Part shown: piece after piece, positions 1-64,000 of the stretch
How positions within the stretch are numbered: position 1 is the stretch's first letter
Layout: each line of letters starts with the position of its first letter
From: a virus
Lineage: Duplodnaviria; Caudoviricetes
IMG/VR virus record: IMGVR_UViG_3300042914_003272
Coordinates: 11,164 to 75,163 of that record
Reading direction: 5' to 3' (one strand)
DNA: 64,000 nt
The notes under the pieces: model-generated
Told to the model about the DNA's origin: nothing
Database searches by the model: none
Seen by the model: the letters and a program-made list of their open reading frames with translations, nothing else
Position numbers and translations under genes: made by a program

Positions 1-196
1 TGGTTGCCTTCATAGCATCATAGGCATCATCACAGATATCTAACTGATACAACACCTCTGTTTTCATATACTCGGAAAAAATGGTATTACAGGCTTCTTC
101 TACCTGTGCTAAGTCACCTGCGTCAATACCAACTCTTGCACCCATACCAAGGTGAAAATAGACTCTTTCTTTGTCGTTAAATGATAAAGCTACCAT
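1..196 (-). CDS. putative virion/head-completion protein (partial, runs off window start)
   Basis: Manually translated open frame from ATG at 196: MVALSFNDKERVYFHLGMG...; directly follows 200..745 in the minus-strand structural operon. Confidence 0.55.
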   Translation of the reverse strand, partial: MVALSFNDKERVYFHLGMGARVGIDAGDLAQVEEACNTIFSEYMKTEVLYQLDICDDAYDAMKAT

Positions 197-199
197 GAC

Positions 200-745
200 C
201 TACATTATTCTCCCCAAATGCCTTGCTAAATTAATAGATGCTCTTTTAATAAAATCTCTTGAAGCTTTATTTTCCCACAATTTTTCTGAAACAAAATCTC
301 CTGCTACATCACCAATCATCCCACTAATGCTAGTGGCTAAAGGATTAGAATTGCCTTCCTCGTCTTTGAATAGCTGACTGCCAATTAATTGCCCCGTCAA
401 CATACCAGCACCGCTTCCTACAGCTAAAGCACCTGCTTTGACAGGACTCATACCAGATATATTTCTGTTAACAATGTATTCAACCCCTGAGTCAATTATA
501 GGATTAACAACCCAAGTATTTAGATTGTTTAAATTTTGGATTGTTTCATTTTCAGGCATAAATTGCGCTGCTGTGGACAGTCCAAAAGAACCAATTGTTA
601 AAGGAACTGACCCTTGAATCATTCTATATTGAAAAGGATTTTTAACCTGCCATTCAGCATCTTGCAATTTGTTAAAAAACTCTACATTCTTTCTTGCGTA
701 CCCTTCAGGGTCTTGCATCATAACTCTAGCTGCTCTACCTACCAT
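200..745 (-). CDS. hypothetical Gly/Ala-rich virion-associated protein
   Basis: 181-aa ORF in structural operon with glycine-zipper-like hydrophobic segments. Confidence 0.5.
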   Translation of the reverse strand: MVGRAARVMMQDPEGYARKNVEFFNKLQDAEWQVKNPFQYRMIQGSVPLTIGSFGLSTAAQFMPENETIQNLNNLNTWVVNPIIDSGVEYIVNRNISGMSPVKAGALAVGSGAGMLTGQLIGSQLFKDEEGNSNPLATSISGMIGDVAGDFVSEKLWENKASRDFIKRASINLARHLGRIM

Positions 746-748
746 ATA

Positions 749-1294
749 TTACATCCCCATCTTATGCAAAGTGCTAGACAATAAATAAATTATTTTATCT
801 CTAAGCTGTTTTTCATATTCTTGTAGTTGATTAGCATCACAAGCACAACCAATTTCAGATAAGTAGTTACCAGCTTTACAGCAGTAATCTTTCAACACCA
901 AGGTGGCTTCCAATAACCAACTAGCAAATTCAGCACCTTCCATGGATGCTAATGGAAATGGCTTATATTTCTTTGACAATTGGCTGTTGTTGGCAGCAAA
1001 CACGCAACCAACTTGAATAGGACAAGCGCAATCTAAACCACCTATGGATTCTGCTATGGCATCAATTGAAAGTATTTCTGCCAGTGCATTACCACATCTT
1101 TCAAATAGTAAGTGGTCTTGATAAAAAACACTTCCTCTATTATTTAAATGAGCTAACAGAAAACAACCTTGAAGGAATGTAGAGTCAGCAATTAGTTGAT
1201 GATAGATTTGAATTGTAATACCAACTTTATCTACTTCTTGAGGTTGTGGTAAAGCTAATTGAGGATTAGTTTTGTAATTGGCTGATTGTTCCAT
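749..1294 (-). CDS. ferritin/Dps-like four-helix-bundle protein
   Basis: HLNNRGSVFYQDHLLFE resembles the Dps motif HWNxxGxxFxxxHxxFE; downstream D..AE.I. Confidence 0.55.
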   Translation of the reverse strand: MEQSANYKTNPQLALPQPQEVDKVGITIQIYHQLIADSTFLQGCFLLAHLNNRGSVFYQDHLLFERCGNALAEILSIDAIAESIGGLDCACPIQVGCVFAANNSQLSKKYKPFPLASMEGAEFASWLLEATLVLKDYCCKAGNYLSEIGCACDANQLQEYEKQLRDKIIYLLSSTLHKMGM

Positions 1295-1296
1295 AA

Positions 1297-1716
1297 TTAA
1301 AATACCAACACCTCTTTCAATTCATCCCAGTTAATAGCCAAATCACTGTTTAGTTCTTTAAGTTCTTCTATGTCTTGATAACCAGATGAAGGCTTGTTGG
1401 CTAGTATTTTCTTAGCTCCTGCTCTACCAATCCCAGGTAGTGACTTGTGCATTTCCGTAAAAGAAACCTGATTGATATTCACACTTTCAGGGTCAGGTAT
1501 TTCCTCATCTTTTTTACCACCTTCTAGTGAAGTGATTACAGTATCGTCATCAACTATCCGTAAGTTAGCTCCCGGTTCTCCCGGTGGAGTGGCTAATACC
1601 TGGACTTTTTTATTGCCACCATCTTCTGTGGGTTGGTTATAATAAATGTACCAACCATGGGAGAATTGTTGCCCAGGAACTAATTGCACTTCTTGTCCTT
1701 TGTAGATATATTTCAT
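1297..1716 (-). CDS. helix-hairpin-helix (ComEA/HhH_3-like) domain protein
   Basis: VNINQVSFTEMHKSLPGIGRAGAKKIL...YQDIEELKEL is a typical HhH_3 signature. Confidence 0.75.
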   Translation of the reverse strand: MKYIYKGQEVQLVPGQQFSHGWYIYYNQPTEDGGNKKVQVLATPPGEPGANLRIVDDDTVITSLEGGKKDEEIPDPESVNINQVSFTEMHKSLPGIGRAGAKKILANKPSSGYQDIEELKELNSDLAINWDELKEVLVF

Positions 1717-1717
1717 A

Positions 1718-2029
1718 TTAAACCTTTATATTATTAACTATTTCTTGTATACCTTCTTCCGCTATTTCCTTTTTCTCGTAATCCTCATCATCAAAAACAA
1801 AATCAATGAAGGCTTTATAAGCACTTGCGTTAACAGATTTTAAACAAGCCCCAAGGATTAATAGACAACTAAGATACATCTCTTTCCATTCAGTCAATCC
1901 ATAATGAATAGACTTTTTAAGAATTTCATTTAGTTCAAACCCAATACTTTCTTCGCTAAAGTTTTTAGAAAGATTGTCCAATGAAAAATTAATTATTCTA
2001 ATTGTTATTTCATCTGTAGGATTATCCAT
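1718..2029 (-). CDS. hypothetical protein
   Basis: 103-aa ORF tightly packed in operon. Confidence 0.5.
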   Translation of the reverse strand: MDNPTDEITIRIINFSLDNLSKNFSEESIGFELNEILKKSIHYGLTEWKEMYLSCLLILGACLKSVNASAYKAFIDFVFDDEDYEKKEIAEEGIQEIVNNIKV

Positions 2030-2080
2030 GATTTCCTTTTAAATAATTTATTTAAGCCCCAATAATAGGGGCATTTACTT

Positions 2081-2665
2081 TTAGTTTGTAGGTGCTAAGA
2101 AACCAAAATCTTCACGAGTACCAAATGGGTTGACAGTTATAAATCCAATCTCCACGTCAATAATGGTGTCTGTAGAAACTGTCATTGTAGATGCAGCAGC
2201 AGCAGCACCAGCACCACCATCTGTAGCAAATAGACGATAGGTAACGTTACTAGAACCAACAGTTGTAGCAGCATCAAAGTTTAATTGTTCTACAGCACCA
2301 GCAGGCACAGCAAGAATGTTAGAAGCCGCAGCAGCAGATTCTACATACAATGCCGCAGTTGCATTAGTTAAAGTAGGAGCGCACTTAATTTTTCCGGTAG
2401 CAGCACCTAAAGTAATAGCACCACGATTGATTAAACGAACTCCGGTAATCCGAGAGTTAGCATAAACCAACATTGAGTTGTTATTGGAAGTTCCACGGTG
2501 CTGGGAAGGGCGGACAATATCAACACTGGCATAACTTACACCAGCTTTAAGAGTTGCAAAACCCCTCCAGAAGCCGTAACTGTACATCCCTCTACTTACT
2601 ACAGTTTCGGTAAAAGAAGACTCTGAACTTTGTCGGTCACAAGTGTTGATTATATTTAAAGCCAT
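2081..2665 (-). CDS. putative head decoration/cement protein
   Basis: 194 aa, Ala/Thr/Gly-rich beta-type composition, GAGAGGA RBS, position downstream of major capsid gene. Confidence 0.5.
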   Translation of the reverse strand: MALNIINTCDRQSSESSFTETVVSRGMYSYGFWRGFATLKAGVSYASVDIVRPSQHRGTSNNNSMLVYANSRITGVRLINRGAITLGAATGKIKCAPTLTNATAALYVESAAAASNILAVPAGAVEQLNFDAATTVGSSNVTYRLFATDGGAGAAAAASTMTVSTDTIIDVEIGFITVNPFGTREDFGFLAPTN

Positions 2666-2686
2666 TCAACTATCCTCTCAAATAAA

Positions 2687-2713
2687 GGGGCGATTGCCCC
2701 GGTGTTGGTGAAA
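2687..2713 (+). promoter_or_regulatory. class B hairpin promoter variant driving HNH cassette
   Basis: GGGGC-GATT-GCCCC followed by GTGA exactly 10 nt after the GC-N4-GC core. Confidence 0.6.
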
Positions 2714-2813
2714 GCTAAAAGCTATAACAGCAAAACTGCTCTGGTAAACTAATAGTTAGAACTTAGTTTTCCTAGCAAAATAAACGGAGCAGTAAGCAAA
2801 GCGTCTGCAAAAT

Positions 2814-3242
2814 ATGGTTAAGAAAAAATCTGAACTGGATTTAGACTACATTCCTCCAAGGTGGAAACCTGGGGAAGCTGTAGTTCTTCTAATGAACCGA
2901 GATGGTAAAACTTATTTTGTGGGTGGTTACGAAGTTTTTAATCCCGAAAAAGAACACAGCTTATGTAAAGGGTATATGCCAATTACATTACCTTCTACTA
3001 AAAAGCCCCGTTATAGGGAATTGTTAGTAGTTAAAAAGGGTCAAAAAGGTAGACCTGTTAGAAAAAAGGAAAGTGAAGTTCTTAAATTATCCGATGTTCC
3101 TAAAGGTAAGATTTACTCATTTGAAGAACTCTTTGGCTGTGCCGGAGGAGTAACTGTTATGGCAGGGTCTTATGCTCAGTCAGAGCAGGAAGATTTAAGC
3201 CTCGGTATAGCACCTTTTGTAGAAGAAATTATTGAGGAGTGA
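2814..3242 (+). CDS. hypothetical protein (partner of HNH gene)
   Basis: 142-aa ORF inserted antisense within structural block. Confidence 0.6.
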   Translation: MVKKKSELDLDYIPPRWKPGEAVVLLMNRDGKTYFVGGYEVFNPEKEHSLCKGYMPITLPSTKKPRYRELLVVKKGQKGRPVRKKESEVLKLSDVPKGKIYSFEELFGCAGGVTVMAGSYAQSEQEDLSLGIAPFVEEIIEE

Positions 3243-3246
3243 ATCA

Positions 3247-3738
3247 ATGGTTAAAATTAGCAAACCACCAGCCGAAAGGTTTTGGGGTAAAGTTGACGTG
3301 TGTGGTGAGGATGAATGTTGGGAATGGCAAGCCAGAATTAATAATGGTGGTTACGGACAATTTAGGTTTGACCCTAACAAAGCTCATTATCCTGCACATC
3401 GTGCCTCTTGGATTTTAGCTAATGGTGAAATACCAGAAAGATTAATTGTTTGTCATAAATGTGATAACAGAAAATGTGTTAATCCTAAGCATTTATTTCT
3501 TGGCACTCACAAAGACAATATGCAAGACATGATTAAAAAGGGAAGGCAAAACTATTACCAGTTACCACCAAGAAAAGGTTCTGAGCATGGATGTTCCAAG
3601 CTTACTGAATCTCAAATATTTGAGATAAGGGAAAAGCTAAAGCAAGGACTATCCTGTTGTGCAATTGGTAGAGAATATGGAGTTTCTAATCAATTGATTA
3701 ACAGAATTAAACAGGGTGAAGCCTGGACTCACGTTTAA
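3247..3738 (+). CDS. free-standing HNH homing endonuclease (HNH_3 type) with C-terminal HTH
   Basis: RFWGKVD..CWEW..GYG..AHRASW..VCHKCDNRKCVNPKHLFLGTHKDN; GAGGAG RBS before ATG 3247. Confidence 0.9.
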   Translation: MVKISKPPAERFWGKVDVCGEDECWEWQARINNGGYGQFRFDPNKAHYPAHRASWILANGEIPERLIVCHKCDNRKCVNPKHLFLGTHKDNMQDMIKKGRQNYYQLPPRKGSEHGCSKLTESQIFEIREKLKQGLSCCAIGREYGVSNQLINRIKQGEAWTHV

Positions 3739-3740
3739 AC

Positions 3741-3771
3741 AAAAAAATTGAGGGGTTTTACCCCCTCTTTT
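3741..3771. terminator. bidirectional intrinsic terminator between HNH and capsid genes
   Basis: A7-TT-GAGGGG TTTTA CCCCCTC-T5 between convergent stops. Confidence 0.7.
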
Positions 3772-3776
3772 CTGCG

Positions 3777-3841
3777 CTAGTTAGTAAAACTTCTACAAGT
3801 AGTTACAAATCTAGCGTCTAGTAATTCCCAGCTTCCATATA
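3777..3841 (-). CDS. major capsid protein, exon 2
   Basis: After splicing reads (R-L)-YGSWELLDARFVTTCRSFTN*; completes a 393-aa protein. Confidence 0.85.
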
Positions 3842-4106
3842 CGGATGTTACCCTAAAGGCTCTTTATCCTTTAGCTCTTACAGTTAAACCACTACCTGTA
3901 AGTCCAGACTATCTCTTCAACTCAGTGAGTTGTTCGGCACTCGTGTTGGGATTATTGCTTGAGTTGCTCACCCATTAGTCGTTACACCTTCCTGGGTACT
4001 TATTACTCTTCCCCTGGCTTGGCACGGTATTTGCCATTTAAGTGGCGGCATCCACCGTTTTCACCGAATTATTGCCTACTTGTTGCCAAGTAGCGAGACA
4101 ATATTC
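3842..4106 (-). ncRNA. group I self-splicing intron (265 nt, no ORF) in major capsid gene
   Basis: 5' exon ends in U (AGA U|), intron ends in G (..AUCCG|UA UAU); P7 strands GUAACGACUAA and GAAGAGAUAGUCU; P9-like hairpins; in-frame rejoin. Confidence 0.9.
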
Positions 4107-5223
4107 ATCTCCAAATGGCTATGACAAACCGTTGAAAATCGTCGTTGTTATTAAGTAGAATTTCTGGTCCATTACCACCTAATCCAACCCCAATAGCTTC
4201 AGCCCCATAGAAGATTCCCAGTTCTCCAGTTCTAACTGCACTACCATTAGGTGCATTAGTAGTGTTAACAGAGTTGGTATAATTAAGTGTAACCTGTGCT
4301 TTAGGTAAGTTGTTAGAGGCGAAAAATCTTACGCCGTCAAAAACAAAACCCATAGGCATCATTACTTGACCCATTACATCGTTTGCCTGCCCACCGGTTA
4401 AACCAGATTGCCAAGGAGCAGCATTGAAGTTTATTTGGGGAGGAGCAAAACTACCAGCAGCACCGTTAGTCATGGCAGATGCCGGAACTAAGCTGGGGTT
4501 ACTAGCGTAGTATCGGGTAATCTCTAGGAACTTGCTATCACTTCTCAAATGTTTGATGAAGATAGCAGAACAAGCGCAGACATAGTTACCATCTTCAAAC
4601 TGTGGGCAGTTACGGGTAAACAAATCTGCTACTACGGTCTCTAAGTCATTGACATTAAATTGAGGTGGTTGTCCGTTAAATCCAAAGTCAGCTTGAGTTA
4701 GGTTGACCGTTGCACCATCGGCAATACCCCGTGGATTGTAAATAAAAGTTGTCTTCAATAACTCGTTGGTATATAGACGGTCTTCCCATTTACGGAAGTC
4801 CTGGAGAAGGTTAGAACTACCAATACTATCGTGAAACGCACGTTGCCCGTATTGCCATAGTTGGCGTTGAGCAGTCATGATGTCTTTGATAGGAATCTGA
4901 AAAGTAGATGGACTTTCAGGATTGTTTGGGTCGGCTGGTCCAGTATACTCTTCGAGAGTTAATATCACTTTATCTTTGGTGATATTCCGAGAGTTGTTTA
5001 CACCAATTACCTGAGTAGCACCCCGTTGACGTGCAGCTTTATTGAAGCCAGCTTCAGGGGTTTGCCAGAATGCGTATCTGTCTAACTGAATATTGTCACC
5101 CGGCTGCTTCATGAAATCATGTTTTACCCGTGGTCGAGTAATGTATTTCATAATGTATTTAGCATCAGGGCGATACAGTTCTTGTCCTAAAAGAATGGGA
5201 AAATCTGCATCAATAAAAGCCAT
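4107..5223 (-). CDS. major capsid protein (N4-gp56-like, HK97 fold), exon 1
   Basis: DFMKQPGDNIQLDRY E-loop-like motif, C-terminal DDFQRFVIAIW; follows portal/scaffold; 372 codons plus exon 2. Confidence 0.85.
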
Positions 5224-5327
5224 TTATTTTTTAATAACCTCATAGGAAATATAAGATTTAGATATAGTTGTTTACAGGCTTAGTCCCTTAATCGTTCCTT
5301 GCGATTAAGGGATTTATTTTTGTTTAT

Positions 5328-6878
5328 TTATCTTCTGTGGACACGATTGTGAATAATATCCATTCTGTCTCTAGCGTCACTCCTAGCTTGACTTAAGTTA
5401 CCCAATCCTCCTGTTTCTTCTATGATTTGTAAAAGACTATCATAATCTACAGTAGGAGCAATGCGGTATTCTTGGACATCATCACCAAATCGAGAATCGT
5501 AATTCCTTGAGTTGATAATTTGTTGGTTTACCTCATCTTGCATTTCTGCTATTTGAGATTCTACTTTTCTGGCATTATTGCTTGCCCAAGCTGGCAAGCT
5601 ATATTTACCTCTTCCTTCAAAGTTTCCACCAATTAATCTATTTCCCGGTGGGTCACTTGGCGGGGTATAGGGTCTATTCTGTGCATCAATAGCCCATTGA
5701 GGAAGTTTGTTTGAATTCTCTCTATTACGGTAATTCCCACCAACAAAAGTTCTTTCTGGCGTATCAACTACGCTCTTTTTTTTTTGAGCCTCCCAATATC
5801 CATCAGCTTCACCAAATACATCAAAATTGGAATGCGTATTACCTTGCTTTCGAGCCTCGTAATTAACTCTATTATCTTCTAACCATCGTATAGATGCTGT
5901 TAGCTCATCTACATCACGTGGATGGTACTTTGGCTGGAGATTTTGAAGTCTTTGCTGTTCAGCCAACTCCTGCTGTTGCCTAGCAGCCAACTCCCGTAAC
6001 CTTAAAGCCTCTTCCATCATTTCCTGTCCTGGTTCTTTAGGTGGTTGTTTTATTACCACAGTTTTCATTCCAGGTGGAGACATTGGGTTTTGTAGCTCCA
6101 TTGGGTTAAGTGGAATTACTTGAACAACTGGACGTTCAGCATTAACGTCAATTGTCATACCACCTAGACCTGGATTAGAAGGTACTGGTTTCCACCATTC
6201 AGGATGTGCAGTTTTTATCTCAGAAATTCTTTGGTTAACATAATAACTGTCTTCAGGCGTTGTGTAAAACCCACCTTCAGGGTCTGATATATCTTTAATG
6301 GCTTGAATAAAAGCACGGTCGTCTAAATCACGCCAATTAGAAGCAGGTTTAACTGATTGAGGTTGTTGTGACACTTGCGCCACTTGTGCTGTTTGTTCAT
6401 ATTTCTCTACTTCCTTGCCTACAATGTCTGACATTCTATTATGAATTGCTTTTCTGTCGTTTGTTGACCCGCTGTAATCATGCCTGGTGGTATAAAACTC
6501 TTTAAACTGGTCATCGCTCATATTGCGAAAATCAGGGTACGGAGGTTTTACGGTTTCAGCAACATCAATATCAATATCAATATCCGGCGACTGTTGGGGT
6601 TGTGACGATACACCTGCATTCATTCCACGAGCGCGAGCATCTAAATTATTGTGAACTCTATTTTTTACCCATTTGTTAAACCCATAATTACTTGCCGCCC
6701 CTATTGCTGCACCACCCAAAGCAGCAACAAAAGGGTTGATATCATTAGACTCAATTGTATTACCATATTCATCTAGTGTTGGTTTAGAGATAGCATTATA
6801 GGCTAATGCACCACCACTTCCAAGTAGTCCCATGGCGGCTGCACTACCAAGTATTCTCATTGCATCATTAGCTTGCAT
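5328..6878 (-). CDS. hypothetical virion protein with N-terminal hydrophobic/glycine-zipper segments
   Basis: 516-aa ORF, two N-terminal Gly/Ala hydrophobic stretches, Q/P-rich, duplicated GGN(Y/F)..LPxWA. Confidence 0.55.
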   Translation of the reverse strand: MQANDAMRILGSAAAMGLLGSGGALAYNAISKPTLDEYGNTIESNDINPFVAALGGAAIGAASNYGFNKWVKNRVHNNLDARARGMNAGVSSQPQQSPDIDIDIDVAETVKPPYPDFRNMSDDQFKEFYTTRHDYSGSTNDRKAIHNRMSDIVGKEVEKYEQTAQVAQVSQQPQSVKPASNWRDLDDRAFIQAIKDISDPEGGFYTTPEDSYYVNQRISEIKTAHPEWWKPVPSNPGLGGMTIDVNAERPVVQVIPLNPMELQNPMSPPGMKTVVIKQPPKEPGQEMMEEALRLRELAARQQQELAEQQRLQNLQPKYHPRDVDELTASIRWLEDNRVNYEARKQGNTHSNFDVFGEADGYWEAQKKKSVVDTPERTFVGGNYRNRENSNKLPQWAIDAQNRPYTPPSDPPGNRLIGGNFEGRGKYSLPAWASNNARKVESQIAEMQDEVNQQIINSRNYDSRFGDDVQEYRIAPTVDYDSLLQIIEETGGLGNLSQARSDARDRMDIIHNRVHRR

Positions 6879-6881
6879 TAC

Positions 6882-7421
6882 TTACGCTCCTCGTTGTTGA
6901 GACATTTGAGACATTTGAGCCATTTGAGCTTTGTAATTTAAAATCTTCTGACGTTCTTGCTCTTGCTCTATTAACCTTTGTTGACGTTGTTCTTCTTGTT
7001 GCATCAACCTTATCTGGCGAATCTTTTCTTGGTACATAGCTTGTTGAGCTATGGGGTCTTTTTCAAGATGTGCATTAAGTAATTCTGTGGGAGAAATTCT
7101 ATTCATAGGTACTTCACCATTCAGGACTCGCTGCCGATATCCTTCTTGAGTAAGTCCCATATCTGCATCAAAAACATTTGATACTCTGTCTGATAGCCAA
7201 CCACCACCCAATGCACCAATAGTTCCGGCAAGAACTCCAGGAATACCGCCTCCAAAAGTTCTATATCCAGCCAAGCCGCCAGCTAGATTCCCTGCTGTAT
7301 TTGCTGCTGTTCTTTCCCATTTCTCATCAAATCTATCTCCCTCACCGCCAATTAAGGCGTTAGCCCCATAAACTCCTGCGGGTATTAAGCCCATTGCGGC
7401 TAATTCTATTGCAGTTGCCAT
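6882..7421 (-). CDS. glycine-zipper virion protein
   Basis: GGLAG/GVLAGTIGALGGG motifs plus Q-rich coiled coil. Confidence 0.55.
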   Translation of the reverse strand: MATAIELAAMGLIPAGVYGANALIGGEGDRFDEKWERTAANTAGNLAGGLAGYRTFGGGIPGVLAGTIGALGGGWLSDRVSNVFDADMGLTQEGYRQRVLNGEVPMNRISPTELLNAHLEKDPIAQQAMYQEKIRQIRLMQQEEQRQQRLIEQEQERQKILNYKAQMAQMSQMSQQRGA

Positions 7422-7473
7422 AATTTTTCTCTCTGAATAATTTAATTAGGGAGTATTTGAACTCCCATAAAAT

Positions 7474-8394
7474 CTATACCTGAATCAAGACCTTACCTTC
7501 CCACATACCTTGACGTTCCATAGCATCAGCTACTTTCCATCGCTCTGAAGGGTGGATTTGAGATAAGTCAGGAACTCCAGGTTGAGGATTGCTAAGAACT
7601 GCTGGGAAGTCAGGTCTAACTAGTGGTGCTGCGTTAGGACGTTCTGGTAATGGTTGAACGTAAGTAAAGAAATCTACCGTATAAGCAGCTAAACTATCAG
7701 GGTCGGTCATCAAGTTCTCCATTGCTTGATAACGTTGAATGTGTGGGGCTAACGCCTGAATAGTCTCGAAAGAGCGGACGTTATAAGCCATTGACTCTTG
7801 ATAAGCTTGAGTCAATGCTTCCATTTTATCTTCAAGCTGACAAGCGTACTCGTTTAGAATTTCCGCAGCACGTGGTCCGAATTGCTGAATCAGTTCTTCA
7901 GTTGAACTGTTAGAGTAATTTCTTCTACCGGGGAAGTTATCAGTTTTTTGGCTTGGGTTTACGTTTAGTAAAAGCTTTTGAGAATGTTGGGAATAGCTGC
8001 TGCCAGATACTACCGGGTTCTCTTGCTGATACTGCGAGGTCTGGGGGTATGCCTGCTGGCGTGCTTCCGTAACCTGGTTGACTACCGAGTAAGGGTTGTT
8101 GGGGTTGTGAGTTCCTGGTAACGTCCGTGACTGTTGCCCCTGCTGAGGGAATCCCAACGGTGTACTCAGGCGGGATAGCAAGTTGTTGATTAAGTTGTCC
8201 TTCCATGAGTCCGGGTTGTTGGCTCTGTTGATTGATTCCGTTGAGGGGTAGGACTCCTGATGACTGTAAGGGGGTTGGGTAGGTTGGGACTGCTGGGGAA
8301 ATTGAACTACTTGACCTGGACTTTGTTGAGGTTGATACTCCGGTTGCATTGCCGCTGACCCCTGAGATGGGAAGTTGATTGCTGTATTGGTCAT
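7474..8394 (-). CDS. putative capsid scaffold protein
   Basis: Q/P-rich disordered N-terminus plus coiled coil; lies between portal and MCP; overlaps portal 3' end. Confidence 0.55.
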   Translation of the reverse strand: MTNTAINFPSQGSAAMQPEYQPQQSPGQVVQFPQQSQPTQPPYSHQESYPSTESINRANNPDSWKDNLINNLLSRLSTPLGFPQQGQQSRTLPGTHNPNNPYSVVNQVTEARQQAYPQTSQYQQENPVVSGSSYSQHSQKLLLNVNPSQKTDNFPGRRNYSNSSTEELIQQFGPRAAEILNEYACQLEDKMEALTQAYQESMAYNVRSFETIQALAPHIQRYQAMENLMTDPDSLAAYTVDFFTYVQPLPERPNAAPLVRPDFPAVLSNPQPGVPDLSQIHPSERWKVADAMERQGMWEGKVLIQV

Positions 8395-10138
8395 AATTTG
8401 AATATCCTGTTGAATAGTTAGGGATGTCTCCAGGTTGTACTGGAGTTAATTCAGGGTTGTAATCTAATTCCTGGTAAAGGGTTTGAATTGACCTATTTAT
8501 CAATGGGATGAGAGGTATTTCAGATGCTAAAGGAGCATTATTTTGACTGTTAGGCAGTTGTCCCATTTGTCCGTAAAGCTGAAGCATTTGCCCTGTAGAA
8601 GATGCAACTGCACTCATATATCTAAATGGGTATCCACCTTGCAACATTGCTTCTAATTCTTTTTCAGTTTTATTAGGAAATACGGTTCTTAAAGCCTCAA
8701 GACTTCTTACTCCTAATTCCTGATAGTTTCTAGCTGCAATAGTAGCTCGTTGGATATCATTTGCGTCAGGCTCAAATACTTCCCCTTTATGTCGCCATTT
8801 AACTTCTCTACTCCCGATAGGTTGTAACTGTCCTTTTACTCTTCCTACTGGAGATAAGCCAAATACATTGGGTGGGATTTTATTCTTATCAAGTAATCCT
8901 GCAATAAATTCATTAGTTATTTGCGAAATATCTGGTTGTCCAGTTTCTTTATCAAACTTATTTAAAGCTGCTGCAAGTGAGAGTCTAAATAAGTCCTCTT
9001 CTGCTGCAATTGCCATCTCGAACAGTTTGCAGATGCCGTAGGTGTATATAGCTTCGCATTTTTTGGATGCTGTTGCATTAACTCTACCGTAAACCGATTT
9101 ATTCGCGTAAGCTGTGGCGTTAGAACTAATTCCTCTTTCATCTATTCCTCCTAGAGCGTAATGGATTGCTTCTCTATTATCTTGTACATGGCGCACATGG
9201 TCAGGAGATATAGGGTCAGGTGCTATATACCCAAATCTTTCATCTCCCTGAACATTACCAATTACTTTTTTAACTTTGCCGTTTACACTCTTTCCATAGT
9301 TTGTGGGGTCTTGATTTACTGTACTAGGAGTAGAGCCATAAAAACCAGAGGCACTAGACATTGTCCTGGATTTACGTCTGTCTTCATAAGCCTCTGTAAC
9401 AACTTCTTTAATGGACCGTGTAGTAACTAAACTCGGATTACCAAAAAAGTCTAGGTTTTCATCAATAGCTAGGTGTTGGCTGTCATGTTTTTCTATTTGA
9501 GATGCTAGTTGAACAAACTCACCTACTCCGGGTTCTCCTGGTTTAGACGGATTATTTTTAGCAACAACACAAGGGATAAAACCTAAAGTATTCTTAGTGG
9601 TTTTAACATTAGTTGAAAAAATTGCCTGCTGGTCTTGTTCAAAGTTAGGAGGAGCTTCAGAATAAGTCTGTGTAATTGTTTCAGAATTAATTGTTAACTT
9701 AATCCACTTAGTTTGATTCTGATAATTTCCACGCTCTTTATAAGAATAACGGATTACGACTTCATTCAATTCACCATCAAGATTATAGTAGTCTCTAAAC
9801 TCATCTTTGTCAAAGAAATAAAATTTATAACTACCTTCTTTGGTTGGTCTAAGATAGAAAAGAACTTGACCTTTACCTAGATGTCTTTTCCAAATTTCAT
9901 CTAGGTAAATGCCAACCTTATTTTGCTTCCAGATGTTATCTAAAAACTTTTTTCTACTATCAAAATCATCGTCCTGGTCTGGGTATATTTCTATTCCTTG
10001 TCTAACCCCAAACATTATCATTTGAGCTAGGTGGTTGTGAATGACAAGAGTAGAGCCACCTACATTTTGTTTGTATTCTCTGGCATATACAGCTTCTAAT
10101 ATTTGGTTAATTGTTGCCATAATCTCGTAACCATACAT
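7940..10138 (-). CDS. portal protein
   Basis: 732 aa; NTLGFIPCV..N..G.GEF..L..QI..HD portal-like motif; position upstream of scaffold/MCP. Confidence 0.8.
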   Translation of the reverse strand: MYGYEIMATINQILEAVYAREYKQNVGGSTLVIHNHLAQMIMFGVRQGIEIYPDQDDDFDSRKKFLDNIWKQNKVGIYLDEIWKRHLGKGQVLFYLRPTKEGSYKFYFFDKDEFRDYYNLDGELNEVVIRYSYKERGNYQNQTKWIKLTINSETITQTYSEAPPNFEQDQQAIFSTNVKTTKNTLGFIPCVVAKNNPSKPGEPGVGEFVQLASQIEKHDSQHLAIDENLDFFGNPSLVTTRSIKEVVTEAYEDRRKSRTMSSASGFYGSTPSTVNQDPTNYGKSVNGKVKKVIGNVQGDERFGYIAPDPISPDHVRHVQDNREAIHYALGGIDERGISSNATAYANKSVYGRVNATASKKCEAIYTYGICKLFEMAIAAEEDLFRLSLAAALNKFDKETGQPDISQITNEFIAGLLDKNKIPPNVFGLSPVGRVKGQLQPIGSREVKWRHKGEVFEPDANDIQRATIAARNYQELGVRSLEALRTVFPNKTEKELEAMLQGGYPFRYMSAVASSTGQMLQLYGQMGQLPNSQNNAPLASEIPLIPLINRSIQTLYQELDYNPELTPVQPGDIPNYSTGYSNYDQYSNQLPISGVSGNATGVSTSTKSRSSSSISPAVPTYPTPLQSSGVLPLNGINQQSQQPGLMEGQLNQQLAIPPEYTVGIPSAGATVTDVTRNSQPQQPLLGSQPGYGSTPAGIPPDLAVSAREPGSIWQQLFPTFSKAFTKRKPKPKN

Positions 10139-10170
10139 TTGTTTTCTTTAGATTGTAATAGGTTTTTGTT

Positions 10171-10416
10171 TTATTTATCTCCATTGTGAAGACAACTTAC
10201 AATTTCTTTTACTTGTTCTGTAATTGTAGTCATTTTGTATTCAATCATTTTTCTGTCTCCGGCTACCTCTTCAATGTGAAGTTCTAATTTTTTATTTACT
10301 GCCTCAATTGAATCTTCTATTTTTGCTTCCATTCTAGCAATCTGATAGATAAAACCAATTACTGAACAAATAATGCCTATGGTCTCCATATTTAGCTCAA
10401 TATCTTTTATTTGCAT
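10171..10416 (-). CDS. small TM/coiled-coil protein (holin-like)
   Basis: One hydrophobic helix followed by coiled coil. Confidence 0.4.
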   Translation of the reverse strand: MQIKDIELNMETIGIICSVIGFIYQIARMEAKIEDSIEAVNKKLELHIEEVAGDRKMIEYKMTTITEQVKEIVSCLHNGDK

Positions 10417-10424
10417 TTCTTCCT

Positions 10425-10988
10425 TTATCTTTTATTTAAACTTCTACGTGGGTCTTCTCCCCATAAATTGTCTTCCTCACTCATTTCTGTGTTAGCAATC
10501 CTGGAGTTGTTAATCAACTGTTGTGGTGGTGTAATAATTTGATTAGGTTCTCCATTTTTACCCCAATTACCATTAACATCATTAGCTCTAATCTTGGGGT
10601 TGTCCTGTCCATCACCGTAACTGTATTGTGAAACTAAAGTCTTTGGTTCTTGGTAAGATTGAATCTTGTTTACAACAGCACCTTGAGGTAGTTGTTGTAA
10701 ATATTCGTTGAGCATTCTAGCTTCATAATCCTGTCTAGCTTTTTTACCTGTTGTTACTGGTATCTGTTTTTGAGAAATAGCTTGAGGATTTTCTTTCCCA
10801 AATCTAAATACAGGCTTTTCTTCTTTAGCCTCTTTATTACAAACTAAAGACTTATAAGCTTCGCAATTAAGTTTAAATAACTCAGAATAAACAAGTGCTG
10901 TCTCTAAGTCACCTTTTTCTAAATAATGCTCTATTGCTAATTGCAATTGAGTAATTATCTCTTCTTGTTTTTCGATTATTGATTCCAT
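10425..10988 (-). CDS. hypothetical protein
   Basis: 187-aa ORF, first gene of minus-strand head block. Confidence 0.55.
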   Translation of the reverse strand: MESIIEKQEEIITQLQLAIEHYLEKGDLETALVYSELFKLNCEAYKSLVCNKEAKEEKPVFRFGKENPQAISQKQIPVTTGKKARQDYEARMLNEYLQQLPQGAVVNKIQSYQEPKTLVSQYSYGDGQDNPKIRANDVNGNWGKNGEPNQIITPPQQLINNSRIANTEMSEEDNLWGEDPRRSLNKR

Positions 10989-11077
10989 TTTAAATCCTGT
11001 ATTTGTTTTGCTTGCAGTAGTTTTCCTATTACAAAGGCTAACGCCTTAAAAATGGTGATGTTTGTAATTTGTGACTT

Positions 11078-11221
11078 ATGACTACGCTCCTTCTTGACAA
11101 AACTCTCAATCTATTTGCTGATGTTATTGCATCCCTACAACTGGAAACAGAAGAAGACAACTACTATGAAAACGAATATCTCAACTCAGTTGAAAACCGT
11201 TATTCACATTATGGTTTCTAG
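11078..11221 (+). CDS. small acidic hypothetical protein (47 aa)
   Basis: Manual translation MTTLLLDKTL...; between class B motif 11037 and terminator near 11256. Confidence 0.5.
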   Translation: MTTLLLDKTLNLFADVIASLQLETEEDNYYENEYLNSVENRYSHYGF

Positions 11222-11331
11222 GAACTATAAGAATACACTTTAACTACTTCACTTTATCCACCCTATGCGAGTTAGGGTGGATATTTTCTTTTGCGTATGT
11301 GTACAGTTTTATATATATTTTTTGAGCTTAT

Positions 11332-11416
11332 AAATTTCAATAACGTCACTATATTATTTATATATATTTGAGTGGAAATTTGAATAACGTCACTATATTA
11401 TTTATATATATTTGAG
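11332..11416. repeat. 41-bp direct repeat x2 (period 44) in AT-rich intergenic region
   Basis: AAATTT(C/G)AATAACGTCACTATATTATTTATATATATTTGAG at 11332 and 11376. Confidence 0.9.
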
Positions 11417-11551
11417 GGGGCAAACTCAATTTATATATATTATTTTAACCAAAAGAAAAAAGGGGGTGATGCCCTCAATTTTAAACCAATGAAGTTTTTA
11501 TGGGTCGCTACGCTCCCAACTAATTGGTGTAGTTCATTTGGTTATTGGTTT

Positions 11552-11821
11552 ATGTTTACAGAGTTTCTTGCTACACTTTCTGATGCTGATTTGGCGGCTG
11601 TGTTGTGGTCACTAGCTGACTATGACATAACTCCGGATGAAGATTATCCTGAGTATCATGTTCCTGTATCTGTTCAACAATGCTCAGAGATTCTTGAGAG
11701 CAGATGGGTAACTCTTCAAGATATTGAAGAATACCTAGAGATTCGTAAACAAGCTCGGACTCAATCCGAGTTGTGGAACGACCTTATGATTGGGTCGTAT
11801 GACCCATTGGTTGGGTTCTAA
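11552..11821 (+). CDS. acidic early hypothetical protein
   Basis: Start moved to ATG 11552 because the class A motif lies in the longer ORF's 5' part. Confidence 0.6.
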   Translation: MFTEFLATLSDADLAAVLWSLADYDITPDEDYPEYHVPVSVQQCSEILESRWVTLQDIEEYLEIRKQARTQSELWNDLMIGSYDPLVGF

Positions 11822-11904
11822 CTTATTAGGGAATGGATAAACCATTCCCTTTTTTTATGGTCGCTACGCGCCCTAATTGTGGCGTAGTTAACCAAGTTAA
11901 ATAT

Positions 11905-12468
11905 ATGTCTGACCCAAGGTTTGAGGTCTTATATATCCCTGAGTGGGGATGTACAAGCAAAATTAGTGTATATTTAATCGCAGTTCCCAGTTACCTGGGA
12001 GACAAGCTTTGTTCATATTTGCAGCATCACCGATGCAAGTTCCAACAGCGTTGGAGCATTCAGCGGTTAAATCGTTGCGAATTTTTTGTGGAGGAAATTC
12101 CTTCACAAGTCTTAGACGCAATTTGTGTGAGAACCCTTGCCAACCAAGGCAAGGTTAATTTAGGCGTTAACTTTCAGGTTTGCCTCAAGGCCTGCCCAGT
12201 AACAGGAGAGCAACTGCTCTCTATTAAAGTCAATGGTAAAGATATCCCCGCTAGTGGGGACGACATGGATGATTATGAGTGGTGGCTTGCTCAAAATAAC
12301 TTAGACCTCAAATTAAAGCCACTCATAGAAATGGCAGTTGACTCCGCTGAGTGCGATATCGCATTCTATTACGACACTAGGGTCAACCTCAATTTAAGGG
12401 AATTACTTGAATCTTGCGGTTTCGAGTATTCTCCTGAAGAGGAGGCTATGAGATTTTGTAAGTCATAA
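11905..12468 (+). CDS. early hypothetical protein
   Basis: Start moved to ATG 11905 (after class A motif 11863). Confidence 0.6.
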   Translation: MSDPRFEVLYIPEWGCTSKISVYLIAVPSYLGDKLCSYLQHHRCKFQQRWSIQRLNRCEFFVEEIPSQVLDAICVRTLANQGKVNLGVNFQVCLKACPVTGEQLLSIKVNGKDIPASGDDMDDYEWWLAQNNLDLKLKPLIEMAVDSAECDIAFYYDTRVNLNLRELLESCGFEYSPEEEAMRFCKS

Positions 12469-12553
12469 GTACAGGGGCAATTGCCCCTTTTTTTTATGTG
12501 GGCTACGCCCTGTCTAGTAATTGTAGTTAGCAAAATAACGGTTTATAAAAGAT

Positions 12554-12910
12554 ATGGATTACTCAGTCTTTTTCTGCTTGGTTTTAATACTTGCATTGTT
12601 TGCTTGCATGACCGCGGATATAATTCTTGACCTTGAAGTGATTTGGAGTAACGCTGGACAAGTTCAATTACCAGAGACTGAAGTTAATATAATTGAATTA
12701 GCCAAGGAACAAATGATTCCTAAGCTTCCAATCCCTGGCTCTGACCTTTGGGCAAACCTAGATGCTCAATTTGAGCAATCTAAGTGCAAGGAACTAGATT
12801 ACAACTCCCTAACAGTTAGGGAACTGAAAGGTATAGCCAAACAAAGGGCTATACCCAAATATGGCAGCATGAGAAAGTCTGAGTTGATTGCAGCTTTGCA
12901 GTCACAATAA
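12554..12910 (+). CDS. Rho-termination-factor N-terminal (Rho_N/HeH) domain protein with N-terminal TM
   Basis: YNSLTVRELKGIAKQRAIPKYGSMRKSELIAAL. Confidence 0.8.
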   Translation: MDYSVFFCLVLILALFACMTADIILDLEVIWSNAGQVQLPETEVNIIELAKEQMIPKLPIPGSDLWANLDAQFEQSKCKELDYNSLTVRELKGIAKQRAIPKYGSMRKSELIAALQSQ

Positions 12911-13099
12911 CTTCCTGGGGGTGAAATTCCCCCCGTTTGTCTTTCGCATGGACAAGGCTAACGCCTGATAGGTTTTGATGTTAGTCTTGTCTGATTATGG
13001 GGACTACAAATGCGGATACACTTGAGATATTGGAATGGGAGATACAAGAGGTAAACACGACAAAACAGAGCATCCTATAAACCAAGCTAAAATAAACCC

Positions 13100-13449
13100 A
13101 GTCAAAGAACCTCTTTAACAATTTAAATATTCAGTTGTCTAGACAGTGGGCTAAAACAATATAGGTAATCAGGTTTTACAACCAACTTGCAATCAGAACT
13201 TTAGAGTTCCCAACTAATTCTTTACTTTAATTGAGGGTCTCTCAACCAAGTCCCGGTTTCCCAGGTAAGGCAGAACTTTAGCCCGGTGTCCTCACGATTG
13301 CTTAAAGGACTGTTTACCAAGTCTGAACTCTATCCGGCATTTCGTCTGCTAACCAAGCCTAGTTCCTCACTAGCTCTACACTTCAAAGCCTCAAGAGCCT
13401 TACATCGTGGTGGTTTGCGTCTACTCACTCGTAGTTAGTTCAACCAAGT
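13100..13449 (-). ncRNA. candidate structured non-coding RNA
   Basis: No long ORF, several hairpins (CUAGU-GAGGA-ACUAG, CCUGG-GAAA-CCGGG), repeated CUUGGU, sigma70 promoter upstream; 3' end uncertain. Confidence 0.45.
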
Positions 13450-13455
13450 AAATAC

Positions 13456-13485
13456 AATATAGCAGACTTTGTGGTTAAGTGACAA
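13456..13485 (-). promoter_or_regulatory. sigma70-type promoter
   Basis: TTGTCA-18 nt-TATATT with extended -10 TG. Confidence 0.6.
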
Positions 13486-13568
13486 GTCTTGCAGCTTGTT
13501 GTTCTGGCAAAGCTATTTTTATGGTCGCTACGCTCCCTATATATAGTTGTAGTTAACGAGGTTTGGTT

Positions 13569-13748
13569 ATGAGAATCACATTTAAACTGTCAGCACTGAA
13601 TCGTATTCACTTGGCTGGGAAACAAGAACTCATGAATCTGGCAGAGTTCTACGAGGTTGAGGGCTATGAGGATATGAGCATGGAAATGCTAAGGGAAGCC
13701 CTTGAGGAGGTAAAGTCCTCATTTAATGAGGACGGTTACAGAGAGTAA
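13569..13748 (+). CDS. small acidic Rho_N-like protein
   Basis: KQELMNLAEFYEVEGYEDMSMEMLREALEE has the Rho_N hydrophobic pattern. Confidence 0.55.
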   Translation: MRITFKLSALNRIHLAGKQELMNLAEFYEVEGYEDMSMEMLREALEEVKSSFNEDGYRE

Positions 13749-13829
13749 ACAATTGGAGGGCATTGTCCCTCCTTTTTTTATGGTCGCTACGCTCCCTATA
13801 TATAGATGTAGTTAATTCAGGTATTGATT

Positions 13830-14033
13830 ATGTTGGTCTTAAGTTATTTCGATATTTATTCTTATGATTTGTCCACTCTCAGACATTTTGCAAAGCTTGA
13901 CCAGATAAAGGGTTTTGAGGATATGAGTTGTGAAGAACTCAGAGAAGCTTTGGAGGAGGAAGGTCAGAGACTCGCCAGAGAAGGTGATGAAGCCTTGTCA
14001 AAGTTTGAGGAATCAAAGGAAGTGTTTGGTTAA
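13830..14033 (+). CDS. small acidic Rho_N-like protein (paralog)
   Basis: LSTLRHFAKLDQIKGFEDMSCEELREALEE; same promoter and terminator (GGAGGGCATTGTCCCTCC) as the previous gene. Confidence 0.55.
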   Translation: MLVLSYFDIYSYDLSTLRHFAKLDQIKGFEDMSCEELREALEEEGQRLAREGDEALSKFEESKEVFG

Positions 14034-14302
14034 TTTATTCTTGGAGGGCATTGTCCCTCCTTTTCTTCTGTTGGCTTCGCACAACCCCTGAAACCAAGAC
14101 TACAACTACGTTTGCAATATTAATACACTTAGTCTTTCAGATGACATTCTTCTAGTAGAAATTACAATGGATTATTTGCAGCCTATTAACTGTAATCAAG
14201 TTAATAACAACAAAATCACTGAGAAGACAGATTAAAGCAAGCTTAATCTACTTAATTTAAAGTAAACCAAATAACATTAAACCAAATTTGACAATCTCAG
14301 TA

Positions 14303-14960
14303 TGTACAAAACGCCAAAGGCTTTGTACAAAACGCCAGACCGCAACTTGCTTGACTTGTACAAAGTGACAATTGGTCAACCACTATGCTTTCAGCCCATC
14401 TAAGACCACGATTGCTTGATAGCAGCATAACATTATTTAATCTGTGTATGGCTAATCGTACAATATCATAGTGAACTCAGTCATTCTACATACCTTCTCA
14501 GTAATCCGTACAAAGATATACTTATTCCCTGCTATTTTCTAATAATTAAAATAAACTAAAATCCTTTAACAGTAACGCTTTCAATTAATACAAAATAACT
14601 TTTAAATGCCTATTTCAACCCTATCAAAATACCTTTTTAACCAACGTCTCTATTGCTACCATCAAGCAAATAAACGCTGCTCTTATATTATATATATTAG
14701 TTAATATATTATATTAATTAAATTACGCACGATATAAGAAGACTACTTTATTTGAACAGGTGTCCTATTTGCAACACACCTCCGAATATAGACAGGCTAT
14801 CGCCTGGTGCGCGCAGGGAAAACTTTCACCTAAAAACCAAAAGAATTTTAAACCAGCAAGAAAGTTTAAACTAGCTTTGTTAAAACAGGCTGTTAGGGTA
14901 TATAGGCTGTTAGAAAAACAGGCTGCTAGAAAAACAGGCTATTAGAAAACCAGAAGTTAG
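14303..14960. repeat. iteron-like repeats flanking AT-rich tract (candidate replication origin)
   Basis: TGTACAAAACGCCA at 14303 and 14324, more GTACAA at ~14357/14458/14508; AAAACAGGCT(G/A)(T/C)TAG x4-5 at 14882-14960. Confidence 0.5.
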
Positions 14961-15219
14961 AGGGCTAGAGGGTACACAATGCTAGAAAACCTTCTGTACT
15001 GGGTTTACCCTTGCTTTCCCACCACAGAATTTCCTTCTTTGGTCTACGCCTTTGCCTTTTCCTGGGGATAAGCTTTCCGCCGCTCGTCCTCTGATTTGCC
15101 TCTATTTTTGTGTTTTAAATGCCTTTAATATCTTTCTGGGGTATTTAGTTATTAATCCAAATCCAAGAGGCTTTAACAAGGAAAATTGAAGGGATAATCT
15201 AAAACCACTGCAAAATTTT

Positions 15220-15462
15220 ATGCAACCATTGCCTAACCCAGTCCCTAACAACCTTCCCCACATAGCCAACCTGGTTGCCGCAGACATCTTGTACCGGAAA
15301 CAGATAGGCATTCGTAAATATGGTACTCCACTACAACCTTTCAACAACAGAAGTGCTTTACAAGACGCTTATGAAGAAGTATTAGACTTAGCTAATTATC
15401 TCAAGCAAAAATTAGAAGAAGAACGGATTAATCTTGACAATACAGATTACCCTGATTGGTAA
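15220..15462 (+). CDS. putative all-alpha nucleotide pyrophosphohydrolase-like phage protein
   Basis: R..IGIRKYGTPL....ALQDAYEEVLDLANYL. Confidence 0.55.
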   Translation: MQPLPNPVPNNLPHIANLVAADILYRKQIGIRKYGTPLQPFNNRSALQDAYEEVLDLANYLKQKLEEERINLDNTDYPDW

Positions 15463-15515
15463 GCATACAAAGTACAAGGCTAACGCCTTATAAGCAGTGA
15501 AGTATCAACACAACA

Positions 15516-15746
15516 GTGCTGTATATGTCTAAAGAAATAACTCAGGCTGCTGTAGTTGAATTTAACAACGCTAGAAAGTTGTTATCTGAAAACAACTTTC
15601 ATGCTGTCCAAATGCTGCTTAACAATGACAGATACTGGTCTGTTATCTGGAAACTTAATGGTAAATTAACTAACATTAAAATTGGTTTGACTAAAGCCAA
15701 AGCCATTAAATTAGCAGAAGCTTTGAACAAAAAATTGAAACAATAA
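15516..15746 (+). CDS. hypothetical protein
   Basis: ORF after class B motif 15479. Confidence 0.55.
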   Translation: MLYMSKEITQAAVVEFNNARKLLSENNFHAVQMLLNNDRYWSVIWKLNGKLTNIKIGLTKAKAIKLAEALNKKLKQ

Positions 15747-15799
15747 AGATTTTTATGGTCGCTACGCTCCTACTTTGTAGGTGTAATTTATGGTGGTTT

Positions 15800-16198
15800 A
15801 TGTTTAAATCCTGCAATATTTGGAGCGGTAGCTCCGATGGATTAAGTGCAGCATTAACTAACTGCACTGAAATTGCCTTTAGAAAAGGCAAGCTAAAAAA
15901 TCACTACCCTATTGTTGATAAAAATGGGGTTGTTTTCCCTGACGCTGAAACAGCCTATAAACTACATAAAACAGGTGACATTGTAAAGGATAGAGCAATA
16001 ATGATTAGGATTATTGCTGCCAAGCTAAGGCAATACCCACGCCTTACTCACCACATTACCGCACGTGGTGGTATCGAGTGGCTACAGACCTGTAGTCATA
16101 TAGTTGGGGTAAAAGGTTCAAGGTGGGAAGGCGTGGGTACTGAAAGTAATTTTATAAGTTGCTTAATTGCAGCTTATGAAGTTGTGGTTGATGAGTAA
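15800..16198 (+). CDS. NADAR/YbiA-like protein
   Basis: FPDAETAYK..MIRIIAAKLRQYPRL..RWEGVG.ESNF; start moved after class A motif. Confidence 0.55.
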   Translation: MFKSCNIWSGSSDGLSAALTNCTEIAFRKGKLKNHYPIVDKNGVVFPDAETAYKLHKTGDIVKDRAIMIRIIAAKLRQYPRLTHHITARGGIEWLQTCSHIVGVKGSRWEGVGTESNFISCLIAAYEVVVDE

Positions 16199-16283
16199 TG
16201 AATTAGGTGGTGTAAAAGCCACCTATTTTTTATGGTCGCTACGCTCCTAAATTATTTAGTTGTAGTTTATTTTGCATTAAATC

Positions 16284-16700
16284 ATGAACATCCTACGTCA
16301 TAAAAACGGTTACATTGGTAATACTAAAATCGTCTATTGTGGTAGACTTAAATCCAATAAACAATGGAAATTAGGCAATCCATTTAGCTGGAAACGGTCT
16401 CAAGCCCGTTGGTTAGTTAAAGACCTAAAAGAATGCCTTGATAAATTCAAATTGTTTACTTGGGACTTAATTAATGAGCGTTGGAATAAATTCAACCCTG
16501 AAGATATTGAATTTGCCCAACAATATTGGACTCAAATGAAATCCTTAGCAAATCAAATTAAGCAGGGTGAGGTTGATGCCCTCACCTGTTTTTGTGGTGA
16601 ATGGAAAAACTTTACTCCAGTTAAAGGTGTTCCCTATGAATGCCATACCCAAATATTATATGCAGCTTGCTTGTATATGATTGAAAAAGAAATTGTCTAA
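16284..16700 (+). CDS. DUF4326-like protein
   Basis: YCGR..LGNPF..LTCFC..CH..IL signature. Confidence 0.7.
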   Translation: MNILRHKNGYIGNTKIVYCGRLKSNKQWKLGNPFSWKRSQARWLVKDLKECLDKFKLFTWDLINERWNKFNPEDIEFAQQYWTQMKSLANQIKQGEVDALTCFCGEWKNFTPVKGVPYECHTQILYAACLYMIEKEIV

Positions 16701-16774
16701 CCTGTTGGCGTTAGCAAGTACAAGGCTAACGCCTAATTACTTTTGGTGGAAATTAACTAATCGGAGAAAAAGAA

Positions 16775-16996
16775 ATGACCAACTTAAATTTACCAGAAGA
16801 AATGACTTATTACTTTACGGAATGGAAGTCCGGTAATCCTTATTTTGGAAAGTTTAAATCTAAAGATTACTGCGTAAATGGAAGATTAGAATACGAGAAA
16901 ATATCTCAGTCTTTGGGATTTAAAATTAAAATTCAGCCTTTAAAAGATGAAAACTTGATAGAAAGGTTGAATCGTGAAGGGAACTTTTTTATCTAG
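16775..16996 (+). CDS. hypothetical protein
   Basis: GGAG RBS; after class B motif 16725. Confidence 0.55.
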   Translation: MTNLNLPEEMTYYFTEWKSGNPYFGKFKSKDYCVNGRLEYEKISQSLGFKIKIQPLKDENLIERLNREGNFFI

Positions 16997-17080
16997 GCTT
17001 AATCGAATAAAGGTTTTTATGGGAGGCTACGCCTCCCTTTTTTTTGTTTGTAGTTTTAGTTAATTTAATTAAAGTTTATC

Positions 17081-17536
17081 ATGGCTTACACAACAGTTCA
17101 AGTTTCAGAATTAGCTTGCAATATCTTTTCTCAATGGGCTATTAAGTCCGTTAGTACACTAAATTTGCAACAGCTAGACTCTAATGTTTTTAAATGGGTT
17201 TTTTGGAAAGGTGGGGAGATTAAATCCATTACTTTGTTGGTTAAAGGTAGTACAAAAACTATTGAGAATCTTTACTTTCAAAAAGCTAAGTTTGGTAAAG
17301 GGTTAATTCTTGAAATGCCCAAGCATGATAGTGTAACCCATGTTCTTTGGGTTGATGTTAATAATGGTGACAGTGCTTTAGCTTCACTTGTTAACCTTTC
17401 AGTCTTATTGCAGTCTAAAACAGATGCTGATGATTTCAACTCATTCAAAACTCCTGACGGCAACGTTCATGTAGTCCCATTAGACTATCTTGAGTGCGAA
17501 AACATAGGCGTTAAAAGACGTAATCTTTTAGCTTAA
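17081..17536 (+). CDS. hypothetical protein
   Basis: 151 aa after class A motif 17026; followed by terminator. Confidence 0.6.
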   Translation: MAYTTVQVSELACNIFSQWAIKSVSTLNLQQLDSNVFKWVFWKGGEIKSITLLVKGSTKTIENLYFQKAKFGKGLILEMPKHDSVTHVLWVDVNNGDSALASLVNLSVLLQSKTDADDFNSFKTPDGNVHVVPLDYLECENIGVKRRNLLA

Positions 17537-17627
17537 TACTCAATTTTTACCCATTGGTTTAATCCGGTGGGTGTTTTTTTATGTGCGCTACGCGTATTAA
17601 TTTTAGTTTGTAGTTTTAGTTAATTGT

Positions 17628-17879
17628 TTGGAGTTTGCTATGGTTTTCCAAATTAAAGTTGAGAATTTTTACTCTGCTATTTTGGCATTACAGATGAACG
17701 AGTATTTAGATATGATTGAGTATTTTAATTTCGGCTACGCAACAAAAGACAGAAGTGAAGTCGAAGAATGTATCCCGCCATGGGATATGGCTTTAGAGCT
17801 AGTAGACAGGGGATATCGTGTTTCAGACCTTTACAATGAAGGGTATAAATACATCCCCCAATATTGCCCTCTAGGTTAA
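17628..17879 (+). CDS. hypothetical early protein
   Basis: After class A motif 17587; real start likely ATG 17640. Confidence 0.55.
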   Translation: MEFAMVFQIKVENFYSAILALQMNEYLDMIEYFNFGYATKDRSEVEECIPPWDMALELVDRGYRVSDLYNEGYKYIPQYCPLG

Positions 17880-17971
17880 TTTCAATTTAAGACCAGTGTA
17901 AAAGCTGGTCTTTTTTTATGTGCGCTACGCATCTTGATTTAGTTGTAGTTTAATTAGTTGTTCGAGGTTTT

Positions 17972-18217
17972 ATGATTCAAATAACTGTGATTTCCGAAGC
18001 CAATGCTTATGCAGAAGGCTCAGAAAGGAACTGGGTTAGAAGAGAATATTATATTGAGTCCAGTGGACCTATCCCAAATAAAGATTATTTATGGGAACAC
18101 CTGGAAAAGCTAAAAAAAGAAGGTAAAGTCCATTATAAATGGGCTTTGCCTCAAGACATACTCCTATTTGATGATGGGACGGCTGTGTTTACCCCTTATT
18201 TGGGAAGCATGGATTAG
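17972..18217 (+). CDS. hypothetical early protein
   Basis: After class A motif 17924, GAGG RBS. Confidence 0.55.
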   Translation: MIQITVISEANAYAEGSERNWVRREYYIESSGPIPNKDYLWEHLEKLKKEGKVHYKWALPQDILLFDDGTAVFTPYLGSMD

Positions 18218-18372
18218 ATATATAGAGAGGGTTTAATGCCCTCTTTTTTTTATGGACGCTACGCGCCCTACTAGTTTTGTGTAGTTAAGTGGACGCACTT
18301 TGGGTAATTCTAGATAGCCCCTACAACGACTGTATCTAGCTCAATTTATTAGCAAAATAATCGGAGTCTGTT

Positions 18373-19233
18373 ATGTCAGTCAAGCCTGAAATCACAGTTA
18401 CTTGCTTGAAAGAATCTCGCCAGTATCAAGGGGCTAAATGCCCTATTGGTACATTCATTGTCCGTCTATACTGGAAAGATTATTCCAAGTATGTTAGAAA
18501 CGAACGAAAACTTGACGGTGTTTATTTGTTAAAGGATTCCAAAAATATTTACCACAGAACTTGTGAATTTGCCGTTACATCTTTACAGTCTTTAGAATAC
18601 CTTTTGTCCAATTGCGATAAAGCTGGTGGTATCAAAGGCAAATGGTTTCAAAGACAAACAGAGTACGCTGTAATGAAGTTCCGTGGCTTTGCTCAGACTG
18701 CATACGAATTTGTCAAGCCCATTAAAGTTGCAGTAACTCAAGTTAAGCAAACTGTTTCCAAGGTAGCTCAATCCGTTTTCCGCAGATTTGACCCACGCCA
18801 ACCTCAATCATTTGCCAAGTGCTTCACCCTTGAGCAAGCCAAATATTTGTTCGACCGTTGCCCTGAGTCTCAACGTACTCAGAAGTTTATTGACAATTAT
18901 TTGGCAACTTGTGAACGCATAGCTGCTGTTCCCCAAGTTGTTTCCATAGACGATATTGCTCCTGCATTGGTTGAACAACATTCAGAAGTTCTTGAGCATA
19001 TCCCAGCTACGGACTCTCAAGTTAGACAAATGATGGCTGATGGCTACAAAGCTAACGCCAGACGTTGTAAGCAATGGGTAATCGGCGTTGGTAGGTCTAT
19101 TCCTGATTTTCAAGTAATTGTCAAGGGGACTGACAAGCGCAATGCTGAAAAAATAATGCAGCAAGTAATTGAAAATATTCTGCTTGCAGAGTTGTCAGTG
19201 TCACAATTACGTGATATCATTGCAGCAAGTTAG
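18373..19233 (+). CDS. hypothetical early protein
   Basis: 286 aa, GGAG RBS, after class A motif 18258. Confidence 0.65.
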   Translation: MSVKPEITVTCLKESRQYQGAKCPIGTFIVRLYWKDYSKYVRNERKLDGVYLLKDSKNIYHRTCEFAVTSLQSLEYLLSNCDKAGGIKGKWFQRQTEYAVMKFRGFAQTAYEFVKPIKVAVTQVKQTVSKVAQSVFRRFDPRQPQSFAKCFTLEQAKYLFDRCPESQRTQKFIDNYLATCERIAAVPQVVSIDDIAPALVEQHSEVLEHIPATDSQVRQMMADGYKANARRCKQWVIGVGRSIPDFQVIVKGTDKRNAEKIMQQVIENILLAELSVSQLRDIIAAS

Positions 19234-19302
19234 GTGGTGTTCCCTAGCCTGACCTGATGACTACCACTGGGGATTATCCTCCCCACTTTCCCCAGTGGTA
19301 CA

Positions 19303-19350
19303 GGGGCGACTGCCCCATTAGAATTGAAGTATTAGCAAAATAAAAGGAGT
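19303..19350 (+). promoter_or_regulatory. class B promoter variant + GCAAAATAAA leader + RBS for MERGSGR peptide
   Basis: GGGGC-GACT-GCCCC, TTGA 10 nt after core, TAGCAAAATAAAAGGAG. Confidence 0.7.
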
Positions 19351-19355
19351 TTCTC

Positions 19356-19379
19356 ATGGAACGTGGTTCAGGTAGATAA
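19356..19379 (+). CDS. patS: PatS-like heterocyst-inhibitor peptide MERGSGR
   Basis: ATG GAA CGT GGT TCA GGT AGA TAA; AAGGAG 6 nt upstream; matches the C-terminal ERGSGR of Anabaena PatS. Confidence 0.8.
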   Translation: MERGSGR

Positions 19380-19480
19380 TTGACTGGAAGCACCCTATTC
19401 CTAGTGTTTTTATACTAAGAATAGGGGGCAAGGCTAACGCCTAATTAGTTGTGAAGTAAAATAAATTTGGAGAATATGTT

Positions 19481-19657
19481 ATGCGTAATTATGTCTTTGC
19501 CATTCCAGGCAATGTTGGGTACGAGTATATCAAAGCCTCTAATCTAAAAGAGGCAGAAGATATTGCGAATGAAATATGCCGCAATCACTCCTTTTTAGGA
19601 GGGGCGGTGCAGCCTCTGGTGACGGAAGTAGGAAAATCCTACGCTGACTCGAAATAG
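19481..19657 (+). CDS. small hypothetical protein (58 aa)
   Basis: Manual translation MRNYVFAIPG...; GGAG RBS; after class B motif 19433. Confidence 0.55.
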   Translation: MRNYVFAIPGNVGYEYIKASNLKEAEDIANEICRNHSFLGGAVQPLVTEVGKSYADSK

Positions 19658-19709
19658 TTTTTATGGGGGCTACGCCCCTATTTGGTTTGTTGTAATTTAA
19701 GTAGATTGA

Positions 19710-20027
19710 TTGGAGTTTGTTATGGAATTAATTAAATCTGACAAAATTGAAATGGGTGTTTGTTTAATTGATATTTATCGCGCAAGCGGCGATTTATATA
19801 GTAGCTATGACATCGTTAAGCAATCAGAAGATGGTAGCTTTCCAAGGCTGCCAGACGCAAGGTATGGAGTTGACCAACCTGATTACGATGATGAAGACCT
19901 ATCTGATGTTCGACGTAAACCTATCAATATTGAAATCCTGAATGAAACATTTGATAGAAATGGTTGGACTGTTAGAGAAGAATCAGTTATTGGTGATGGC
20001 AAAGTTCTTTGTCATAGACAGTATTAA
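19710..20027 (+). CDS. hypothetical early protein
   Basis: After class A motif 19669; real start likely ATG 19722. Confidence 0.55.
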   Translation: MEFVMELIKSDKIEMGVCLIDIYRASGDLYSSYDIVKQSEDGSFPRLPDARYGVDQPDYDDEDLSDVRRKPINIEILNETFDRNGWTVREESVIGDGKVLCHRQY

Positions 20028-20080
20028 ATAAATTTTATTAGGGGCTACGCCCCTATTTAGTTTGTTGTAGTTTAAGTAAA

Positions 20081-20338
20081 TTGATTGGAGGAATTATGTC
20101 TATTCAAGAAGCGATTGTTAAATCTGGTTTAACAGTTAGACTCTTTGCAGACTGCTGGGACGGAAGTGTTGCTGGACACGCAGAAGAGCCAGCCACAGGA
20201 ACAGAATGGAAAGTAGTGCCAGGAACTCGCACCGAAGCGGGTAGGTATTATCAGGAAGTCAGAATGACTGAAGTTAATCCAAATCATCCTATCCTTCTCA
20301 ACCTTCCAGAAAATTGCTATATAGATGGTGGGTTTTAA
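20081..20338 (+). CDS. hypothetical early protein
   Basis: GGAGG RBS before ATG 20096; after class A motif 20044. Confidence 0.55.
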   Translation: MIGGIMSIQEAIVKSGLTVRLFADCWDGSVAGHAEEPATGTEWKVVPGTRTEAGRYYQEVRMTEVNPNHPILLNLPENCYIDGGF

Positions 20339-20483
20339 TGATTTAGTTTAATCTTTTGGCGGCATAATAGCCCCTATTCCTAGTGTTTTTATACTAAGAA
20401 TAGGGGGCAAGGCTTGCTGATTCAAAATAGTTTTTTATGGGGGCTACGCCCCTATTTAGTTTAATGTAGTTTAAGTAAATTGA

Positions 20484-20963
20484 TTGGAAAATTTGGCTAT
20501 GTCTTTATTAGAAAAAATGGCTGATGCTTCTAGAGCAAACAGAGTATTAGGGATAGATGATCTAGAAGATGCAGCTTGGGAGAAGTTGGGGTATAGAGTT
20601 TATATTCCAAGCCTAATTGGTTGTAGTTCAGAGTATCTTGCGCCTTATCAAGAATTTGGGTTTAATCATCCTAGCAAAAATGAGCAGGTAAAAGCCTGGG
20701 GCAATGTGAAAAAGTCTGTTCGATGGGTAGAAGTCAGAAGTGCCTCAAAAGGGGTTGAAGGATATAAAGTAACTCATAGCCTTCAAGTACATCAAGTTTT
20801 AGATGAAATCCTTTCTTTGATGAAGAAGGACTCTGTATTTGCGGCATCTTTAATGAATGCTTTCCTTGGGTGTTCAGCATTCCCAATGCTAAAAGCAGAA
20901 GGAATTGTTTTTGATGAAGAAATTGCAAAAAAAATGAACAAATATTTTGACGCAACAATTTAA
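20484..20963 (+). CDS. hypothetical early protein
   Basis: After class A motif 20443. Confidence 0.55.
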   Translation: MENLAMSLLEKMADASRANRVLGIDDLEDAAWEKLGYRVYIPSLIGCSSEYLAPYQEFGFNHPSKNEQVKAWGNVKKSVRWVEVRSASKGVEGYKVTHSLQVHQVLDEILSLMKKDSVFAASLMNAFLGCSAFPMLKAEGIVFDEEIAKKMNKYFDATI

Positions 20964-21055
20964 TTCCGTAATTTGTTAGGGGCTACCATGCCCCTTTTCT
21001 TTTGTTACCTTGCGGGTTATAATAACCAATAGCAAAATAAACAGAAGTTAAAGTT

Positions 21056-22216
21056 ATGATAGCTATTCAAATAAAAACCAAGGTTGGGCGGTGTGAGTCG
21101 TGCCACAAATTTCGTAATAACATGGAGTGGCAAGTAGAGAGTAGAGTAGTTTGCATTGACTGCTTTAAAATGCTCAAAAACCAAAAGCTAATAGATGAAG
21201 TAGTTAAACGAGTTGAGAAGGTTGAAGTAGATACAACTAAAACAGGCAAAAAAGTTAAAGAAGATAAGCCTAAAAGAGAAATAACCAACTATAGACAGAC
21301 AGTATTAAACCACCTAAAAAACACTGATAAACCTTTATCTGTCAGAGAGATGTATGCAGATAGAGTATCAAGTAAAGTCACCCTGGAAAGATGGTTGAAA
21401 GTCTTACTGGCAAGTGGTGAAATAGTAACTATGAAGTCTACAGCCAGAGCCTATTACATAGATGCTGATAGAAAAGATTTACTTGATGAGTATATAGAAA
21501 GTCTTAAACCAAAGAAAAAGACAACTTTACCTGATGAAATATTAAAAAGATTAAAAAGTTTATCACGTCCATCTACTGCATCCCAAATTAATGAGGAGAA
21601 AACTTGGGTCAAAAAGTCTGTTTATACTGCACTAGTTAAGTTGGTCGAAACTGAAAAAGTTGTTTTTATTAAGCTCAATAAAGTTAAAAAAATCTATATT
21701 GACACTGACAGAAAACATTTACTTGATGAATTTAACCAATATAAGAAGGTAGATGTTTTAGGTGGAAACAGAAAAAAAGCCTTAGATTTTATTAATTCAA
21801 ATAATAGAGTTACTTATATAAAAGATTTAACTAATGTATTAAGGGCGGATAAAAGTACATCTTTAAGGGTGGTTCATGAACTCATAGAATTAGGGTTAGT
21901 TAAATGCGCGAAGGGTAGAAGACACAATGCCGCTTTGGTTATTGTGCCAATCAATAATGAACATCTACTTGAACAATTTGAATTTGTAACTTACGACTCA
22001 ACAGAAAATATATTAAGAAGGTTTATGGAAGAAGGTAATGCGGTAACATTAGACCAGTGTTATTTTGTTGTTGGCTGCAAGTCTGGTAGTGGTGGGACTA
22101 GAAGATATGTTCGGAGGCTTTTAAAAGAATGGAAGTGTGAAATATCTGAACTAAATGGAGTTAAAACTTACCGTTTACCTTGCCTCTATCCTCTTTCTGA
22201 CCCCAGCAGCTTGTAA
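21056..22216 (+). CDS. Zn-finger + tandem winged-HTH DNA-binding protein
   Basis: CxxC..CxxC N-terminus; repeated wHTH-like units ending YIDADRKDLLDEY / YIDTDRKHLLDEF; very basic. Confidence 0.6.
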   Translation: MIAIQIKTKVGRCESCHKFRNNMEWQVESRVVCIDCFKMLKNQKLIDEVVKRVEKVEVDTTKTGKKVKEDKPKREITNYRQTVLNHLKNTDKPLSVREMYADRVSSKVTLERWLKVLLASGEIVTMKSTARAYYIDADRKDLLDEYIESLKPKKKTTLPDEILKRLKSLSRPSTASQINEEKTWVKKSVYTALVKLVETEKVVFIKLNKVKKIYIDTDRKHLLDEFNQYKKVDVLGGNRKKALDFINSNNRVTYIKDLTNVLRADKSTSLRVVHELIELGLVKCAKGRRHNAALVIVPINNEHLLEQFEFVTYDSTENILRRFMEEGNAVTLDQCYFVVGCKSGSGGTRRYVRRLLKEWKCEISELNGVKTYRLPCLYPLSDPSSL

Positions 22217-23686
22217 CGCTATCGCAGAGGCATCTAAGCAGTCATCATGTGATTTACTTCCAAAGTTTACAAGCTCATCTATAACTTCATCTTTGAGCTT
22301 GAACTTATATTTATTGTACCTCACCACCCCAGAGGCGTAAGCCCCACTGATTGATAGGAGATGGGCTAACTTATCTCCCTTCAGTCTGTAGGGGTAACAG
22401 TTGATGTCGTATAAACCTTTTTCGTTAACAACATAACGTTGAAAGTCTCCCTGCAAAGATGACTGATAAGCTACTGACTCAACGTAAATGTTGAATGGTA
22501 CACCATCTTCATACCATTCTTCATACATTCCCAATAAGGCATCTAGTATCTGTAAGTTACCTTGCCATTTACCTCTACGGTAATCAAGGAAATAAAATTT
22601 ACCATCCAATACTCCCAATAACATCATCACTGTGTAGTCTGCTTTCTGTTTTAAACTAGCAGCTAAATCTACACCAACAACATAATTATCAAACTCAGTG
22701 GGAATGTTTTCAAAGTAAATCCATCCTGGTTCTAAACCAATATCTTCCAGTGGAACAATTGTATTCTGGTATTGGTAGGCAAACGCCAAGGGGTCTTCTT
22801 GTCTACGTCCTTGCAAAACTTCTAGCTTTAACCATTCTTCCCAAAAGCTATACTCATTTCCCTCTTCATCTATGAGTATTGCGCTTTCCTGAATTTGATA
22901 CCATCCCTTGTCAGGGGTAAAAGCAGTGCAGTGAATATCATCAGGACGGAATCTAGTACCCAAAGAAAGTTTACGCCCTCCTGGTAGCAACGTAGGGTTA
23001 ATAGAAGATGATACCAACTTTTCTAGTTTAACCCTGGCTTCTCCTGTAGCCATTTCATCTACTGATTTAATTAAGTCATCAAAAATTACTAGGTTAAAGC
23101 GTTTACTGACAATACCACCCTTTACGCCAGCAGCAATCATGGTAAATCTCTCAGTGCCACTAGATTTAATACCAGCGTAACTAAAATCTATAGCCCAATA
23201 GCTGTCAGCCCATCGGTGTTTTGCTGGGATAACTGTAGGGAATACTTCTTGGTATTCTGGACTACTTATAATATCTTTTATAGCAGCAGATTTAGCACGA
23301 GCTAATTCAATACTGTTACTTACATATAGTATTTGTAATACTCTTTTAGCTAATGCGTGTTTACCTATAGACCACGCAAGAAATAGACCCAATACTGTAG
23401 ACTTAGCACTTCCGCGTGGGGCGAGTAAATCTATGTCTACACCTGCTATACCTACAAGATTCTCACTATCTTTTCCTGTAATCCAATGTTTTACCCACCC
23501 CAGATGGTGTTTGGCTAGAACAATAGGACGCTCAGAGTTACGGGTAACATATTCACAGAAGAATGGAAACTCATTCTGTGCTTTTACCATTTCTTCTGAT
23601 GGTGCTGTAATCATAGCCTCACGGGCTTTATCTTTAGCTCGTTCTCTAGCAGCATCCCGTTGTGTTCTTAGTAGTTGATTAGCCAT
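22175..23686 (-). CDS. terL: terminase large subunit
   Basis: LAPRGSAKST Walker A, LVIFDD Walker B, GTRF motif III, VGVDLA and HDDCLDA nuclease motifs. Confidence 0.92.
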   Translation of the reverse strand: MANQLLRTQRDAARERAKDKAREAMITAPSEEMVKAQNEFPFFCEYVTRNSERPIVLAKHHLGWVKHWITGKDSENLVGIAGVDIDLLAPRGSAKSTVLGLFLAWSIGKHALAKRVLQILYVSNSIELARAKSAAIKDIISSPEYQEVFPTVIPAKHRWADSYWAIDFSYAGIKSSGTERFTMIAAGVKGGIVSKRFNLVIFDDLIKSVDEMATGEARVKLEKLVSSSINPTLLPGGRKLSLGTRFRPDDIHCTAFTPDKGWYQIQESAILIDEEGNEYSFWEEWLKLEVLQGRRQEDPLAFAYQYQNTIVPLEDIGLEPGWIYFENIPTEFDNYVVGVDLAASLKQKADYTVMMLLGVLDGKFYFLDYRRGKWQGNLQILDALLGMYEEWYEDGVPFNIYVESVAYQSSLQGDFQRYVVNEKGLYDINCYPYRLKGDKLAHLLSISGAYASGVVRYNKYKFKLKDEVIDELVNFGSKSHDDCLDASAIALQAAGVRKRIEAR

Positions 23687-23752
23687 TGGTTAGTAGTATC
23701 ATAAATAAAGGGGTTAACACCCCAGTAGCAGTGATGTAGTTAAAAGATTAAA

Positions 23753-24364
23753 ATGAAGTTAGCTTTATTGGATAAAGACGGAACTCTTGTCATTTCAGCA
23801 GAAGAAAATGGTTTTATTAATAAGCCAGAACAACAAATTATTAAACCTGGTTCTTTGGATTTAGTAAAAAGATTGCTGTCACAAGATTTTACTTTAGTAA
23901 TTGTCTCTAATCAAGGTGGTGTAGAAAAACGTTTTAAATCTTTGGATACAGTGTTTGATGAAATGATGTATTGCAATAATCTTTTTGTTAAAGAATTAAA
24001 TATGCCTGTGTTTGAAAGAATTTACTTTTGTCCAGATTTTCAAGGAAATACCTGCTATGTTGGAGAAATATCCGGATATTCAACTCATAGTCAGTCATGG
24101 ATTGGTGGGAAGCCTTGGGATTTATCCAATACTTTATCTGCTCAGAAATTAGGGACAAAAGGTAAATTCAGAAAGCCTTGCTCTGGGATGTTAGAACAAG
24201 CAATATGGTATTACTCAAAAAACTCGGTGGACAAAAACAAACTAGAAAAAGTAATCATGATTGGTGACAGAGAAGAAGATAAACAAGCGGCGGAAAATGT
24301 TCAGATTCAGTTCTACTGGATTGAAGAGGCAATAAGTATGGTTAATATTCTGCCTCTTCAATAA
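23753..24364 (+). CDS. HAD-IIIA family phosphatase (GmhB/polynucleotide 3'-phosphatase-like)
   Basis: LLDKDGTL, SNQGG, RKP..GM, MIGDR..D. Confidence 0.85.
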   Translation: MKLALLDKDGTLVISAEENGFINKPEQQIIKPGSLDLVKRLLSQDFTLVIVSNQGGVEKRFKSLDTVFDEMMYCNNLFVKELNMPVFERIYFCPDFQGNTCYVGEISGYSTHSQSWIGGKPWDLSNTLSAQKLGTKGKFRKPCSGMLEQAIWYYSKNSVDKNKLEKVIMIGDREEDKQAAENVQIQFYWIEEAISMVNILPLQ

Positions 24365-24935
24365 CTAACATGGCTGCCCTAGCGGCCTCTGAAATTGCCT
24401 CATAAATGAGAGGATTATCCTTGAATGTTTCTAGGATTTCCTCTTTCATCCTATAAGCACCTGCAAATACTAAGTCTTTTTTATCCTTGATTTGCTGGAA
24501 TTCAGAAACAATTTTTAAAGTGTTGTTCTGTTCCCTGGCAGCAGCAGGTATAAACTTTAGGATTTCAGATGGGGGAATTTTAGACCAATCAGTTTCTTCT
24601 AATTGCGCTACCCCTTTATCCAGAAGTTTACCCATAGTAGCTCCTACCTTACGAGCTAAACCTAAAGACAAGTCAGCACCTTGATATTTCTCTAGGTCTT
24701 TATTATAATCTTGTGCTAACGTTCCTACTTTCTGTTTAGACCTTACCCAGGTTTTTACATAGGTAAAACCAAACACAAAAGGAGTGTCGTTTTCCTTTCC
24801 CCAATCAATTAAAGTTTGGTAAATTTCTTTCTCGCTGGGAGTAGGGGAATACACAATCTCCATTATCATTGAGAAGATTTCATTAGGGAGATTGTCTACA
24901 TATTCTTGTACTGATTCTACTTTTTGATTTGTCAT
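24342..24935 (-). CDS. putative terminase small subunit
   Basis: Helical 197-aa protein upstream of TerL on the same strand (positional inference). Confidence 0.4.
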   Translation of the reverse strand: MTNQKVESVQEYVDNLPNEIFSMIMEIVYSPTPSEKEIYQTLIDWGKENDTPFVFGFTYVKTWVRSKQKVGTLAQDYNKDLEKYQGADLSLGLARKVGATMGKLLDKGVAQLEETDWSKIPPSEILKFIPAAAREQNNTLKIVSEFQQIKDKKDLVFAGAYRMKEEILETFKDNPLIYEAISEAARAAMLVIEEAEY

Positions 24936-25017
24936 AGTTTAGTTTTAGTCTTATAAAGTATTATATTTGTAAGGCTAACGCCTTAATAATGGTGACGTAA
25001 TCAAGGAATTAGAACTT

Positions 25018-25344
25018 GTGTTGTTAAGAGAAATCCCACTCAACAAAACCCAAACAGTATACCCTTTTCCCTGGTTGCAGGCTAGGGAGCAAAACAATAA
25101 TGACCCTTTAGCCACAGAACTTCTTGATACTGATGTTTCAAGCAAGTTTGTTTACAGTGGGGGATTCTTGATATATTTTCAGCCCTCTGGTAACTGGATA
25201 GTTGTAGCTGAAACAAAATATCCATTTTCACCTGAAGGTTGGATTGTTAGAAATTGGGAATACTGGAATAATGCGATTAATAATGCCGATTCAATAATCA
25301 AGAATGAAGAAATGAGGAAGTTAATAGATTTTCAAGATTACTAG
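25018..25344 (+). CDS. hypothetical protein
   Basis: After class B motif 24974; followed by terminator. Confidence 0.55.
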   Translation: MLLREIPLNKTQTVYPFPWLQAREQNNNDPLATELLDTDVSSKFVYSGGFLIYFQPSGNWIVVAETKYPFSPEGWIVRNWEYWNNAINNADSIIKNEEMRKLIDFQDY

Positions 25345-25379
25345 ATTTAATTGAGGGAGGTTATTACCTCCCGTTTACA

Positions 25380-25895
25380 TTAACTTCTAGCCTTAAACCT
25401 ATTAAATCTATTACTGCCACTGTTAAACCGATTAAATTTATTACCACCACCAAAGAAAGCACTGTTAGCAGCTTGTCTAGCAGCATTAGTAGTTTCAGTT
25501 CTCATTTGGTAATCTCTTTCCATGGTCTCGTCGGCAGCACGCTCTCTTTCTGCCCTATCTGTGTTACGAAAAGCGTAGTTATCATCAGCCAGTTGTTTTT
25601 CAAAACCAAATCGCTGTTGACTCTGACGACGGGTTATTTCATCATCAACATTAGCTTTTCTAATTTGAAACGCATAGCCATCATCAGCTAAGGTCTTTCT
25701 AAAACCAAAGTCTTGGTCAGCTTCTTGTCTTCTAAAGTCAAATGCCTGTTGACCTAGTCTCATGCTATTTTCCAATTGTTGCTGTGCTAAATCCTTTGCT
25801 TGCTGGTGTTGCCTTTTTTGTTGACTGTTCCCAAATAATCCACCAACAACACCGCTTGCAAGCCCACCCAATAAAGCTCCAAAAAAACCAATCAT
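25380..25895 (-). CDS. DNA pilot/ejection-like virion protein
   Basis: N-terminal GALLGGLASGVVGGLFG then Q/A coiled coil with internal repeats. Confidence 0.55.
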   Translation of the reverse strand: MIGFFGALLGGLASGVVGGLFGNSQQKRQHQQAKDLAQQQLENSMRLGQQAFDFRRQEADQDFGFRKTLADDGYAFQIRKANVDDEITRRQSQQRFGFEKQLADDNYAFRNTDRAERERAADETMERDYQMRTETTNAARQAANSAFFGGGNKFNRFNSGSNRFNRFKARS

Positions 25896-25909
25896 ACTCT
25901 ACCCTTTCT

Positions 25910-26761
25910 TTAATTCCAATACTTAAAGTTATACGGATTACTTGACAAGAAAGAGCTATATATTTGTGCTGCTGCTTGACTACTAGAAGCTCTTTGCTTG
26001 TTGATTGAGTCTAATATACCTAAACCAGCGTTAAGATAAAAATCTTGTTTGTTCTTTTCTTTCTGGTTTGCATTTTTCTCTCTTTCTACAAAGTAGTTTG
26101 CATCGGTTTGTTTATTCCTTGCTTCAGCATCTCTATCAGAAGCATATTTACTAGCATCAGCAGATGTAGTAGCACCAAATTTACTAGCCTCAGCAGCAGT
26201 AATAGCACCAAATTTATTAGCATCAGCAGCAGTAGTAGCACCAAATTTACTAGCCTCAGCTTGTGTTTTTGCAACTTCTACATTACCCCCACTAGTAATC
26301 TCTGCTGTTTTTACATTACCCTGACTAGTAATCTCTGCTGTTTTTACATCACCCTCTGTTCTTACTCTTTGCACCCCTAAAGTGGTATCGTTTATTGATT
26401 TTTGCAGAAAACGTTGATTGGCAAAAGAAGCTGCTTGGGACTCTTTTGCTAAATTGCCATAAAATGTTCCCAGTTCTTTTTGGCGTTTAAACAACTCCTG
26501 TTGATATCTAAGATACTGCTCCTCAATATATTTATCTTGCGGAGTTGGTGTATATCTTGTCTGAGACGATTGAGACGGTGGTCTTACTTTGGGTGGTTGA
26601 GGTCTAGCTTGAGTAGTTTTTTTAATTGTGGTTTGTTTTGGAATAGGAGAATAAACTCTTTCAACAACATTACCTTTGGGGTCTATTTTTACTTCGTAGT
26701 CTCCCATCCTAGACCGCTTCCATCCTCTAGCTTTTTCTAGAGCTTCTAGTTGTTTATTCAT
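25910..26761 (-). CDS. ejection-like virion protein with 11-aa repeats
   Basis: GxVKTAEITS x3 and ASKFGAxTAA(D/E) x3-4 repeats. Confidence 0.55.
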   Translation of the reverse strand: MNKQLEALEKARGWKRSRMGDYEVKIDPKGNVVERVYSPIPKQTTIKKTTQARPQPPKVRPPSQSSQTRYTPTPQDKYIEEQYLRYQQELFKRQKELGTFYGNLAKESQAASFANQRFLQKSINDTTLGVQRVRTEGDVKTAEITSQGNVKTAEITSGGNVEVAKTQAEASKFGATTAADANKFGAITAAEASKFGATTSADASKYASDRDAEARNKQTDANYFVEREKNANQKEKNKQDFYLNAGLGILDSINKQRASSSQAAAQIYSSFLSSNPYNFKYWN

Positions 26762-26912
26762 ATTTTACCCCTATTCTATCTACACTTTTCTGAGTAGAAT
26801 AACTTGTGTCTAAACCTGTGCTAGTTGGCGCATCATAAGAGGAAGATTTACCTTTACCTTTTTTAGCTTGCCACATTTTAGATTTGTTTAAAGCTTGTTC
26901 TTTGATTTCCAT
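26754..26912 (-). CDS. small hypothetical protein (52 aa)
   Basis: Manual translation MEIKEQALNKSK...; fills the operon gap, stop overlaps next start. Confidence 0.5.
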   Translation of the reverse strand: MEIKEQALNKSKMWQAKKGKGKSSSYDAPTSTGLDTSYSTQKSVDRIGVKYE

Positions 26913-26915
26913 TTC

Positions 26916-28088
26916 TTACCTTGCTGCTTGATAGATTTGTGCAATGCTATTAGCTACAGATTGAGGCATCTCAGCATACCTTGATAACAAATCAGATGCT
27001 TGCTTTGCTGTAAACTCAGTCATGTAGTTGCGACGGTTAATGTCATCACGCTTTTTGAAGACCTCGGCAGCTTTGTCTTCGTTGCGCTGCCATATTCTGT
27101 TTTCGTAGTCCTCCATTTCCTGCCGACTACGAAAGCCTTTCTGATAGATTGCTTCATCGTAAGGGTTGTAGATTTTTAGATTATCTTCAACCCTAGCGGT
27201 CTCGTTGTTTTGCTTTATTTGCTGTTGACTCATTCTATTTCGTCCATCAAAATCTGTGTTAAACCCTACAGTGTTAGCAACAGCGTCAGCACCACCAGCA
27301 AGAACTCTACCAACACCTTTTGAGAGGTTAGCACCAGTTAGTTGGTCGCCAACAAGAGCTAATGCAGCACCAGCTTTTACTACATTATTGCCAGGAATAG
27401 CATTCCAGACTCTACCAATATTATTTCCAGTGGTACGAAAGCCTCTACCTATGGCTCTTCCTATGTCACCTGGAACTTCTCTCGCAGCCCAGCGAGCAGC
27501 CTCTTCAGGTGTTGCATTTAATAATGGGTCAGCTTGAAATATAGCCTTATTCCTAGCGTAATCGTAAGGAATGTCTTTTAATTCATTGCCAATATTAAGC
27601 ACGGTGTTACCACCAGCAACAACCACGCCCCCTTTAACAATCCAGCCAACTATATTCCCGTTATCATCAACCTCTGCAATATCGCCTGTTCTTTGGTCTT
27701 GTACATATTGAGACATATTATTTTTAACTCCTGTATTTTTACCCCTAACGGCTTCATCTAATCTATCAGCAGTCCATCCCCCGGCAAAACCACCTAAACC
27801 TTGTGTTGCTAATGAAGTACCCAATCCTGCAAGTCCACCGATAGCACCACCAGCAAGTGTTCCTACTCCTGGTGCTAAGGCAGTACCAAGGGCAGCCCCA
27901 ACCTTAGCACCAGCAGCAGTGGCAGCACCAGTGGCGGCTAAACCACCAAGGGTAGAGCCTACAGCACCAGCACCAGCCCGAATATCATCTTCTCCCTGTT
28001 CTTTCCCGCTTTGGTAGTCTATAAAACCACCGACTACAGGCATACCATAATTGAATGCTTTACCTGCTATCCTGCCAAAGTTACCCAT
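26916..28088 (-). CDS. glycine-zipper internal virion protein
   Basis: Extensive GxxxG/AGAxxG segments; 390 aa. Confidence 0.55.
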   Translation of the reverse strand: MGNFGRIAGKAFNYGMPVVGGFIDYQSGKEQGEDDIRAGAGAVGSTLGGLAATGAATAAGAKVGAALGTALAPGVGTLAGGAIGGLAGLGTSLATQGLGGFAGGWTADRLDEAVRGKNTGVKNNMSQYVQDQRTGDIAEVDDNGNIVGWIVKGGVVVAGGNTVLNIGNELKDIPYDYARNKAIFQADPLLNATPEEAARWAAREVPGDIGRAIGRGFRTTGNNIGRVWNAIPGNNVVKAGAALALVGDQLTGANLSKGVGRVLAGGADAVANTVGFNTDFDGRNRMSQQQIKQNNETARVEDNLKIYNPYDEAIYQKGFRSRQEMEDYENRIWQRNEDKAAEVFKKRDDINRRNYMTEFTAKQASDLLSRYAEMPQSVANSIAQIYQAAR

Positions 28089-28488
28089 AATATTGCTCCT
28101 CTTCAGAACGTGGTAACATTTGCATAGCCATTGGTGCTAAAAACATGGCATTTACGCCTAGGTTTAAAGCATTGCCAAAATTCTTCCTAGCAAATTGTCC
28201 TGTATGTGCCACACCCTTACCCATGCGGTAAAGGATTTCATTTTCATCTATAGGTATTTGACTATTAGGCGCAACAAAACTTGCGTACCATCTAGCAGCA
28301 TCTTTTTGTGCTTCTGCCATATACTTAGCAGCGTCATCAGCAGTGAATAAACCATTAACATTCAATTCTTTAGCAACTGCTTTGGTAACATGGTCAACAT
28401 ACTCCTCACCAATTCTTCTACCCATTTGACTACGGGCAATGTCATCAGCTACAGAAGCAAATCCTCTTCCTACACTTCCCCAGTTCAT
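28081..28488 (-). CDS. hypothetical virion protein
   Basis: Coupled ORF with C-terminal hydrophobic segment. Confidence 0.5.
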   Translation of the reverse strand: MNWGSVGRGFASVADDIARSQMGRRIGEEYVDHVTKAVAKELNVNGLFTADDAAKYMAEAQKDAARWYASFVAPNSQIPIDENEILYRMGKGVAHTGQFARKNFGNALNLGVNAMFLAPMAMQMLPRSEEEQYYG

Positions 28489-29033
28489 TGATAGCCCTCC
28501 ATTCCAGGTTGTTGATTAAGAAAGTCTTGCAATGCTTGATAAGTTAATATCTGTTGGGCAGTGCGGTTAGTGGTGTACTTCATAAACTTATCCCGCTCTT
28601 CCTCATTAAGTTCTGGTATTTGAACTTGGTTAGACTGCTGTATTCCAGGTTGTATTTCCAGAATAGGTTGATTAGTTCCTTGAGTAACTTCAACAATTCT
28701 TTGAGGTGGTTGTTCGATATACTCATCAGGTTTTAAATTAGTTAATCCCATTGAGAGGAAATCAATAGCCCCTCCTACTGGATTACCAATTAAATTATTT
28801 ACTACGGTACCGCCAGCTAACGCAGCAGCAGCACCATAGGGATTATCAACTGCAAACTCTAAGGCATTACCAATGCCAGGTTGTTGTCCTAACCAAAAGG
28901 ATGCTTTGTCAGCATTACCATAATACTCTTGAGGAATATGAGGACGGGTAGCATACATTCTTCCGTCCTTAATGGCATTTCCATACCTTTTAAAAGCAAC
29001 TTGTGGGTTTATTTCTCTACCAAATATTTGCAT
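28485..29033 (-). CDS. hypothetical virion protein
   Basis: Coupled ORF with Gly/Ala hydrophobic segment. Confidence 0.5.
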   Translation of the reverse strand: MQIFGREINPQVAFKRYGNAIKDGRMYATRPHIPQEYYGNADKASFWLGQQPGIGNALEFAVDNPYGAAAALAGGTVVNNLIGNPVGGAIDFLSMGLTNLKPDEYIEQPPQRIVEVTQGTNQPILEIQPGIQQSNQVQIPELNEEERDKFMKYTTNRTAQQILTYQALQDFLNQQPGMEGYQ

Positions 29034-29038
29034 AATTA

Positions 29039-30877
29039 TTACTTCCTGAACCCTGCTATTCTTCCTGTTCTAACTAATTCCCTACCCGCTAACAGTGCAG
29101 CCCCGGCGGCTAACGCCCCAGTAGGTGTGACAGAATAACCCATGACTGACAACTCTGGTCCATTAATTCCATCCATAGTTCCTTTAATTAATCCCCCAGT
29201 AGCATCTCTCAGGAAGTTATCATCTTTATTACGTAAATAGTCCTGATACTTCTGATACTGTTCATAGGGGATATCAGTCCGCTCCTGTCTAAATTGCTCC
29301 CAAGGAAGTAGCTTACCTCTTTTACCTAACAATCCTCTATCAATTAATAACTCGGACAGCGGTGATGTAGAAATACGTGGGTCATCCTCATCAGGATTAA
29401 TAGCTTGATATCCTGCAACCCTACCGCCTTCACCCAGGTTAAATGGGTTATAAATTTGAGAGCCTAATTCTAATCCTGTAACAGCAGCAAATGGAACTAC
29501 GACCTTTGCCATCCTACTTGCATCTTCACCTAAGAACTTAGAACCGTGAGTACCCACAAAATCCGCAGGGTGTATAGTCCATAAGACTTGACGACTGCCA
29601 TTCCCTATTACGTCACCTGCTACTCTACCAACCCCAAATCCCACTCTACCTTCATTTTGTAAATGGGCATATTGACTTTCAGGTGCGCGATTCCAAGCTA
29701 CTGATGCAGAACGTCCAGGATGTTTACCAGCCTCTACGGCATAATCAAACCCTCTCTTAGTTCCATGCCACACATTCCCCCACCAACTACCAGTATCAGC
29801 CACTTGTCTTGCCTTGTCGTTTAGATGTTGTTGACGGGCTTGATTAAATTCTTCCCCATCAAAGTCATAGTTACCACCACCTGTGGGGGGTTTAGGGGGA
29901 ATACTCCCACCACCTCCACTCATAGGAATACCGGAAGAAGTAGATACAGCTTTACTTCCAGGGTAAACACTACGATTAATACCACTCTCAGGAGTCCCTT
30001 CTGGTATGGGTAGTGGGCTATAAGATACGGTTTCTGGAACTACACTAAACCCCGGCTGTGTTGATAATATGCTCACAACGTCTGGGGCAATTGCCCCATT
30101 ATCTGTAGGGATAGTTGTTACAGTTCCCGGAACTTCTTGGGGGGTAGGTTGAGGTTGTGAATTTAAAAAGAGATTATCTAAATCATTTAAGATTGCTTCG
30201 GATTCAGCATTATTAGCAAGAGGAGACGATTGTACAAGAGGGGTTTCAGGAATGGGTTGACTTACCACACCTTGAGGAGCATTGACTTTCCTGGATTCTA
30301 AATACGATTGGATTTCAGGTTTGAGAGCATACCTACCTCTTTCTCCTAGTGTTTCATCAAAAATTGCATACTTCTTTGGGACTACCCTATTTCCTTCAGG
30401 AGTTAATACTTGAATTAACCCTCTCTTTTTTAGTTCATCAAAGAAAGCATTTCCTTTTCCTCTGAACTGCTCTCTCATTGCTTGCTCCTCTTCTAAAGGG
30501 ATAAAAATATCACCTTCAATTCGCATTGCACCTTGAGGAGCTTTAGCAGAACGTCTTTGAGAATTAATCGGAGCATTTTCAGGAACAAATTCCGTATCTA
30601 TGTCACCACCTGATACTGCTTCTTCAACTCTTCTTCTTTCTGGTTTGTACCCAAATCTTTTAGCTTGTCTTTCTATTTCTAACAAATAGTTTTTTTGTTC
30701 TGCATTTCTCATTGCCTGTGCTTCTACTAATTGTTCAGCGGCAGGAAGATGCGAGAAAAACTCATCATAATGAGAAGCGGGTAGCTGAACAAAGTAATCA
30801 TCAAGCTGCTGTTTTGTCCCACTCAGCCATGCGGCAACGTCATCAGCAGATGTAAGTGTTGGTATCCTAAATGTCAT
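29039..30877 (-). CDS. hypothetical virion protein
   Basis: 612 aa, Pro-rich linker, C-terminal hydrophobic helix. Confidence 0.55.
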   Translation of the reverse strand: MTFRIPTLTSADDVAAWLSGTKQQLDDYFVQLPASHYDEFFSHLPAAEQLVEAQAMRNAEQKNYLLEIERQAKRFGYKPERRRVEEAVSGGDIDTEFVPENAPINSQRRSAKAPQGAMRIEGDIFIPLEEEQAMREQFRGKGNAFFDELKKRGLIQVLTPEGNRVVPKKYAIFDETLGERGRYALKPEIQSYLESRKVNAPQGVVSQPIPETPLVQSSPLANNAESEAILNDLDNLFLNSQPQPTPQEVPGTVTTIPTDNGAIAPDVVSILSTQPGFSVVPETVSYSPLPIPEGTPESGINRSVYPGSKAVSTSSGIPMSGGGGSIPPKPPTGGGNYDFDGEEFNQARQQHLNDKARQVADTGSWWGNVWHGTKRGFDYAVEAGKHPGRSASVAWNRAPESQYAHLQNEGRVGFGVGRVAGDVIGNGSRQVLWTIHPADFVGTHGSKFLGEDASRMAKVVVPFAAVTGLELGSQIYNPFNLGEGGRVAGYQAINPDEDDPRISTSPLSELLIDRGLLGKRGKLLPWEQFRQERTDIPYEQYQKYQDYLRNKDDNFLRDATGGLIKGTMDGINGPELSVMGYSVTPTGALAAGAALLAGRELVRTGRIAGFRK

Positions 30878-30878
30878 A

Positions 30879-31541
30879 TTATCCTTCTTCTTTAATCCAA
30901 TTACTTGCCATTAACCAAATACTTCTAACATTTAAGTCACCACTACTAAGAGATTTTAATTCCTTATTAGTAGCATTACTGTAATCAACTTTGAATACTT
31001 TACTTTCCTCTATTTGATTATCATGTGATGGTAACTCTAGTGGTTTTCTATCATCACTATCATCATCAATAGAATGAAGATGAGTAGATGCAGCATAAGC
31101 ACCAATAGCTAGTTGATATTCTTCCTGAGTAATATTTAATTGTCTACATATTTCCTCTACAGTAACTGAATGGATGGCTATTCTTTTAATGTCTGCTATT
31201 AACTTTTGCATTGACTGACTAAGCCTAATTAACTTAGACCTATCTCTAAGATATTGCAATATCTTTCCTGATATTCTAGGGACTGCGTAGGAAGAAAACA
31301 TAATTCCTTTATAGGGGTCGTAATCTTCTACTGCTCTAATCAATCCTATAAACGCTTCTTGTGATAAGTCATCAAAACTTTCATTGCAGTATAACTTAGC
31401 TGTATGTGCAGCTTTATAAGCTAATCCTTCATTGAGCATTACTAATTTATTTCTAATAGTAATAGACTTTGTTTGTTGATACTTCCTGAAAAGTTCTATT
31501 GACATAAGCTTCTTAGACTCCCTAACAAAGATATCTGCCAA
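30879..31541 (-). CDS. sigma70-family (SigF-like) RNA polymerase sigma factor, region 4 apparently missing
   Basis: IRNKLV..N.GLA..A..DDLSQEAFIGLIRAVEDYDP.KG..FSSYAVPRI.G.ILQYLRD; likely start ATG 31505. Confidence 0.88.
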   Translation of the reverse strand: MADIFVRESKKLMSIELFRKYQQTKSITIRNKLVMLNEGLAYKAAHTAKLYCNESFDDLSQEAFIGLIRAVEDYDPYKGIMFSSYAVPRISGKILQYLRDRSKLIRLSQSMQKLIADIKRIAIHSVTVEEICRQLNITQEEYQLAIGAYAASTHLHSIDDDSDDRKPLELPSHDNQIEESKVFKVDYSNATNKELKSLSSGDLNVRSIWLMASNWIKEEG

Positions 31542-32485
31542 TCAGCAAATTCATTATACGCATAGAATGTAGTAGCAATGGATTTCGTATGAGGGTGATT
31601 TTCACTTAGTAGAGTATTTGCATTTAATTTAGGAGAATGAGATTGATAAAGTTGTTCTACAGCTTCAGCTACAAATAAAGGTATTTCTAAGCTGGTTACT
31701 TGATAAGTCTGGTATATTGAAGTGATATCTCCTGACTTAATTTTGTATCTTAATCCTGATGTAATCTCAATTACTTTACCCCACTTAACGCAGGATTCTT
31801 TTATAGATACAAAATCACCGACTTTAAATTCTAAGTTATTAGGCTTAGGTGGTTTAATCTCAGGATTAATCATCTCAGCGTAAGCTCTTTTAATATCTGA
31901 TGTAGTGGGAGTTTCATTGCATTGTTCTAAAGCTTTACGCCACACATTAGCTCTTAACTCTACATCTTTTATTTGTCCTAATAATCTAAGAACGTAATCT
32001 GTTTTAGGAAGCAAGGTATCATCATCAAAGTAAATGCGAATACTTTCACAATCTTGATATGCCTTAATAGCTCTACTTGCAGTAGTAGGATTAATGCCTA
32101 AACCTAACTGACAATAAGACTGCCAACTATTGTATTGTTCACGGTAGAGTCTTCTTTGTTTGAGGGTATGTAAGTCTCTGCCTGTGTCTATAAAAAACCT
32201 TTTTGTGTTCTCTATAATTCTTGTTTCTAATTTTTGTTTTAATTCCTTATCTTCATCAGCCAACGGAGCTACAGGTTTACTTTTGTTCCCATCATTAAGA
32301 AGTGATTGAAACCAACTCCACTCTTCGTTAGATATATTTTCTCTAACCCTAGAAGTTATCTTAGCTAAATGAGTTTCTTCCAACTCTGACAGTTCCGTGA
32401 TAACCGATTTAGCTAAGTCTGTATTCCTATTAACAATAGCTATTCCCAAGCTGTTGCTCAGTTCCGTAGATTTATTTAGTTCCAT
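31496..32485 (-). CDS. hypothetical DNA-associated protein with KOW-like C-terminal part
   Basis: G..L..LK..RLYR..Y.SW..YC..LGI motif typical of cyanobacterial mobile-element proteins; FKVGDFV. Confidence 0.55.
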   Translation of the reverse strand: MELNKSTELSNSLGIAIVNRNTDLAKSVITELSELEETHLAKITSRVRENISNEEWSWFQSLLNDGNKSKPVAPLADEDKELKQKLETRIIENTKRFFIDTGRDLHTLKQRRLYREQYNSWQSYCQLGLGINPTTASRAIKAYQDCESIRIYFDDDTLLPKTDYVLRLLGQIKDVELRANVWRKALEQCNETPTTSDIKRAYAEMINPEIKPPKPNNLEFKVGDFVSIKESCVKWGKVIEITSGLRYKIKSGDITSIYQTYQVTSLEIPLFVAEAVEQLYQSHSPKLNANTLLSENHPHTKSIATTFYAYNEFADWQISLLGSLRSLCQ

Positions 32486-32556
32486 TGTCTAACCAACCAC
32501 TGTTTATTTTGCTTGCTCTATGGTATAATATATTCGGCAAAATAAACAGGTGAGTT

Positions 32557-32691
32557 ATGAAAAAACAACAACTTGATAATAGATATTTAGTTACCTCTAG
32601 TGCAATTAGATTAGACACACAAACTAATAACAACAATATAAAAAAGAAAATAGATTTTCCAGTAAATGCGTTGCTTGGATTCGGTAGTTAA
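32557..32691 (+). CDS. small hypothetical protein (44 aa)
   Basis: Manual translation; TATAAT and GCAAAATAAAC leader upstream. Confidence 0.4.
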   Translation: MKKQQLDNRYLVTSSAIRLDTQTNNNNIKKKIDFPVNALLGFGS

Positions 32692-32750
32692 ACCATCAAA
32701 AGTATAGGGGCGATTGCCCCATTAATAGTGAAGTAATTTGTGAAGTAATT

Positions 32751-33047
32751 ATGACTGAGGAAAATGAAGTTAGGGTATTTAGTAATGGCAGTCAATATAG
32801 TGACTGGACTGCAAGTAATTGTGATAGATGCAAAAAAGCAGCACCCCTTTATGAAGATTCTACCTGCCCTATTGAGTTAGCACTTTGTGAGGCATTGTTA
32901 TCTTGCGGTAAAGTTACTCAAGAGATTGCAAATAGAATGGGGTATGTAGACCAAGGAAAGGATGTTTGGATGTGCAAGGAAGTCGAGTGGACAGAGGAAT
33001 GGAAGTCTGAAGTCTTAGCAAGGAAAGATGCCAAAGTCAAATCTTGA
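32751..33047 (+). CDS. Cys-containing hypothetical protein
   Basis: FSNGS..W...NCDRC; after hairpin variant 32710. Confidence 0.6.
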   Translation: MTEENEVRVFSNGSQYSDWTASNCDRCKKAAPLYEDSTCPIELALCEALLSCGKVTQEIANRMGYVDQGKDVWMCKEVEWTEEWKSEVLARKDAKVKS

Positions 33048-33378
33048 ATTAAAGTTTGAAGAACTATGGCTTACTCTTTATCCTAGCATTGATTTAATAA
33101 ATGAGTTTAAGCCTGTTCCTAAACGCAGATTTAGGGCAGACTATGCTCATATTAACTCTAAGGTTCTCATAGAAATCAATGGTGGTACTTGGGGTAAAGG
33201 TGGGCATAGTAGCGGAGGTGGGATAGAAAGAGATTATATAAAAAATAACCTTTGCCTTTACTATGGTTATGTCACATTTCAGTTATCAAATAAAATGATA
33301 ACTGAAGAGTGGTTAAATATAATAGCCGACACCATTAGAGGTAGAGAGGCTTTTAATCTTGATTATCTCAAGTCCTAG
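33028..33378 (+). CDS. PD-(D/E)xK endonuclease (DUF559/Vsr-like)
   Basis: RRFRADYAH..VLIEINGG.W..GGH...GIERDY.KNN. Confidence 0.8.
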   Translation: MPKSNLELKFEELWLTLYPSIDLINEFKPVPKRRFRADYAHINSKVLIEINGGTWGKGGHSSGGGIERDYIKNNLCLYYGYVTFQLSNKMITEEWLNIIADTIRGREAFNLDYLKS

Positions 33379-33379
33379 T

Positions 33380-33868
33380 TTATTTATCCAAACTACTCAT
33401 AACAGTAGTGAACCCGCTATATTTTCCTTGATAGGGAATAGTGGGTTTTTCTGTTGAATGAATGATTAGCTGACCTATTCTCAATTCTGGGTAGATAAAC
33501 ACTGGTTTTTTTGTGGAGTAATTCTTTAATTCCAAAGTCAATACTCCATGAAATCCGTTATCTACCCAACCTGCTAATGCGTGAGACAATCCTTCTCTAG
33601 CTCTAGAAGATTTTAACTTTAACTCTATAGCAACATTATTTGGAACTGTTAAATATTCTAGAGTTTCTGCCAGCACAAATTCATTAGCATCTAAGATGTA
33701 GGGATTTTCTTTTGTGTGATGAGAAATGTTTACAATTTCATTATCAATAATTAGATTATTCCCTAACCTAATATCTAAGGAAGATGGATTAATTAAAGAT
33801 TCATCATAGGGTTTAACAAGTCCTTTCTTACAAAGAGATTTGATTTGATGGTCAACTAATACTGTCAT
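33380..33868 (-). CDS. dcd: dCTP deaminase
   Basis: INPSSLDIRLG, KSSRAREG, AGWVD.GFHG.LTLEL, RIGQL, Y.GKY. Confidence 0.92.
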   Translation of the reverse strand: MTVLVDHQIKSLCKKGLVKPYDESLINPSSLDIRLGNNLIIDNEIVNISHHTKENPYILDANEFVLAETLEYLTVPNNVAIELKLKSSRAREGLSHALAGWVDNGFHGVLTLELKNYSTKKPVFIYPELRIGQLIIHSTEKPTIPYQGKYSGFTTVMSSLDK

Positions 33869-34082
33869 GGTAAACTTAGTTTATTTTGCTTGCTTTAAAT
33901 AATAACATAACTCAGGTTTAAACTAAAGAAGGTTTTTATGGACGCTACGCGTCCTAGTTATAGTTTTAGTTCCTTCGGAGTTAGTATTCTTTTGGGATTA
34001 GGAGTAAAGAGTTTTTTATGGGGTGCTACGCACCTATTTTTGTAGTTGTAGTTTTAGTTTTGAATTAAGTTGGAGGGGAATT

Positions 34083-34460
34083 ATGCTGGATAGAATTGCT
34101 TTAAATCTAATTTCTTGTGGGTACATTTTTGTCAAAGAGTCCTGTGGGAAGTATTATGGCTACCCAGAAGACCTCCGTTGGTTCGGACATGGTGAAGCTA
34201 TTTACGCTTTACCTCTACTCGATTTTCCTCAGATTGAGGATGAAGAAAATTATGTAATGCCTGAAGAGGGTATCACCGACCCTTATTGGGTAAGAAAGAA
34301 TGGTGAGGATACTTATTCTTATACATCTTCCAGGATATACGAATCGAGCATTCCCGTTCTTTCCGAAGAAGGCGAACCTATTTACGCAGTTAGACGGGAA
34401 CTGATGTCCCTGGAATCTCAGTTTATCGCTGAGGTTTGGCAAAGGGATGTACAAGGCTAA
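34083..34460 (+). CDS. hypothetical early protein
   Basis: GGAGG RBS before ATG 34083; after class A motif 34025. Confidence 0.6.
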   Translation: MLDRIALNLISCGYIFVKESCGKYYGYPEDLRWFGHGEAIYALPLLDFPQIEDEENYVMPEEGITDPYWVRKNGEDTYSYTSSRIYESSIPVLSEEGEPIYAVRRELMSLESQFIAEVWQRDVQG

Positions 34461-34578
34461 CGCCTAAATAGGATTGAACTAACTCACTTCAATTTGACTT
34501 AGGTTGAATTGAAGTGAGTTATTTTTATGTGGGCTACGCGTTTTTGTGGAGTTGTAGTTAAATAATTGAGTTGAATGT

Positions 34579-34755
34579 ATGATTACTTTAGTTAGACCTT
34601 ACCACCCTTCCCATAAGTTGATTCAGAAAGAGGAGATTTCAATAAGAAGTGAGGGTACATTTATTGATTACTATCTTCCGTCAGATGATGACGGAGCTTA
34701 CTATTACAGCCCAACCCTTCATTCTTGGGTTTTAAGCGTAGATGACGGTTGGTAA
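34579..34755 (+). CDS. small hypothetical protein (58 aa)
   Basis: Manual translation MITLVRPYHP...; after class A motif 34533. Confidence 0.5.
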   Translation: MITLVRPYHPSHKLIQKEEISIRSEGTFIDYYLPSDDDGAYYYSPTLHSWVLSVDDGW

Positions 34756-34824
34756 GGGATGTACAAGGCTAACGCCTAATCAGTTTTGAGTTAAGTTTTG
34801 AGTTAAGTTCAGTACAGGGAAGTT

Positions 34825-35031
34825 ATGAAAGCAGAAAAAATAAATCAAAAACTAAAACAAAAACCTTTTGTCGAAAAGAGTGAAGAGGGCATTGCCTTAT
34901 ATTGGGTAGTAAAAGGCGGGAAGTTTCGACTAACAAACTTCCACCCATGCGAGGCTCTTGCATGGGGCGAGTTCTGGGGTGCTGTAAATATTTATGCAGA
35001 TGATTCTGCGTCGGTTGACTGGGAAGGCTAA
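34825..35031 (+). CDS. hypothetical protein
   Basis: After class B motif 34768. Confidence 0.5.
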   Translation: MKAEKINQKLKQKPFVEKSEEGIALYWVVKGGKFRLTNFHPCEALAWGEFWGAVNIYADDSASVDWEG

Positions 35032-35192
35032 CGCCTAAATAGGATTGAACTAACTCACTTTGATTTGACTTAGGTTGAATTGAAGTGAGTTATTTTTATG
35101 TTCACTTTGTGCTGATTTAAACAAAAACCCCTTAGTAGCTAGTTTGGTCGCTGTCTACTAGGGGGTCTTTTATCTAACATAGAGTCTATTCC

Positions 35193-37604
35193 ATGTCTAA
35201 GCTCATTCTAAAACAGTATGACCTGGTTAGTCAACAGTGGCTACCAGAGCATTGCAAGTCAACTTACCACAACACAATGTTGGGGCATCTATTCCCTAAC
35301 GTTAAGTTTGCTATCGGTGATGTGGGTAGTTTATTAGCTGATGAAAATCCCAATATAGAATACATCTCTGAAGTTCTTGACAAAGGCTTTGAAGAGTATG
35401 TATTAGTCGGTGGTAGTGGTAGTAGAAAACAAGGCAAGGCAATCTACTCAACATCAGAGTTTGACTGTTTTACCAGATTTTTTGGTAGCAATATGAATGC
35501 TGCCAACTACGGTTCTAACTTAACAACTGAATGTAAGTTGATTAAGGATATCAGCATTAAGCTGCTAGTAGTTGATGACGGTGATAGCAAGTCCCGCAAG
35601 TACCGCACAGGTGATTGTCACGGGAAATGTTCTGAGAAGTTTGCTATGGAGTTTGTGGATTCCATATTCAATCCATTCCAGTTTAGGGCTTTCAATATCA
35701 ACCCTGATTGGTGTGCAAAGGGTACGATTGCAGTTGGTTTTAAGAAAGGTAAGTATGACCTTGTTTTACCTACGTCCTGTTTTAAGGGCAATAAGGTTAA
35801 ACCTGGGGAGTATGAGTTGGCTAAGTTGGCTTTTGGTGTGGTGTTTAAGTCACCATCCCTAAAAAGGTGGACCGAGACTCATGACATTCTAGGGCTTCAA
35901 CTAGAGCGTGAGATGTGTGGTTACGACTACCGCAAGTCTAATCTTTCATATTCAGTAGTGCAGTTTCTGCCTTGGGATGCAGTGTGGGAAGACATAGTTC
36001 CCAATGCACAAAAACAGGCACAGGAACTTAACACCCTAGTCAGCAACCCTCAGAGGTTGTTAGATTACCTCCTGCGGAAAGGAGATGAAGGTAAAGGTCA
36101 AGAGAAATCTCGGTTAAGTCAGATTTTAAAGTCTGACGTACACGGTCAGCTATCTACCCACCCATGGGCTATCAAGGCAACTATGGGAATGTTGAGTAGA
36201 AGATGGCGTGAGATTGCTACATCAGGTGGAATTAAGTTTAACTCATCTATGGTGATGCCAGATGAGGAATTACCAGATAACTCCTGTTACGTTCCAGGGT
36301 TAGCAGATGGTGAAGAGGTAATCGTATTTCCCTATCCTTGCCGTTGGAAGTACGACATCAAGGTATGGACAAATCACATACTCCCTAAGTGGGAACAGAT
36401 GGAAGGAGTTATTGTAGGTAACTGCAATACTCTAATGAAACTTGGTAGAGATACCGACGGCGATTTTCTTATGTGGCTACCAGCATCTAAGTTACCTCAC
36501 GTAGCTCAAGTTGTTAAGTCTTTTGGTGAACCTGACCTAGACCAGGCAGGGTTAAAGCCTAAGAAGATTCCCATTGAAGGCACTCTAGGACAAATTCTGG
36601 TTAAGAGTATGGAAAACTTAACTGGTCTGATAACCTACTACATAGCCAAATCCTGGGCGTGTAAGAGGGAAGACTTTGTTTTCCAGTTAGTTCCACAACT
36701 TCAAGCAGCAGTTGATTCCCTCAAAGGTGCATTACCACCTGACAGAAAATTAATAGGTTCTATTGGTAATGCACTCAAATCTCAACGAGTTGACTGGTTG
36801 AAACAGGTCAAGGATGACGACTGCTACCTATTCTACCAGATGTCATCACGGAGTAATGATACTGTAGGACTGTTGATAGCAGAGGTCAACAAGCTTTGGG
36901 TTAAGCCTGAGTTGAAGGCAACTAACCTTAGACCATTCAATGTTTTATTCTCACACCTCAATCCTAGCAAAAAGTGGATTGAGAGGGCTGAGGTTGTGTC
37001 TAACGAATATTCATCTGCCATGTATGCTGCCGGATTAGAACAACGTAGGTGGGAAAAGGCTAATCCAGGGAAGAGAGTTCCCAGAATTGTTAAAGAACGC
37101 AGATTATCTTCCCAGAAAGATATCTGTAAATACTATGAGGGGATACTTAACCATTTACCCCCTGCACAGAGGATGATGGCTGTAGCCGCTTTCTGGGACG
37201 TCAAACACAGGAATAACAAAACTGGTATTCCTAATCCTCAAGCCAAAGACCACGAAGACAGGGTAGGCTTCTCAACTAACATCTGTTTTTTGCTAGGCAT
37301 AGAACAGATATGTGAGCAGCTTCAGGAATTGAGGATTGACACACTCAATATTGTAGGCAGGACTTACTCAGACTTCCGCAATCATATTTTCAAAGGTGAA
37401 ATGATTGTCATTACCATTGAGTCAGGCATTGGTAATGACGGAAAGCATTATTTCTTTGCCAAGTCCAATGGTTATAGCATTGGTGTAATCCCAGTAAAGG
37501 ACACGCCACCTATTAAATTTGGAGATGAGATAGTGGTTTATCTCCACACCAGGTTTGATAAGGTAGGACATCCGAGTTACAACGAGGCCTTTCTTGTGAA
37601 GTAA
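35193..37604 (+). CDS. single-subunit two-barrel RNA polymerase (YonO/QDE-1 RdRP-like family)
   Basis: Catalytic GRDTDGDF (DxDGD, ~36444-36467), GDCHGKCS (cf. DGxGxIS), FQFRA..AKG (cf. FQIR..GxKG), late Q.AVD..K motif. Confidence 0.8.
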   Translation: MSKLILKQYDLVSQQWLPEHCKSTYHNTMLGHLFPNVKFAIGDVGSLLADENPNIEYISEVLDKGFEEYVLVGGSGSRKQGKAIYSTSEFDCFTRFFGSNMNAANYGSNLTTECKLIKDISIKLLVVDDGDSKSRKYRTGDCHGKCSEKFAMEFVDSIFNPFQFRAFNINPDWCAKGTIAVGFKKGKYDLVLPTSCFKGNKVKPGEYELAKLAFGVVFKSPSLKRWTETHDILGLQLEREMCGYDYRKSNLSYSVVQFLPWDAVWEDIVPNAQKQAQELNTLVSNPQRLLDYLLRKGDEGKGQEKSRLSQILKSDVHGQLSTHPWAIKATMGMLSRRWREIATSGGIKFNSSMVMPDEELPDNSCYVPGLADGEEVIVFPYPCRWKYDIKVWTNHILPKWEQMEGVIVGNCNTLMKLGRDTDGDFLMWLPASKLPHVAQVVKSFGEPDLDQAGLKPKKIPIEGTLGQILVKSMENLTGLITYYIAKSWACKREDFVFQLVPQLQAAVDSLKGALPPDRKLIGSIGNALKSQRVDWLKQVKDDDCYLFYQMSSRSNDTVGLLIAEVNKLWVKPELKATNLRPFNVLFSHLNPSKKWIERAEVVSNEYSSAMYAAGLEQRRWEKANPGKRVPRIVKERRLSSQKDICKYYEGILNHLPPAQRMMAVAAFWDVKHRNNKTGIPNPQAKDHEDRVGFSTNICFLLGIEQICEQLQELRIDTLNIVGRTYSDFRNHIFKGEMIVITIESGIGNDGKHYFFAKSNGYSIGVIPVKDTPPIKFGDEIVVYLHTRFDKVGHPSYNEAFLVK

Positions 37605-37804
37605 AATAGATTTACTCCCTAGCTTAATTGCTAGGGAATAACTACTTTCTTTTTTTTAACATGAACCAACAATCAAACCAATAACCGATTAGCTAAAGAG
37701 CAGTGGATTGAAGTTGCGTATGAACATGGTCAAGTAATTCCTTTGCCATCTGAAATGTAATGGACTTCATAGGAACTCTAGCAACAAATTAATTTAGAGT
37801 TTCT

Positions 37805-40800
37805 ATGAATAATGAAATTGAGTATTTAGTATCTCAGATGACTCCTGGACAATTAAATGCTTTCATCAACCAATCATTTCCTGATTTAGTTGGTGGGAAC
37901 TTTATGTTTAGACAGGGGCAAACTGAACAAGATAAAAAAAGAATTGTAGCAGATAGATTATCTAAAGCTGTAGCTAGTCCTGCTGTGGATGCTACTCAAG
38001 AAGCCGTACTTAATAGTTTAGGTAGGTACGTTAGCCCAGAAGTTCAACAATCTCAACAATCTAGAACAGCTAACATTGGCAACTATACTAACTTTGATGA
38101 CGAAAGCTACGGTGCTGTTCTTGGAAGTTATGACGATTTTAATTACGATTTATTAGATGATTCAGCTTATATTCCATCAGCAGGTATTCAAAAAAGCACT
38201 GGAGCTTCACAAGCACCGTTAGATATAGCAGGTGTCCAGAATGCTATTGCACAAGACCCTAATTGGCAACCAAGAAATGACTATGAGAGATGGGCGTTAG
38301 GGTTTATAAGAGGTGAGGATTCAGGTGTTAATCCTACCGTTGTTCCTGTAAATACTAATAGAACTGCTGGGATTCAAACGCCTAAAACACAAGGTGAGAA
38401 ATATCAGTTCAATGTATTAGAAAATAGAGAAAACAGAACTGCAAATATTCCGAATATTCCTATACCTAAACCAGTTGGTATTAAAACAGATTTGCTAACT
38501 GGTTTGGTTTATGACTATAACAGAGGGTTGGTTTTCAACCCTGTTAATGGCGTTACTCAAAAGTTAATTAGTGATGGTAGAACTATTCCTACTAAATTAG
38601 AAATTCCTAATTTAATTCAAGGTGAACAAAGTAATTCTATTCCTGTACCATCAATACGTCCAAATATAGGATTTAACGTCAATGAGAACCCTGAATTTGC
38701 AGGTGATGGCAACTTTTTTATTCAACAAGGTAATCAACTTACTCGTACTACTCCAGGAGTGTCTTACCAATCAACAGCATTATCGAGCAATAATAATAGC
38801 CAATATAAATGGCACGCACCTTTAGCTATTAAAAATAATTCCACTTTAGCTGAGTACACTAATCTCTCTCCACAAGCTAGACAATATTTAATTGATAGAC
38901 AATGGAATAGAGACAAAGAAAGAGCTTATATTCAACAACAACAAGAAGTAGGTAATCAAATAACTGATGGTGAAGGTAGGTTTTTTGATACTGCTAGTTA
39001 CATTGCTAACAGAGATAATTCAGTTCCCTATCCTAGAACTATTGGCATAGCACCAAAAATAGCAGGGGTAGGACAAGAATACTCTCCAGAAGTAATGTCC
39101 AGGATAGGACAAGGTGGGTTCTTAAATAACGCTGGTTCTATTAAGCTACCTAATACTTGGATAGATAAAGAAACTAATCAGAGGGTGTTTAGTAAGGGTA
39201 GGGGAACTCCCGCCACTATTGTTTACACAGGTGACAAAGAAGGTAGTGCAATCCCAAGTATTTCTATTCCTAGAATTCAAGGAGGTGGGAATGAATTAAT
39301 TAGCTTTGAGGATGCAGTTAAACGTCAACTAATTAGTCCTGAGCAATACAATAATTATATTAATCAAGCTGCTCAAACTAAGTTCATTCCTGCTGGTAAC
39401 ATGGATAGTTTTAATAGAGATAATATAAAACTCTATGAGACTACAGATAATCAAGGAAAAAACTACCGTGCTACTTACATGAATCCTCTAACAAAAGAGG
39501 TTTTTAATGTTACTCAAAATGGTGGGTTTTATCTAGTAAGACCCGCAGTAAGTGAGGAGTCTGGTGGTCTACCTATTAGAAAACAAACTACTAATCTTGC
39601 TCAGGAAATGACTGACATTAACCGAGTAATGAGAGAAGGTGGTAGAGATAATTTAGTTGACATTATCAGAGAAGACCCTACTAATCCAGGATTAGAGGCA
39701 TTTACTAGACCTGTTCCTGCTATTAATCCAATTACAGGTGAGACAATTAATAAATATGTTCACACTGGGAATTTAGTTAATCCAGAAACTTTACAACCTG
39801 AATCTATTGAACCCGGGGTTGATTACAGTCAATACGCTGTTTTAGACAAAGAAGGAAATCCAATTCCTACTGACAATTTTATTGAGATTTGGGATAAAAG
39901 AATGGGAACTCCCAAGCCTCCTAATGTTCAATTACTTGGGGAAGCAAGCAGGGATGCTTTCAAGCCTGTTGCTAGAAAGTGGGTAGACGATAATAACCCA
40001 CAGGATTTATTCAACTACTTTAACGCTAATGCCGAAAGTAGTGGACAATCAATGCAAGCTCTTGATTTATCTAGAGGTGGCAGTAGAACCGCAGGGGTTA
40101 GAAAAGCACCTGCTGATATGTATATTTCACCTTATCTGGATTATGATGCTGCTGGAAACTTGCAACTCAGAAGAAATTTTGTTCCAGAAAGAGGAGAAAC
40201 TACAATATTTAATTCTGGGAATTCTATAACAGTTTCTGCACCTACAGGATATCAAGATACTAATGCCACATCTGCATATCCATCACTTCAAGAAACAGAT
40301 TATCTTGGTGGCAGGTTAGCTTTTAATCCTGATGGAATTGTTGTTGATGTTCCTAGCAATGCTCCAGCCGCCAAAGGTATAAATAACTTTACCCCAGCAA
40401 GTGAGTTTACTTCTAGTTCCCCACAAGTTGTTAGGGATACACGAACTGGAAAAGTTATTTATGACCCTAACAGAACTGTCTATGTCAGAACAGGTAACAC
40501 AGGACTTGATGATGATAACTTTGCAGTAGTTCCTTATAAAGAAGACAAGCCTATAGTTAGTCGTGTTGCTAATATCAATAGTCCACAATCAATAGTTATA
40601 AATGACGGAAAGGTTGTTGGCAAAAACGCATTAGTTCAACAAGAAATCTTTGGCAATCAAGAAGTTTACCCTGGAGATTTTACCAACACTAAATTCTACA
40701 GATTTAAAACCAATCCTGAAACTCCTTTGGGTGCTTACAAGGTAAGTGAGTACGGAACACCAATTCCCAATGAGTATGGATTTCCTGAAGAAGTATTAAC

Positions 40801-43459
40801 ACCGTTATACGGAAACCCGTTAACCCTCCCAAGGTCAGCACAGATAGCTAATAAAGCTGAATTTATATCTCGTCCTCGCTTAATGGTACAGGATTTTAAA
40901 GGCATAACTCCTGACTATCAGCCTATTCCCGATGGTATGAGCTATGAAGAGGCAGACAGGAAAGGACTATTGAATCCCATCTTTAATAGCAGAACAGCAG
41001 GGTTAAATAGCAGTTACCAAATCCCTTTACCTAAAGGTGTGGGGTTAGCTAGGGTTCTTGATGAGTCTAACCCCAGAACTCAAGCGGCAATTGCCGCACA
41101 AGTGGCGAGGCGGCAAATCCCTTCCTTAGTTCAACAAAGGCAGTCTATACTTGCTGACAATTCTTTTACACTTGAAGAAAAGAAAGCTAAAGTTGATGAA
41201 TTATTTGCACAACCATTAGCAGTTCTTGGTGGTGATGAAGTTGATGCCTTAATTAAGATAGCGAAGAAGGGAGAATCTAAACCTGCATTTGATAGAAAGT
41301 ACACTATTACTCCTAGTAGAACAGCAGGTGTTGAGAGTCCACAATATACTCAATATTTAGACTTAGCAACTTATGATGATAGTCCTGACTTGACATTCTG
41401 GAAAGAGAATATTCCTGGTGTAGTTCCCCAAGGTGTAATTGATGGTGCTTATCTTCCAGTAACAACTATTCCTAGACCAATAAATAAGGAAGGTAAAAAA
41501 GGCTGGTTAATAAATGACCAAATTTACACTACAGAATCCGGTAGACAGGTCAGGGGAGATAAGGCTGTTAACTATGTCAATATCCCACTTAATTTAGATA
41601 GTGTTAGCTCTTACCTTCCTAAAAGCAAACGTGAGGAATTAGAATTAAAAGGTTTTAGTGATGATGCTATACAAGCTTGGGCAAATGTTAACCCTAATCT
41701 TGCTAGAGATAATGCCTTGGCTAACGCCAAGATATTAATTGATGGAAAATATTATGATGTAACCCCACAAGCTACTGTAGCCGAATTTAATCCTGTTGCT
41801 GGTGGGAATTATGCAATGGCTGAGACCAGGAGTCAAGGTAGAGCAGCAAGGATAGATTTACCATTTAAAGCTGGTGCAAATATATCTGAACCTACTCCTG
41901 AATGGATTGCCCAACAAGCTGCTGGTGGCAATTTAAGATTTAATGCCGACGACTATATTAGTCCTGATGATAAGGCAATTTTAAATCAGAAAGAAGTTTA
42001 CAATGCTGGTTATGAAGAACCAGCAGATATTCTTGGAGCTATCAGCAGAGTTCAACAGAAGAAAAATCAGATTGATGCAGTAATTAGTAACAGAAAACAA
42101 CGTCAAGTAGCTAAACCTCAAAGTAATATTGAAGTTCTAAAATACAAGTCCTATGTACTAGGTAAAGAGGCACAAGAGGCAAGGACTGATATTGATAGGC
42201 TTAGGGCTTTACAACAAAAAGCACAAATAGATTTATTGATAGACTCTCCGCAACAGAGAGTTGCTAATAATCTAGATGGGAAAATAAGTTCATCTATTGA
42301 TGAGAACTATACAACCCTTGGTCAAGACAGGTCTTTTAGTATTAATCCAGAAATCTTGCCACTATCTGATGCGGAAAGGGTTGAGTTTATAAGAAATTAT
42401 CAGCCTAACGCTTCTGATGTTTTATTGAACACAAAAGATATAGCTCCTGTTCAATCTACTCGTCCTAGAGATTTACAAGAATACTCTGACTATTTAGCAG
42501 AAGAAATTAACCGTGCTAGTGCAGCACATAACGCAATAGTCAACATTGAAGATTCGCCTGAAATTGTAATCAAAAGACAAGGGAATCCACAACAATTAAA
42601 CGCATTTATTTCTGCCGCAAATACTTTGGGAATGCAAACTGAAGACGATTCTTTTAGGTATAAAAATAATCCTGATGAAAAGTTAACTGCTTCCGTTACT
42701 GGTAGTTTACCTAATACATATTTACCCTATGAACAAGCACAGGAGTTAAATGAATCTAGGCTTTATCATCCACAAGATATTCAGGATGCCATAGAAAGTG
42801 GTGATTTTAGTGAACGGCAAATTAGGTCTATGCAAAATGCTAGACTACTACCTGCTTACCGCACACAACAAAAAGTTGAACTACCTACAGTTCCCACTTC
42901 TAATGTTGCTAAATTAGGTAGGGTAAAATTTGTTGAAGACTACATGGGAAACCCTGAAAGTATGTTGGAAGGTATGGGGCTTGATGGTGGTTCTATCCCT
43001 GGGGATTATATTCCAAATCCGTCAAAAGTGATTCAGCAATTTGTACCCGCAGGCAATCAGGTAATTAATATAGTTCCCAGCAGTTCCGAGAACTATCAAT
43101 ACAGAAGTGGTGGCAATGCCGATTATGGAATATGGGATATGCCTATTACTAATGACTTAGGAGGTATGGGATTTGATGGTGGTTCTATCCCTGGGGATTA
43201 CATACCCCGTCAAGTTAGAACCAATGTACAGCAAGGGGTTCAGTCAGAACCTCAACAAGTTAGAACCCCTAGAACCCCTGGAACTCAATCTTTCAATACT
43301 TCCATAGACCCTGAAGTTAAAATAACAGGTGGTATGAAGATTCCTAAATGGGCTATTCCTGCTACACTGGGTGCTGTGTGGTTAGGGTTAGCTGCTAACG
43401 CCCGTAGACAACAGGATGAGGACAGGAGACAACGGCAAGGTGTGGTAAACAGATACTAA
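37805..43459 (+). CDS. giant (1884 aa) probable internal virion protein with C-terminal TM
   Basis: N/Q/P-rich; C-terminal WAIPATLGAVWLGLAA; internal repeats. Confidence 0.6.
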   Translation: MNNEIEYLVSQMTPGQLNAFINQSFPDLVGGNFMFRQGQTEQDKKRIVADRLSKAVASPAVDATQEAVLNSLGRYVSPEVQQSQQSRTANIGNYTNFDDESYGAVLGSYDDFNYDLLDDSAYIPSAGIQKSTGASQAPLDIAGVQNAIAQDPNWQPRNDYERWALGFIRGEDSGVNPTVVPVNTNRTAGIQTPKTQGEKYQFNVLENRENRTANIPNIPIPKPVGIKTDLLTGLVYDYNRGLVFNPVNGVTQKLISDGRTIPTKLEIPNLIQGEQSNSIPVPSIRPNIGFNVNENPEFAGDGNFFIQQGNQLTRTTPGVSYQSTALSSNNNSQYKWHAPLAIKNNSTLAEYTNLSPQARQYLIDRQWNRDKERAYIQQQQEVGNQITDGEGRFFDTASYIANRDNSVPYPRTIGIAPKIAGVGQEYSPEVMSRIGQGGFLNNAGSIKLPNTWIDKETNQRVFSKGRGTPATIVYTGDKEGSAIPSISIPRIQGGGNELISFEDAVKRQLISPEQYNNYINQAAQTKFIPAGNMDSFNRDNIKLYETTDNQGKNYRATYMNPLTKEVFNVTQNGGFYLVRPAVSEESGGLPIRKQTTNLAQEMTDINRVMREGGRDNLVDIIREDPTNPGLEAFTRPVPAINPITGETINKYVHTGNLVNPETLQPESIEPGVDYSQYAVLDKEGNPIPTDNFIEIWDKRMGTPKPPNVQLLGEASRDAFKPVARKWVDDNNPQDLFNYFNANAESSGQSMQALDLSRGGSRTAGVRKAPADMYISPYLDYDAAGNLQLRRNFVPERGETTIFNSGNSITVSAPTGYQDTNATSAYPSLQETDYLGGRLAFNPDGIVVDVPSNAPAAKGINNFTPASEFTSSSPQVVRDTRTGKVIYDPNRTVYVRTGNTGLDDDNFAVVPYKEDKPIVSRVANINSPQSIVINDGKVVGKNALVQQEIFGNQEVYPGDFTNTKFYRFKTNPETPLGAYKVSEYGTPIPNEYGFPEEVLTPLYGNPLTLPRSAQIANKAEFISRPRLMVQDFKGITPDYQPIPDGMSYEEADRKGLLNPIFNSRTAGLNSSYQIPLPKGVGLARVLDESNPRTQAAIAAQVARRQIPSLVQQRQSILADNSFTLEEKKAKVDELFAQPLAVLGGDEVDALIKIAKKGESKPAFDRKYTITPSRTAGVESPQYTQYLDLATYDDSPDLTFWKENIPGVVPQGVIDGAYLPVTTIPRPINKEGKKGWLINDQIYTTESGRQVRGDKAVNYVNIPLNLDSVSSYLPKSKREELELKGFSDDAIQAWANVNPNLARDNALANAKILIDGKYYDVTPQATVAEFNPVAGGNYAMAETRSQGRAARIDLPFKAGANISEPTPEWIAQQAAGGNLRFNADDYISPDDKAILNQKEVYNAGYEEPADILGAISRVQQKKNQIDAVISNRKQRQVAKPQSNIEVLKYKSYVLGKEAQEARTDIDRLRALQQKAQIDLLIDSPQQRVANNLDGKISSSIDENYTTLGQDRSFSINPEILPLSDAERVEFIRNYQPNASDVLLNTKDIAPVQSTRPRDLQEYSDYLAEEINRASAAHNAIVNIEDSPEIVIKRQGNPQQLNAFISAANTLGMQTEDDSFRYKNNPDEKLTASVTGSLPNTYLPYEQAQELNESRLYHPQDIQDAIESGDFSERQIRSMQNARLLPAYRTQQKVELPTVPTSNVAKLGRVKFVEDYMGNPESMLEGMGLDGGSIPGDYIPNPSKVIQQFVPAGNQVINIVPSSSENYQYRSGGNADYGIWDMPITNDLGGMGFDGGSIPGDYIPRQVRTNVQQGVQSEPQQVRTPRTPGTQSFNTSIDPEVKITGGMKIPKWAIPATLGAVWLGLAANARRQQDEDRRQRQGVVNRY

Positions 43460-43498
43460 GAATACATGGGGCTAACGCCCCTTTAGTGGTGAGGTATC

Positions 43499-43822
43499 TT
43501 GGAAGTAACAATGTTAATAAGAAAAGAGAACACTCAGCTTACACTTAAAAAACATGGTGAAGATGAAAATGTTGTAATAGAATTTTCATTGATGGACAAA
43601 AAGGTTGTTTTAACAATTCACTTTTCCCATCAGAATTTAAGTACCAGGATTTATGACAATAGGTATGCAACTCTTGAACATTATCAACGGCTAATTCCAT
43701 TAGCTGCTGAAATAATTAAAGGTCGGGAAGAGTTTATTAAAGAACCATGTGGCTTTCTAGAACAACAGTCTTGGAAAGTTCAAAGCTTAGAAGACAAAGA
43801 GAATGCAATGCTAACGCATTAA
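43499..43822 (+). CDS. hypothetical protein
   Basis: After class B motif 43471; likely start ATG 43511. Confidence 0.55.
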   Translation: MEVTMLIRKENTQLTLKKHGEDENVVIEFSLMDKKVVLTIHFSHQNLSTRIYDNRYATLEHYQRLIPLAAEIIKGREEFIKEPCGFLEQQSWKVQSLEDKENAMLTH

Positions 43823-43906
43823 TAGTTATGAAGTAAAAGTAAAACCCCTCTTAGAAATCTCCTAGGAGGGGCTTTTGATGTTTGATAATTGTAGGAGTAT
43901 TATATC

Positions 43907-44626
43907 ATGAAAACAAAGTTATCTGCGAAAGAAAAAGCTGTTATTGTATTTAGTGATATCAAAAGAATTGAAGACTTACAGGCTTTAACCATCAGACAAC
44001 TAAAGGCATTAGCTTCTAGGATTAATAAAGAACTAGGACAACTAATTGTCAAAGCCAAGTTTGGTAAAGTAATGTCTAATATGACAAAAGCTGAACTCAT
44101 TCATGCTATTGATTATGTTAGAGTTTGCCGCGCTCAAACTGAAATGCGCGACTCTACTTTAATTGCAGTAAGCAATAGAATCTATGAATACAATAGATGT
44201 GATGGCGCACCTGGTAGTCTTCATTGGATTACTTACTTTGGGTTTAATAAAACCTCTGAGGGAAGTGCCAATCAAAATGCTGAGAGGTTTAGGCAATGGC
44301 TACTAAAGAACAAGTATTGTCGTTTAGCTGCTATCAGGAAGTCTGACAGGTTGAAGAATTTTGGTTTTGAGTTTGAAGTAAAAGTGTGGGGAATTAAGAA
44401 TAACATCTTTGACTTAATAGTTTCCAAGGAAGCAAAAGCTAAGGAACAAGAAATGAAGAAACCCATTATCCCTTTAGCTGAAAGACCGTTGGAAGAACAA
44501 AGAGAAGCATTGCAAAGGCAATATGACTTAGCTAAGTCTAACCCATTAACCAGAAATCATGCTGTTAAAAACATCTACCTTTTTGGGTTTGAATTAGTTG
44601 GAGAGCTTGTAGACTATAAATTTTAA
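43907..44626 (+). CDS. Rho_N-like domain protein
   Basis: LQALTIRQLKALAS...SNMTKAELIHAI; AGGAG RBS. Confidence 0.6.
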   Translation: MKTKLSAKEKAVIVFSDIKRIEDLQALTIRQLKALASRINKELGQLIVKAKFGKVMSNMTKAELIHAIDYVRVCRAQTEMRDSTLIAVSNRIYEYNRCDGAPGSLHWITYFGFNKTSEGSANQNAERFRQWLLKNKYCRLAAIRKSDRLKNFGFEFEVKVWGIKNNIFDLIVSKEAKAKEQEMKKPIIPLAERPLEEQREALQRQYDLAKSNPLTRNHAVKNIYLFGFELVGELVDYKF

Positions 44627-44639
44627 GGAGTAGTTAATC

Positions 44640-45143
44640 ATGGAATATCGCGCAATATCACTGCATCAACCTTGGGCTTCTCTTGTTGCTTTGGGAATTA
44701 AGAGGTATGAGACTAGAAGTTGGAGTACAAAGTTTAGAGGAAAACTTCTAATTTGTTCTGCAAAGAAAAAGTACGTACCAGATATTAGCTTTGTAAATAA
44801 AGTTTTCGACTTAAAAGATGTAAGACAATTTGACAGAACAAGGCTAGACTTTATTGGTACGAACACAGAGTACGTAGAATTTCTTCCTTTGGGAAAAATC
44901 CTTTGCGTAACTGACTTAGTTGATTGCTTAAAAATGGAATCTTACCCTAAACACAAAGAAAATATAATTCTTGAAGACGTTCCAGAATTAGAACAGCTTT
45001 GTGGCGACTGGCAAGCAGGTAGATACGCATGGGAATTAGCTAATCTCATGACATTACCCAAACCTATTCCTATTAAAGGGAAACAAGGTTTATGGATTCC
45101 TGATAGTTCAATTATTCAAGACATTGAAAAACAATTTCAATAG
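44640..45143 (+). CDS. ASCH domain protein
   Basis: AISLHQPWASLVALGIKRYETRSW..FRG.LLI..PIPIKGKQGLW. Confidence 0.9.
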   Translation: MEYRAISLHQPWASLVALGIKRYETRSWSTKFRGKLLICSAKKKYVPDISFVNKVFDLKDVRQFDRTRLDFIGTNTEYVEFLPLGKILCVTDLVDCLKMESYPKHKENIILEDVPELEQLCGDWQAGRYAWELANLMTLPKPIPIKGKQGLWIPDSSIIQDIEKQFQ

Positions 45144-45209
45144 GCTAACGCCTAAATGTTTGTGAGGAAATGCAATAATTTCCTCTTTACTCACTTACCA
45201 GTTAAATCC

Positions 45210-45869
45210 ATGAACATTATCATCATTACGCTCACAGTTAACTTTGTAGAATCCTTTACTGATATCCCTGGGCAACAACCATTTTCAATTGCTCAGTGTA
45301 GTTATCTTCAAACTGACAAAGACGGTAATCCTATAGAACACTTTGTGACTATTAAAGGATTTAATAACTCCTACGATAAAACCTCTTCTGGCATTACCTC
45401 TGATAGATTAAGTTTATTTAAGCCAGGAATGAAAATGCTTGTTACAGGTCAATTATTTACTGAGCAAAAAGATAAGGAAACTAAACAAGTTATTGAACAG
45501 CCTTATATACTTGCCCATTCAGTTTGTCCAGTTAAGGCAGAAGTCAATTACAATACCATTTATCTTGCAGGTAAGATGATGAAAATGCCTGAAAAGAGAA
45601 TTTATGAAAGTGGCAAACTGTCTATCACTACTTCACTTTTAATTAAGGAAGGGAGGAAGGGGTATTTCTACAACGTCACTGCTTGGAATAAGCAGGGTGA
45701 AACAGTAGAAAGATATTGTCGCAAAGGTGAGAATCTTGGGATTGAAGGCACTTTAGTTTTTGAATCCTGGAATGACAAGACCACTGGTGAACCCAGGACT
45801 GGCATTAAGATTACTGCTAATAAAGTGCGACTGATGGGAAGTAAAGATTCAAAAGATGATGAGTTCTAA
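45210..45869 (+). CDS. ssb: single-stranded DNA-binding protein (tandem OB folds)
   Basis: C-terminal OB fold: VTAWNKQGE...KG..LGIEG.L..ESW.DK.TGE.R; acidic DDEF tail. Confidence 0.8.
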   Translation: MNIIIITLTVNFVESFTDIPGQQPFSIAQCSYLQTDKDGNPIEHFVTIKGFNNSYDKTSSGITSDRLSLFKPGMKMLVTGQLFTEQKDKETKQVIEQPYILAHSVCPVKAEVNYNTIYLAGKMMKMPEKRIYESGKLSITTSLLIKEGRKGYFYNVTAWNKQGETVERYCRKGENLGIEGTLVFESWNDKTTGEPRTGIKITANKVRLMGSKDSKDDEF

Positions 45870-45954
45870 GCTTACGCTTTACTAACTGTGATGAACAAAA
45901 TAAGCCCTGTTATAATTAAATTATAGCAGGGTTTTTAACTAGCAAAATAAACGA

Positions 45955-47595
45955 GTGAAAACAATGGCTCAAACAATAAATACTTTAAATACTCTAATAG
46001 ATTCCGACTACCAGAAAGCGGTTTATAATGCCATAGAATACGGTAGTCACAACATCATCGTTGAGGCTCTAGCTGGTAGTGGGAAAACAACTCTAATTAA
46101 AAGAAGTTGTGAAATCATCTACAACAAGCAGGGTGTTAAACCTTTAGCTATTGCGTTTGGTAAACGTATTCAGAAAGAGCTTGAGTTAAAGATTGGCAAG
46201 ATAGCCCAAGTTCAAACTCTTAACTCCCTTGGGCATGGATTAGTCCGTAAAGCCCTAAATTATAGAGATTTAGATGTTGATAGGAAAAAGTACCTTCAAA
46301 TAGCCAGAAAAGTAGTTAAAGACCAGAATGGAACTACAGACTGGGAAGTAAATGAAAAGCTGTCTAATGAGTTGTGGGTTCTAACTACATTCTCAATGAA
46401 GACCTTAACTGGCACTAAATCCAGAGAAGCTTTAGAAAAGATGATTCAGGATTACAACCTGGATATCTGTCATCTTAATACTGTAGGAAATTGGTTAGGG
46501 TACGTAATCAAAGAAGGGGATAGACTAGCTAAAGAAGGCTTTCTCTCATTTGAAGACCAACTATTTCTTCCCTACCTATGGAAGCTAAACTCTACCTATA
46601 AATATGCTTGGGTATTTGGTGATGAAATGCAGGACGTTTCTAGTGCAGCACTAGAACTTTTCCTGAAGTTTACTGATGAAAATACTCGTATTCTTGGAGT
46701 AGGGGACAGATGGCAGTCTATTATGGGCTTTGCTGGTGCAAATACAGATGCTTTGGACAGGTTAAAGTATCGCACCAATGCAATATCTTTGCCATTGTCA
46801 ATCTGTTATAGATGCCCTAAGTCTCACTTGAAATTAGCACAGAAATTAGTACCATCAATAGAAGCTTCACCTACTGCCATTGAGGGTGTAATAATTGATA
46901 TTGATTTAAAAGTTAACATGGCAGGGCATTACGACTATGAAGAATTACTCCCACATTTAACAGGTGGTGAGTTAATTGTTTGTAGAAAAACCGCACCGTT
47001 AATTAGTCTTTGCATTAAACTCATAATTGCCCGTATTCCTGCAAAAATCATAGCTGGTGACTCTAACCTTGAACAGTCTCTATCAAGTCTTATAGACGAC
47101 ATTTCTAAGGTGTCTGGATTTAGATTTGAAAGATTCCCAGAGTTTGTAGAAATCTTATTTCAGAGCAGACAGTCCAGGCTAATTGAGCAAGGCGCATTTA
47201 AAATAATTGCAAATCTGCGTGATAGGTGTGATGCTTTGTTAGCTTGCTTTGAGGGATTTGATAATCTGGTTAACATCAAGTCATTGAAAAAATCACTTAG
47301 CAATCTATTTCTTGAAAGGCAAGATAGTGTTACCCTTTCTACCATACACACTGCCAAAGGATTAGAAGCAGAGCGTGTTGTATTCTTGCATCCTGAATTA
47401 TGCCCTCATACATTTAAGGGGCAAAACAAAGAAAGTTTACAGCAAGAAAAGAATCTTCAATATGTGGCTCTCACTAGAAGTAAACGCACTTTGATTTTAG
47501 CTTGTAGTGGTGGAGTTAAAAAACCTCAATCCAAGAAGACTGATGATTGTCCAAAAGATTGCCAGAAGTCCAAAGAAGAGGAATTAGATAGTTAG
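45955..47595 (+). CDS. UvrD/Rep-like SF1 helicase
   Basis: ALAGSGKTT, DEMQD, VGD.WQSI.GFAGA, YRCP, STIHTAKGLE, YVALTRSK. Confidence 0.92.
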   Translation: MKTMAQTINTLNTLIDSDYQKAVYNAIEYGSHNIIVEALAGSGKTTLIKRSCEIIYNKQGVKPLAIAFGKRIQKELELKIGKIAQVQTLNSLGHGLVRKALNYRDLDVDRKKYLQIARKVVKDQNGTTDWEVNEKLSNELWVLTTFSMKTLTGTKSREALEKMIQDYNLDICHLNTVGNWLGYVIKEGDRLAKEGFLSFEDQLFLPYLWKLNSTYKYAWVFGDEMQDVSSAALELFLKFTDENTRILGVGDRWQSIMGFAGANTDALDRLKYRTNAISLPLSICYRCPKSHLKLAQKLVPSIEASPTAIEGVIIDIDLKVNMAGHYDYEELLPHLTGGELIVCRKTAPLISLCIKLIIARIPAKIIAGDSNLEQSLSSLIDDISKVSGFRFERFPEFVEILFQSRQSRLIEQGAFKIIANLRDRCDALLACFEGFDNLVNIKSLKKSLSNLFLERQDSVTLSTIHTAKGLEAERVVFLHPELCPHTFKGQNKESLQQEKNLQYVALTRSKRTLILACSGGVKKPQSKKTDDCPKDCQKSKEEELDS

Positions 47596-47702
47596 CAAAG
47601 AATATAAGTTAATTTGTTAACACCTTTCATAATCATTGGGGCAATCGCCCCTTTGATTTTGATGTACAATGTTTACTAGCAAAATAAACAGAATCAATAG
47701 TT

Positions 47703-48320
47703 ATGAGAAACTTAAAAGATTGGTTAGGGCATAAAGTATTAGTCCTGGGAATTGTTAATAAGATAGAACCAAATAGCTACTGTATTACCAACGTCAGAGT
47801 TAAGGAATATTCTCTTAATCCTGAAATTAGAGAAATACACCACATTAATACTTTCTTTACTGAACGTGAAATGGAAGTTTATGATGACTTGAAGAAAACT
47901 CACCCTAAAAAAATTCCCAGACTAAATGAGAAAGTAGGGTTTGTTGGTAGAGTTATTAAGTATACTAGAAGGAATGGAACTGAAGATTATGGGATACAAA
48001 GTATTCCTACTATTTCTTTTACGGTTACTGGCAAAAAAGGAACTAAAATGCCTGCCAAAGAGAGGGAAAAGTTAGTATTAGAGATGATGGCGTTACTCAG
48101 AAAAAAGGAAATCTTTTACGACTTTGAAAAACAAAGTTATGAAAAACATCTCAGTGAGTTAAATGAGATTCTAAAACACATTCGTTGGGAGTTAGCAATT
48201 CTCAGATACTCTCATGATAAAGCTATCGAATCTATGAAGAAAACCCGTAGAGGCAACCTCAATCCTGACCCTGTTAAGTTTAAATCCCGTAGGCTAAAAA
48301 ATGTTTGTGGGTTTAAATAG
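47703..48320 (+). CDS. hypothetical basic protein
   Basis: 205 aa after hairpin variant 47641 and GCAAAATAAAC leader. Confidence 0.6.
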   Translation: MRNLKDWLGHKVLVLGIVNKIEPNSYCITNVRVKEYSLNPEIREIHHINTFFTEREMEVYDDLKKTHPKKIPRLNEKVGFVGRVIKYTRRNGTEDYGIQSIPTISFTVTGKKGTKMPAKEREKLVLEMMALLRKKEIFYDFEKQSYEKHLSELNEILKHIRWELAILRYSHDKAIESMKKTRRGNLNPDPVKFKSRRLKNVCGFK

Positions 48321-48395
48321 CCAAGAAGGCTAACGCCTTAATAGTAGTGGAGTAACTAAAGGTAATTATGACTGAGGGTAAATATTGTATCAACC

Positions 48396-48737
48396 ATGAA
48401 AACTAAACTGGTAATTGACTGCACAATCAAAGGTAATTTGTATCAACAAACGGTCAATGACCTCATTGACTTAGACAAGTTTATAGCCACACATCAAGCT
48501 CCTGAATACTTATTCTTTCATCCTGAGTACACAGCTTCCTTTAAGTTGTGTACAAAAGACATCTCACGATACTATTGTGAGTTTGCAGTGGCTGATAGAA
48601 AGTATGAGATTAAAACTCTGCAAACTTTATTGTTTTGTTTAGGTGATAATGTAGATGTTAAGGGTATTCCCTTGTTCTTTCAAATAGGGAATAGTTTGTT
48701 TGAAGTGAGTGCTAATGGGCTAACGCCCAACTGGTAG
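48396..48737 (+). CDS. hypothetical protein
   Basis: After class B motif 48329. Confidence 0.55.
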   Translation: MKTKLVIDCTIKGNLYQQTVNDLIDLDKFIATHQAPEYLFFHPEYTASFKLCTKDISRYYCEFAVADRKYEIKTLQTLLFCLGDNVDVKGIPLFFQIGNSLFEVSANGLTPNW

Positions 48738-48753
48738 TGATGTAGTTTTAAAG

Positions 48754-49167
48754 GTGAACGAAATGGGATTTGATATCAAAGCTCACATTGAGGTTAAGAT
48801 TGACAAACAATGGCATCACTACTCTTGTCCGTCAATTCTCAGGAATTACGAGTTAATGGATTTTCTAGGTGCGGAAAATTTATACCACTACAATCGGTTT
48901 AAAGCTAAAGGTTTGCCTGAAGACATCTCTGTAGTCACCCGTATTGCCTACAATAAAGACACAACCAACTTATTCAACCCTTCTTGGCTTACTCCCGATG
49001 AGTTGAAGATAGTCTCTAGCAAATTTCCACAATTAGACCCATTCAATATTATGCGAGGTAATGAGTTGGGATACCTTTTCGACAATTCAGTCGAAAGGTT
49101 TTACCAATACCGGGAAGATTACCCTCAAGAAATTGAGGACGTAAGGATAGTATTTTGGTTTAAATAA
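48754..49167 (+). CDS. conserved phage hypothetical protein
   Basis: MGxDI...RNY.L..L...KGLPED.S...SWLT..EL...RIVFWF; likely start ATG 48763. Confidence 0.65.
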   Translation: MNEMGFDIKAHIEVKIDKQWHHYSCPSILRNYELMDFLGAENLYHYNRFKAKGLPEDISVVTRIAYNKDTTNLFNPSWLTPDELKIVSSKFPQLDPFNIMRGNELGYLFDNSVERFYQYREDYPQEIEDVRIVFWFK

Positions 49168-49211
49168 TTAGGGCTAGGAGTGAGTTATTTAATTTAACTC
49201 ACTCACACTGC

Positions 49212-49559
49212 ATGAAGCAGACGTTTACCCATCAAACTAGTTTTCCTTTAGGAGTAGGAGTAGTTATGGATTTTACAAAATTAAAAACATTAAAGGAAAT
49301 CACCAACAAGGCAAATAAGGTTACGCATTGGACGCCCATCCGAGGAGGTATCGAATACATAAACAATCTTCAGTCCCAATATGTTGCTGACACAGAACAG
49401 AAGGTGTTTGAGGACTACCAAGACATACAGGATTGGGATTTTTCAGATTATGAGTTGGCTCAAAATGTTGTTCCTGGAGAAGTTTACAACTTACCTCCTA
49501 ATGCAGTAATTATTGAAAACAGTGAAGACGGTACATTGTTTGCTGTATCTTTTGAGTAG
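49212..49559 (+). CDS. hypothetical protein
   Basis: AGGAG RBS before ATG 49266. Confidence 0.5.
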   Translation: MKQTFTHQTSFPLGVGVVMDFTKLKTLKEITNKANKVTHWTPIRGGIEYINNLQSQYVADTEQKVFEDYQDIQDWDFSDYELAQNVVPGEVYNLPPNAVIIENSEDGTLFAVSFE

Positions 49560-49592
49560 TCTTAGGAAACAACGGCTAACGCCTTACTAGTC

Positions 49593-49973
49593 TTGGAGAT
49601 AACCATTTTCTTGATGTCGAGAAAATGGTTTAAATCGGTACTAAATAAATTAGGAGTAGTTGAGAAAGTGTTTACAAGAAAACAATACATGGCAAATGAA
49701 TGTACTCACCGCGAGTATTATGGTCAATTTGTGACTGATGAGATTAAACAAGCAGTGTTAAGGGTGTTTTCCAGGGAGAAATTAGTTCATGCTTTTAAGA
49801 AAGATGAAGATTTTAATACTCTGCCTTTACACCAGTGGGATTTCATACCTTATGAGTTCTCTGAATTTGCTAAAGCAATGAAAGAGGCTAACGGTAATAG
49901 TAGTATCTCTCTAAGTGATTGCGTTTGCACTTCTAAGGAAGCTGCTAGACAAATCATAGAAGAAATCGAATAA
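49593..49973 (+). CDS. hypothetical protein
   Basis: After class B motif 49575. Confidence 0.55.
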   Translation: MEITIFLMSRKWFKSVLNKLGVVEKVFTRKQYMANECTHREYYGQFVTDEIKQAVLRVFSREKLVHAFKKDEDFNTLPLHQWDFIPYEFSEFAKAMKEANGNSSISLSDCVCTSKEAARQIIEEIE

Positions 49974-50029
49974 GTTCTGCATAAACATGACATATCAACA
50001 ACCCAAGCAAAGTATCAAGGAGTATTATC

Positions 50030-50335
50030 ATGTCTAACTCATTTGACTATAAATTCAATGGCTCTTTGCAGAAAGAACTGCCAGCAATAGAAATCATCGA
50101 GGATGATGCCATGAAAAATGCAACTACAGTCCTATTTGATAACAAGGATAAAAAATATATTCAAATACTAGGGACTAAGGTAGAGACTGATTTAGTTGGT
50201 GGGAAAAGACAGGAAATTGAATGGACAAAAACCCCCAATAAAGAAGAGGCAACAAGATTTTCTGCTGATGCAGCCAGAATTGCACAAGAAAAAACAGTAG
50301 GCTACAGCAACACCATAAGTCATTTATTGGCATAA
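50030..50335 (+). CDS. hypothetical protein
   Basis: AAGGAG RBS. Confidence 0.55.
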   Translation: MSNSFDYKFNGSLQKELPAIEIIEDDAMKNATTVLFDNKDKKYIQILGTKVETDLVGGKRQEIEWTKTPNKEEATRFSADAARIAQEKTVGYSNTISHLLA

Positions 50336-50484
50336 TGTCTAGAAAGTCAGAGAGCGTTATGCCCTCTGTCTCCCCGGATTACAAAGCCGAACTCGAAAAA
50401 CTCTCCCTAGAGTTCGGCTGTTTATGGGGTGAAAATCCCAATCACTGAAGAACTGAGCAAGCTTGTCCTAGAAACTGACCTAGA

Positions 50485-51834
50485 TTACCAGGTCTGCTGA
50501 ACCATATTTTTAAACTGAGTATATTCAGCATCGAACAACAACTTTACAGTTCCTGTTGGTCCATTTCTGTGTTTAGCAATTATAATCTCTGCTAAACCCT
50601 TATCCATGGTTTCGGAATTGTAATACTCATCCCTGTACAAAAACATTGCTATATCTGCTTCTTGCTCAATACTTCCGCTTTCACGTAAGTCACTTAGCAT
50701 AGGACGTTTATTTGTTCTTGCTTCTACGGCACGACTTAATTGAGATAGAGCTATAACAGGACAATGGAGTTCTCTAGCCATTTGTTTTAACATTCTAGTG
50801 ATGTATGACAATTCACTTACCCTGTTGTCTTTCCCATCAAATCTAGGGTCAGACATTAGTTGTAGGTAATCTATCATTACCAAACCAAGTTGCCCTTGTT
50901 CACTGGCTAAACTACGGCATTGGCTGTTAATAACTCCAACACTAACATTACCAGTATCACAGATGTGAATGTTGGGACTTATATTCCTGGTAGCAAGTTG
51001 TAAACTATCCCATTGTTCTTTAGTTAATTTCCCCGTCTTCAATGCAATAGATGGAACTTTTGCATCAGCACCTTGCATTCTATTTACTAATTGTTCTTTA
51101 CTCATTTCCAGAGAAAAGATAGCAACAGGTAAATTGTGTTGGGTGGCAATATACTTGGAAATATTTACCGCAATTGCTGTTTTTCCCATACTTGGTCTAC
51201 CAGCAACTATGATTAAATCACTTCTCTGGAATCCCGCAGTCATGGCATCTAAATCATAGAAACCACAGGGAATACCAGGAGGAATTAAACCATTGGCAAC
51301 ATTAATTGTGTGGTTAAAATTCACCGCAGCAATGGTGTTAGCGTTGGTAAAAATGGCTTTTCTACCTGATTGAGTAACAGCATAAATCTTCTGTTCTGCT
51401 ATATTTTTTACCTCATCAATAGATAAATCGGTTTGATGTCCTAATTGAATTAACTCATTTCCAGTTTTGATAAGTTGCCTACGGTCATATTTTTCTATTA
51501 CTAATTCTGCCAAGGCATCAATATTAACAGCACAAACTACGCTGTCTGTCAATGTTGCCAGTTTATTCCTACCACCAATCCTCATTAATTTATCGTGGTC
51601 AGTCAACCAACTTGTTATTGATAATAAATCCGTTGGTTTACCTTGAGAGTGTAAAACTACAGCAGCATCGTAAATAATGCCGTGGTCACTAAGGTAAAAC
51701 ATTTCAGGACGTAGTTTATCTATTACCCTAGAAATTGCATCTGGGTCTAATAAAATACCACCTAGAATCGCTGCTTCTGCTTCCATGTTTTGTGGGGGTA
51801 AAGACGGATTACCACTAAAGTTTAGTTTTGACAT
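50485..51834 (-). CDS. dnaB: replicative DNA helicase DnaB
   Basis: PPQN.EAE..ILGGILLDP, AGRPSMGKT, FSLEM, IDYLQL, LSQLSR, DLRESGSIEQ, KHRNGPTG; cyanobacterial-type, no intein. Confidence 0.97.
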   Translation of the reverse strand: MSKLNFSGNPSLPPQNMEAEAAILGGILLDPDAISRVIDKLRPEMFYLSDHGIIYDAAVVLHSQGKPTDLLSITSWLTDHDKLMRIGGRNKLATLTDSVVCAVNIDALAELVIEKYDRRQLIKTGNELIQLGHQTDLSIDEVKNIAEQKIYAVTQSGRKAIFTNANTIAAVNFNHTINVANGLIPPGIPCGFYDLDAMTAGFQRSDLIIVAGRPSMGKTAIAVNISKYIATQHNLPVAIFSLEMSKEQLVNRMQGADAKVPSIALKTGKLTKEQWDSLQLATRNISPNIHICDTGNVSVGVINSQCRSLASEQGQLGLVMIDYLQLMSDPRFDGKDNRVSELSYITRMLKQMARELHCPVIALSQLSRAVEARTNKRPMLSDLRESGSIEQEADIAMFLYRDEYYNSETMDKGLAEIIIAKHRNGPTGTVKLLFDAEYTQFKNMVQQTW

Positions 51835-51928
51835 AACTGTTAACCTGTTTATTTTGCTATTAAATCTTCAATGCCAATAAGGCAATAGCCTATGATGTTT
51901 AATTCATAGGCTACTATAAATAGTATAA

Positions 51929-52132
51929 TTACTCTTGAGGAGTGGGTGGTGCTATTCCAGCAATCCTTTTAGCATCTAAAAAGATTATCTTTGCATTGAT
52001 ATTGTTGGCTCTTTGTTGTTCTTCCAAAATACTTACAAGTTCATTTTGATTCATAGGTGCTTTTGACTTAACAGTGGTAGTGCCTTGATAGCCTTCACTG
52101 TCTTTGTAGTGAACTATGTAGGTTACAGCCAT
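51929..52132 (-). CDS. hypothetical protein
   Basis: AGGAG RBS, 67 aa. Confidence 0.5.
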   Translation of the reverse strand: MAVTYIVHYKDSEGYQGTTTVKSKAPMNQNELVSILEEQQRANNINAKIIFLDAKRIAGIAPPTPQE

Positions 52133-52193
52133 TTTCTTTTCTCCTGTTAGTTGGTAAAATTTAGCAAACGAAATGTTTGTTTAGAAACCTCAC

Positions 52194-53285
52194 TTACGCC
52201 ACATTCCTTAAATTACTCAATACTTTGTTTTTGTCTGCAAGCATATTGGGGAAATTGTCAGGGAATGTTTTACTAATCCACAATTCCCAGACATCTATCT
52301 CAGCTTGAGATTTGGTGTAATGGAACTTAGATAAGTCACATTTACATTCCAAATATTCTTTGTATTGAGTTTTTACCCAAGCCCAAGAGGTTTTAACCCA
52401 TGAAGGAAGATTATCTATTTCCTTCAACACTCTAGCGGCGTTAGCCGCAGGTGATGTGGTGTACTCCTGGAAATCCAACATCATGGCTTCAATTAAAGCT
52501 AAACCCTGCTCATCATATTCTCGTTTAGCAAGCCATATCATAACTTGACCAGAAGTAATTTCTTTGCCTTCGTAATGCGGTGTCCTGGGTAGATAAACTT
52601 CTTTAAGGTATTTAACTACGTCAGGTTTATATTGGTGTTTGCCAAGACTAGTCCTCCAAGGCTGCAAGGGTTTAGGCTTCCATTTGTCCTCAAACTTCTG
52701 GGTAGAAGAATAAGTGTTTTGTAGTGGAAGTGGTTGGTATTCTAGAGGTACTGAGGGTGGAAGTGTTGGTATTGAATCTACTACTGGAAACTCCTGTAGT
52801 GGACTAGCCATCTCGCGCACAGGGAAATCCAATACTGGTAAGAGTTCTAACTCTTTTATCTCTTCTACTTGCATACCCTCAAACCCTGATTCTACCGTTG
52901 TAGGCTGGTCTAGTATGTCTGTACTGGGATTACAAGTTTCTATAATCAGCTTGAACAAACCAGAGATATCTAACTTATAAAGAATGTTTTGTTTAGACCC
53001 TACTTTCTTTTCCTCAAGAATACCTAATGCTTTTAGTTTTTTGCGGGCTGCATCTAACTCTCTGCGAGTGAGATAGGTAAGTTCATGCCATTGCTGGTAG
53101 GTTTTTTCAAGCCACTTATTCTCTTCCTTTATAGCTTGTGTCCAGTGGTAGAGTTGGCTTAGGAACAATCCCTCTGTTGCTCCACCACCTACTCTTGCAA
53201 AGATTTGATGAAAGCTGATGGGAGAAGAAAGTAGACTAGAAATTAAATTAAATGTTGTCGAATTAAAATCTTGTGCTATATTCAT
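52194..53285 (-). CDS. putative replication initiator (phage O-like N-terminal wHTH)
   Basis: ISFH..FARV.GG...GLFLSQL..W...W..KT..QW..LT.L.RRE...ARKKL...G.LEE; upstream of dnaB. Confidence 0.65.
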   Translation of the reverse strand: MNIAQDFNSTTFNLISSLLSSPISFHQIFARVGGGATEGLFLSQLYHWTQAIKEENKWLEKTYQQWHELTYLTRRELDAARKKLKALGILEEKKVGSKQNILYKLDISGLFKLIIETCNPSTDILDQPTTVESGFEGMQVEEIKELELLPVLDFPVREMASPLQEFPVVDSIPTLPPSVPLEYQPLPLQNTYSSTQKFEDKWKPKPLQPWRTSLGKHQYKPDVVKYLKEVYLPRTPHYEGKEITSGQVMIWLAKREYDEQGLALIEAMMLDFQEYTTSPAANAARVLKEIDNLPSWVKTSWAWVKTQYKEYLECKCDLSKFHYTKSQAEIDVWELWISKTFPDNFPNMLADKNKVLSNLRNVA

Positions 53286-53399
53286 GGTGTGACTCCAAGA
53301 GGTTTAAGCAAATGAGTGAGTCGCCAATCCCCGAATGTTTCCAGCATTGCGGGGTCTTTATTTTGGAAACTTAAATAAAGAATATCATAAATAAAGAGC

Positions 53400-53738
53400 C
53401 TACACATATCTCTCTACCTCCCATTCTTCACTATTCCTGTTGAAGTGGTAAGTGTAAGGGTTATTCCGTCCCTCTCTATGACGATGAAATATTTTTAGCT
53501 TGACAAGTAAGCCTAGTTGCCTTTGCACTGTAGCTATATCAAGCCCAGCAAGTCCTGCTATGATTTCATTGGTTATGCAACAACCGCAATCTTTTAATGC
53601 ACCTTGATAGATTAATGTTTGACCTACTATCTTTACTGATGGAAGTAAATTTGCCCTAAGTATTGACTCATAAGCAAAAAGGTAGAAGTGGAGTCTTTTA
53701 TTATTTTCTTGATTATCAGTATTGCAAAATGCGACCAT
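53400..53738 (-). CDS. winged-HTH protein (HTH_36-like)
   Basis: TNEIIAGLAGLDIATVQRQLGLLVKL...Y.Y. Confidence 0.65.
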   Translation of the reverse strand: MVAFCNTDNQENNKRLHFYLFAYESILRANLLPSVKIVGQTLIYQGALKDCGCCITNEIIAGLAGLDIATVQRQLGLLVKLKIFHRHREGRNNPYTYHFNRNSEEWEVERYV

Positions 53739-54105
53739 AGAGAATATAGTTAGGGGTATAACTGAACCAAGGCAAAAGCTATCAACCTTGGTATGAGTTG
53801 GGTACGAACCAACTTGAGATTGACCGCTTTTGCTTAAATTCCGTTTATTTTGCTAATAAACCTGCCGTTAACTGCGGTGGGTTTTTTTTTCTACTTTACT
53901 ATAGCATCACTTTAGACACATGGGAAGTGATTTGGCTCAGTTATATTTACTACTTTTGATAGATGATTCTATTTTTAAACAGTGCATTTAACTAGAATGT
54001 TACACCAATGCAATATTGTTGCAGTCAGGCTAGAAGTGATATAGCATGAATGCAAGGCTAACGCCTTAGTGATTGTGAAGCAAAATAAACGGATAGGTTT
54101 GGACA

Positions 54106-54378
54106 ATGTTGCAAACTAAACAAGACCTTTTACTAGACCTTCTTCAGGATGGTCAATGGCATTACTCAGATGAGCTTTCCAAAATTGCTGATGCCAGATA
54201 CGGTGATGCAGTTCACAAGTTACGGAAAAAGGGATGTAATATTCTTATTCTGAAAGAAGGTAGTTGTAGTTCTTTACCTAAACTCTCTCAGTCTGGGCAA
54301 AAATCTTATTACAGACTGGCTAACGCCAGAGAAATGGTGATGGAAACTTTAGGGAATCAGTTGAGTTTGTTTCACTAA
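54106..54378 (+). CDS. HTH domain protein
   Basis: LLDLLQDGQWH...EL...RY..AVH.LRKKG. Confidence 0.6.
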   Translation: MLQTKQDLLLDLLQDGQWHYSDELSKIADARYGDAVHKLRKKGCNILILKEGSCSSLPKLSQSGQKSYYRLANAREMVMETLGNQLSLFH

Positions 54379-54401
54379 ATTATCTAAAGGATTTTACTAC
54401 C

Positions 54402-54656
54402 ATGTCATATCAATTAGCGACGATGGCTGATGCTCAAGCAATGGAGTTCTCAGTCAAGGATTACTCATGCCTTCCAGATTTTCCCAATGCGGTAACTGAG
54501 GACGAGTTGGACTACTGCAATGGAGTTGATGATGCCAAGTCTTTTATGAATGGGCAAATAGATAAACCACAAAGGATTCATTCTGCTCATTACATGGCTG
54601 GTTGGAATTGGCAGTTAACTTACTTTTTTAACCCAGAATTTTTGGTGAAAGAGTAG
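54402..54656 (+). CDS. hypothetical protein
   Basis: After class B motif 54319. Confidence 0.5.
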   Translation: MSYQLATMADAQAMEFSVKDYSCLPDFPNAVTEDELDYCNGVDDAKSFMNGQIDKPQRIHSAHYMAGWNWQLTYFFNPEFLVKE

Positions 54657-54713
54657 ACAATAAGTTCTCATTCGTATAAACTTAAAACAGCAAAGTAAAC
54701 AGGAATTAAAACC

Positions 54714-54950
54714 ATGGCTAAATCAGAAAAAACATTAACTCACAAATCATTGGCACGAGAGCTAGAGACTCTTGTCAAGAGATATTCAGAAGTTGAAGAT
54801 GAAACTGTAAAAGAAGCTTGCGGCATCTTGACTCAAATCCGCGAACCTCTATCTCTTTCCCCTGCCTATTTCCTTCCAGTAGTAGATTTTTTTGCTGGTG
54901 ATGAAGCCCGTGATGGCTTAGAAGGGTTTCTTCAAAATCGCTTGAAATAG
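54714..54950 (+). CDS. hypothetical protein
   Basis: GCAAAGTAAAC leader, AGGA RBS. Confidence 0.5.
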   Translation: MAKSEKTLTHKSLARELETLVKRYSEVEDETVKEACGILTQIREPLSLSPAYFLPVVDFFAGDEARDGLEGFLQNRLK

Positions 54951-55133
54951 TGCGCGGCTAACGCCTTAGTAGTTGTGAGGGAGTTTTAGCTTTAGCTCTG
55001 CAAAGCATAAAATTCCCTTTTGATTTATCTGTACTTTCCTCAACACTTATGAAGCGTTAGCTTCCTTAACCTTGAGGAATAACTTCTCAACAAGAATCAC
55101 AAAGTCTTATTTAGAATCACAAGGAACAAAAGA

Positions 55134-56021
55134 ATGACTGCAACTTTAGATATGTTTACTCAAGATGAGTTCCGTGGAAATATTGGCAAGCTTCCAGTTT
55201 GTCAGTTGTTGAACTCGGAAAGCCGTCCCGGGCTATTTGTAAAAGAAAAAGATGCTAAGTTGGCGGGATGGAATGATGGTATTGTTGGTGAGTATGATAA
55301 ATACACTCATCAATATAGGGATAAAGAGAAAACTAAAGAATCTGGGTTTTTCTTTTCTTCACCCAAGCTCCATATCCTGGGCGTCAGCCCACGTTTAGTG
55401 GAGGTTACTAAGAAAGGAGCGGAATTGGGTTTAGGTAAAATTGGGGCTATACTCCAATCGTATGAAAACGAAATAGGTCAATACATTCACCACAACCCTG
55501 AGACTAAAGGTGGGACTTCTTTAAGAACCTTTTACCTGATTCAATTGTTAGATTCCAAAGGCGAGTTTATTCACAGTTTGCCTTTAGTTCTTTCCGTTAA
55601 AGGCGCGGCGGCTGCAACATTCGGAAAGGCTTGGGATGCTTTTGGCAAACTCGCTGAGTCTGCTTACACAAAAAACTATTCTTCAGATGGAGAATACTTG
55701 ACTTTAAATGAACAGGCTAAAGCTTGTTTAATATTTAATCCCAAGTTCACGGGTGAATTAGTTGGTGAGGAGAACCAGTCTTTTGTGTGTGTTGTAGAGT
55801 CATTTGCAGAGCCTAGCAGTAAATCAAAAGCTGAATTAGAACGGTCGTTCAATATGCCTAAGTATGGACGGATTCAAGGTACTCGGAAATCATTTGCTGC
55901 TTTTGCAGACAGGATTCTTAAACAACTTGAAGAGTTTCATCCTATTAATGGCAATCTTAACCTACTTGATGAGCCACAACCTATAAAGTCAGCATTACCA
56001 CCAGGTGAACTTGACTACTAA
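55134..56021 (+). CDS. DUF5895-like cyanobacterial/phage protein (putative ssDNA-binding/recombination)
   Basis: LP.CQLLN..GLFV...AGW...LH.LPL.L..KG.A.A.F; adjacent to Gp157. Confidence 0.55.
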   Translation: MTATLDMFTQDEFRGNIGKLPVCQLLNSESRPGLFVKEKDAKLAGWNDGIVGEYDKYTHQYRDKEKTKESGFFFSSPKLHILGVSPRLVEVTKKGAELGLGKIGAILQSYENEIGQYIHHNPETKGGTSLRTFYLIQLLDSKGEFIHSLPLVLSVKGAAAATFGKAWDAFGKLAESAYTKNYSSDGEYLTLNEQAKACLIFNPKFTGELVGEENQSFVCVVESFAEPSSKSKAELERSFNMPKYGRIQGTRKSFAAFADRILKQLEEFHPINGNLNLLDEPQPIKSALPPGELDY

Positions 56022-56128
56022 ATAAACCACAAGGGAGGCTACAAGGTCTCCCTTAATTATTTAACTAGTTGAATAAATGGCTAACGCCTTAGTGTTGGTG
56101 ATAGAAATTAGAGGAAGAGGAACAGACA

Positions 56129-56695
56129 ATGACTAACACAATTAATAAACTATCATACTATTCCCATGAACTCCAAGCTATCTGGGAAGACTTTGATGAG
56201 TACATCGAAGCCGGAGAGGGTGAAGTAATAGAACGTATTTCCGTACTACAAGAATCTATTCCTGAATTGGTAGATTTTGTAGTAAATGAAATGGATGATT
56301 TGGAGATAGCTTTAGTTGGGGCAGAGGCTGAACTCAAAGCAGCCAAAGAGAAGTATCAGTTAAGAGTTGATTCTATCAAGAAACAAATTCAATCCCGCAC
56401 TGATGTCTTGATTAAACTTTATCAAAAAAATATTCTCACAGAAGAAACCATAGGAACTTCTAAAAGAATTACCTTTTCACTTAACCCTCCCAAGGTTGAG
56501 GAGTTACTGATTGACCCGTCTTCTCCCGAGTTTCCTGAACAGTTTAGAGAAGCTAGGGTTGAATATATTCCCTTGAAAAAAGAATTGTTAGCCGCTCACA
56601 AAAGAGGTGAAGATGTTGGCAAAATTGCTAAAGTTTCTAGAGGCATTAAAGTTGGCTTTAAACCTATTTCAGGAACTAATGGAAGAAAAGTTTGA
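56129..56695 (+). CDS. Siphovirus Gp157-like protein
   Basis: Coiled coil then NPPKV...P..FR......KKELL.A.K.GE.V. Confidence 0.7.
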   Translation: MTNTINKLSYYSHELQAIWEDFDEYIEAGEGEVIERISVLQESIPELVDFVVNEMDDLEIALVGAEAELKAAKEKYQLRVDSIKKQIQSRTDVLIKLYQKNILTEETIGTSKRITFSLNPPKVEELLIDPSSPEFPEQFREARVEYIPLKKELLAAHKRGEDVGKIAKVSRGIKVGFKPISGTNGRKV

Positions 56696-56891
56696 ACCTA
56701 TAAAACCCGAAGTTGCTGACATAGTTGGTGGATGTTTTGATGGTAAGTATATGGCTGTTGTTCACTATAAAGATAAAGTATTTGGCATCAAAGAAACTAG
56801 TGAACGTCAGCTTTTTGAGTCAATCAAAATAGCAATTCAAAGAAGGAGTGGACTTGATAATGACTTACGCAGAAATTCAAACAATGATTGA
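56679..56891 (+). CDS. hypothetical protein
   Basis: ATG 56679 (MEEKFEP) overlaps previous gene end. Confidence 0.45.
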   Translation: MEEKFEPIKPEVADIVGGCFDGKYMAVVHYKDKVFGIKETSERQLFESIKIAIQRRSGLDNDLRRNSNND

Positions 56892-57111
56892 TAGAATTAG
56901 AAGTCTAGGTGGTACAGTTAATTTCTGTCACCCTGAATCTATGCCTCAATCTATTTGTCTAATTGATTGGGGATTGCCTCTTAAAAGGATTGTCAAAACA
57001 GGTTATATGCCTGAGATTCTAATTCAAGCCTCTGATGAGTTCTTTAAAATGATTGAAGAAATTATTGAAGAAGGAATCAAGGAAGTAGAAGAAGAGTCTC
57101 ACGCAGCCTAG
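56848..57111 (+). CDS. hypothetical protein
   Basis: AAGGAG RBS. Confidence 0.5.
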   Translation: MDLIMTYAEIQTMIDRIRSLGGTVNFCHPESMPQSICLIDWGLPLKRIVKTGYMPEILIQASDEFFKMIEEIIEEGIKEVEEESHAA

Positions 57112-57204
57112 CAATTAAGGTGTTAGTTGAGTTAAAGAACTTGGCTAACGCCAATTTAGTAGTGATGAAAGATGTTCTTGTTTTAAAAGGATGGGATTAA
57201 AATA

Positions 57205-57369
57205 ATGGCTTTAACACAAACAAAGAAACACATTCTTTTTGATTACATAATGTCTAATATGGCTGGATACGAGAGCAGGGGGATACTTATTGAGCCGTCT
57301 TTAATATATGCACTTAAAGAAGGTGTTGACAAACATCTAAAAGGCGAACTTGATGTTTTTGACATTTAA
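57205..57369 (+). CDS. small hypothetical protein (54 aa)
   Basis: Manual translation MALTQTKKHIL...; after class B motif 57144. Confidence 0.45.
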   Translation: MALTQTKKHILFDYIMSNMAGYESRGILIEPSLIYALKEGVDKHLKGELDVFDI

Positions 57370-57507
57370 AAATGGAAAATTGGGGGATTAGAAGATGAGC
57401 ATATCAGCCTACCTTTATCATCTCACAGAAGATATAGAGTTAATGGAATACGAGACTATTTTGCTTCAAAGACACACTCTCTTTTGTAAAGCAATTCTAT
57501 TATTTGT

Positions 57508-57915
57508 ATGCAAATAACTGAAATAGACCCCTACCACTATGATGGTAGTTTTAAGATTGGGGTGAAAGGCATCACCCTAAATTTCTTTGTAAAACATTTT
57601 GGTAAAACTTATGTTGAGTATTGCCAAATTGACAACAGATTTCCTAATTCTCACTTTGAGCTTTCACTCAATACTACTGGAAGTAAAGTTAGGGCTGTAG
57701 TAGAATGTTATAAAGGTCAAGAGGTTCTCTTTTTTAGGGAATATAAATCTTGGACTAGAAGGCAATTCAAAAAGTTAAACAAAGAATGTGTCCTCAATGA
57801 GTTTTATTGCTGGTTTGTCCTACAATATGGTAATCATCTCCCTAAGCCTATTCAGGTGAAAGAGTATGGTAAACCAGTAAAGTTTATTTACCCAAAGAAA
57901 AAAGAACAAGGCTAA
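57508..57915 (+). CDS. hypothetical protein
   Basis: 135-aa ORF; stop codon is the TAA of the class B motif. Confidence 0.55.
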   Translation: MQITEIDPYHYDGSFKIGVKGITLNFFVKHFGKTYVEYCQIDNRFPNSHFELSLNTTGSKVRAVVECYKGQEVLFFREYKSWTRRQFKKLNKECVLNEFYCWFVLQYGNHLPKPIQVKEYGKPVKFIYPKKKEQG

Positions 57916-57959
57916 CGCATTAGCATTGGTCAGAGTAAAACTAATTAGGAGTAGTTAAA

Positions 57960-58367
57960 ATGCCAAACGTTGAAGAAATCAAACGACAAGATACAATTCA
58001 ACTTAAAGAAACCTTAAGTCTACCAAAAGACTGGAAAGTTGAAAGAATAGAGCAAAGGGATATTTCTTACTTTATTCCCAGATGCTATATGTACGAATGG
58101 CAGTATAGGGATGAAGAGGATTTAATCTGTACACCATTAGCAATTTTGTGTCAGGTTAAGGAGAAATCTTCTTCTGGCTACTGTTACTGGCATGGTGTAA
58201 GATTTCACCCTTTCACAAAAGAGTTTATTTATTGCTCATCTGGATTTGGTACTCAGGGTTATGGGTTGGAGCAGTCTTCAGAAAAAGTAATGTCATGGGA
58301 TGATTGTCTAAAACAGTTTGACCATTTAGCTGAACCCATTTTAGTTAATCAGGACATTTTTGATTAA
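57960..58367 (+). CDS. hypothetical protein
   Basis: AGGAG RBS after class B motif 57911. Confidence 0.6.
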   Translation: MPNVEEIKRQDTIQLKETLSLPKDWKVERIEQRDISYFIPRCYMYEWQYRDEEDLICTPLAILCQVKEKSSSGYCYWHGVRFHPFTKEFIYCSSGFGTQGYGLEQSSEKVMSWDDCLKQFDHLAEPILVNQDIFD

Positions 58368-58449
58368 CTAATTTGTTCTTCCTCGTTAGGGAAGAACAAG
58401 GCTAACGCCTGAATGTTTGTGAAAGTAAAATTAGTTAGGAGTAGTTAAA

Positions 58450-59010
58450 ATGATTTACCCAGAAATTTCCATTTTCAAATACGCTGAAGTTAGCCGCTAC
58501 GTTGCTGACACCATTTCGGTTAAGCAGTCAGATAGTAATTTCATGACTGACACCATTCACATGGGTAAAGGTGGTTGCAAAAAGGTGATTGAAAAAGTAC
58601 ACGCACCTAAAGAAGAATGCACTCACATCTCCATTAATGGAGTATCTTTTGACCCCAAAGGTAACGTCGCAAAACATTACAAAGGAAGGTATTATTCTCA
58701 TGAATACGAGTTTGAGCTATCTCAATACCCTGAACTCCATCAGTGGGTTTTGTCTTGTAATCTTTGGGAGCAATCCACTTGCCCAGGTGGAGATTTCCAT
58801 ATAAGAAAAGAAGCCATAATCCAAAATGGAGATACTTTTCCTCGTCCAGTCATAAAAATCTTAAAAGGCGTAGCCGTAAAAGAAAGACTTGACTACGACA
58901 ACTGGTATTCAATTGTTGGTACGCCCCAAGCATACCATGACGGAATGTTGCCTTTTATCTTATGGGCTGAAAGATTGATGGTAGAGGCTGAGATTTTAAT
59001 AGTAGATTAA
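58450..59010 (+). CDS. hypothetical protein
   Basis: AGGAG RBS after class B motif 58401. Confidence 0.6.
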   Translation: MIYPEISIFKYAEVSRYVADTISVKQSDSNFMTDTIHMGKGGCKKVIEKVHAPKEECTHISINGVSFDPKGNVAKHYKGRYYSHEYEFELSQYPELHQWVLSCNLWEQSTCPGGDFHIRKEAIIQNGDTFPRPVIKILKGVAVKERLDYDNWYSIVGTPQAYHDGMLPFILWAERLMVEAEILIVD

Positions 59011-59290
59011 ATCTACTGCTGCAAACTTTCACTCCCTAACCTCTAATAAAGGCGAAAATGCCCCCCGTTATAGACTAATTCTGAAAAAGATTATAAAACA
59101 CCCCCAATTAGCAATAATTGGGGGATAGACGTGAACTGGAGGTACATAATGAAGATTAGGAATAAAAAATACTTTGTAGTTTTCAGTGTAAAAACCAAAA
59201 AAATTACCTTGATTTTCACTGACGATGGGATTAAGGGAGGTCAATTTTGGGACGTAGCGGATAAAAGTAATTGGGGCAAAATATAAAGTT

Positions 59291-59485
59291 ATGACAGAAC
59301 TAGAAAAGCAAATTAGAGATAAATTCTCTATGGGTATTGCTCCACTAAGTGACAGTGAAAGCATTTTTAAGTATGTCAAAGATTTAATTAATCAGATAGA
59401 AGATTTTATGGCTTCTGCCGATGGTCAACAATTAAACTTCAACTTATCCGTTTTAAAGGAAATTTCTGAAGATGTGTTAGAATAA
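59291..59485 (+). CDS. hypothetical protein
   Basis: 64-aa ORF. Confidence 0.45.
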   Translation: MTELEKQIRDKFSMGIAPLSDSESIFKYVKDLINQIEDFMASADGQQLNFNLSVLKEISEDVLE

Positions 59486-59623
59486 CCCTCATGTCGCAAT
59501 GCCTATTAGGTGGGGTAATTTAGTTAAAGCTAATAGATGCCCAAAACAAACGACCGAGGTATTACCTCAAACAATACTCCCTATTAGGGCTGGCAAATTG
59601 TTTATAGCCAGAATGGAGTAGTT

Positions 59624-59857
59624 ATGAGATTTAAAGCAGTTTGTAATCTAAAGAGAAGCACTCCTAGCGGTGCTGAAGATGCAAGTTACAGAGTATCAAG
59701 AAGCCATCTAAATCAAAAAGTTTCCCCAGGATATGAAATAGGAGATGTTTTTGACTATGTATTTGGCAGTAATTCAGGATTGTGGCTTAAAGACAAGGAT
59801 GGGTTAACTGTCTTTGTGCCAACAGGCGAAGTTCAATGTTTTGATGAAATAGATTAG
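59624..59857 (+). CDS. hypothetical protein
   Basis: GGAG RBS. Confidence 0.5.
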   Translation: MRFKAVCNLKRSTPSGAEDASYRVSRSHLNQKVSPGYEIGDVFDYVFGSNSGLWLKDKDGLTVFVPTGEVQCFDEID

Positions 59858-59861
59858 ACCG

Positions 59862-60113
59862 CTAAAGAAAGCACCTAAGCAGCCCAACAATCAATCCTAA
59901 TACCTTTTCTTTGCACTGAATCTTACTTTGAGCTATGACGTAATCTATTAACTCGTCATAGCTCATTTTAGTTTCTGTTGTATTAGTTTTAACTTCCAAG
60001 GCATTCAACGCCCACTCTATTCTTTGGGTATAAGAATGTCCTGGTAGTCTGTCTATTCTTTCTATAACTCTAGGATGTAGATTAACAGACTTAAACTTTA
60101 CATTTTTACTCAT
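59862..60113 (-). CDS. possible ribbon-helix-helix regulator
   Basis: KFKSVNLHPRVIERIDRL strand-helix pattern. Confidence 0.4.
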   Translation of the reverse strand: MSKNVKFKSVNLHPRVIERIDRLPGHSYTQRIEWALNALEVKTNTTETKMSYDELIDYVIAQSKIQCKEKVLGLIVGLLRCFL

Positions 60114-60222
60114 AGTGTTCTACCGCTATAACATCTTTGTGGAATTAACCATTGTAGAATAAAAATACAAGGCTAACGCCTTATTTGTGGTGATAAAAAA
60201 AAGATTGAAAGGAGTTTGAATT

Positions 60223-60666
60223 ATGTCCATTTACACAGGTTCTTTACCTGACGTAACTTTTCCTGTTAACGTATCCAACACCGGATTCAATTTAGTCTCT
60301 GTTTCCGACCTAGGTTTAGATGGAGAGGATGACGATGGTATTGCTGGCACAGCTACAGTAAAGGCAGTCTGTTTTAACATCCAGGAAATCCCTGGAATAA
60401 TAAAGGACGCAGGTTGTGAACTTAGCCACAGAATGATGGCAGCATACATTAACCCTGTTTGTTTCAGAGTGGAGAATTCTCATCCTTGGTTCAATAAATT
60501 AGTCCCTCAATTCTACGACTGGAGCTATGTAGAGGTTGAAGTCCTTGGCGTAAAGTTCCTCTCTCAGTCAGAAGACTACCCTTCTGGCATCTATTCCACG
60601 GAGGTAGCTGAATTACTCATTGGGGTTACCAGCCAACGTCTTAATCAATTAGATAGATATATCTAA
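60223..60666 (+). CDS. hypothetical protein
   Basis: AAGGAG RBS after class B motif 60172. Confidence 0.6.
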   Translation: MSIYTGSLPDVTFPVNVSNTGFNLVSVSDLGLDGEDDDGIAGTATVKAVCFNIQEIPGIIKDAGCELSHRMMAAYINPVCFRVENSHPWFNKLVPQFYDWSYVEVEVLGVKFLSQSEDYPSGIYSTEVAELLIGVTSQRLNQLDRYI

Positions 60667-60670
60667 AAAA

Positions 60671-60718
60671 ATGAGTGTGATTATTCTCTTGACAAGTATC
60701 ACACTCATAAGATATCTT
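60671..60718 (+). promoter_or_regulatory. sigma70 promoter overlapped by 11-bp inverted-repeat operator
   Basis: ATGAGTGTGAT..TTGACA..ATCACACTCAT; TTGACA-18-TATCTT. Confidence 0.5.
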
Positions 60719-60758
60719 TTCATTATGAGTTCCAAGAACTGCTGAGAACTGTTAACCA

Positions 60759-61049
60759 ATGAAAGCCATAAACGGGGATTCAATAGAGTCCCCAACTATT
60801 TACACCAGGACAGAAGCAGGAATGGAGTTAGTACCTCCGGTGTCTGCTAGACAAGTTCAGGAGTATTTAAACATAGCCCGATTATTTATTCCAGGGTTTG
60901 ATGTGTTTAATGGTTTAGAAGGTGGGTTATCAAATGCCCCTATTAAACCAATTCACATTCCCACCCTACAAAAGATACGGGAATACGTCAGAGAAACCAA
61001 GAGTTTAGTTAAGGCAAGAATTAAAATCGCGGAGGAATATAAGAAGTGA
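60759..61049 (+). CDS. putative DNA-binding protein
   Basis: YTRTEAG.EL...VSARQVQEYL HTH-like pattern. Confidence 0.5.
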   Translation: MKAINGDSIESPTIYTRTEAGMELVPPVSARQVQEYLNIARLFIPGFDVFNGLEGGLSNAPIKPIHIPTLQKIREYVRETKSLVKARIKIAEEYKK

Positions 61050-61612
61050 AGTTAAGTGATGCAGCAAAGATTTTAAATACTCCAGTCAGGGAGTTAATTG
61101 ACAGAATGACCAAGGCTGTTCCTGAAACAACATGGAAAGCCGATACGGTTCTTCCTCAAGAATTTGTTGAGCAATTAAACGTTTACTCTCAAGAATATCA
61201 GCAAGTAGTTGGATTACCCAAGCAAGAAGCTCAAAACGCTATTGAAGCTGTGGGTGAGTCTAAGCTAGTTCTTGAGTCTTTAGACTATGCCATCCTAGAG
61301 TCTTTAGCTGATGAAAGGACTTACCAACTATTAGTTGAATCAGCCCACCAAGCTGTTGACGACTACCAACAAGCCAAAGTCGTTTACTCAGAAATTATTT
61401 CTCAATTAGCATCTGAAGATATCAATGCCTTACAGGAAAGACGTAAATCCTTTGATGCCAAGATATCTCAATCTGCTATGAGTCGTTCTAAGACCTTGGG
61501 GGAGTTGCAAGGGAGATTAGCGGTTCAGTCCCAAGGTCTCCTAACCACCCGTCAGAACTCACAAGACTTGAAGAATCAAATATTGCAAGCGGCATTAGGG
61601 CATCAACCCTAG
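61046..61612 (+). CDS. HTH + coiled-coil protein
   Basis: MKLSDAAKILNTPVRELI N-terminal HTH-like; long coiled coil. Confidence 0.55.
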   Translation: MKLSDAAKILNTPVRELIDRMTKAVPETTWKADTVLPQEFVEQLNVYSQEYQQVVGLPKQEAQNAIEAVGESKLVLESLDYAILESLADERTYQLLVESAHQAVDDYQQAKVVYSEIISQLASEDINALQERRKSFDAKISQSAMSRSKTLGELQGRLAVQSQGLLTTRQNSQDLKNQILQAALGHQP

Positions 61613-61632
61613 AGGGTCTAACGCCCCAGGAA

Positions 61633-63107
61633 TTGCGAAGGGTTGCAATTTTGTTAACAGATGTTGAAATACAGGAAAGAAAAAAGAAGATGTTTAATGA
61701 TGTTTTGGCAGGTGTACTGGGATTAAGTAGTATTGGCGGTAGCATTGCCACTCTTAGTTATTGTACTGCATCTATATCAGTGGCTACTGGTGGTGCAGTT
61801 CTATTCCCTCTAGGGATAGTTTTATTTGCTGGTTTAATTTACGCAGGTAAATGGAGTAAAGGAGAGTTGAGGTAAGTGAAAAAACGCACACAGGTCTACA
61901 AAGAACAAGAATTAATAACTGACATCAACATAGACAACCCTAACTTTTGGAGTCTTCTTAACAAAGATAATATGACTAACGCATTAGCAATTAGCATAGT
62001 TATCTTAGTTATTAGCCTCTCCTATTCAGCTATTAGACAACCAACAGCATCTAGAGTTTCTGATAATCCAGTTCAAAAGGTAGGTGCTTATGACAAGCAG
62101 GAGTAGTCACAGACCTGATTTCATCAATAATCTGTTCCCTGTAATAATTACTTGGGTGGCAACAGGCTGGATGATACTTGATTCATCCTTTACAATAAGC
62201 CGTGCCTTTGATGCTTTCAAACCACCTAATTTCTTCCTTAGATTGTTTGTGGCTGTAGCCTTTGGAGTAAGTTGTGCATTTGCTCAAAAGGTTTTGTTTG
62301 AACTACTAGTAGATTCAGACAAAAGGAAGCAATGGGTAGTAACCCCTTTTGAAAGTGGTATGCTACCCAAGTTGTTTCTTATTGTAGTTGCTGGTTTAGC
62401 TGTCTACCTTATCCACTTTAGTTGGATGGCTACTGGTAATTCATTGGGAATGACTAAAGGTGTATTTGCAATTCCCAACTTTGGGCAAAAAGAATTAATA
62501 GACATTTCCACTTATATCACTAGCATTTTTAGTGGATTGTTCATAGCATTCATTGATGAAATACTTTTTCTCTTTGCAACAATATTAGAACCAAGGAAGT
62601 AAACAAATGGCATTTATAGTTTATCTGGCATTAGGAATGTGTGTACTAGGTTTCCTCCTAGCTCTTGATAGAACAAGTAATAAGAAATTAGACCGCAAAA
62701 TTAAAGGCAAAAATATCTCTATGCCTAACCTTGAAATTATGTTTGGGAATAAGAAAAAAAGAAGATGAGATTAATTAAATTAGTTGCATCAATTATCATT
62801 GCAGCTAGTTCCCTTTTTGGGATTTACTACACTCTATGCCTAGCCGCTTACACAACTTCAACCACTCAAGAATATGTTAGAAAATAATGCAAAAGAAAGT
62901 GTAAAACCTAATTTATTTATAGTAGGAACGGTTGGCTTTTACAAGTTCTTAATAAGTTTAAACCCCAAATCATTAGCGGTAGGACTTATAGTAGGTTGGC
63001 TAATAATTCCATCTCCTATGGCTTTATTATTCCCTAAGCCAATACAGCAAGCTTTAAAGAATGTGAGTTGTGGGGTTAACAAAGTTTATCAAAGGTTGGG
63101 GATATAA
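61633..63107 (+). CDS. cluster of six small membrane proteins (61633-61875, 61876-62106, 62084-62602, 62607-62768, 62765-62887, 62874-63107)
   Basis: Each has 1-4 hydrophobic helices; abutting or overlapping; two found by manual translation. Confidence 0.6.
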
Positions 63108-63159
63108 CCCCGCACACAGTTAATGGGGCAATTGCCCCAACAGTAGTGAGGTTGATTAA

Positions 63160-64000
63160 ATGCTATCCCAATTCCTATCCCTCTACCTCTTAACCCAACA
63201 ACCTCAACCCCGCCACACAGATGGTTTAGTTTTTGCTGGGTTTATTTCTTTGGTGGGGGGATTATTTCTTTGGGAGAAAAACAGAATTAGAAAGTCAAAG
63301 GAGGAAGTTTTTACTCCTCCCCAACCTTCTAGCAAAACAAAAAGCGTGAAAACGGAAGCGGCGGTTCAACCTACAACGGAAGTTGATATTCCAAGTATTC
63401 CTACTTATAGCTTTAAATTCTCTGATGACATCTCGGAACTTCTGAGCAGGATAGCCAGAGAAGACGGGAGTACGGCTTTATGTGGCGACCCTGGAACTGG
63501 TAAATCTACAATTACCCGTGAGTATATCCGGCAAGTCCAACAGAGTTCTGATAAGGCTGTAATTAAAGTATTGGCGGTTAAGAATGATAGTTTTTGTGGA
63601 TTGCGAGAATCTGGGAATGTTACTCAGTTTGATGAGGATGAGATTGACGTAGCCCTATCTTTTTTTAAGCAGGTAAAAGATGAATATAAAAGAAGAAAGA
63701 AATTACCTGAAGATAAGCGGGGATGTTTATCACCTTACGTAGTTATTCTTGATGACTGGATATCTATTAGTAGTGCATTAATTAAACATCAGTTTAGACA
63801 ACCTAGAAAAAAAGTTGATGAAGATAATGCACCAGTTGAAGAAATAGACTTTGGTTCTATTCTCTATAATATACTCACAATTGGTAGAGAATTTAATATG
63901 AAGTTCTTTGTTAACCTTCATTCTTTAAACCTTGAAGCTATTGGTATTAAATCAATGGATTCTAATTCTAGAAGTATGTTAAAAGTAGTTCTTTTAGGAA
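63160..64000 (+). CDS. membrane-anchored FtsK/HerA/VirD4-like P-loop ATPase (partial)
   Basis: Open frame from ATG 63160 to window end: N-terminal TM, CGDPGTGKST Walker A (63481), VVILDDW Walker B, GRE..M....HS. Confidence 0.75.
   Translation, partial: MLSQFLSLYLLTQQPQPRHTDGLVFAGFISLVGGLFLWEKNRIRKSKEEVFTPPQPSSKTKSVKTEAAVQPTTEVDIPSIPTYSFKFSDDISELLSRIAREDGSTALCGDPGTGKSTITREYIRQVQQSSDKAVIKVLAVKNDSFCGLRESGNVTQFDEDEIDVALSFFKQVKDEYKRRKKLPEDKRGCLSPYVVILDDWISISSALIKHQFRQPRKKVDEDNAPVEEIDFGSILYNILTIGREFNMKFFVNLHSLNLEAIGIKSMDSNSRSMLKVVLLG

Follow-up and report, generated by a model that had tools for sequence, protein, structure and literature searches.

DNA mini-hairpins of the consensus GCGNNAGC and GCGNAGC are described, in two papers (PMC13037366, PMC4496689), as extraordinarily stable and as poorly bound by SSB; the known transcription example given there is the N4 promoter. 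One of these mini-hairpins, itself measured, is GCGTTAGC (PMC13037366). We analysed a 64,000-nt stretch (the window) of the 75,163-bp genome of a freshwater cyanophage with 37 full hairpin elements before its genes. The template-strand core of these elements reads GCGTTAGC, hence the GC-GTTA-GC mini-hairpin pointed out in a preliminary description of this DNA is a documented one. With a probability of roughly 60%, the elements are promoters read by an 803-aa single-chain two-barrel RNA polymerase that the phage itself encodes.

Anatomy and number of the hairpin elements

The element covers ∼30 nt: a stem of 5 bp closed by a loop of 4 nt, then 7 nt and a [G/T]TGA.GTA box. A copy had to have at least three contiguous Watson–Crick pairs around a 4-nt loop and to score 5 or more for the downstream box. 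There are 37 full copies in the genome, 34 in the window and 33 within 11034–63149, where about 30 had been proposed; the first and the last copy coincide exactly with the ends of that span. The window contains 33 copies of the octamer GCTAACGC (29 plus-strand, 4 minus-strand), against 0.52 expected and no more than 3 in any of 100 shuffles; this count overstates the number of full elements, because at least seven octamers, mostly intragenic, have no box. In 21 of 31 plus-strand cores the TGA begins 11 nt past the core (10 nt for [G/T]TGA, the distance given earlier for most copies), while every other offset was seen at most once. No conservation was found upstream of the element, from −70 to −6; if the elements are expression signals, the signal therefore lies inside the element.

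Elements of the window with the TAAC loop on the plus strand vary in stem and box. AAGGC-TAAC-GCCTT is followed by GTGA at 11034–11058, 15476–15500, 24971–24995, 54054–54078 and 60169–60193, and by GTGG at 48326–48350; AAGGC-TAAC-GCCTG by TTGA at 12954–12978 and by GTGA at 58398–58422; AAGGC-TAAC-GCCTA by TTGG at 16722–16746, by GTGA at 19430–19454 and by TTGA at 34453–34477, 34765–34789 and 35024–35048. The box is GTGA after GGGGC-TAAC-GCCCC (43468–43492), TAGGC-TAAC-GCCTA (45141–45165), TGGGC-TAAC-GCCCA (48716–48740), CTGGC-TAAC-GCCAG (54316–54340), GCGGC-TAAC-GCCTT (54954–54978), ATGGC-TAAC-GCCTT (56077–56101) and TTGGC-TAAC-GCCAA (57141–57165). AATGC-TAAC-GCATT (43807–43831) has ATGA, and GGGGC-TAAC-GCCTG (7745–7769) a weak box, TCGA. 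Plus-strand copies with other loops are GGGGC-GACT-GCCCC with TTGA (19303–19327), TAAGC-TTAC-GCTTT with GTGA (45867–45891), GGGGC-AATC-GCCCC with TTGA (47638–47662) and GGGGC-AATT-GCCCC with GTGA (63125–63149). The stems listed in the preliminary description (AAGGC/GCCTT, GGGGC/GCCCC, AATGC/GCATT, TTGGC/GCCAA, CTGGC/GCCAG) were all recovered, as were its loop variants GATT, GACT, AATC, AATT and TTAC and the minus-strand TATT before dnaB.

Covariation of the stem

To keep the outer stem out of the selection, covariation was evaluated in 34 sites picked by GC-N4-GC and the downstream box only. Stem pair 4 is Watson–Crick in 30 of the 34 sites (AT 16, GC 10, CG 2, TA 2) and pair 5 in 25 (GC 12, AT 9, TA 3, CG 1); none of 5000 permutations reached the observed pairing at either pair, which bears out the covariation of outer pairs noted before. 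The position beyond pair 5 pairs in only 2/34 sites, so the stem ends at exactly 5 bp. In 37 aligned copies a covariation tool found 92.4% of cells paired and four of five pairs changed on both sides, with a score of 0.412 versus 0.136 (0/500 shuffles).

Orthologs compensate as well. At 23710–23734 (plus strand, GTGA) the closing pair of GGGGT-TAAC-ACCCC is compensated relative to GGGGC..GCCCC in G001 and G002, with flanks 98% identical, and the AATGC..GCATT stem at 43807 corresponds to AAGGC..GCCTT in G002. The orthologs of GAAGC-TAAC-GCTTC (TTGA, minus strand, 55040–55064) in G002 and G003 are GGGGC-AATC-GCCCC. Stems around template-strand G-N-N-A loops contain a mean of 3.25 G:C pairs (n = 28), against 4.67 for the remaining loops (n = 9; Mann–Whitney p 7e-5). 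These sequence comparisons indicate that selection acts on the structure of the element; the earlier claim that structure rather than sequence is conserved holds for the outer stem.

Covariation and loop/stem compensation suit an RNA hairpin equally well. A hairpin C(UAAC)G plus the box could lie in long transcripts started elsewhere and serve as a processing, stabilisation or protein-binding site that would set mature mRNA 5′ ends, e.g. through a phage or host endoribonuclease recognising a short hairpin; we consider this reading unlikely. Wobble pairs (sense G:T versus A:C 1:2, 6:2 and 5:6 at stem pairs 3–5 in 95 unique copies) show neither whether the hairpin acts as RNA or as DNA nor which of the two DNA strands, sense or template, is involved.

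The stem data also bear on the idea that the host multisubunit RNA polymerase is redirected by a phage sigma-like or activator protein binding the inverted repeat. Such redirection is common among phages (PMC4496689), but a dimeric DNA-binding protein would be expected to conserve its half-sites, not to let them covary. Moreover, the loop is strand-asymmetric, with TAAC 24 times and GTTA 0 times in the 34 unbiased sites, and GTTA in only 1 of 38 box-carrying sites.

Gene context

The elements are co-oriented with genes, and minus-strand copies lie 5′ of minus-strand genes: TAGGC-TATT-GCCTT with TTGA (51868–51892) has dnaB 37 nt downstream. On a crude ORF map, 25 of the 34 window copies are intergenic and five further ones overlap an upstream ORF only at its end; the box is 10–79 nt 5′ of the start codon of the next same-strand ORF in 23/33 copies. 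Three copies are well inside genes, which speaks against the promoter reading, as do the octamers that have no box: the Class B-like GCGGC-TAAC-GCCCC (GTGA, plus strand, 29106–29130) and GGGGC-AATT-GCCCC (GTGA, minus strand, 30073–30097), both within a 612-aa minus-strand gene, and GCGGC-TAAC-GCCGC (TTGA, minus strand, 52424–52448) within the 3′ portion of the gene for the replication initiator.

The GGGGC-GATT-GCCCC hairpin at 32707–32720 separates two divergent genes and has, on each strand, a [G/T]TGA box at standard spacing: its plus half carries GTGA (32707–32731), and its minus half, read as GGGGC-AATC-GCCCC with TTGA (32696–32720), heads a minus-strand operon. A hairpin at genome position 7238, outside the window, has the same arrangement between divergent genes, and one at window position 2688, also between divergent genes, has a box on the plus strand only. 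Transcripts should not end at such divergent intergenic sites.

Elements 34453 and 35024 form promoter-plus-terminator mini-units, in which a 19-bp hairpin with a T-run stands 6 nt past the TTGA. The first (34480–34527, −24.9 kcal/mol, z −7.1) would begin 6 nt into the predicted transcript; the second copy occupies 35051–35098 (−21.8 kcal/mol, z −6.65). Stable 5′ hairpins are also found downstream of elements 43807 (terminator-like, 43845–43871) and 45141. Element 35024 lies 5′ of the polymerase gene (35193–37604, plus strand), which has nothing but hairpin elements (Class A and Class B) in front of it; the first polymerase molecules consequently need another source, either virion delivery or read-through by the host polymerase, and this counts against the promoter reading.

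Co-orientation, distance to start codons, two-strand boxes and mini-units make a promoter-like context, which gives the earlier promoter proposal indirect support. Its restriction to middle and replication genes does not hold, since elements are also present at the head of structural operons on the minus strand and in front of the polymerase gene.

Some of this context is shared by the RNA-level explanation. The elements are located in 5′ leaders, many share sequence with the end of the preceding ORF, so that read-through RNA would include them, and one contig assembled from an RNA library (X1 record 4, 54313–56065) bridges elements 54954 and 55040; some RNA, or contaminating DNA, thus passes across a hairpin. 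Yet the −70 to −6 region has no other conserved promoter-like motif and sigma-70-type matches are not enriched (23 versus 34.2 ± 5.2 and 23 versus 30.9 ± 5.3), so under this explanation the real promoters would be invisible. The two-strand-box hairpins, in divergent intergenic regions of ∼100 nt, leave scant room for two upstream promoters. The Rfam search with the element matched no family, and to our knowledge the sense-strand cores of both hairpin classes and of the relative G005 do not correspond to any recognised stable RNA loop. On the template strand these cores fit GCGN(N)AGC, the DNA mini-hairpin consensus.

Redirected host polymerase would suit the early block, which is rich in classical hairpin plus T-run terminators (33 versus 7.7 ± 2.7). 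Against it, the box is unlike −10/−35 sequences (by our reading of the weight matrix it does not fit the sigma-70 −10 element), distances to the start codon go down to 10–22 nt, with no room for a −35-type reading, and the scanned ORFs, which are part of the ORF set, included no sigma-like gene. We regard this explanation as very unlikely.

The elements might instead be single-strand initiation signals for DNA priming, boundaries of recombination or mobile cassettes, or terminators, all of which together seem highly improbable. T4-type phages are known to recombine at repeated promoter cassettes, which counts for recombination. Genes for DnaB, an initiator, SSB and a UvrD-like helicase are present in the phage genome, in keeping with this group of readings. 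In phages St-1 and alpha-3, a GCGTTAGC mini-hairpin on one strand marks the primase-dependent origins, a parallel for priming (PMC13037366). However, element orientation tracks local gene direction even at isolated minus-strand genes within plus-strand blocks (the dnaB operon), and where an element sits depends on the start codon nearby; neither suits replication polarity. The stem has no T-run after it, and elements are present where transcripts should not end, which argues against terminators. Against recent mobility, orthologous copies retain their individual stems at 74–81% flank identity.

Conservation in relatives

In relatives with 98–78% identical polymerase, octamers on the main and the other strand number 24/3, 21/1 and 36/5; in G004 (polymerase 46% identical) they number 20/0. 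The TGA offset is rigid per lineage: 11 in G000, G002 and G003, and 10 in 14 of 20 G004 copies, where the box sits 1 nt closer to the hairpin. In G005 (polymerase 25% identical) the sequence GATA-GC-TAC-GC-TAYR, 7 nt, TGAGT is present in 10 copies, with a TGA offset of 11 in 10/12 cores; this GC-TAC-GC plus TGAGT element is analogous to the GC-TAAC-GC element. In S-EIV1 (portal 38% identical) neither a polymerase homolog nor the octamer was found, and this joint absence fits promoters of the phage polymerase and speaks against redirected host polymerase.

At least two matches were found in only 5 of 55 IMG/VR contigs, all five from the clade of this phage. Enrichment of the cores is not seen in 159 further polymerase-family loci (TAAC 23 versus 40 in the control, TAC 179 versus 223; 2.1 Mb in all), and the composite of core and box gives 8 matches in 5 loci versus 4 in the control. 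The link between element and polymerase is restricted to some lineages.

The polymerase and a proposed mechanism

That the 803-aa protein is a polymerase, as proposed earlier, is borne out by its structure model (pLDDT 87.1, pTM 0.82) and Foldseek search. It is a single-chain two-barrel RNA polymerase of the QDE-1/RDR2/YonO type, with matches to RDR2 (7w82, E 2.5e-14), QDE-1 (2j7n, E 1.2e-13, TM 0.54), phage nvRNAPs (8f72 and 8f5m, E ∼5e-9) and crAss gp66 (6vr4, E 8e-6). DTDGD (residues 420–424) is invariant across 35 homologs, 7 of which match Pfam RdRP. Only a single homolog of this polymerase could be detected in the genome.

If the elements are promoters of this enzyme, the 14-nt inverted repeat would extrude when the phage DNA is negatively supercoiled or transiently unwound. 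The template arm would form a very stable GC-GTTA-GC mini-hairpin (GCGNNAGC type), with three covarying pairs lengthening its stem; the non-template arm, with loop TAAC, would be weaker and might be melted, perhaps by the phage SSB (45156–45869, plus strand; PF00436 at residues 133–227, N-terminal extension of ∼130 aa), a candidate cofactor. The polymerase would dock on the template hairpin and measure the distance to the box by the 7-nt spacer, whose length is fixed. RNA synthesis would begin in or beside the conserved box ([G/T]TGA.GTA), with the G or the A of TGA as the likeliest start, giving leaders of ∼20–45 nt. Poorer loops (GATT, AATC, AATT and others) would be offset by all-G:C stems, and some of these copies may fire both ways. 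The template strand is the one with the more stable hairpin; nearest-neighbour DNA energies are barely strand-dependent (−4.4 versus −3.9 kcal/mol), and these parameters might miss a mini-hairpin bonus. The high energy cost of extruding a 5-bp cruciform counts against a promoter acting as a DNA hairpin.

The comparison with N4 is therefore one of promoter logic. The enzyme is not of the N4/T7 kind; it is of the two-barrel QDE-1/RDR2/YonO type. Hairpin promoters and phage polymerase would together probably follow N4-like hairpin logic with an enzyme unrelated to that of N4.

Copies and anatomy of the Class B element

The source record is a viral sequence of 75,163 bp (CheckV completeness 99%), of which the window comprises bases 11164-75163. 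The octamer GCTAACGC, the core of the Class B element, occurs 33 times in the window, against an expectation of 0.52; shuffled sequences contained at most 3. We counted as a copy any 4-nt loop with at least three contiguous pairs and a downstream-box score of at least 5; this criterion yields 37 copies genome-wide, 34 of them in the window. The preliminary description had placed about 30 copies between positions 11034 and 63149; 33 full elements were found there, and the first and the last copy are the exact ends of that span. The lined-up copies have the consensus aaGGC-TAAC-GCCt.A.tAGTtGTGA.GtAa, and in a profile extended from −70 to +75 conservation is limited to about −5 to +25.

The downstream box and the hairpin are linked. 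A box score of at least 8 is reached at 140 of 150,226 positions (both strands); 30 of these overlap the 795 positions of hairpins with 4 bp and a 4-nt loop, where ~0.7 would be expected. The distance from hairpin to box is rigid (a 7-nt spacer).

Copies of GCTAACGC without a downstream box are located at window positions 7357 (minus strand), 16708 (minus strand), 19051, 28816, 41720 and 43394 and at genome position 8972, mostly within genes; they outnumber the chance expectation for the octamer. The boxless octamer at 41716-41731 has a 6-7-bp stem, and the one at 7357 (minus strand) has GTGA 1 nt farther out.

Selection on stem and loop

From 414 GC-N4-GC sites we chose 34 by core and box only, the outer stem playing no part in the choice. 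In these unbiased sites, stem pair 3 is Watson-Crick in all 34, pair 4 in 30 (pair types AT, GC, CG and TA) and pair 5 in 25 (also four pair types); none of 5000 permutations reached the pairing observed at pairs 4 and 5. The next position out is paired in only 2 of 34 sites; the stem is therefore exactly 5 bp long. Pair counting in the 37 copies, which align without gaps, gave 92.4% paired cells (35-52% in slid controls), with changes on both sides in four of the five stem pairs. The covariation score was 0.412 versus 0.136 (0/500 shuffles), although this and the other stem and loop statistics are upper bounds on significance, related copies being partly dependent.

Compensatory changes were also seen between orthologs: GGGGT-TAAC-ACCCC corresponds to GGGGC-TAAC-GCCCC within flanks that are 98% identical, and AATGC..GCATT to AAGGC..GCCTT. 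At another orthologous place the whole hairpin was swapped, from GAAGC-TAAC-GCTTC to GGGGC-AATC-GCCCC. The permutation tests and the ortholog comparisons thus bear out the earlier claim that the outer stem pairs covary, with structure kept rather than sequence.

Loop and stem trade off. The 28 of 37 copies with a G-N-N-A loop on the template strand have on average 3.25 G:C stem pairs; the nine copies with other loops have 4.67, and seven of the nine stems are all G:C (p = 7e-5 against G-N-N-A). The loop variants named in the preliminary description are present as well.

Gene context

Of the 34 window copies, 25 fall between genes on a crude ORF map. A further five reach no deeper into the upstream ORF than its last codons (the TAA of the loop often being its stop codon), and three lie deep within genes. 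In 23 of 33 cases the box is 10-79 nt 5′ of the next ORF on the same strand, usually with a Shine-Dalgarno-like GGAG between them. Copies on the minus strand head minus-strand genes, one being located 37 nt before dnaB and another at the head of the tail operon. Such a tie to gene starts and gene orientation is unexplained if the elements are priming signals, terminators or mobile cassettes, the reading to which we give the least credence.

Hairpins of the form GGGGC-GATT-GCCCC between divergent genes (genome position 7238 and window 32707-32720) have [G/T]TGA on both strands at equal spacing; a third one, at window position 2688 and likewise between divergent genes, carries a standard box for the plus strand alone. 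A processing or stability site acting at the RNA level would be compatible with the covariation described above; it fits the divergent-gene sites poorly, however, and requires promoters that are invisible; we consider it unlikely. The combined context fits transcription starts, not terminators.

Two conventional signals were tried and rejected. Intrinsic terminators do not match, because a T-run after the stem is missing in most copies and divergent genes flank some of them; a few GGGGC hairpins are terminator-like when read on the minus strand. As to sigma-70 promoters, no weight-matrix register gives a −10 element with A at position 2 and T at position 6, nothing is conserved upstream, where a −35 hexamer would be expected at 16-18 bp, and scans found no enrichment of sigma-70-like sites.

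Six nucleotides after the TTGA of elements 34453 and 35024 there is a perfect 19-bp hairpin followed by a T-run (−24.9 and −21.8 kcal/mol, z = −7.1 and −6.65, respectively), the second of them ~100 nt 5′ of the polymerase gene. Strong hairpins also follow elements 43807 and 45141. The stretches at 34474-34530 and 35045-35101 are predicted to form twin units of ~55 nt, each running from the Class B element through the perfect 19-bp hairpin to the T-run. Where the twins differ, pairing is preserved through G:U, and they are conserved in relatives (loci L009-L012); a small RNA, or an attenuator before the polymerase gene, is a possible role.

Class A hairpins and other features of the genome

Class A elements consist of a T-run, ATG-G..C-GC-TAC-GC and, after ~10-12 nt, TGTAGTT. 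We located 18 sites, all on the plus strand, at window 11507-20449 and 33944-34539; the heptamer GCTACGC occurs 19 times versus 1.6 expected. These elements fill the small-ORF block and the stretch just 5′ of the polymerase gene. Unlike in Class B, the spacing to the box is variable (10-12 nt). The 3-nt loop is GTA on the template strand (GCGTAGC, a mini-hairpin consensus).

Window 10900-21100 contains 33 terminator-like sites (hairpin plus T-run) versus 7.7 ± 2.7, nearly all on the plus strand. In many of them the last bases are TTTTTTTATG and a Class A hairpin comes immediately next; since the two abut, the small genes each look like a terminator-promoter cassette of their own.

A group I intron (Rfam RF00028, 53.4 bits, E = 1e-10) was found at window 3877-4116 on the minus strand. 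It abuts the 3′ end of a major-capsid-like ORF (4105-5223) and may interrupt the capsid gene.

The polymerase and other phage proteins

The 803-aa ORF (window 35193..37604, plus strand) matched no Pfam family, and sequence and profile searches of the PDB gave chance-level matches only; its ESM Atlas neighbours are RdRP-type clusters. The motif DTDGD at residues 420-424 is invariant in 35 homologs, seven of which match the Pfam RdRP family PF05183. The AlphaFold model (pLDDT 87.1, pTM 0.82) matches maize RDR2 (E = 2.5e-14) and Neurospora QDE-1 (TM 0.54), as well as non-virion polymerases of the P23-45 group (8f72, 8f5m), crAss gp66 and P23-45 gp96. Judged by this model, the protein is a two-barrel RNA polymerase of the QDE-1/RDR2/YonO type, with a double-psi beta-barrel fold and a DxDGD metal site.

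A profile search of the genome detected a single homolog of the polymerase. Judged by sequence, ORFs of 1884 and 853 aa were rejected as candidates for a second polymerase, having neither a DxDxD motif nor family matches. Other encoded proteins are DnaB, a UvrD-like helicase, a replication initiator and an SSB (window 45156-45869) whose N-terminal extension is long. Ahead of the polymerase gene lie Class A and Class B elements only; therefore, the source of the first polymerase molecules is the main problem.

The 1884-aa ORF (window 37805-43459, plus strand) directly follows the polymerase gene. It has six [NS]RTA[GN] repeats and a hydrophobic C-terminal segment, and searches for family, Atlas and PHROG matches gave none; it could encode an ejection or virion protein.

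DNA or RNA, and the strand

In the unbiased sites the sense loop is TAAC in 24 of 34 and GTTA in none; in a second set, of 38 box-carrying sites, GTTA was found once. The loop is thus strongly strand-asymmetric relative to the box, and therefore a symmetric cruciform alone is not what is read. Neither this asymmetry nor the covariation is explained by host polymerase acting with a phage factor, which we regard as very improbable.

On the template strand the main core reads GCGTTAGC. According to a 2026 review (PMC13037366), extraordinarily stable DNA mini-hairpins have the consensus GCGNNAGC and GCGNAGC and bind SSB poorly, and the N4 promoter hairpin is cited there as the transcription example. 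The main core matches this consensus on one strand; Class A of this genome and the element of G005 (a relative with a 25% identical polymerase) have GCGTAGC on the template strand. Together with the N4 parallel, these template-strand sequences appear to favour a DNA hairpin on that strand.

Counts of wobble asymmetry separate neither RNA from DNA nor sense from template, and nearest-neighbour DNA energies barely differ between the two strands. Five public metatranscriptome runs (X1-X5) contain parts of the region as assembled contigs without readable starts, ends or strands, in which contig ends or coverage gaps near elements are evidence neither way.

Distribution of the element among relatives

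Elements are found at orthologous places in four IMG/VR relatives with polymerases 78-98% identical. A complete genome of 75.7 kb (G004, polymerase 46% identical) has 20 octamers on a single strand, mostly as AGGC-TAAC-GCCT; in 14 of the 20, the distance from core to TGA is 10 nt, versus 11 nt in the window phage. In G005 we found 10 copies of GATA-GC-TAC-GC-TAYR followed after 7 nt by TGAGT (10 of 12 cores have offset 11); for most of the copies a start codon follows within about 20-35 nt. De novo counts in G007 gave no recurrent hairpin core.

In three cyanobacterial genome loci GC-TA(A)C-GC recurs, followed after ~10 nt by TGATGAGTT: L235 (18483-20260), L236 (16042-16337) and L238 (15528-15988), all on the minus strand. 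The TGATGAGTT motif adjoins distant polymerase homologs in Floridaenema, Phormidium and Aerosakkonema, on the strand opposite to the polymerase gene.

Among annotated phages, neither megablast with 10 kb nor tblastn with the polymerase found a match, and the portal led to S-EIV1 only; both the polymerase and the octamer are absent from this phage, the nearest annotated one (portal 38% identical). A 24-nt pattern matched 55 IMG/VR contigs. Some 50 had single matches, a number near a rough chance estimate; the five with at least two matches all belong to this clade. In 159 further loci encoding the polymerase family neither cores nor cores with box were enriched. The hairpin signal is lineage-specific, not a rule of the polymerase family.

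The GCGATCGC and CGATCG repeats in L013-L015 (G004, G006 and G005) were considered as analogues of the element and rejected, being plain HIP1-type palindromes within genes with unconserved flanks. They are many in these three and few in the window's phage, a difference that fits cyanobacterial hosts with unequal palindrome loads. Polymerase homologs of 24-37% identity are common in filamentous cyanobacterial genomes (L199-L214 and others); several reside on Pseudanabaena plasmids and in Microcoleus, Nostoc and Phormidium contigs.

Proposed mechanism and significance

We propose that the inverted repeat extrudes and that the polymerase docks on the template-strand mini-hairpin; the fixed 7-nt ruler would then place the start within or beside the TGA box. 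Class A hairpins (GCGTAGC, 3-nt loop) would form a first grade serving the early small-ORF block, and Class B hairpins (GCGTTAGC, 4-nt loop) a second grade serving replication and structural genes. With its own gene lying behind the same signals, the polymerase would be delivered in the virion or primed by read-through. We put at about 0.35 the probability of this reading as a whole, i.e. that nearly the entire transcription programme of these cyanophages is run, independently of N4, from extruded template-strand DNA mini-hairpins of two grades read by a single-chain two-barrel polymerase that is virion-delivered or read-through-primed.

Hairpin promoters read by a T7-like enzyme are already known from N4. 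Our literature search, with most subscription journals outside its scope, found no paper combining a cyanophage, a two-barrel polymerase and a hairpin promoter. Few promoters are known for phage polymerases of the single-chain two-barrel kind (cf. YonO and crAss gp66). The element is a sharply defined candidate promoter in many copies, on which promoter recognition by enzymes of this class can be tested directly; natural mutagenesis is built in, in that stems covary, loops and stems trade off and the ruler differs by 1 nt from one lineage to another. Convergence with N4 would follow if the hairpin acts as DNA, as would a tie between RNAi-type polymerases that prefer single-stranded DNA and structured DNA start signals. 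The proposed mechanism, if true, would mean that an enzyme related to eukaryotic RNAi polymerases invented the N4 hairpin-promoter principle independently, and it would offer a compact orthogonal polymerase/promoter pair for cyanobacteria.

Comparison with known systems

Like the Class B element, T7-like promoters are compact, phage-specific sequences of ~25-30 nt that recur ahead of many genes, and in both the start is presumed to lie in the 3′ part. T7-type promoters, however, are read as double-stranded sequence and are not known to have covarying stems. The window polymerase also differs from the T7 type in having no T7-like domain (0 Pfam families) and a predicted two-barrel fold.

By the structural model, YonO (SPbeta), gp66 of crAss phage phi14:2 and gp64/gp96 of P23-45 share their structural superfamily with the 803-aa protein. 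Single-stranded DNA templates are preferred by gp66 and QDE-1. For P23-45, polymerase-specific conserved motifs, described as AT-rich and GC-rich, are located 5′ of mapped start sites; the YonO promoter was undefined in the 2017 paper, and gp66 early transcripts have no common motif. Within the main texts, no covarying hairpin is reported for YonO, gp66 or P23-45, and the word ‘hairpin’ is absent from the P23-45 text.

The identical octamer GCGTTAGC is reported in PMC13037366 from the primase-dependent origins of St-1 and alpha-3, where it marks a site at which RNA synthesis starts on DNA. The G4/St-1/alpha-3 origins are, however, single sites used by host primase in single-stranded genomes, whereas here dozens of sites are tied to gene starts in a double-stranded genome.

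The closest parallels are with N4, whose promoters (PMC4496689) are conserved from −17 to +1 and require gyrase and SSB; the window phage encodes an SSB. Both systems have a short inverted repeat in which non-conserved stem positions need only pair (PMC4496689 for N4; here pairs 4 and 5 have four pair types each, with compensation between orthologs). In both, the template strand carries a mini-hairpin with a G...A loop closed by C:G, which in N4 is GCGGAGC or GCGAAGC with a sheared G:A in the loop (PMC4496689 and PMC13037366). A single-stranded ruler of fixed length sets the N4 start, to which the fixed 7-nt spacer to a conserved box, with a putative start, would correspond here. The N4 hairpin has a 3-nt GNA loop centred at −11 and a stem ending at −5, whereas Class B has a 4-nt loop with 7 nt and the box after the stem; the N4 promoters number 3, the elements of the window phage about 37. 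Finally, the N4 virion enzyme is T7-like, whereas the only polymerase found in the window phage is predicted to have the two-barrel fold, which is unrelated.

What the first reader, a model, noticed from the sequence alone, without database searches (positions are those of the whole stretch)
19262..19435. Phage-encoded PatS mimic: stand-alone cassette for the peptide MERGSGR
Seen: an 8-codon ORF (19356-19379, MERGSGR*) with an AAGGAG RBS 6 nt upstream. It has its own phage hairpin-promoter variant (19303, with the exact N10-TTGA spacing) and the phage GCAAAATAAA leader, and is bracketed by strong hairpins (19262-19300, 19393-19426). Known: ERGSGR is the C-terminus of Anabaena PatS ([17 protein letters not shown]) and the HetN motif; RGSGR/ERGSGR peptides bind and inhibit HetR, the master regulator of heterocyst differentiation. 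Inference: the phage makes a minimal, pre-processed morphogen that blocks differentiation in the infected cell and possibly in neighbours, keeping cells vegetative and permissive. It is too short for gene callers, and I know of no described phage patS. Met before Glu is normally retained, so the extra N-terminal residue may tune HetR affinity.
Basis: partly seen in the sequence, partly recalled or inferred. Interest (0 to 1): 0.96.

Follow-up and report, generated by a model that had tools for sequence, protein, structure and literature searches.

The report
Cyanophage mini-gene encoding PatS peptide
A lake virus whose replication helicase comes from heterocyst-forming cyanobacteria carries a conserved eight-codon gene for MERGSGR, which ends in the exact peptide these bacteria use to switch off HetR, their master regulator of cell differentiation, so the virus probably keeps infected cells from becoming heterocysts, though neither expression nor binding has been shown.

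Summary
ATG-GAA-CGT-GGT-TCA-GGT-AGA-TAA (MERGSGR*) lies at 19356-19379, 6 nt behind AAGGAG, between two strong hairpins.

It is laid out like this phage's real genes:
- It follows one of 6 hairpin-plus-TGANGT motifs (0.00 expected). The other 5 precede ORFs of 98-280 aa.
- It sits 12 nt behind one of 9 TAGCAAAATAA leaders (0.22 expected).

All 3 relatives found through the neighbouring gene keep the ORF, as does one metagenome contig. The most diverged relative has 3 changes in the ORF, all synonymous. One DNA run holds a variant that I reconstruct as MLDERGSGR*.

The phage DnaB is 59-62% identical to chromosomal DnaB of Nostocales. All 52 organism-named hits in the top 120 are Nostocales.

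ERGSGR (PatS-6) binds HetR at 7-12 nM. A ribosomally made patS6 ORF is active in E. coli.

Most likely (0.7) this is a viral HetR inhibitor. Translation, binding, host genus and spread to neighbouring cells are not shown.

My searches found no published phage patS. This scan's earlier AI notes report similar RGSGR genes on other phage DNA. I also found CDERGSGR in Aphanizomenon phage CL131 gp103.

The parts
19262..19300 (+). Hairpin 1, behind the stop (19233) of the upstream 286-aa gene. Probably that gene's 3' end or terminator element.
   Evidence: 12-nt arms, 100% complementary, 15-nt loop. Kept in L009 and L010, where the one change gives a G-U pair. The left arm is altered in L011, at a recombination junction.
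19303..19330 (+). Promoter-like element: GC mini-hairpin GGGGCGACTGCCCC, then 8 nt, then TGAAGT.
   Evidence: One of 6 matches to GGGG-N6-CCCC-N8-TGANGT, all on the + strand, 0.00 expected. The other 5 of 5 are followed within 7-37 nt by an ATG that opens a 98-280 aa ORF. Function as a promoter is inferred, not shown.
19333..19343 (+). Conserved 5' leader TAGCAAAATAA.
   Evidence: 9 copies against 0.22 expected. In 7 of the other 8 copies the first ATG lies 12-30 nt downstream and opens an ORF of 118-543 aa, including DnaB. Here the ATG is at +12, the same spacing as for the 286-aa gene.
19344..19349 (+). Shine-Dalgarno AAGGAG, 6 nt before the ATG.
   Evidence: GGAG ending 5-13 nt upstream is found at 21 of 73 ORFs of 100 aa or more, against 82 of 2288 (3.6%) of all ATGs in the genome. 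L010 has ATGGAG, which keeps GGAG.
19356..19379 (+). Micro-ORF of 7 codons plus TAA: MERGSGR. The C-terminal six residues equal PatS-6.
   Evidence: Kept in L009, L010, L011 and L084. L010 differs at 19364, 19373 and 19376, all synonymous third positions.
19390..19429 (+). Hairpin 2, a 3' end, terminator-like or stabilising element without a U tract.
   Evidence: 16-nt arms. It dominates the RNA fold of 19325-19440: -32 kcal/mol, z -2.81. An exact 43-nt copy lies behind another gene at window 20372-20414. The A>C change at 19392 in L010 turns an A-G mismatch into a C-G pair.

Best explanation
The cassette is a stand-alone phage gene. Its 7-residue product, MERGSGR, mimics the host heterocyst inhibitor PatS. 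Proposed steps: (1) Transcription starts from the phage's own hairpin-plus-box element and ends or is stabilised at hairpin 2 (inferred). (2) Translation starts at the ATG 12 nt behind the phage's standard leader and 6 nt behind AAGGAG (inferred from layout). (3) The peptide, with Met retained or trimmed by host peptidases, binds the lateral cleft of the HetR hood domain through its RGSGR core and free C-terminal carboxylate, as PatS-6 does. This releases HetR from DNA (established for ERGSGR; inferred for this peptide). (4) An infected vegetative cell of a Nostocales host therefore cannot commit to becoming a heterocyst, a terminally differentiated, non-dividing cell with an extra envelope. 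It stays a productive phage factory under nitrogen limitation (inferred). A cell-autonomous effect is enough for this; spread to neighbouring cells is possible but unsupported.
For: Layout: the ORF sits exactly where this phage's genes start, relative to two strongly over-represented signals and a GGAG RBS that is enriched about 8-fold at long ORFs.

Conservation without selection bias: the search with the neighbouring 286-aa protein returned 3 relatives, and 3 of 3 keep MERGSGR-stop. A fourth copy is metagenome contig L084. The cassette 19262-19440 differs from L009, L010 and L011 at 1, 10 and 4 positions of 179. The adjacent gene is only 84.5%, 77.3% and 59.1% identical at the nucleotide level.

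Coding signature: in L010, 3 of 24 ORF positions differ and all 3 are synonymous. By enumeration, the chance of this is 0.013 (any change), 0.037 (transitions) or 0.025 (three distinct transition sites).

Variant: one contig of DNA run X2 (depth 20.3 of 31.1) carries insertions of 4+1 nt before the ATG and 3+1+2 nt just after it. Applied to the reference, they give an in-frame two-codon extension, M-L-D-ERGSGR-stop, behind a longer RBS (my reconstruction).

Module independence: L010 lacks the genes at window 19458-20370 and L009 has about 1.1 kb inserted behind the cassette, yet both keep it.

Host: the phage DnaB (window 50485-51834, minus strand) is 59-62% identical to chromosomal replicative helicases. 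All 52 hits that carry an organism name among the 120 listed are Nostocales, such as Nostoc, Dolichospermum, Aphanizomenon, Anabaena, Fischerella and Calothrix. The best isolate-phage DnaB is from Aphanizomenon phage CL131 at 45.9%. GC is 37.9%. Apart from the possible source run, 6 runs of 6 studies hold half or more of the sampled words: 5 labelled lake water and 1 algae metagenome.

Activity of the peptide core, from passages read:
- ERGSGR binds HetR with Kd 7 nM or 12 nM, against 227 nM for RGSGR. It sits in the hood-domain cleft with its C-terminal carboxylate near Arg223. [quoted passage not shown]
- A patS6 ORF expressed from an RBS in E. coli abolished the HetR-HetL two-hybrid signal. 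PatS overproduction or added PatS-5 blocks differentiation (PMC7476756).
- A gene for Met plus the last 8 PatS residues complements patS (PMC4133259).

RNA: a 193-nt contig of an RNA-seq metatranscriptome run (X22) covers 19239-19431 with 2 differences.

No competing gene: there is no ORF of 40 aa or more on either strand in 19234-19480. The 28-aa sense ORF and the 39-aa antisense ORF are broken by L011's changes or L010's 2-nt deletion.
Against: - There is no direct evidence that the RNA is made as a unit or that the ORF is translated. X22 gives only contigs from an RNA library, which may hold DNA. The contig ends coincide with a repeat and a variant branch, so they say nothing about transcript ends.
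- The coding signature rests on one diverged relative (3 substitutions, P about 0.01-0.04) and one variant reconstructed from an insertion list, whose unlisted substitutions I could not see.
- The non-coding parts of the cassette are at least as conserved as the ORF (7 differences in 155 nt against 3 in 24 in L010). Selection could therefore act on DNA or RNA signals.
- Met before Glu is expected to stay (recalled rule). Hu 2015 argues that extending PatS-6 to 7 or more residues causes steric hindrance and lower affinity.
- The host is inferred from one gene. The phage sigma-like protein gave no Nostocales hit; its only cyanobacterial named hit is a Trichocoleus protein at 43% over 59%. TerL is nearest to a Synechococcus phage at 43%. 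No CRISPR-spacer or isolate evidence could be obtained.
- Hairpin 2 has no U tract.
- The family is small: 5 contigs of 93-98% core identity.
- Across a scan of very many windows, a chance M-ERGSGR-stop somewhere is not negligible. Only its occurrence in a Nostocales-linked phage, plus the layout and conservation, makes it significant.
Confidence: 0.7

Rival explanations
1. The cassette is a non-coding regulatory or small-RNA module (promoter-like hairpin, leader, terminator hairpin). The ORF is an incidental reading of a conserved RNA or DNA element.
For: The whole 179-nt cassette is highly conserved, its non-coding parts included. The RNA fold is more stable than shuffles, z -2.81. One leader copy (window 53855, minus strand) has no obvious ORF behind it, so the leader can stand without a gene. 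Hairpin 2 recurs elsewhere.
Against: An incidental ORF would not be expected to spell a known 6-residue ligand ending exactly at a stop (0.0020 ERGSGR expected per genome). Nor would it take only synonymous changes, or accept an in-frame two-codon insertion that keeps the motif. No Rfam family matches; the best hit is 13.9 bits against a 289-bit threshold. The ATG sits at the same +12 spacing from the leader as in the neighbouring 286-aa gene; 7 of the other 8 leader copies open ORFs of 118-543 aa at +12 to +30.
Confidence: 0.1
2. Chance: an AT-rich intergenic region happens to read MERGSGR-stop, and it is conserved only because the relatives are very close.
For: The relatives are 93-98% identical in core regions, so identity in L009, L011 and L084 carries little weight. 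True MERGSGR-stop with a GGAG RBS does occur by chance: 3 in 596 Gb of prokaryote genomes and 7 unrelated ones among the metagenome hits. The scan read very many windows.
Against: The local region is not close. The adjacent gene is 59-85% identical while the cassette is 94-99% identical. The expectation for this genome is 2e-6. The phage is linked to precisely the host group in which the peptide has a target. The ORF has the phage's own gene-start signals.
Confidence: 0.07
3. The peptide is made but acts on something other than HetR. Examples: a host peptidase or exporter of PatS or PatX, HetL-type immunity proteins, or a phage protein.
For: The retained Met should weaken HetR binding. Host factors that handle RGSGR peptides exist, such as the HetC exporter and the PatP peptidase.
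Against: ITC showed no interaction between HetL and PatS. The only documented direct ligand-binding partner of ERGSGR in the passages I read is HetR. Met-extended PatS-8 is active in vivo.
Confidence: 0.06
4. The micro-ORF is a cis-acting leader peptide (uORF) whose translation regulates the downstream 58-aa gene at 19481.
For: It lies upstream of that gene on the same strand. A hairpin lies between them, as in attenuators.
Against: L010 has lost the 58-aa gene and its neighbours but keeps the cassette. L009 has 1.1 kb inserted in between. The 58-aa gene has its own hairpin-box element and GGAG. A leader peptide has no need to spell ERGSGR.
Confidence: 0.04

Closest known systems
PatS of Anabaena/Nostoc PCC 7120 and other heterocyst formers
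   Same: The C-terminal hexapeptide ERGSGR lies at the extreme C terminus, ends with a stop, and is encoded by a very small ORF. PatS-6 binds the HetR hood domain and releases HetR from DNA.
   Different: 7 codons instead of 13-17. It lacks the N-terminal part that is processed and that matters for patterning. It is encoded by a phage behind phage-type signals, not behind a DIF1 (TCCGGA) promoter: there are 0 TCCGGA in window 17700-20980 (motif as in the abstract of PMC7377430). Common descent cannot be tested on 7 residues.
Laboratory patS minigenes / patS6 ORF (Wu et al. 2004; Xu et al. 2020)
   Same: The design is the same: ATG plus the last residues of PatS plus a stop, behind an RBS. The patS6 ORF made in E. 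coli abolished HetR-HetL interaction. Met plus PatS-8 complements patS in Anabaena.
   Different: Those are man-made constructs; this one is natural and conserved in a virus. I could not read the Wu 2004 paper. Its title was seen in reference lists; its content is only recalled.
PatX (HRGTGR) and HetN (internal ERGSGR)
   Same: They belong to the same class of RG(S/T)GR inhibitors of HetR (abstract of PMC7761841).
   Different: PatX is an exported protein with a signal peptide, cleaved by PatP in the periplasm. HetN is a large protein with an internal motif. The phage product has neither a signal peptide nor flanking protein.
gp103 of Aphanizomenon phage vB_AphaS-CL131 (MG209611.1) and its IMG/VR relatives
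   Same: A phage of a Nostocales host with the PatS motif. gp103 ends ...CDERGSGR plus 9 residues. The relatives L125-L129 carry ...DDERGSGR....
   Different: These are 145-282 aa proteins with the motif inside a folded or linker context, and they are unrelated to the micro-ORF cassette. A 44%-identical homologue has RGSER instead. Nodularia phage homologues of the N-terminal domain lack the motif. The CL131 paper does not mention it: 0 hits for heterocyst, patS, RGSGR, hetR or gp103 in its text.
Phage genes that interfere with host developmental signalling (Bacillus phage Rap-Phr and arbitrium peptides, phage sporulation sigma factors); recalled, not checked here
   Same: A virus-encoded small signalling component that steers a host cell-fate decision.
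   Different: Different hosts, peptides and receptors. None of them is a mimic of a morphogen of a multicellular bacterium.

Membership tests
PatS (heterocyst inhibitor peptide) | RGSGR pentapeptide, usually ERGSGR, at the extreme C terminus | tested here: met
   MERGSGR-stop at 19356-19379.
PatS (heterocyst inhibitor peptide) | ORF of 13-17 codons with an N-terminal part that is processed (PMC7476756; PMC5812504) | tested here: not met
   There are only 7 codons, and an in-frame stop lies 12 nt upstream of the ATG. The reconstructed X2 variant has 9 codons.
PatS (heterocyst inhibitor peptide) | Chromosomal gene of a HetR-bearing filamentous cyanobacterium, expressed from a DIF1 (TCCGGA) promoter in differentiating cells | tested here: not met
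   It lies on a 75-kb viral record. There is no TCCGGA within window 17700-20980. Phage-type hairpin-box and leader signals are present instead.
PatS (heterocyst inhibitor peptide) | Binds the HetR hood domain and abolishes DNA binding; suppresses heterocysts | not testable with these tools
   The peptide is too short for complex prediction, which needs chains of 30 residues or more. This is known for ERGSGR only.
PatS (heterocyst inhibitor peptide) | Sequence homology (common descent) with host patS | not testable with these tools
   7 residues carry no phylogenetic signal. The RBS-plus-MERGSGR pattern has no cyanobacterial hit in 596 Gb of genomes.
PatX | Sec signal peptide, proline-rich region, and (H/Y)RG(S/T)GR released in the periplasm by PatP | tested here: not met
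   There is no room for a signal peptide in 7 residues. Glu, not His or Tyr, precedes RGSGR (features).
Real protein-coding gene of this phage | Start codon 12-30 nt behind the TAGCAAAATAA leader and/or behind the hairpin-box element, with a GGAG RBS | tested here: met
   The leader is at +12, the hairpin-box is 25 nt upstream of the ATG, and AAGGAG has a 6-nt spacer.
Real protein-coding gene of this phage | Purifying selection on the peptide in relatives | tested here: inconclusive
   3 of 3 substitutions are synonymous in L010 (P 0.013-0.037), and one variant has an in-frame extension. This is only one diverged relative, so the power is low.

The most novel reading that the evidence does not exclude
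Mimicry of the RGSGR morphogen is a general, convergently evolved strategy of viruses of multicellular cyanobacteria. Unrelated phage lineages would have arrived at it independently: minimal micro-ORFs (MERGSGR here, MLDERGSGR in a population variant, MTERGSGR in another viral lineage) and larger proteins that display CDERGSGR or DDERGSGR (CL131 gp103 family). The minimal peptides, being small enough to pass septal junctions, would also act beyond the infected cell. They would hold a stretch of the filament in the vegetative, phage-permissive state ahead of the spreading infection and lower nitrogen fixation in blooms.
Probability: 0.25. Interest if true: 0.92.

Novelty: new variant of a known kind. 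Interest (0 to 1): 0.8.

Why it matters
HetR-PatS is the textbook prokaryotic Turing-type patterning system. A virus that encodes the inhibitor itself would be the first case, as far as my searches show, of a phage taking over a developmental morphogen of a multicellular bacterium.

It would mean that viral infection can alter heterocyst frequency, and therefore nitrogen fixation, in bloom-forming Nostocales.

It would also give developmental biologists a naturally evolved minimal inhibitor, and natural variants, bearing on an open question: which PatS form is active in vivo, and how much N-terminal extension is tolerated.

The idea is directly testable. The peptide can be synthesised. HetR assays and the PatS-insensitive hetR R223W allele exist. 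An isolated phage-host pair, CL131 and Aphanizomenon flos-aquae, carries a related motif protein.

The finding also shows that gene callers miss functional phage genes of fewer than 10 codons.

Tried and rejected
**Other ORFs in the intergenic region.** A 28-aa sense ORF (19257-19343) and a 39-aa antisense ORF (19274-19393) exist. I rejected both. L011 lacks the start region of the first, and L010's 2-nt deletion at 19337-19338 shifts both.

**Known RNA family.** None was found.

**Sigma-70 promoter or intrinsic terminator.** The scan gave only weak sigma-70-like sites and no terminator at either hairpin.

**Prophage or host copy.** The RBS-plus-ORF pattern hit no cyanobacterial genome. There is no tyrosine integrase in the genome.

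**Deposited phages.**
- No DNA match to window 18300-20400.
- No tblastn match for the 803-aa protein.
- The TerL search found only close relatives; one of them (L111) ends before the cassette site.

**Neighbour annotation.** Pfam and PHROGs gave nothing for the neighbouring small genes.

**Host by a second gene.** The sigma-like protein gave no Nostocales hit.

**Host by CRISPR spacers, and DnaB tree with outgroups.** I could not do either. 

**HetR family search.** It hit neither the phage nor the 14 control genomes, so it says nothing.

**More distant DnaB-related viral records (G001-G005, 415 kb).** There were 4 RG[ST]GR hits. I roughly estimate about one by chance, without computing it. 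I treat them as unproven.

**MTERGSGR-stop pattern in IMG/VR.** It gave 2 contigs of one lineage. Their host is unknown, and by my rough estimate the number of pattern hits expected by chance in that collection is of the same order.

**RNA run X22.** Parts of 17000-22000 have no cover there, which proves nothing.

**Failed script.** I replaced it with a composition-based expectation.

**Supplements.** Supplements of papers were not opened. Supplementary Fig. 2 of PMC4649674 (conservation of HetR binding residues) may bear on the host claim.
Full report
**What is there.** Window 19356-19379 reads ATG GAA CGT GGT TCA GGT AGA TAA, that is M-E-R-G-S-G-R-stop. AAGGAG lies at 19344-19349, with a 6-nt spacer. 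An in-frame TAA lies 12 nt upstream, so the ORF cannot be longer. It sits in a 247-nt gap between a 286-aa ORF (18373-19233) and a 58-aa ORF (19481-19657). No ORF of 40 aa or more lies on either strand of that gap. The window is bases 11164-75163 of a 75,163-nt IMG/VR virus record rated 99% complete. Its GC content is 37.9%, and this is the only RG[ST]GR in all six frames of the genome.

**It is formatted like this phage's genes.**
- The element at 19303-19330 is a GC mini-hairpin, then 8 nt, then TGAAGT. It is one of six matches to GGGG-N6-CCCC-N8-TGANGT in the window, all on the + strand. Shuffles gave 0.00 expected.
- Each of the other five copies is followed within 7-37 nt by an ATG that opens an ORF of 98-280 aa. 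In the cassette, the only ATG within 80 nt is that of the micro-ORF.
- The 11-mer TAGCAAAATAA occurs nine times against 0.22 expected.
- In seven of the other eight copies, the first ATG lies 12-30 nt downstream and opens an ORF of 118-543 aa, DnaB among them. In the cassette the ATG is at +12, exactly as for the neighbouring 286-aa gene.
- GGAG ending 5-13 nt upstream is present at 21 of 73 ORFs of 100 aa or more, against 3.6% of all ATGs.
- Hairpin 2 has an exact 43-nt copy behind another small gene at 20372-20414, so it is a general 3' element. It lacks a U tract.
- That these signals are a promoter, a 5' UTR and a terminator is inference. An earlier AI note on this genome proposed hairpin promoters for a phage RNA polymerase. 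I tested only their over-representation and their position relative to ORFs.

**Conservation.**
- A search with the neighbouring 286-aa protein does not depend on the state of the micro-ORF. It found three related viral contigs, and all three keep MERGSGR-stop.
- A pattern scan of metagenome contigs added one more copy, L084. The other 62 stretches were other peptides or unrelated, mostly high-GC contexts.
- The relatives are 93-98% identical to the window in core regions, but window positions about 15.8-21 kb are mosaic.
- The cassette (179 nt) differs from L009, L010 and L011 at 1, 10 and 4 positions. The adjacent gene is only 84.5%, 77.3% and 59.1% identical at the nucleotide level.
- L010 has lost the genes at 19458-20370, and L009 has about 1.1 kb inserted behind the cassette. 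Both keep it.
- In L010, three of the 24 ORF positions differ, and all three are synonymous third positions: CGT to CGC, GGT to GGC, AGA to AGG. By enumeration, the chance of this is 0.013-0.037.
- In L010, the change at 19392 repairs a mismatch in hairpin 2. The 2-nt deletion in the leader destroys the only alternative small ORFs.
- In DNA run X2, one contig (depth 20.3 of 31.1) shows insertions of 4 and 1 nt before the ATG and of 3, 1 and 2 nt just behind it. Applied to the reference, they give a longer RBS and an in-frame two-codon extension, M-L-D-ERGSGR-stop. This is my reconstruction, and substitutions not listed in the output could change it. If right, the population holds a second form whose C terminus (DERGSGR) matches PatS even further.

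**Chance.**
- From base composition, this genome is expected to hold 0.0020 ERGSGR and 2e-6 MERGSGR-stop.
- Empirically, the RBS-plus-ORF pattern gave 29 stretches in 596 Gb of prokaryote genomes. Three of them are true MERGSGR-stop, none cyanobacterial.
- Over a scan of very many windows, one such ORF somewhere is not impossible. What makes this one significant is where it lies and how it behaves, not the match alone.

**Host.**
- The phage DnaB (window 50485-51834, minus strand) has very strong Pfam DnaB hits. It is 59-62% identical to chromosomal replicative helicases.
- Of the 120 best hits listed, 52 carry an organism name, and all 52 are heterocyst-forming Nostocales: Nostoc, Aliinostoc, Dolichospermum, Aphanizomenon, Anabaena, Trichormus, Fischerella, Chlorogloeopsis, Calothrix, Scytonema, Brasilonema, Rhizonema and others.
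- Among deposited phages, the nearest DnaB is from Aphanizomenon phage CL131 at 45.9%. The nearest TerL is from Synechococcus phage S-EIVl at 43%.
- Apart from the run that may be the source, six runs of six studies hold half or more of the sampled words. Five are labelled lake water and one algae metagenome.
- A second gene did not help. The sigma-like protein (Pfam Sigma70_r2) has only phage-like relatives and one Trichocoleus hit.
- So a planktonic Nostocales host is likely, but it rests on one captured gene. I could not run a CRISPR-spacer search or build a rooted tree.

**What the peptide should do** (from passages read).
- PatS is a 13-17 residue peptide whose C-terminal RGSGR binds HetR and blocks differentiation (PMC7476756).
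- The hexapeptide ERGSGR binds HetR with Kd 7 nM or 12 nM, against 227 nM for the pentapeptide.
- ERGSGR lies in the lateral cleft of the hood domain. Both arginines and the serine are hydrogen-bonded, the N-terminal amino group is held by Glu254 and Asp256, and the C-terminal carboxylate is near Arg223.
- Extension to 7 or more residues is predicted to lower affinity (PMC4649674).
- A patS6 ORF behind an RBS in E. coli abolished the HetR-HetL interaction. That product must start with Met, so this construct should encode the phage's peptide.
- A gene for Met plus PatS-8 complements patS in Anabaena (PMC4133259).
- As described in PMC5812504, PatS-8 but not the pentapeptide gene restores normal patterning. 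This argues that a minimal cytoplasmic peptide acts mainly in the cell that makes it.
- The paper on patS minigenes (Wu et al. 2004) is not held. I recall that minigenes for the last 5-8 residues suppressed heterocysts, but I did not see this.
- Retention of Met before Glu is recalled knowledge of methionine aminopeptidase specificity.

**Transcription.** A 193-nt contig from an RNA-seq metatranscriptome run (X22) covers 19239-19431 with two differences. Other contigs of that run cover parts of neighbouring genes. These are contigs from an RNA library, which may contain DNA. The contig ends coincide with a repeat and a variant branch. This shows presence in an RNA library, no more.

**Rivals.**
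- A purely non-coding module is the strongest rival. The non-coding parts are at least as conserved as the ORF, and one leader copy has no ORF behind it. This rival does not explain the exact ligand sequence, the synonymous-only changes or the in-frame variant.
- A leader-peptide role for the 58-aa gene is contradicted by L009 and L010.
- Chance, and a non-HetR target, remain at a few percent each.

**Comparison with what is known.**
- The product works like PatS-6, and the gene is built like a laboratory patS6 minigene.
- It fails two defining features of the PatS gene family: length with a processed N-terminal part, and a host DIF1-type promoter. No TCCGGA lies within window 17700-20980. Descent cannot be tested on 7 residues.
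- I therefore file it as a viral functional mimic, not as a member of the patS family.
- My full-text searches found no paper that describes a phage-encoded PatS or RGSGR peptide. This covers only the held library.

**Wider picture, seen in passing.**
- Among 80 DnaB-related viral loci (1.27 Mb), one further lineage (L125-L129, GC 38-39%) encodes a 271-282 aa protein with ...DDERGSGR.... Its N-terminal domain matches only Nodularia phage proteins, 9 of 9 hits.
- The isolated Aphanizomenon phage CL131 has three RG[ST]GR against 0.20 expected (P 0.0012). One is gp103, which ends ...CDERGSGR plus nine residues, that is the PatS-8 octapeptide.
- gp103 and the L125 protein are weakly homologous, E 5e-4.
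- Close gp103 relatives keep the motif, but a 44%-identical one has RGSER. Three Nodularia phage genomes have no RG[ST]GR at all.
- The CL131 genome paper does not mention the motif.
- A third, AT-rich viral lineage carries MTERGSGR-stop. Its host is unknown.
- This scan's earlier AI notes list 20 findings of this kind in at least 17 genomes. They are leads, not independent support.

**Verdict.** The most likely reading (0.7) is a phage-encoded minimal HetR inhibitor that keeps the infected Nostocales cell vegetative. Translation, binding, the effect of the retained Met, the host genus and any effect on neighbouring cells are all unshown.

Noticed in passing
L248:6557-6994 (-) = MG209611.1 87056-87493; also L248:617-1015 (-): Aphanizomenon phage vB_AphaS-CL131 gp103 (145 aa, annotated hypothetical) ends ...CDERGSGR plus 9 residues, the exact PatS-8 octapeptide. 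gp091 begins MRTKSHRGSGR. A third RGTGR lies near record position 101322. That is 3 RG[ST]GR against 0.20 expected. The genome paper does not mention them.
   Followed up: partly
L125:11802-12614 (+); also L126, L127, L128, L129: A second group of IMG/VR contigs (GC 38-39%) encodes a 271-282 aa protein about 1 kb behind dnaB with an internal ...YIDDERGSGR.... It is weakly homologous to CL131 gp103 (E 5e-4). Its N-terminal 110 aa match only Nodularia phage proteins.
   Followed up: partly
L250:5622-5648 (-) and L249:4213-4239 (-): An unrelated AT-rich viral lineage (GC 32-33%, contigs of 127 and 34 kb) has an 8-codon ORF MTERGSGR-stop with different codons and no GGAG. Its host is unknown, and by itself it is compatible with chance.
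   Followed up: partly
L203:1477-1530 (+) (record G001, 83 kb): An intergenic 17-codon ORF MNQDYIPHRGSGRKGAE-stop overlaps the purine-rich RBS of the next gene. A similar ...AHRGSGRKGESG-stop in G003 (L195) has no start codon. I could not tell these from chance. Earlier notes of the scan describe a 17-codon HRGSGR phage gene.
   Followed up: partly
window 20372-20414: An exact 43-nt copy of hairpin 2 (19393-19435) lies behind the 85-aa ORF. It is a shared 3' element of small genes in this region.
   Followed up: partly
window 53845-53855 (-): This is the one of nine TAGCAAAATAA leader copies with no ATG-initiated ORF behind it (the longest start gives 20 aa). It may mark a non-coding RNA or a mis-set start.
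   Followed up: no
window 50485-51834 (-): The phage dnaB is 59-62% identical to chromosomal DnaB of Nostocales (52 of 52 named hits). This suggests capture of the host replicative helicase. In the relative L116 the DnaB is only 62% identical although its TerL is 94% identical, so the module has been swapped.
   Followed up: partly
window about 15800-21000: A mosaic region of small genes, each with its own hairpin element. Gene content differs between otherwise 93-98% identical relatives. Run X2 and X3 contigs show joints that skip 333-1004 nt here.
   Followed up: partly
window 35193-37604 (+): An 803-aa protein with no tblastn match in 50,697 deposited phage records, but a PHROG 34895 hit (E 5e-29, function unknown). 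Earlier notes call it a YonO-like RNA polymerase, which I did not test.
   Followed up: no
PP438435.1 (loci L219-L247): The sampled stretches of Dolichospermum phage Dfl-JY45 have GC 64-70%, which is odd for a phage of a low-GC host. Its many RGSGR hits lie in arginine-rich off-frames.
   Followed up: no

Follow-up and report, generated by a model that had tools for sequence, protein, structure and literature searches.

A two-barrel RNA polymerase encoded by a probable cyanobacterial phage and repeated hairpin elements as its candidate promoters

Background

To our knowledge, hairpin promoters have so far been known only for the T7-like virion polymerase of coliphage N4. This enzyme, which has a right-handed fold and is injected, uses a short extruded DNA hairpin that lies a set distance ahead of the start, with the aid of SSB; the early promoters of N4 are few, and their hairpins have a 3-nt loop.

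Single-chain polymerases of the two-barrel superfamily include QDE-1 and RDR2, which act in the RNAi pathway, and several phage enzymes. YonO of the Bacillus prophage SPbeta has been proven to be a DNA-dependent RNA polymerase that transcribes late phage genes (PMC5467207). A 2010 review distinguished five YonO-like families, one of them made up of cyanobacterial gene products, and gave R446 and P448 of Rpb1 as an invariant R-x-P ahead of the catalytic loop (PMC2919709, Ruprich-Robert and Thuriaux). Gp64 of phage P23-45 is reported to recognize a GC-rich promoter motif of its own ahead of early and middle genes (10.1101/2022.12.01.518664); a gp64-type polymerase is taken here as one that is unpackaged, made early, and uses its own motif to transcribe these two sets of genes. 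Both QDE-1 and gp66 of the crAss phage phi14:2 prefer single-stranded DNA templates, with denatured DNA likewise preferred by gp66 (10.1101/2020.03.07.982082). By what means the simplest two-barrel polymerases locate their start sites is an outstanding question: the YonO promoter is given as undetermined (PMC5467207) and no common motif was detectable upstream of the gp66 transcripts (10.1101/2020.03.07.982082).

In this work, we analyzed a polymerase gene within a 64,000-nucleotide stretch (the window) of a 75,163-bp virus genome rated as 99% complete. We propose, with a probability of about 0.6, that it encodes a phage two-barrel transcriptase for plus-strand genes, which would start at a recurrent hairpin element termed class A.

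Results

Polymerase gene and conserved residues

The polymerase gene (Table 1) has an ATG start and encodes 803 aa according to the ORF call and translation. All polymerase motifs listed in the initial annotation were found in the translation: GDCHG (residues 140-144), FQFR (162-165), AKG (175-177), FPYPC (379-383), DTDGD (420-424) and QAAVDSLK (504-511). Across 36 aligned homologues, whose identity to the query is 20-87%, 27 columns are invariant, among them D129, D141, Q163, R165, K176, G177, S195, K198, P382, D420, D422, D424, Q504, D508 and K511, and the invariance of these key columns argues that the motifs are not chance strings. The three aspartates of DTDGD, which form the DxDxD loop of the two-barrel superfamily, are present in 36/36 sequences, and a crude D.D.D scan of ORFs of at least 80 aa found the DxDGD form only in this gene. 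The first barrel is modelled with strands at residues 116-127, 143-147, 162-169, 172-183, 190-193 and 205-219; counterparts of the universally invariant Rpb2 residues D837, K979 and K987 may occur among its invariant residues, which include D129, D141, K176 and K198.

The proposal that FPYPC takes the place of the usual (R/K)xP agrees with an HMM alignment to QDE-1 (E ~1, not significant), where FPYPCRW..DI is aligned with ARSPAHFPSDI, GRDfDGD with GGDYDGD, and DTDGD of the phage enzyme with DYDGD of QDE-1. The R-x-P is incomplete here: P382 is invariant, but P380 occupies the position of R, one of eight residues called universal for two-barrel polymerases, and only 3 of the 36 aligned members (P0040, P0046 and P0047) have R at this position. 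R384, two residues past P382, is conserved in at least 90% of the 36-sequence alignment and may substitute for the missing R.

Table 1. Features of the polymerase locus, in window coordinates
Feature	Position	Strand	Details
Class B element: TTTTTATGG + GC-TAC-GC hairpin + ~10 nt + TAGTTTTAGTT	33930..33983	+	
Two further class B elements	34011-34064 and 34519-34572	+	
Two further upstream class A elements	34453-34477 and 34765-34789	+	
Nearest upstream class A element, AAGGCTAACGCCTA + N7 + TTGA	35024..35048	+	
Terminator-like long hairpin + ATTTTTAT	35046..35099	+	19-pair stem, -24.2 kcal/mol, z -7.2
Second terminator-like hairpin + TCTTTTAT	35127..35173	+	-23.1 kcal/mol, z -4.8
Single-subunit two-barrel RNA polymerase gene	35193..37604	+	ORF, AF2 model, Foldseek, VIA
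First (beta-like) barrel region, residues ~116-250, with GDCHG, FQFR, AKG, FKGNK	35538..35942	+	model strands, invariant residues
Second (beta'-like) barrel, residues ~348-430, with FPYPCRW and catalytic loop	36234..36482	+	model strands E348-356 to E425-430, HMM alignment
DTDGD codons (residues 420-424), predicted metal-binding aspartate triad	36450..36464	+	translation, alignment
C-terminal six-stranded beta domain, residues ~716-803	37338..37601	+	beyond the part common to QDE-1, RDR2 and gp64
Hairpin + T-run past the polymerase stop codon	37616..37657	+	-15.1 kcal/mol, z -4.1
1884-aa gene directly 3' of the polymerase gene	37805..43459	+	syntenic in a 46%-identical relative
Class A element, GGGGCTAACGCCCC + N7 + GTGA	43468..43492	+	7 nt before the TTG start at 43499

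Predicted structure

The structural comparison proposed earlier was carried out on an AF2 model of the polymerase (pLDDT 87.7, pTM 0.83). Foldseek returned 31 PDB matches at E <= 0.001, and those listed are all two-barrel RNA polymerases or complexes with one. The best are maize RDR2 (E 4e-15) and QDE-1 (E 1.3e-14), followed by P23-45-type gp64 (8f72; 1e-9), gp96 (1e-6) and crAss gp66 (1.4e-5). In VIA-align, the model was superposed on RDR2 (Z 23.4, 597 aligned residues, rmsd 5.9), gp62 of phage P74 (Z 23.3, 506 aligned), gp64 (Z 23.3, 440 aligned, 3.5 A) and QDE-1 (Z 19, ~600 aligned), and all of these alignments are co-linear over polymerase residues 1-715. Among the viral models of BFVD, 19 matched at E <= 0.001; two of these carry the name RdRP, and P23-45 A7XX94 was also matched. 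The expected two-barrel fold was thus recovered in a predicted model co-linear with QDE-1 and RDR2, and the protein is almost certainly a single-subunit RNA polymerase of this kind. A single chain with two double-psi beta-barrels and these residues would be catalytically competent.

All polymerase matches in VIA stop at residue 714-715, and the C-terminal domain is covered by none of them. Modelled alone (pLDDT 85.7), this domain has no Foldseek match at E <= 0.001, and its best VIA Z of 6.0 is under the tool's stated noise level of 7-8. Cas12/TnpB WED-like, HIRAN and OB barrels follow at Z values of 3-5, and no fold was assigned.

Sequence family and cyanobacterial relatives

No Pfam family, PF05183 (RdRP) included, matched the polymerase at E <= 10, and PF05183 matched 8 of the 36 homologues at E <= 0.1 (best E 1.2e-5). 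When eight distant representatives were compared with this model, one passed its curated cut-off (26.4 vs 23.8 bits), one fell below the cut-off and six had no match; by these sequence comparisons the family is a sister clade at the edge of the PF05183 model. The PHROGs search matched only a family of unknown function, with the 'RdRP' phrog_4291 at E 0.33, phmmer against PDB gave chance matches only, and among 50,697 records of cultured phages tblastn detected nothing at E <= 1e-5. Saposins headed the search of PDB with the family profile at E 0.03, and QDE-1 appeared there at E ~1.

The family comprises 265 cluster representatives at E <= 1e-3, and the nearest Atlas cluster, annotated as 'RdRP domain-containing', has 517 members, mostly Cyanobacteriota. 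All 46 genome loci with polymerase relatives (24-37% identical, E to 5e-158) come from cyanobacterial assemblies, which belong to Microcoleus, Coleofasciculus, Planktothrix, Lyngbya, Phormidium and others, one being labelled Candidatus Obscuribacterales. Judged from these loci, the clade seems to be almost exclusively one of filamentous cyanobacteria; relatives of the virus itself likewise point to cyanobacterial hosts, in agreement with the cyanophage setting assumed at the outset. The homologues in cyanobacterial genomes share the bipartite active-site domain, and the family is likely the cyanobacterial YonO-like family of the 2010 review.

The polymerase is placed in a clade with QDE-1, RDR2 and the non-virion polymerases of the Thermus phages P23-45 and P74-26. 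The 36-sequence family profile, searched without a positive control against SPbeta (134,416-bp SPBc2 record), had no match at E <= 10, and no entry named YonO is among the structure matches listed. With no profile match in the SPbeta genome, kinship to YonO appears to be at the superfamily level only: the label 'YonO/QDE-1-like' holds for the fold, and sequence likeness to YonO is not supported.

Genome context

The phage encodes DnaB, an initiator and an SSB according to the Pfam and PHROG scans, which covered about 40 neighbouring ORFs and revealed among them no DNA polymerase, primase, sigma factor or other transcription factor. The 1884-aa protein encoded next to the polymerase has no Pfam or PHROG match; it was considered as a second polymerase and rejected, as the crude D.D.D scan found no DxDxD in it. 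At locus L006, a 1429-aa weak homologue of this protein is encoded after the polymerase gene.

Early expression of the polymerase gene followed by positive feedback, as suggested initially, may occur, but two strong terminator-like hairpins lie between the nearest class A site and the gene, which therefore does not immediately follow such a site. The long one belongs to a 78-nt repeat, whose other copy is located at 34453-34530; the second, equalled in stability by 0/200 shuffles, ends 20 nt before the polymerase start codon. Sigma-70-type promoters are not enriched between 32.4 and 38.2 kb (11 found vs 14.5 expected).

Parts of the region occur in three freshwater metatranscriptomes, the best of them containing 58% of the sampled words, with DNA carry-over possible; these data are assembled contigs that give no starts, strand or levels, and coverage was not counted as proof of expression. 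In each of two studies, an RNA contig starts at 37806/37807, where the 1884-aa gene begins, which is a weak hint.

Class A and class B elements

In class A elements, a short GC-rich hairpin, mostly GGC-TAAC-GCC, with five base pairs in the stem and four nucleotides in the loop, is separated from GTGA by exactly 7 nt. Across the whole window there are 33 copies of GCTAACGC, of which 29 are on the plus and 4 on the minus strand, vs 0.52 expected, a ~60-fold enrichment, and TATGNNNGCTACGC with at most one mismatch occurs 13 times, always on the plus strand, vs 0.31 expected. About 30 plus-strand sites are located between 2.7 and 63.1 kb, and 30 sites were aligned. Class A stems are paired in 92% of cells vs 78% in shuffles, with 25 compensatory cells vs 6.5, a number reached in 0/500 shuffles. 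This compensatory pairing is combined with a spacer fixed at 7 nt between hairpin and GTGA; in hairpin promoters of the N4 type, conserved pairing would go with a constant distance to the start site. The distance from class A to the start codon is 5-60 nt, typically ~40.

The cluster of both classes noticed earlier 5' of the polymerase gene is real: GCTAACGC starts there at 34456, 34768 and 35027, and GCTACGC, the class B hairpin, at 33944, 34025 and 34533. A class A site is likewise found ~170 nt ahead of the polymerase start in four relatives (L002-L005).

A relaxed definition of class A yields 48 plus-strand and 15 minus-strand sites vs a background of 11-18. Such sites occur at 6/7 divergent, 0/6 convergent, 18/34 tandem plus-strand and 1/17 tandem minus-strand junctions. 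The contrast between divergent and convergent junctions indicates that class A marks gene starts, not stops, in a test that separates 'start' from 'stop' but does not tell whether the function lies in DNA or in RNA; a 5'-leader RNA element would be an equally good reading of class A. At -5.1 kcal/mol, vs -15 to -24 for the nearby terminator-like hairpins, the class A hairpin lacks the stability needed for a terminator.

Class B elements are built of a T-run, ATGG, the GC-TAC-GC hairpin, ~10 nt and TAGTTGTAGTT. There are 17 sites, all on the plus strand and mostly 30-49 nt ahead of starts; the genes that follow class B are small, of early type, and located at 11.5-20.5 kb and at 33.9-34.6 kb. 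Covariation of their stems is weak (82% vs 76% paired, reached by 12/500 shuffles). In both classes the loop is closed by a C:G pair and ends in AC, and AGTTGT(G/A) is found downstream. By eye, class B is unlike a sigma-70 promoter.

Hairpins in other phages and loci

Phages with diverged polymerases have different hairpins. The complete genome G002, with a 46% identical polymerase, carries 20 copies of GCTAACGC, each on the strand of the polymerase gene, and lacks class B. In G004 (polymerase 26% identical), GC-TTC-GC is followed 7-9 nt on by GTGA or TTGA, and the next start codon lies 30-58 nt downstream of 11/20 GCTTCGC sites; a class-B-like hairpin (ATGGCGCTACGCGCC) also recurs in this genome, 270-577 nt from the next start. 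G003 (28% identical) has 14 copies of TTTCCGACGGAAA, which forms the hairpin TTTCC-GAC-GGAAA. At the metagenome locus L088 (28% identical), which is GC-rich and unreliable in gene orientation, a hairpin with the same stem but another loop is present 8 times.

S-EIV1, the nearest cultured relative and, among cultured phages, the only one whose portal is similar, is our single negative-control phage; it has no polymerase match and no hairpin class above background (3 copies vs at most 3). A comparable repeated GC hairpin was found at 0/43 cyanobacterial genome loci of polymerase homologues and at 1/37 metagenome loci of at least 9 kb (L088), so the hairpin association is not general for the polymerase family. 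Repeats at L076, L081, L098 and L123 were rejected as promoter analogues, being AT-rich iterons, coding repeats or tandem repeats.

Discussion

In this dsDNA phage, the enzyme is probably a transcriptase acting on DNA, most likely for the plus-strand non-structural genes. In the proposed mechanism, the polymerase would start transcription at class A elements, and the extruded class A stem-loop would be recognized in the manner of the coliphage N4 hairpin promoters; the fact that QDE-1 and crAss gp66 favour single-stranded DNA would fit such a reading. That DNA is the template, that the enzyme is linked to class A and that the hairpins are extruded is inferred, and we put the chance that the polymerase reads these candidate promoters at about even. 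The initial suggestion that the enzyme reads one hairpin class is thus upheld in part: class A marks starts and varies with polymerase divergence, and its link to the enzyme is circumstantial. Weighing against the link are the terminator-like hairpins ahead of the polymerase gene and the scarcity of comparable hairpins at the other loci of the family.

The assignment of class B rather than class A to this polymerase, or of both classes, appears unlikely. Its numerous plus-strand sites ahead of starts, the loop and downstream element shared with class A, the lack of a sigma-70 look and the class-B-like hairpin of G004, which persists at only 26% polymerase identity, would all suit it; if both classes were read, they could differ in strength or be subject to a cofactor switch. 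However, G002 combines the same polymerase type and class A with no class B in a complete genome, the class B stems covary weakly, and the class-B-like sites of G004 lie far from the next start. Transcription of the first genes from class B would also need an enzyme injected with the DNA, and there is no sign of a virion protein. Comparably improbable, in our estimate, is a phage transcriptase that uses other, unrecognised signals, with the hairpins acting in RNA as stabilisers of the 5' leader, as processing sites or as operators for an RNA-binding protein of the phage, or as sites of another DNA-binding factor. Class A does fall within the would-be 5' leader of nearly every plus-strand gene, sometimes 5-20 nt before the predicted start, where little room is left for a promoter and a leader, and the phi14:2 gp66 transcripts without a detectable common motif (10.1101/2020.03.07.982082) and the YonO promoter, given as still undefined (PMC5467207), would suit this reading. 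Against it, class A is the sole conserved plus-strand element between the genes at 6/7 divergent junctions, no sigma-70-like enrichment is seen near the polymerase gene, the hairpin changes together with the polymerase from one phage clade to another, and the invariant loop with its fixed 7-nt spacer to GTGA favours a positioned protein-nucleic acid complex.

Alternatively, the enzyme might be an RNA-dependent RNA polymerase, might initiate replication in the manner of a primase, or might produce RNA for regulation or counter-defence. This possibility arises because its closest eukaryotic structural relatives are RNA-silencing enzymes, and we regard it as very improbable. RDR2 and QDE-1 are indeed the top structural matches, the scanned ORFs include neither DNA polymerase nor primase, and the chromosomal cyanobacterial homologues lack phage-like hairpin arrays. 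But gp64 and gp62 match the model as well as RDR2 does, the studied phage members YonO (PMC5467207) and gp64 (10.1101/2022.12.01.518664) are reported as DNA-dependent transcriptases, a host primase could suffice beside the encoded DnaB, initiator and SSB, and a phage transcriptase is typically marked by a polymerase of its own accompanied by a private genome-wide motif.

Within the literature searched, supplementary files excepted, hairpin promoters are not described for this polymerase family, and their novelty is moderately likely. A broader generalization can be offered only tentatively, at somewhat under even odds: single-subunit two-barrel phage polymerases may use short sequence-specific DNA hairpins as promoters in clade-specific pairs, with GGC-TAAC-GCC serving here, GC-TTC-GC in G004 and TTTCC-GAC-GGAAA in G003. 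On this broader reading, the two hairpin classes of the present phage would time its plus-strand genes. The phage offers ~30 near-identical candidate promoters of clear architecture and a compact 803-aa enzyme, and a single protein with a handful of oligonucleotide templates would suffice for a direct test of the start-site question. If the broader reading is true, it would provide the first defined promoter for the QDE-1/YonO-like branch and a simple in vitro system; if the hairpins are not promoters, the enzyme is one more uncharacterised phage polymerase from a family already flagged in cyanobacteria. In either case, the eukaryotic RNA-silencing polymerases gain a virus-borne member in their prokaryotic sister group, which bears on their proposed phage origin (10.1101/2020.03.07.982082).

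Comparison with known systems

The phage enzyme resembles YonO in being a prokaryotic single-chain two-barrel polymerase. Its alignments with QDE-1 (2j7n, 7y7p-t) and RDR2 (7w82, 7rqs) are co-linear over ~600 residues (Z 19-23), and DxDGD and xP align; unlike in these enzymes of the RNAi pathway, whose identity to it is 10-16%, RxP reads PYP, the eukaryotic N-terminal extensions are missing, and the gene resides in a phage genome with repeated upstream motifs. CrAss phi14:2 gp66 (6vr4) belongs to the same superfamily and to the QDE-1-like subgroup, but it is a virion-packaged protein of 2180 aa with a DFDID motif, its match to the phage model is much weaker (TM 0.27), and its transcripts had no common upstream motif (10.1101/2020.03.07.982082).

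The polymerases P23-45 gp64 and P74-26 gp62 (8f72, 8f5m) are likewise single-chain two-barrel enzymes of tailed dsDNA phages. They differ in identity (10-11% in the structural alignment), in length (~590 aa vs 803 aa), in leaving the C-terminal beta domain unmatched, and in the P23-45 promoter, which is described as a GC-rich motif rather than a hairpin. In addition, P23-45 carries a virion polymerase in fusion with its tape measure protein, of which the D.D.D scan of ORFs of at least 80 aa found no counterpart here. The N4 virion polymerase has an unrelated fold, and the present phage, with ~30 sites and 4-nt loops, shows no sign of injection; if the class A reading is right, the two systems would nevertheless work alike.

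Structure and family of the predicted polymerase

The 803-aa protein encoded directly upstream of the giant gene (a 1884-aa ORF) is, on the evidence of its modelled structure, a single-subunit two-barrel RNA polymerase. The AlphaFold2 model, calculated from a 36-sequence alignment, has a mean pLDDT of 87.7 and a pTM of 0.83. Foldseek matched it in the PDB to maize RDR2 (E 4e-15), QDE-1 (E 1.3e-14), Arabidopsis RDR2 (E about 2e-12), the P23-45-type gp64 (E 1e-9), the P23-45 virion polymerase gp96 (E 1e-6), crAss gp66 (E 1.4e-5) and, weakly, the largest subunits of cellular polymerases; 19 viral predicted structures were matched at E <= 0.001. VIA-align superimposed the model on RDR2 (Z 23.4, 597 residues), P74-26 gp62 (Z 23.3, 506 residues), gp64 (Z 23.3, 440 residues, rmsd 3.5 A), QDE-1 (Z about 19, about 600 residues) and gp96 (Z 12.8, about 345 residues), and on the second barrel only of cellular and ASFV polymerases (Z about 10-11). 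All VIA-align matches are co-linear with the model and end by residue 715; most cover residues 1-715, those to gp64 and gp96 being shorter. The double-psi barrel fold, on which the initial annotation had staked its proposal, is borne out by these matches to two-barrel polymerases in both comparisons. In the model, a further six-stranded beta domain, made up of residues 716-803, lies outside every polymerase match. Folded alone, this domain has a pLDDT of 85.7 and weak structural matches (Z 6.0 for the best one, then Z 3-5 for Cas12/TnpB WED-like, HIRAN and OB barrels); nucleic-acid binding would be a guess.

All the motifs listed in the initial annotation were found in the ORF (see the table). 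An alignment of 36 homologues (20-87% identity to the query) has 27 invariant columns, including D141, Q163, R165, K176, G177, K198, P382, D420, D422, D424, Q504, D508 and K511; the motifs are therefore real and strongly selected. According to the available text of a 2010 review (PMC2919709), eight residues never vary among two-barrel polymerases; of these, the viral protein keeps the three aspartates and the proline, and K176, K198 and either D129 or D141 are candidates for the Lys, Lys and Asp of the first barrel. The arginine of the R-x-P motif is replaced by P380, and just 3 of 36 sequences in the alignment have arginine there; the nearly invariant R384 may stand in for it.

Searches with the polymerase sequence returned nothing from Pfam at E <= 10 and only noise from the PDB, while PHROGs gave one family of unknown function (5e-29) and the 'RNA-dependent RNA polymerase' family at E 0.33 at best. 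With the family profile, QDE-1 was retrieved from the PDB at E about 1, in an alignment that places GRDfDGD on GGDYDGD and FPYPCRW..DI on ARSPAHFPSDI. The Pfam RdRP domain (PF05183) was matched by 8 of 36 family members (best 1.2e-5). Among eight distant representatives, one passes its curated cut-off, one falls below, five have no match and one has an unrelated N-terminal oxygenase domain. In the distant representative P0107 (1221 aa), a 2OG-Fe(II) oxygenase domain (PF13532, E 1.6e-34) is fused N-terminally to the polymerase homologue.

A word-indexed search yielded 46 polymerase homologues, and a HMMER search of 1.84 billion cluster representatives assigned 265 members to the family at E <= 1e-3, 174 at E <= 1e-10 and 44 at E <= 1e-30. 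In prokaryote contigs sampled at one genome per species, all 46 of 46 loci came from cyanobacterial assemblies, mostly of filamentous Oscillatoriales, with 24-37% identity. The nearest protein-atlas cluster (517 members, mostly Cyanobacteriota) bears the automatic name 'RNA dependent RNA polymerase domain-containing protein'. No tblastn match to the polymerase was obtained among 50,697 records of cultured phages, and the SPbeta genome gave no match to the family profile at E <= 10. Fold and family are supported, but kinship with YonO itself is not detectable, and 'YonO-like' should be taken as a loose label.

Gene organization and regulation of the polymerase gene

The virus record (75,163 bp, the window comprising its bases 11164-75163) is rated 99% complete. 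Its portal protein matches only one cultured phage, Synechococcus phage S-EIV1 (37.7% identity, E 4e-106). G002, a relative with a polymerase 46% identical to the query, has 41 copies of the cyanobacterial HIP1 octamer GCGATCGC and the more distant relative G004 has 10, but this genome has none. The description of the virus as a cyanophage is accordingly likely but short of proven.

The - strand carries the structural genes together with DnaB and an initiator, while the + strand carries the polymerase and giant genes, small early-type ORFs (at 11.5-21 kb and 32.7-35 kb), numerous other small ORFs and the genes for an SSB (45156-45869) and a UvrD-type helicase. Neither Pfam nor PHROGs gave a match to the giant protein; as it lacks DxDxD, no second polymerase was recognised. 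The polymerase-giant gene order is kept in the 46%-identical relative, with a weak 1429-aa homologue. The giant protein also has (S/N)RTAG / RTANI peptide repeats and is hydrophobic over a C-terminal stretch, and RNA contigs of two studies both start at the start codon of its gene.

Coordinates of features in the window and of motifs in the polymerase
Feature	Position	Strand	Detail
Major head protein	4105-5223	-	
Portal	7940-10138	-	
Terminase	22175-23686	-	
Tape-measure-like gene	26916-28088	-	
Polymerase ORF	35193-37604	+	ATG start, 803 aa
Giant gene	37805-43459	+	1884 aa, directly after polymerase gene
GDCHG	residues 140-144		polymerase motif
FQFR	residues 162-165		polymerase motif
AKG	residues 175-177		polymerase motif
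FPYPC	residues 379-383		polymerase motif
DTDGD	residues 420-424		polymerase motif
QAAVDSLK	residues 504-511		polymerase motif
78-nt direct repeat	34453-34530, 35024-35101		97% identical
GGGGC/GCCCC hairpins	2687-2700, 12469-12490, 47638-47651, 63125-63138, others		
AGCAAAATAAAC element, examples	2775, 21032, 32537, 45942, 47679, 54080	+	
AGCAAAATAAAC element, examples	53853, 51857, 33889, 32512, 16275, 11011	-	

The class A site (the more widespread of two repeated hairpin motifs) nearest to the polymerase gene lies 166 nt before its start codon, and the distance is equal in relatives L002-L005. Between this site and the gene are two strong terminator-like hairpins (-24.2 and -23.1 kcal/mol), each with a T-run; a further hairpin, of -15.1 kcal/mol, is located downstream of the stop codon. 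Early expression followed by positive feedback on the polymerase gene, as suggested in the initial annotation, is possible, though speculative; for example, the host polymerase could halt at the terminator-like hairpins and the phage enzyme pass through. The 78-nt direct repeat of this region unites a class A hairpin with a 19-bp terminator-like hairpin and a class B T-run; in its second copy the class B hairpin has been lost.

Another conserved element, (T/A)AGCAAAATAAAC(A/G)G, is present at 12 sites on both strands of the window, at most of them 10-16 nt upstream of a start codon. It precedes the first genes of - strand blocks, namely DnaB, dCTP deaminase and the gene starting at 32485, and may act as a leader or ribosome-binding substitute, or else serve genes without class A or B as a third kind of promoter.

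Class A and class B hairpins

The class A hairpin spans 14 nt (5-bp stem, 4-nt loop) and is followed after exactly 7 nt by GTGA; one site lies at 48322-48359. It usually reads (A/G)(A/G)GGC-TAAC-GCC(T/C)(T/C), though forms such as GGGGC-GATT-GCCCC occur, and the window has 33 copies of its core GCTAACGC vs 0.52 expected (29 of 33 on the + strand). An alignment of 30 sites shows stem pairing in 92% of cells vs 78% in shuffles, with 25 compensatory cells vs 6.5, a value matched by none of 500 shuffles; the outer two pairs alternate between A-U, G-C and U-A. At -5.1 kcal/mol the hairpin is weak, and it lacks a T-run. Class B consists of a T-run, ATGG, a GC-TAC-GC hairpin and, after about 10 nt, TAGTTGTAGTT. 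Its 17 copies are all on the + strand, only at 11.5-20.5 kb (one at 13513-13566) and 33.9-34.6 kb, and covariation in its stem is weak.

With a relaxed class A definition (48 sites on the + strand and 15 on the - strand, chance 11-18), all junctions between neighbouring genes were scored. Class A sites of the + strand were found at 6 of 7 divergent and 0 of 6 convergent junctions, and at 18 of 34 + + and 1 of 17 - - tandem ones; the seventh divergent junction has two class B sites. Start codons lie 5-60 nt (typically about 40) downstream of the site. The presence of class A at divergent and its absence from convergent junctions is the opposite of what a terminator would give, so class A marks where + strand genes begin. 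The junction test fits a DNA promoter and a 5'-leader RNA element alike. Of the GGGGC-(A/G)AT(T/C)-GCCCC hairpins, some precede a T-run and a class B site and look terminator-like, and others precede N7-GTGA and look like class A, so the stem seems to serve two contexts.

Proposed link between the hairpins and the polymerase

The initial annotation proposed that the polymerase reads one hairpin class, which we consider plausible. No other polymerase-like gene was found among the ORFs scanned in the genome. By eye, both classes are unlike sigma-70 promoters, and over 32.4-38.2 kb, the sole stretch scanned, the sigma-70 consensus is not enriched. The complete genome G002, with terminal repeats, carries GCTAACGC 20 times, always on the polymerase strand, and lacks class B. 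In G004 (polymerase 26% identical), GC-TTC-GC is followed after 7-9 nt by GTGA or TTGA, and 11 of 20 GCTTCGC sites are 30-58 nt upstream of the next start codon. G003 (28% identical, 57% GC) contains TTTCCGACGGAAA 14 times, and L088, a metagenome locus (28% identical), has the same stem with loop GCCC or GGGC 8 times. Hairpin motif and polymerase thus appear to vary together between phages. S-EIV1, the sole control phage, has neither a polymerase match nor a hairpin class above background (top count 3 vs at most 3 in resampled sequence); the same count in this genome gives 13 and 6 vs at most 4. According to the available part of one report (10.1101/2020.03.07.982082), crAss gp66 and QDE-1 prefer single-stranded DNA, and the phage encodes an SSB. 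These four points, a lack of rival enzymes among the scanned ORFs, the joint change, the control without both, and the template preference of relatives together with the SSB, argue for the link.

Against it, such hairpins surround 0 of 43 chromosomal homologues and occur at only 1 of 37 longer metagenome loci (L088), and the control is a single phage. The hairpin trait, if real, would therefore belong to phage genomes and not to the whole polymerase family. Metatranscriptome data for the region consist of contigs only. Class B is limited to close relatives of the virus, whereas class A is common to all the phages; for this reason we assign the polymerase to class A, with about even odds (roughly 0.5). 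Recognition of class B, or of both classes, is unlikely, and that the enzyme reads neither class is similarly unlikely.

Other repeats were observed in genomes and loci with homologues. G004 (equal to L017/L018, also L008/L148) contains GATGGCGCTACGCGCCCCGCAAGCTACGA 5 times (e.g. at 16885, 18089, 26516 and 33200 of the reoriented record), with ATGG and a GC-TAC-GC hairpin as in class B and the next start codon 270-577 nt off. A Phormidium sp. chromosome (L029) has 21 copies of the hairpin AA|GGT|TT in 14 kb, within 6 kb of the homologue, possibly a repeat array. Dense TAAA(C/T)GTTTA palindromes at 17.9-19.8 kb of L076, near its polymerase homologue, look like iterons of a replication origin.

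Comparison with known polymerases

The N4 polymerase, which is unrelated to the two-barrel class, uses hairpin promoters. That the polymerase described here would start at hairpin promoters is a plausible hypothesis, sharpened by the present comparisons. In the literature searched, we found no description of a hairpin-type promoter for two-barrel polymerases, in agreement with the initial annotation, and no work combining cyanophage, two-barrel and RNA polymerase. In the available parts of the respective reports, the YonO promoter is left undefined (PMC5467207), no motif was found for crAss gp66 transcripts (10.1101/2020.03.07.982082), and for gp64 a GC-rich promoter motif is reported (10.1101/2022.12.01.518664).

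The studied two-barrel relatives include YonO, P23-45 gp64 and gp96, crAss gp66 and QDE-1/RDR2. Cyanobacterial 'YonO-like' gene products form one of five families in the accessible text of the 2010 review (PMC2919709) and are mentioned again in that of the YonO paper (PMC5467207); by description, the cyanobacterial homologues of the viral polymerase match this family. As the enzyme class has been studied and members from cyanobacteria have been on record since 2010, the polymerase gene is an uncharacterised newcomer to a known class.
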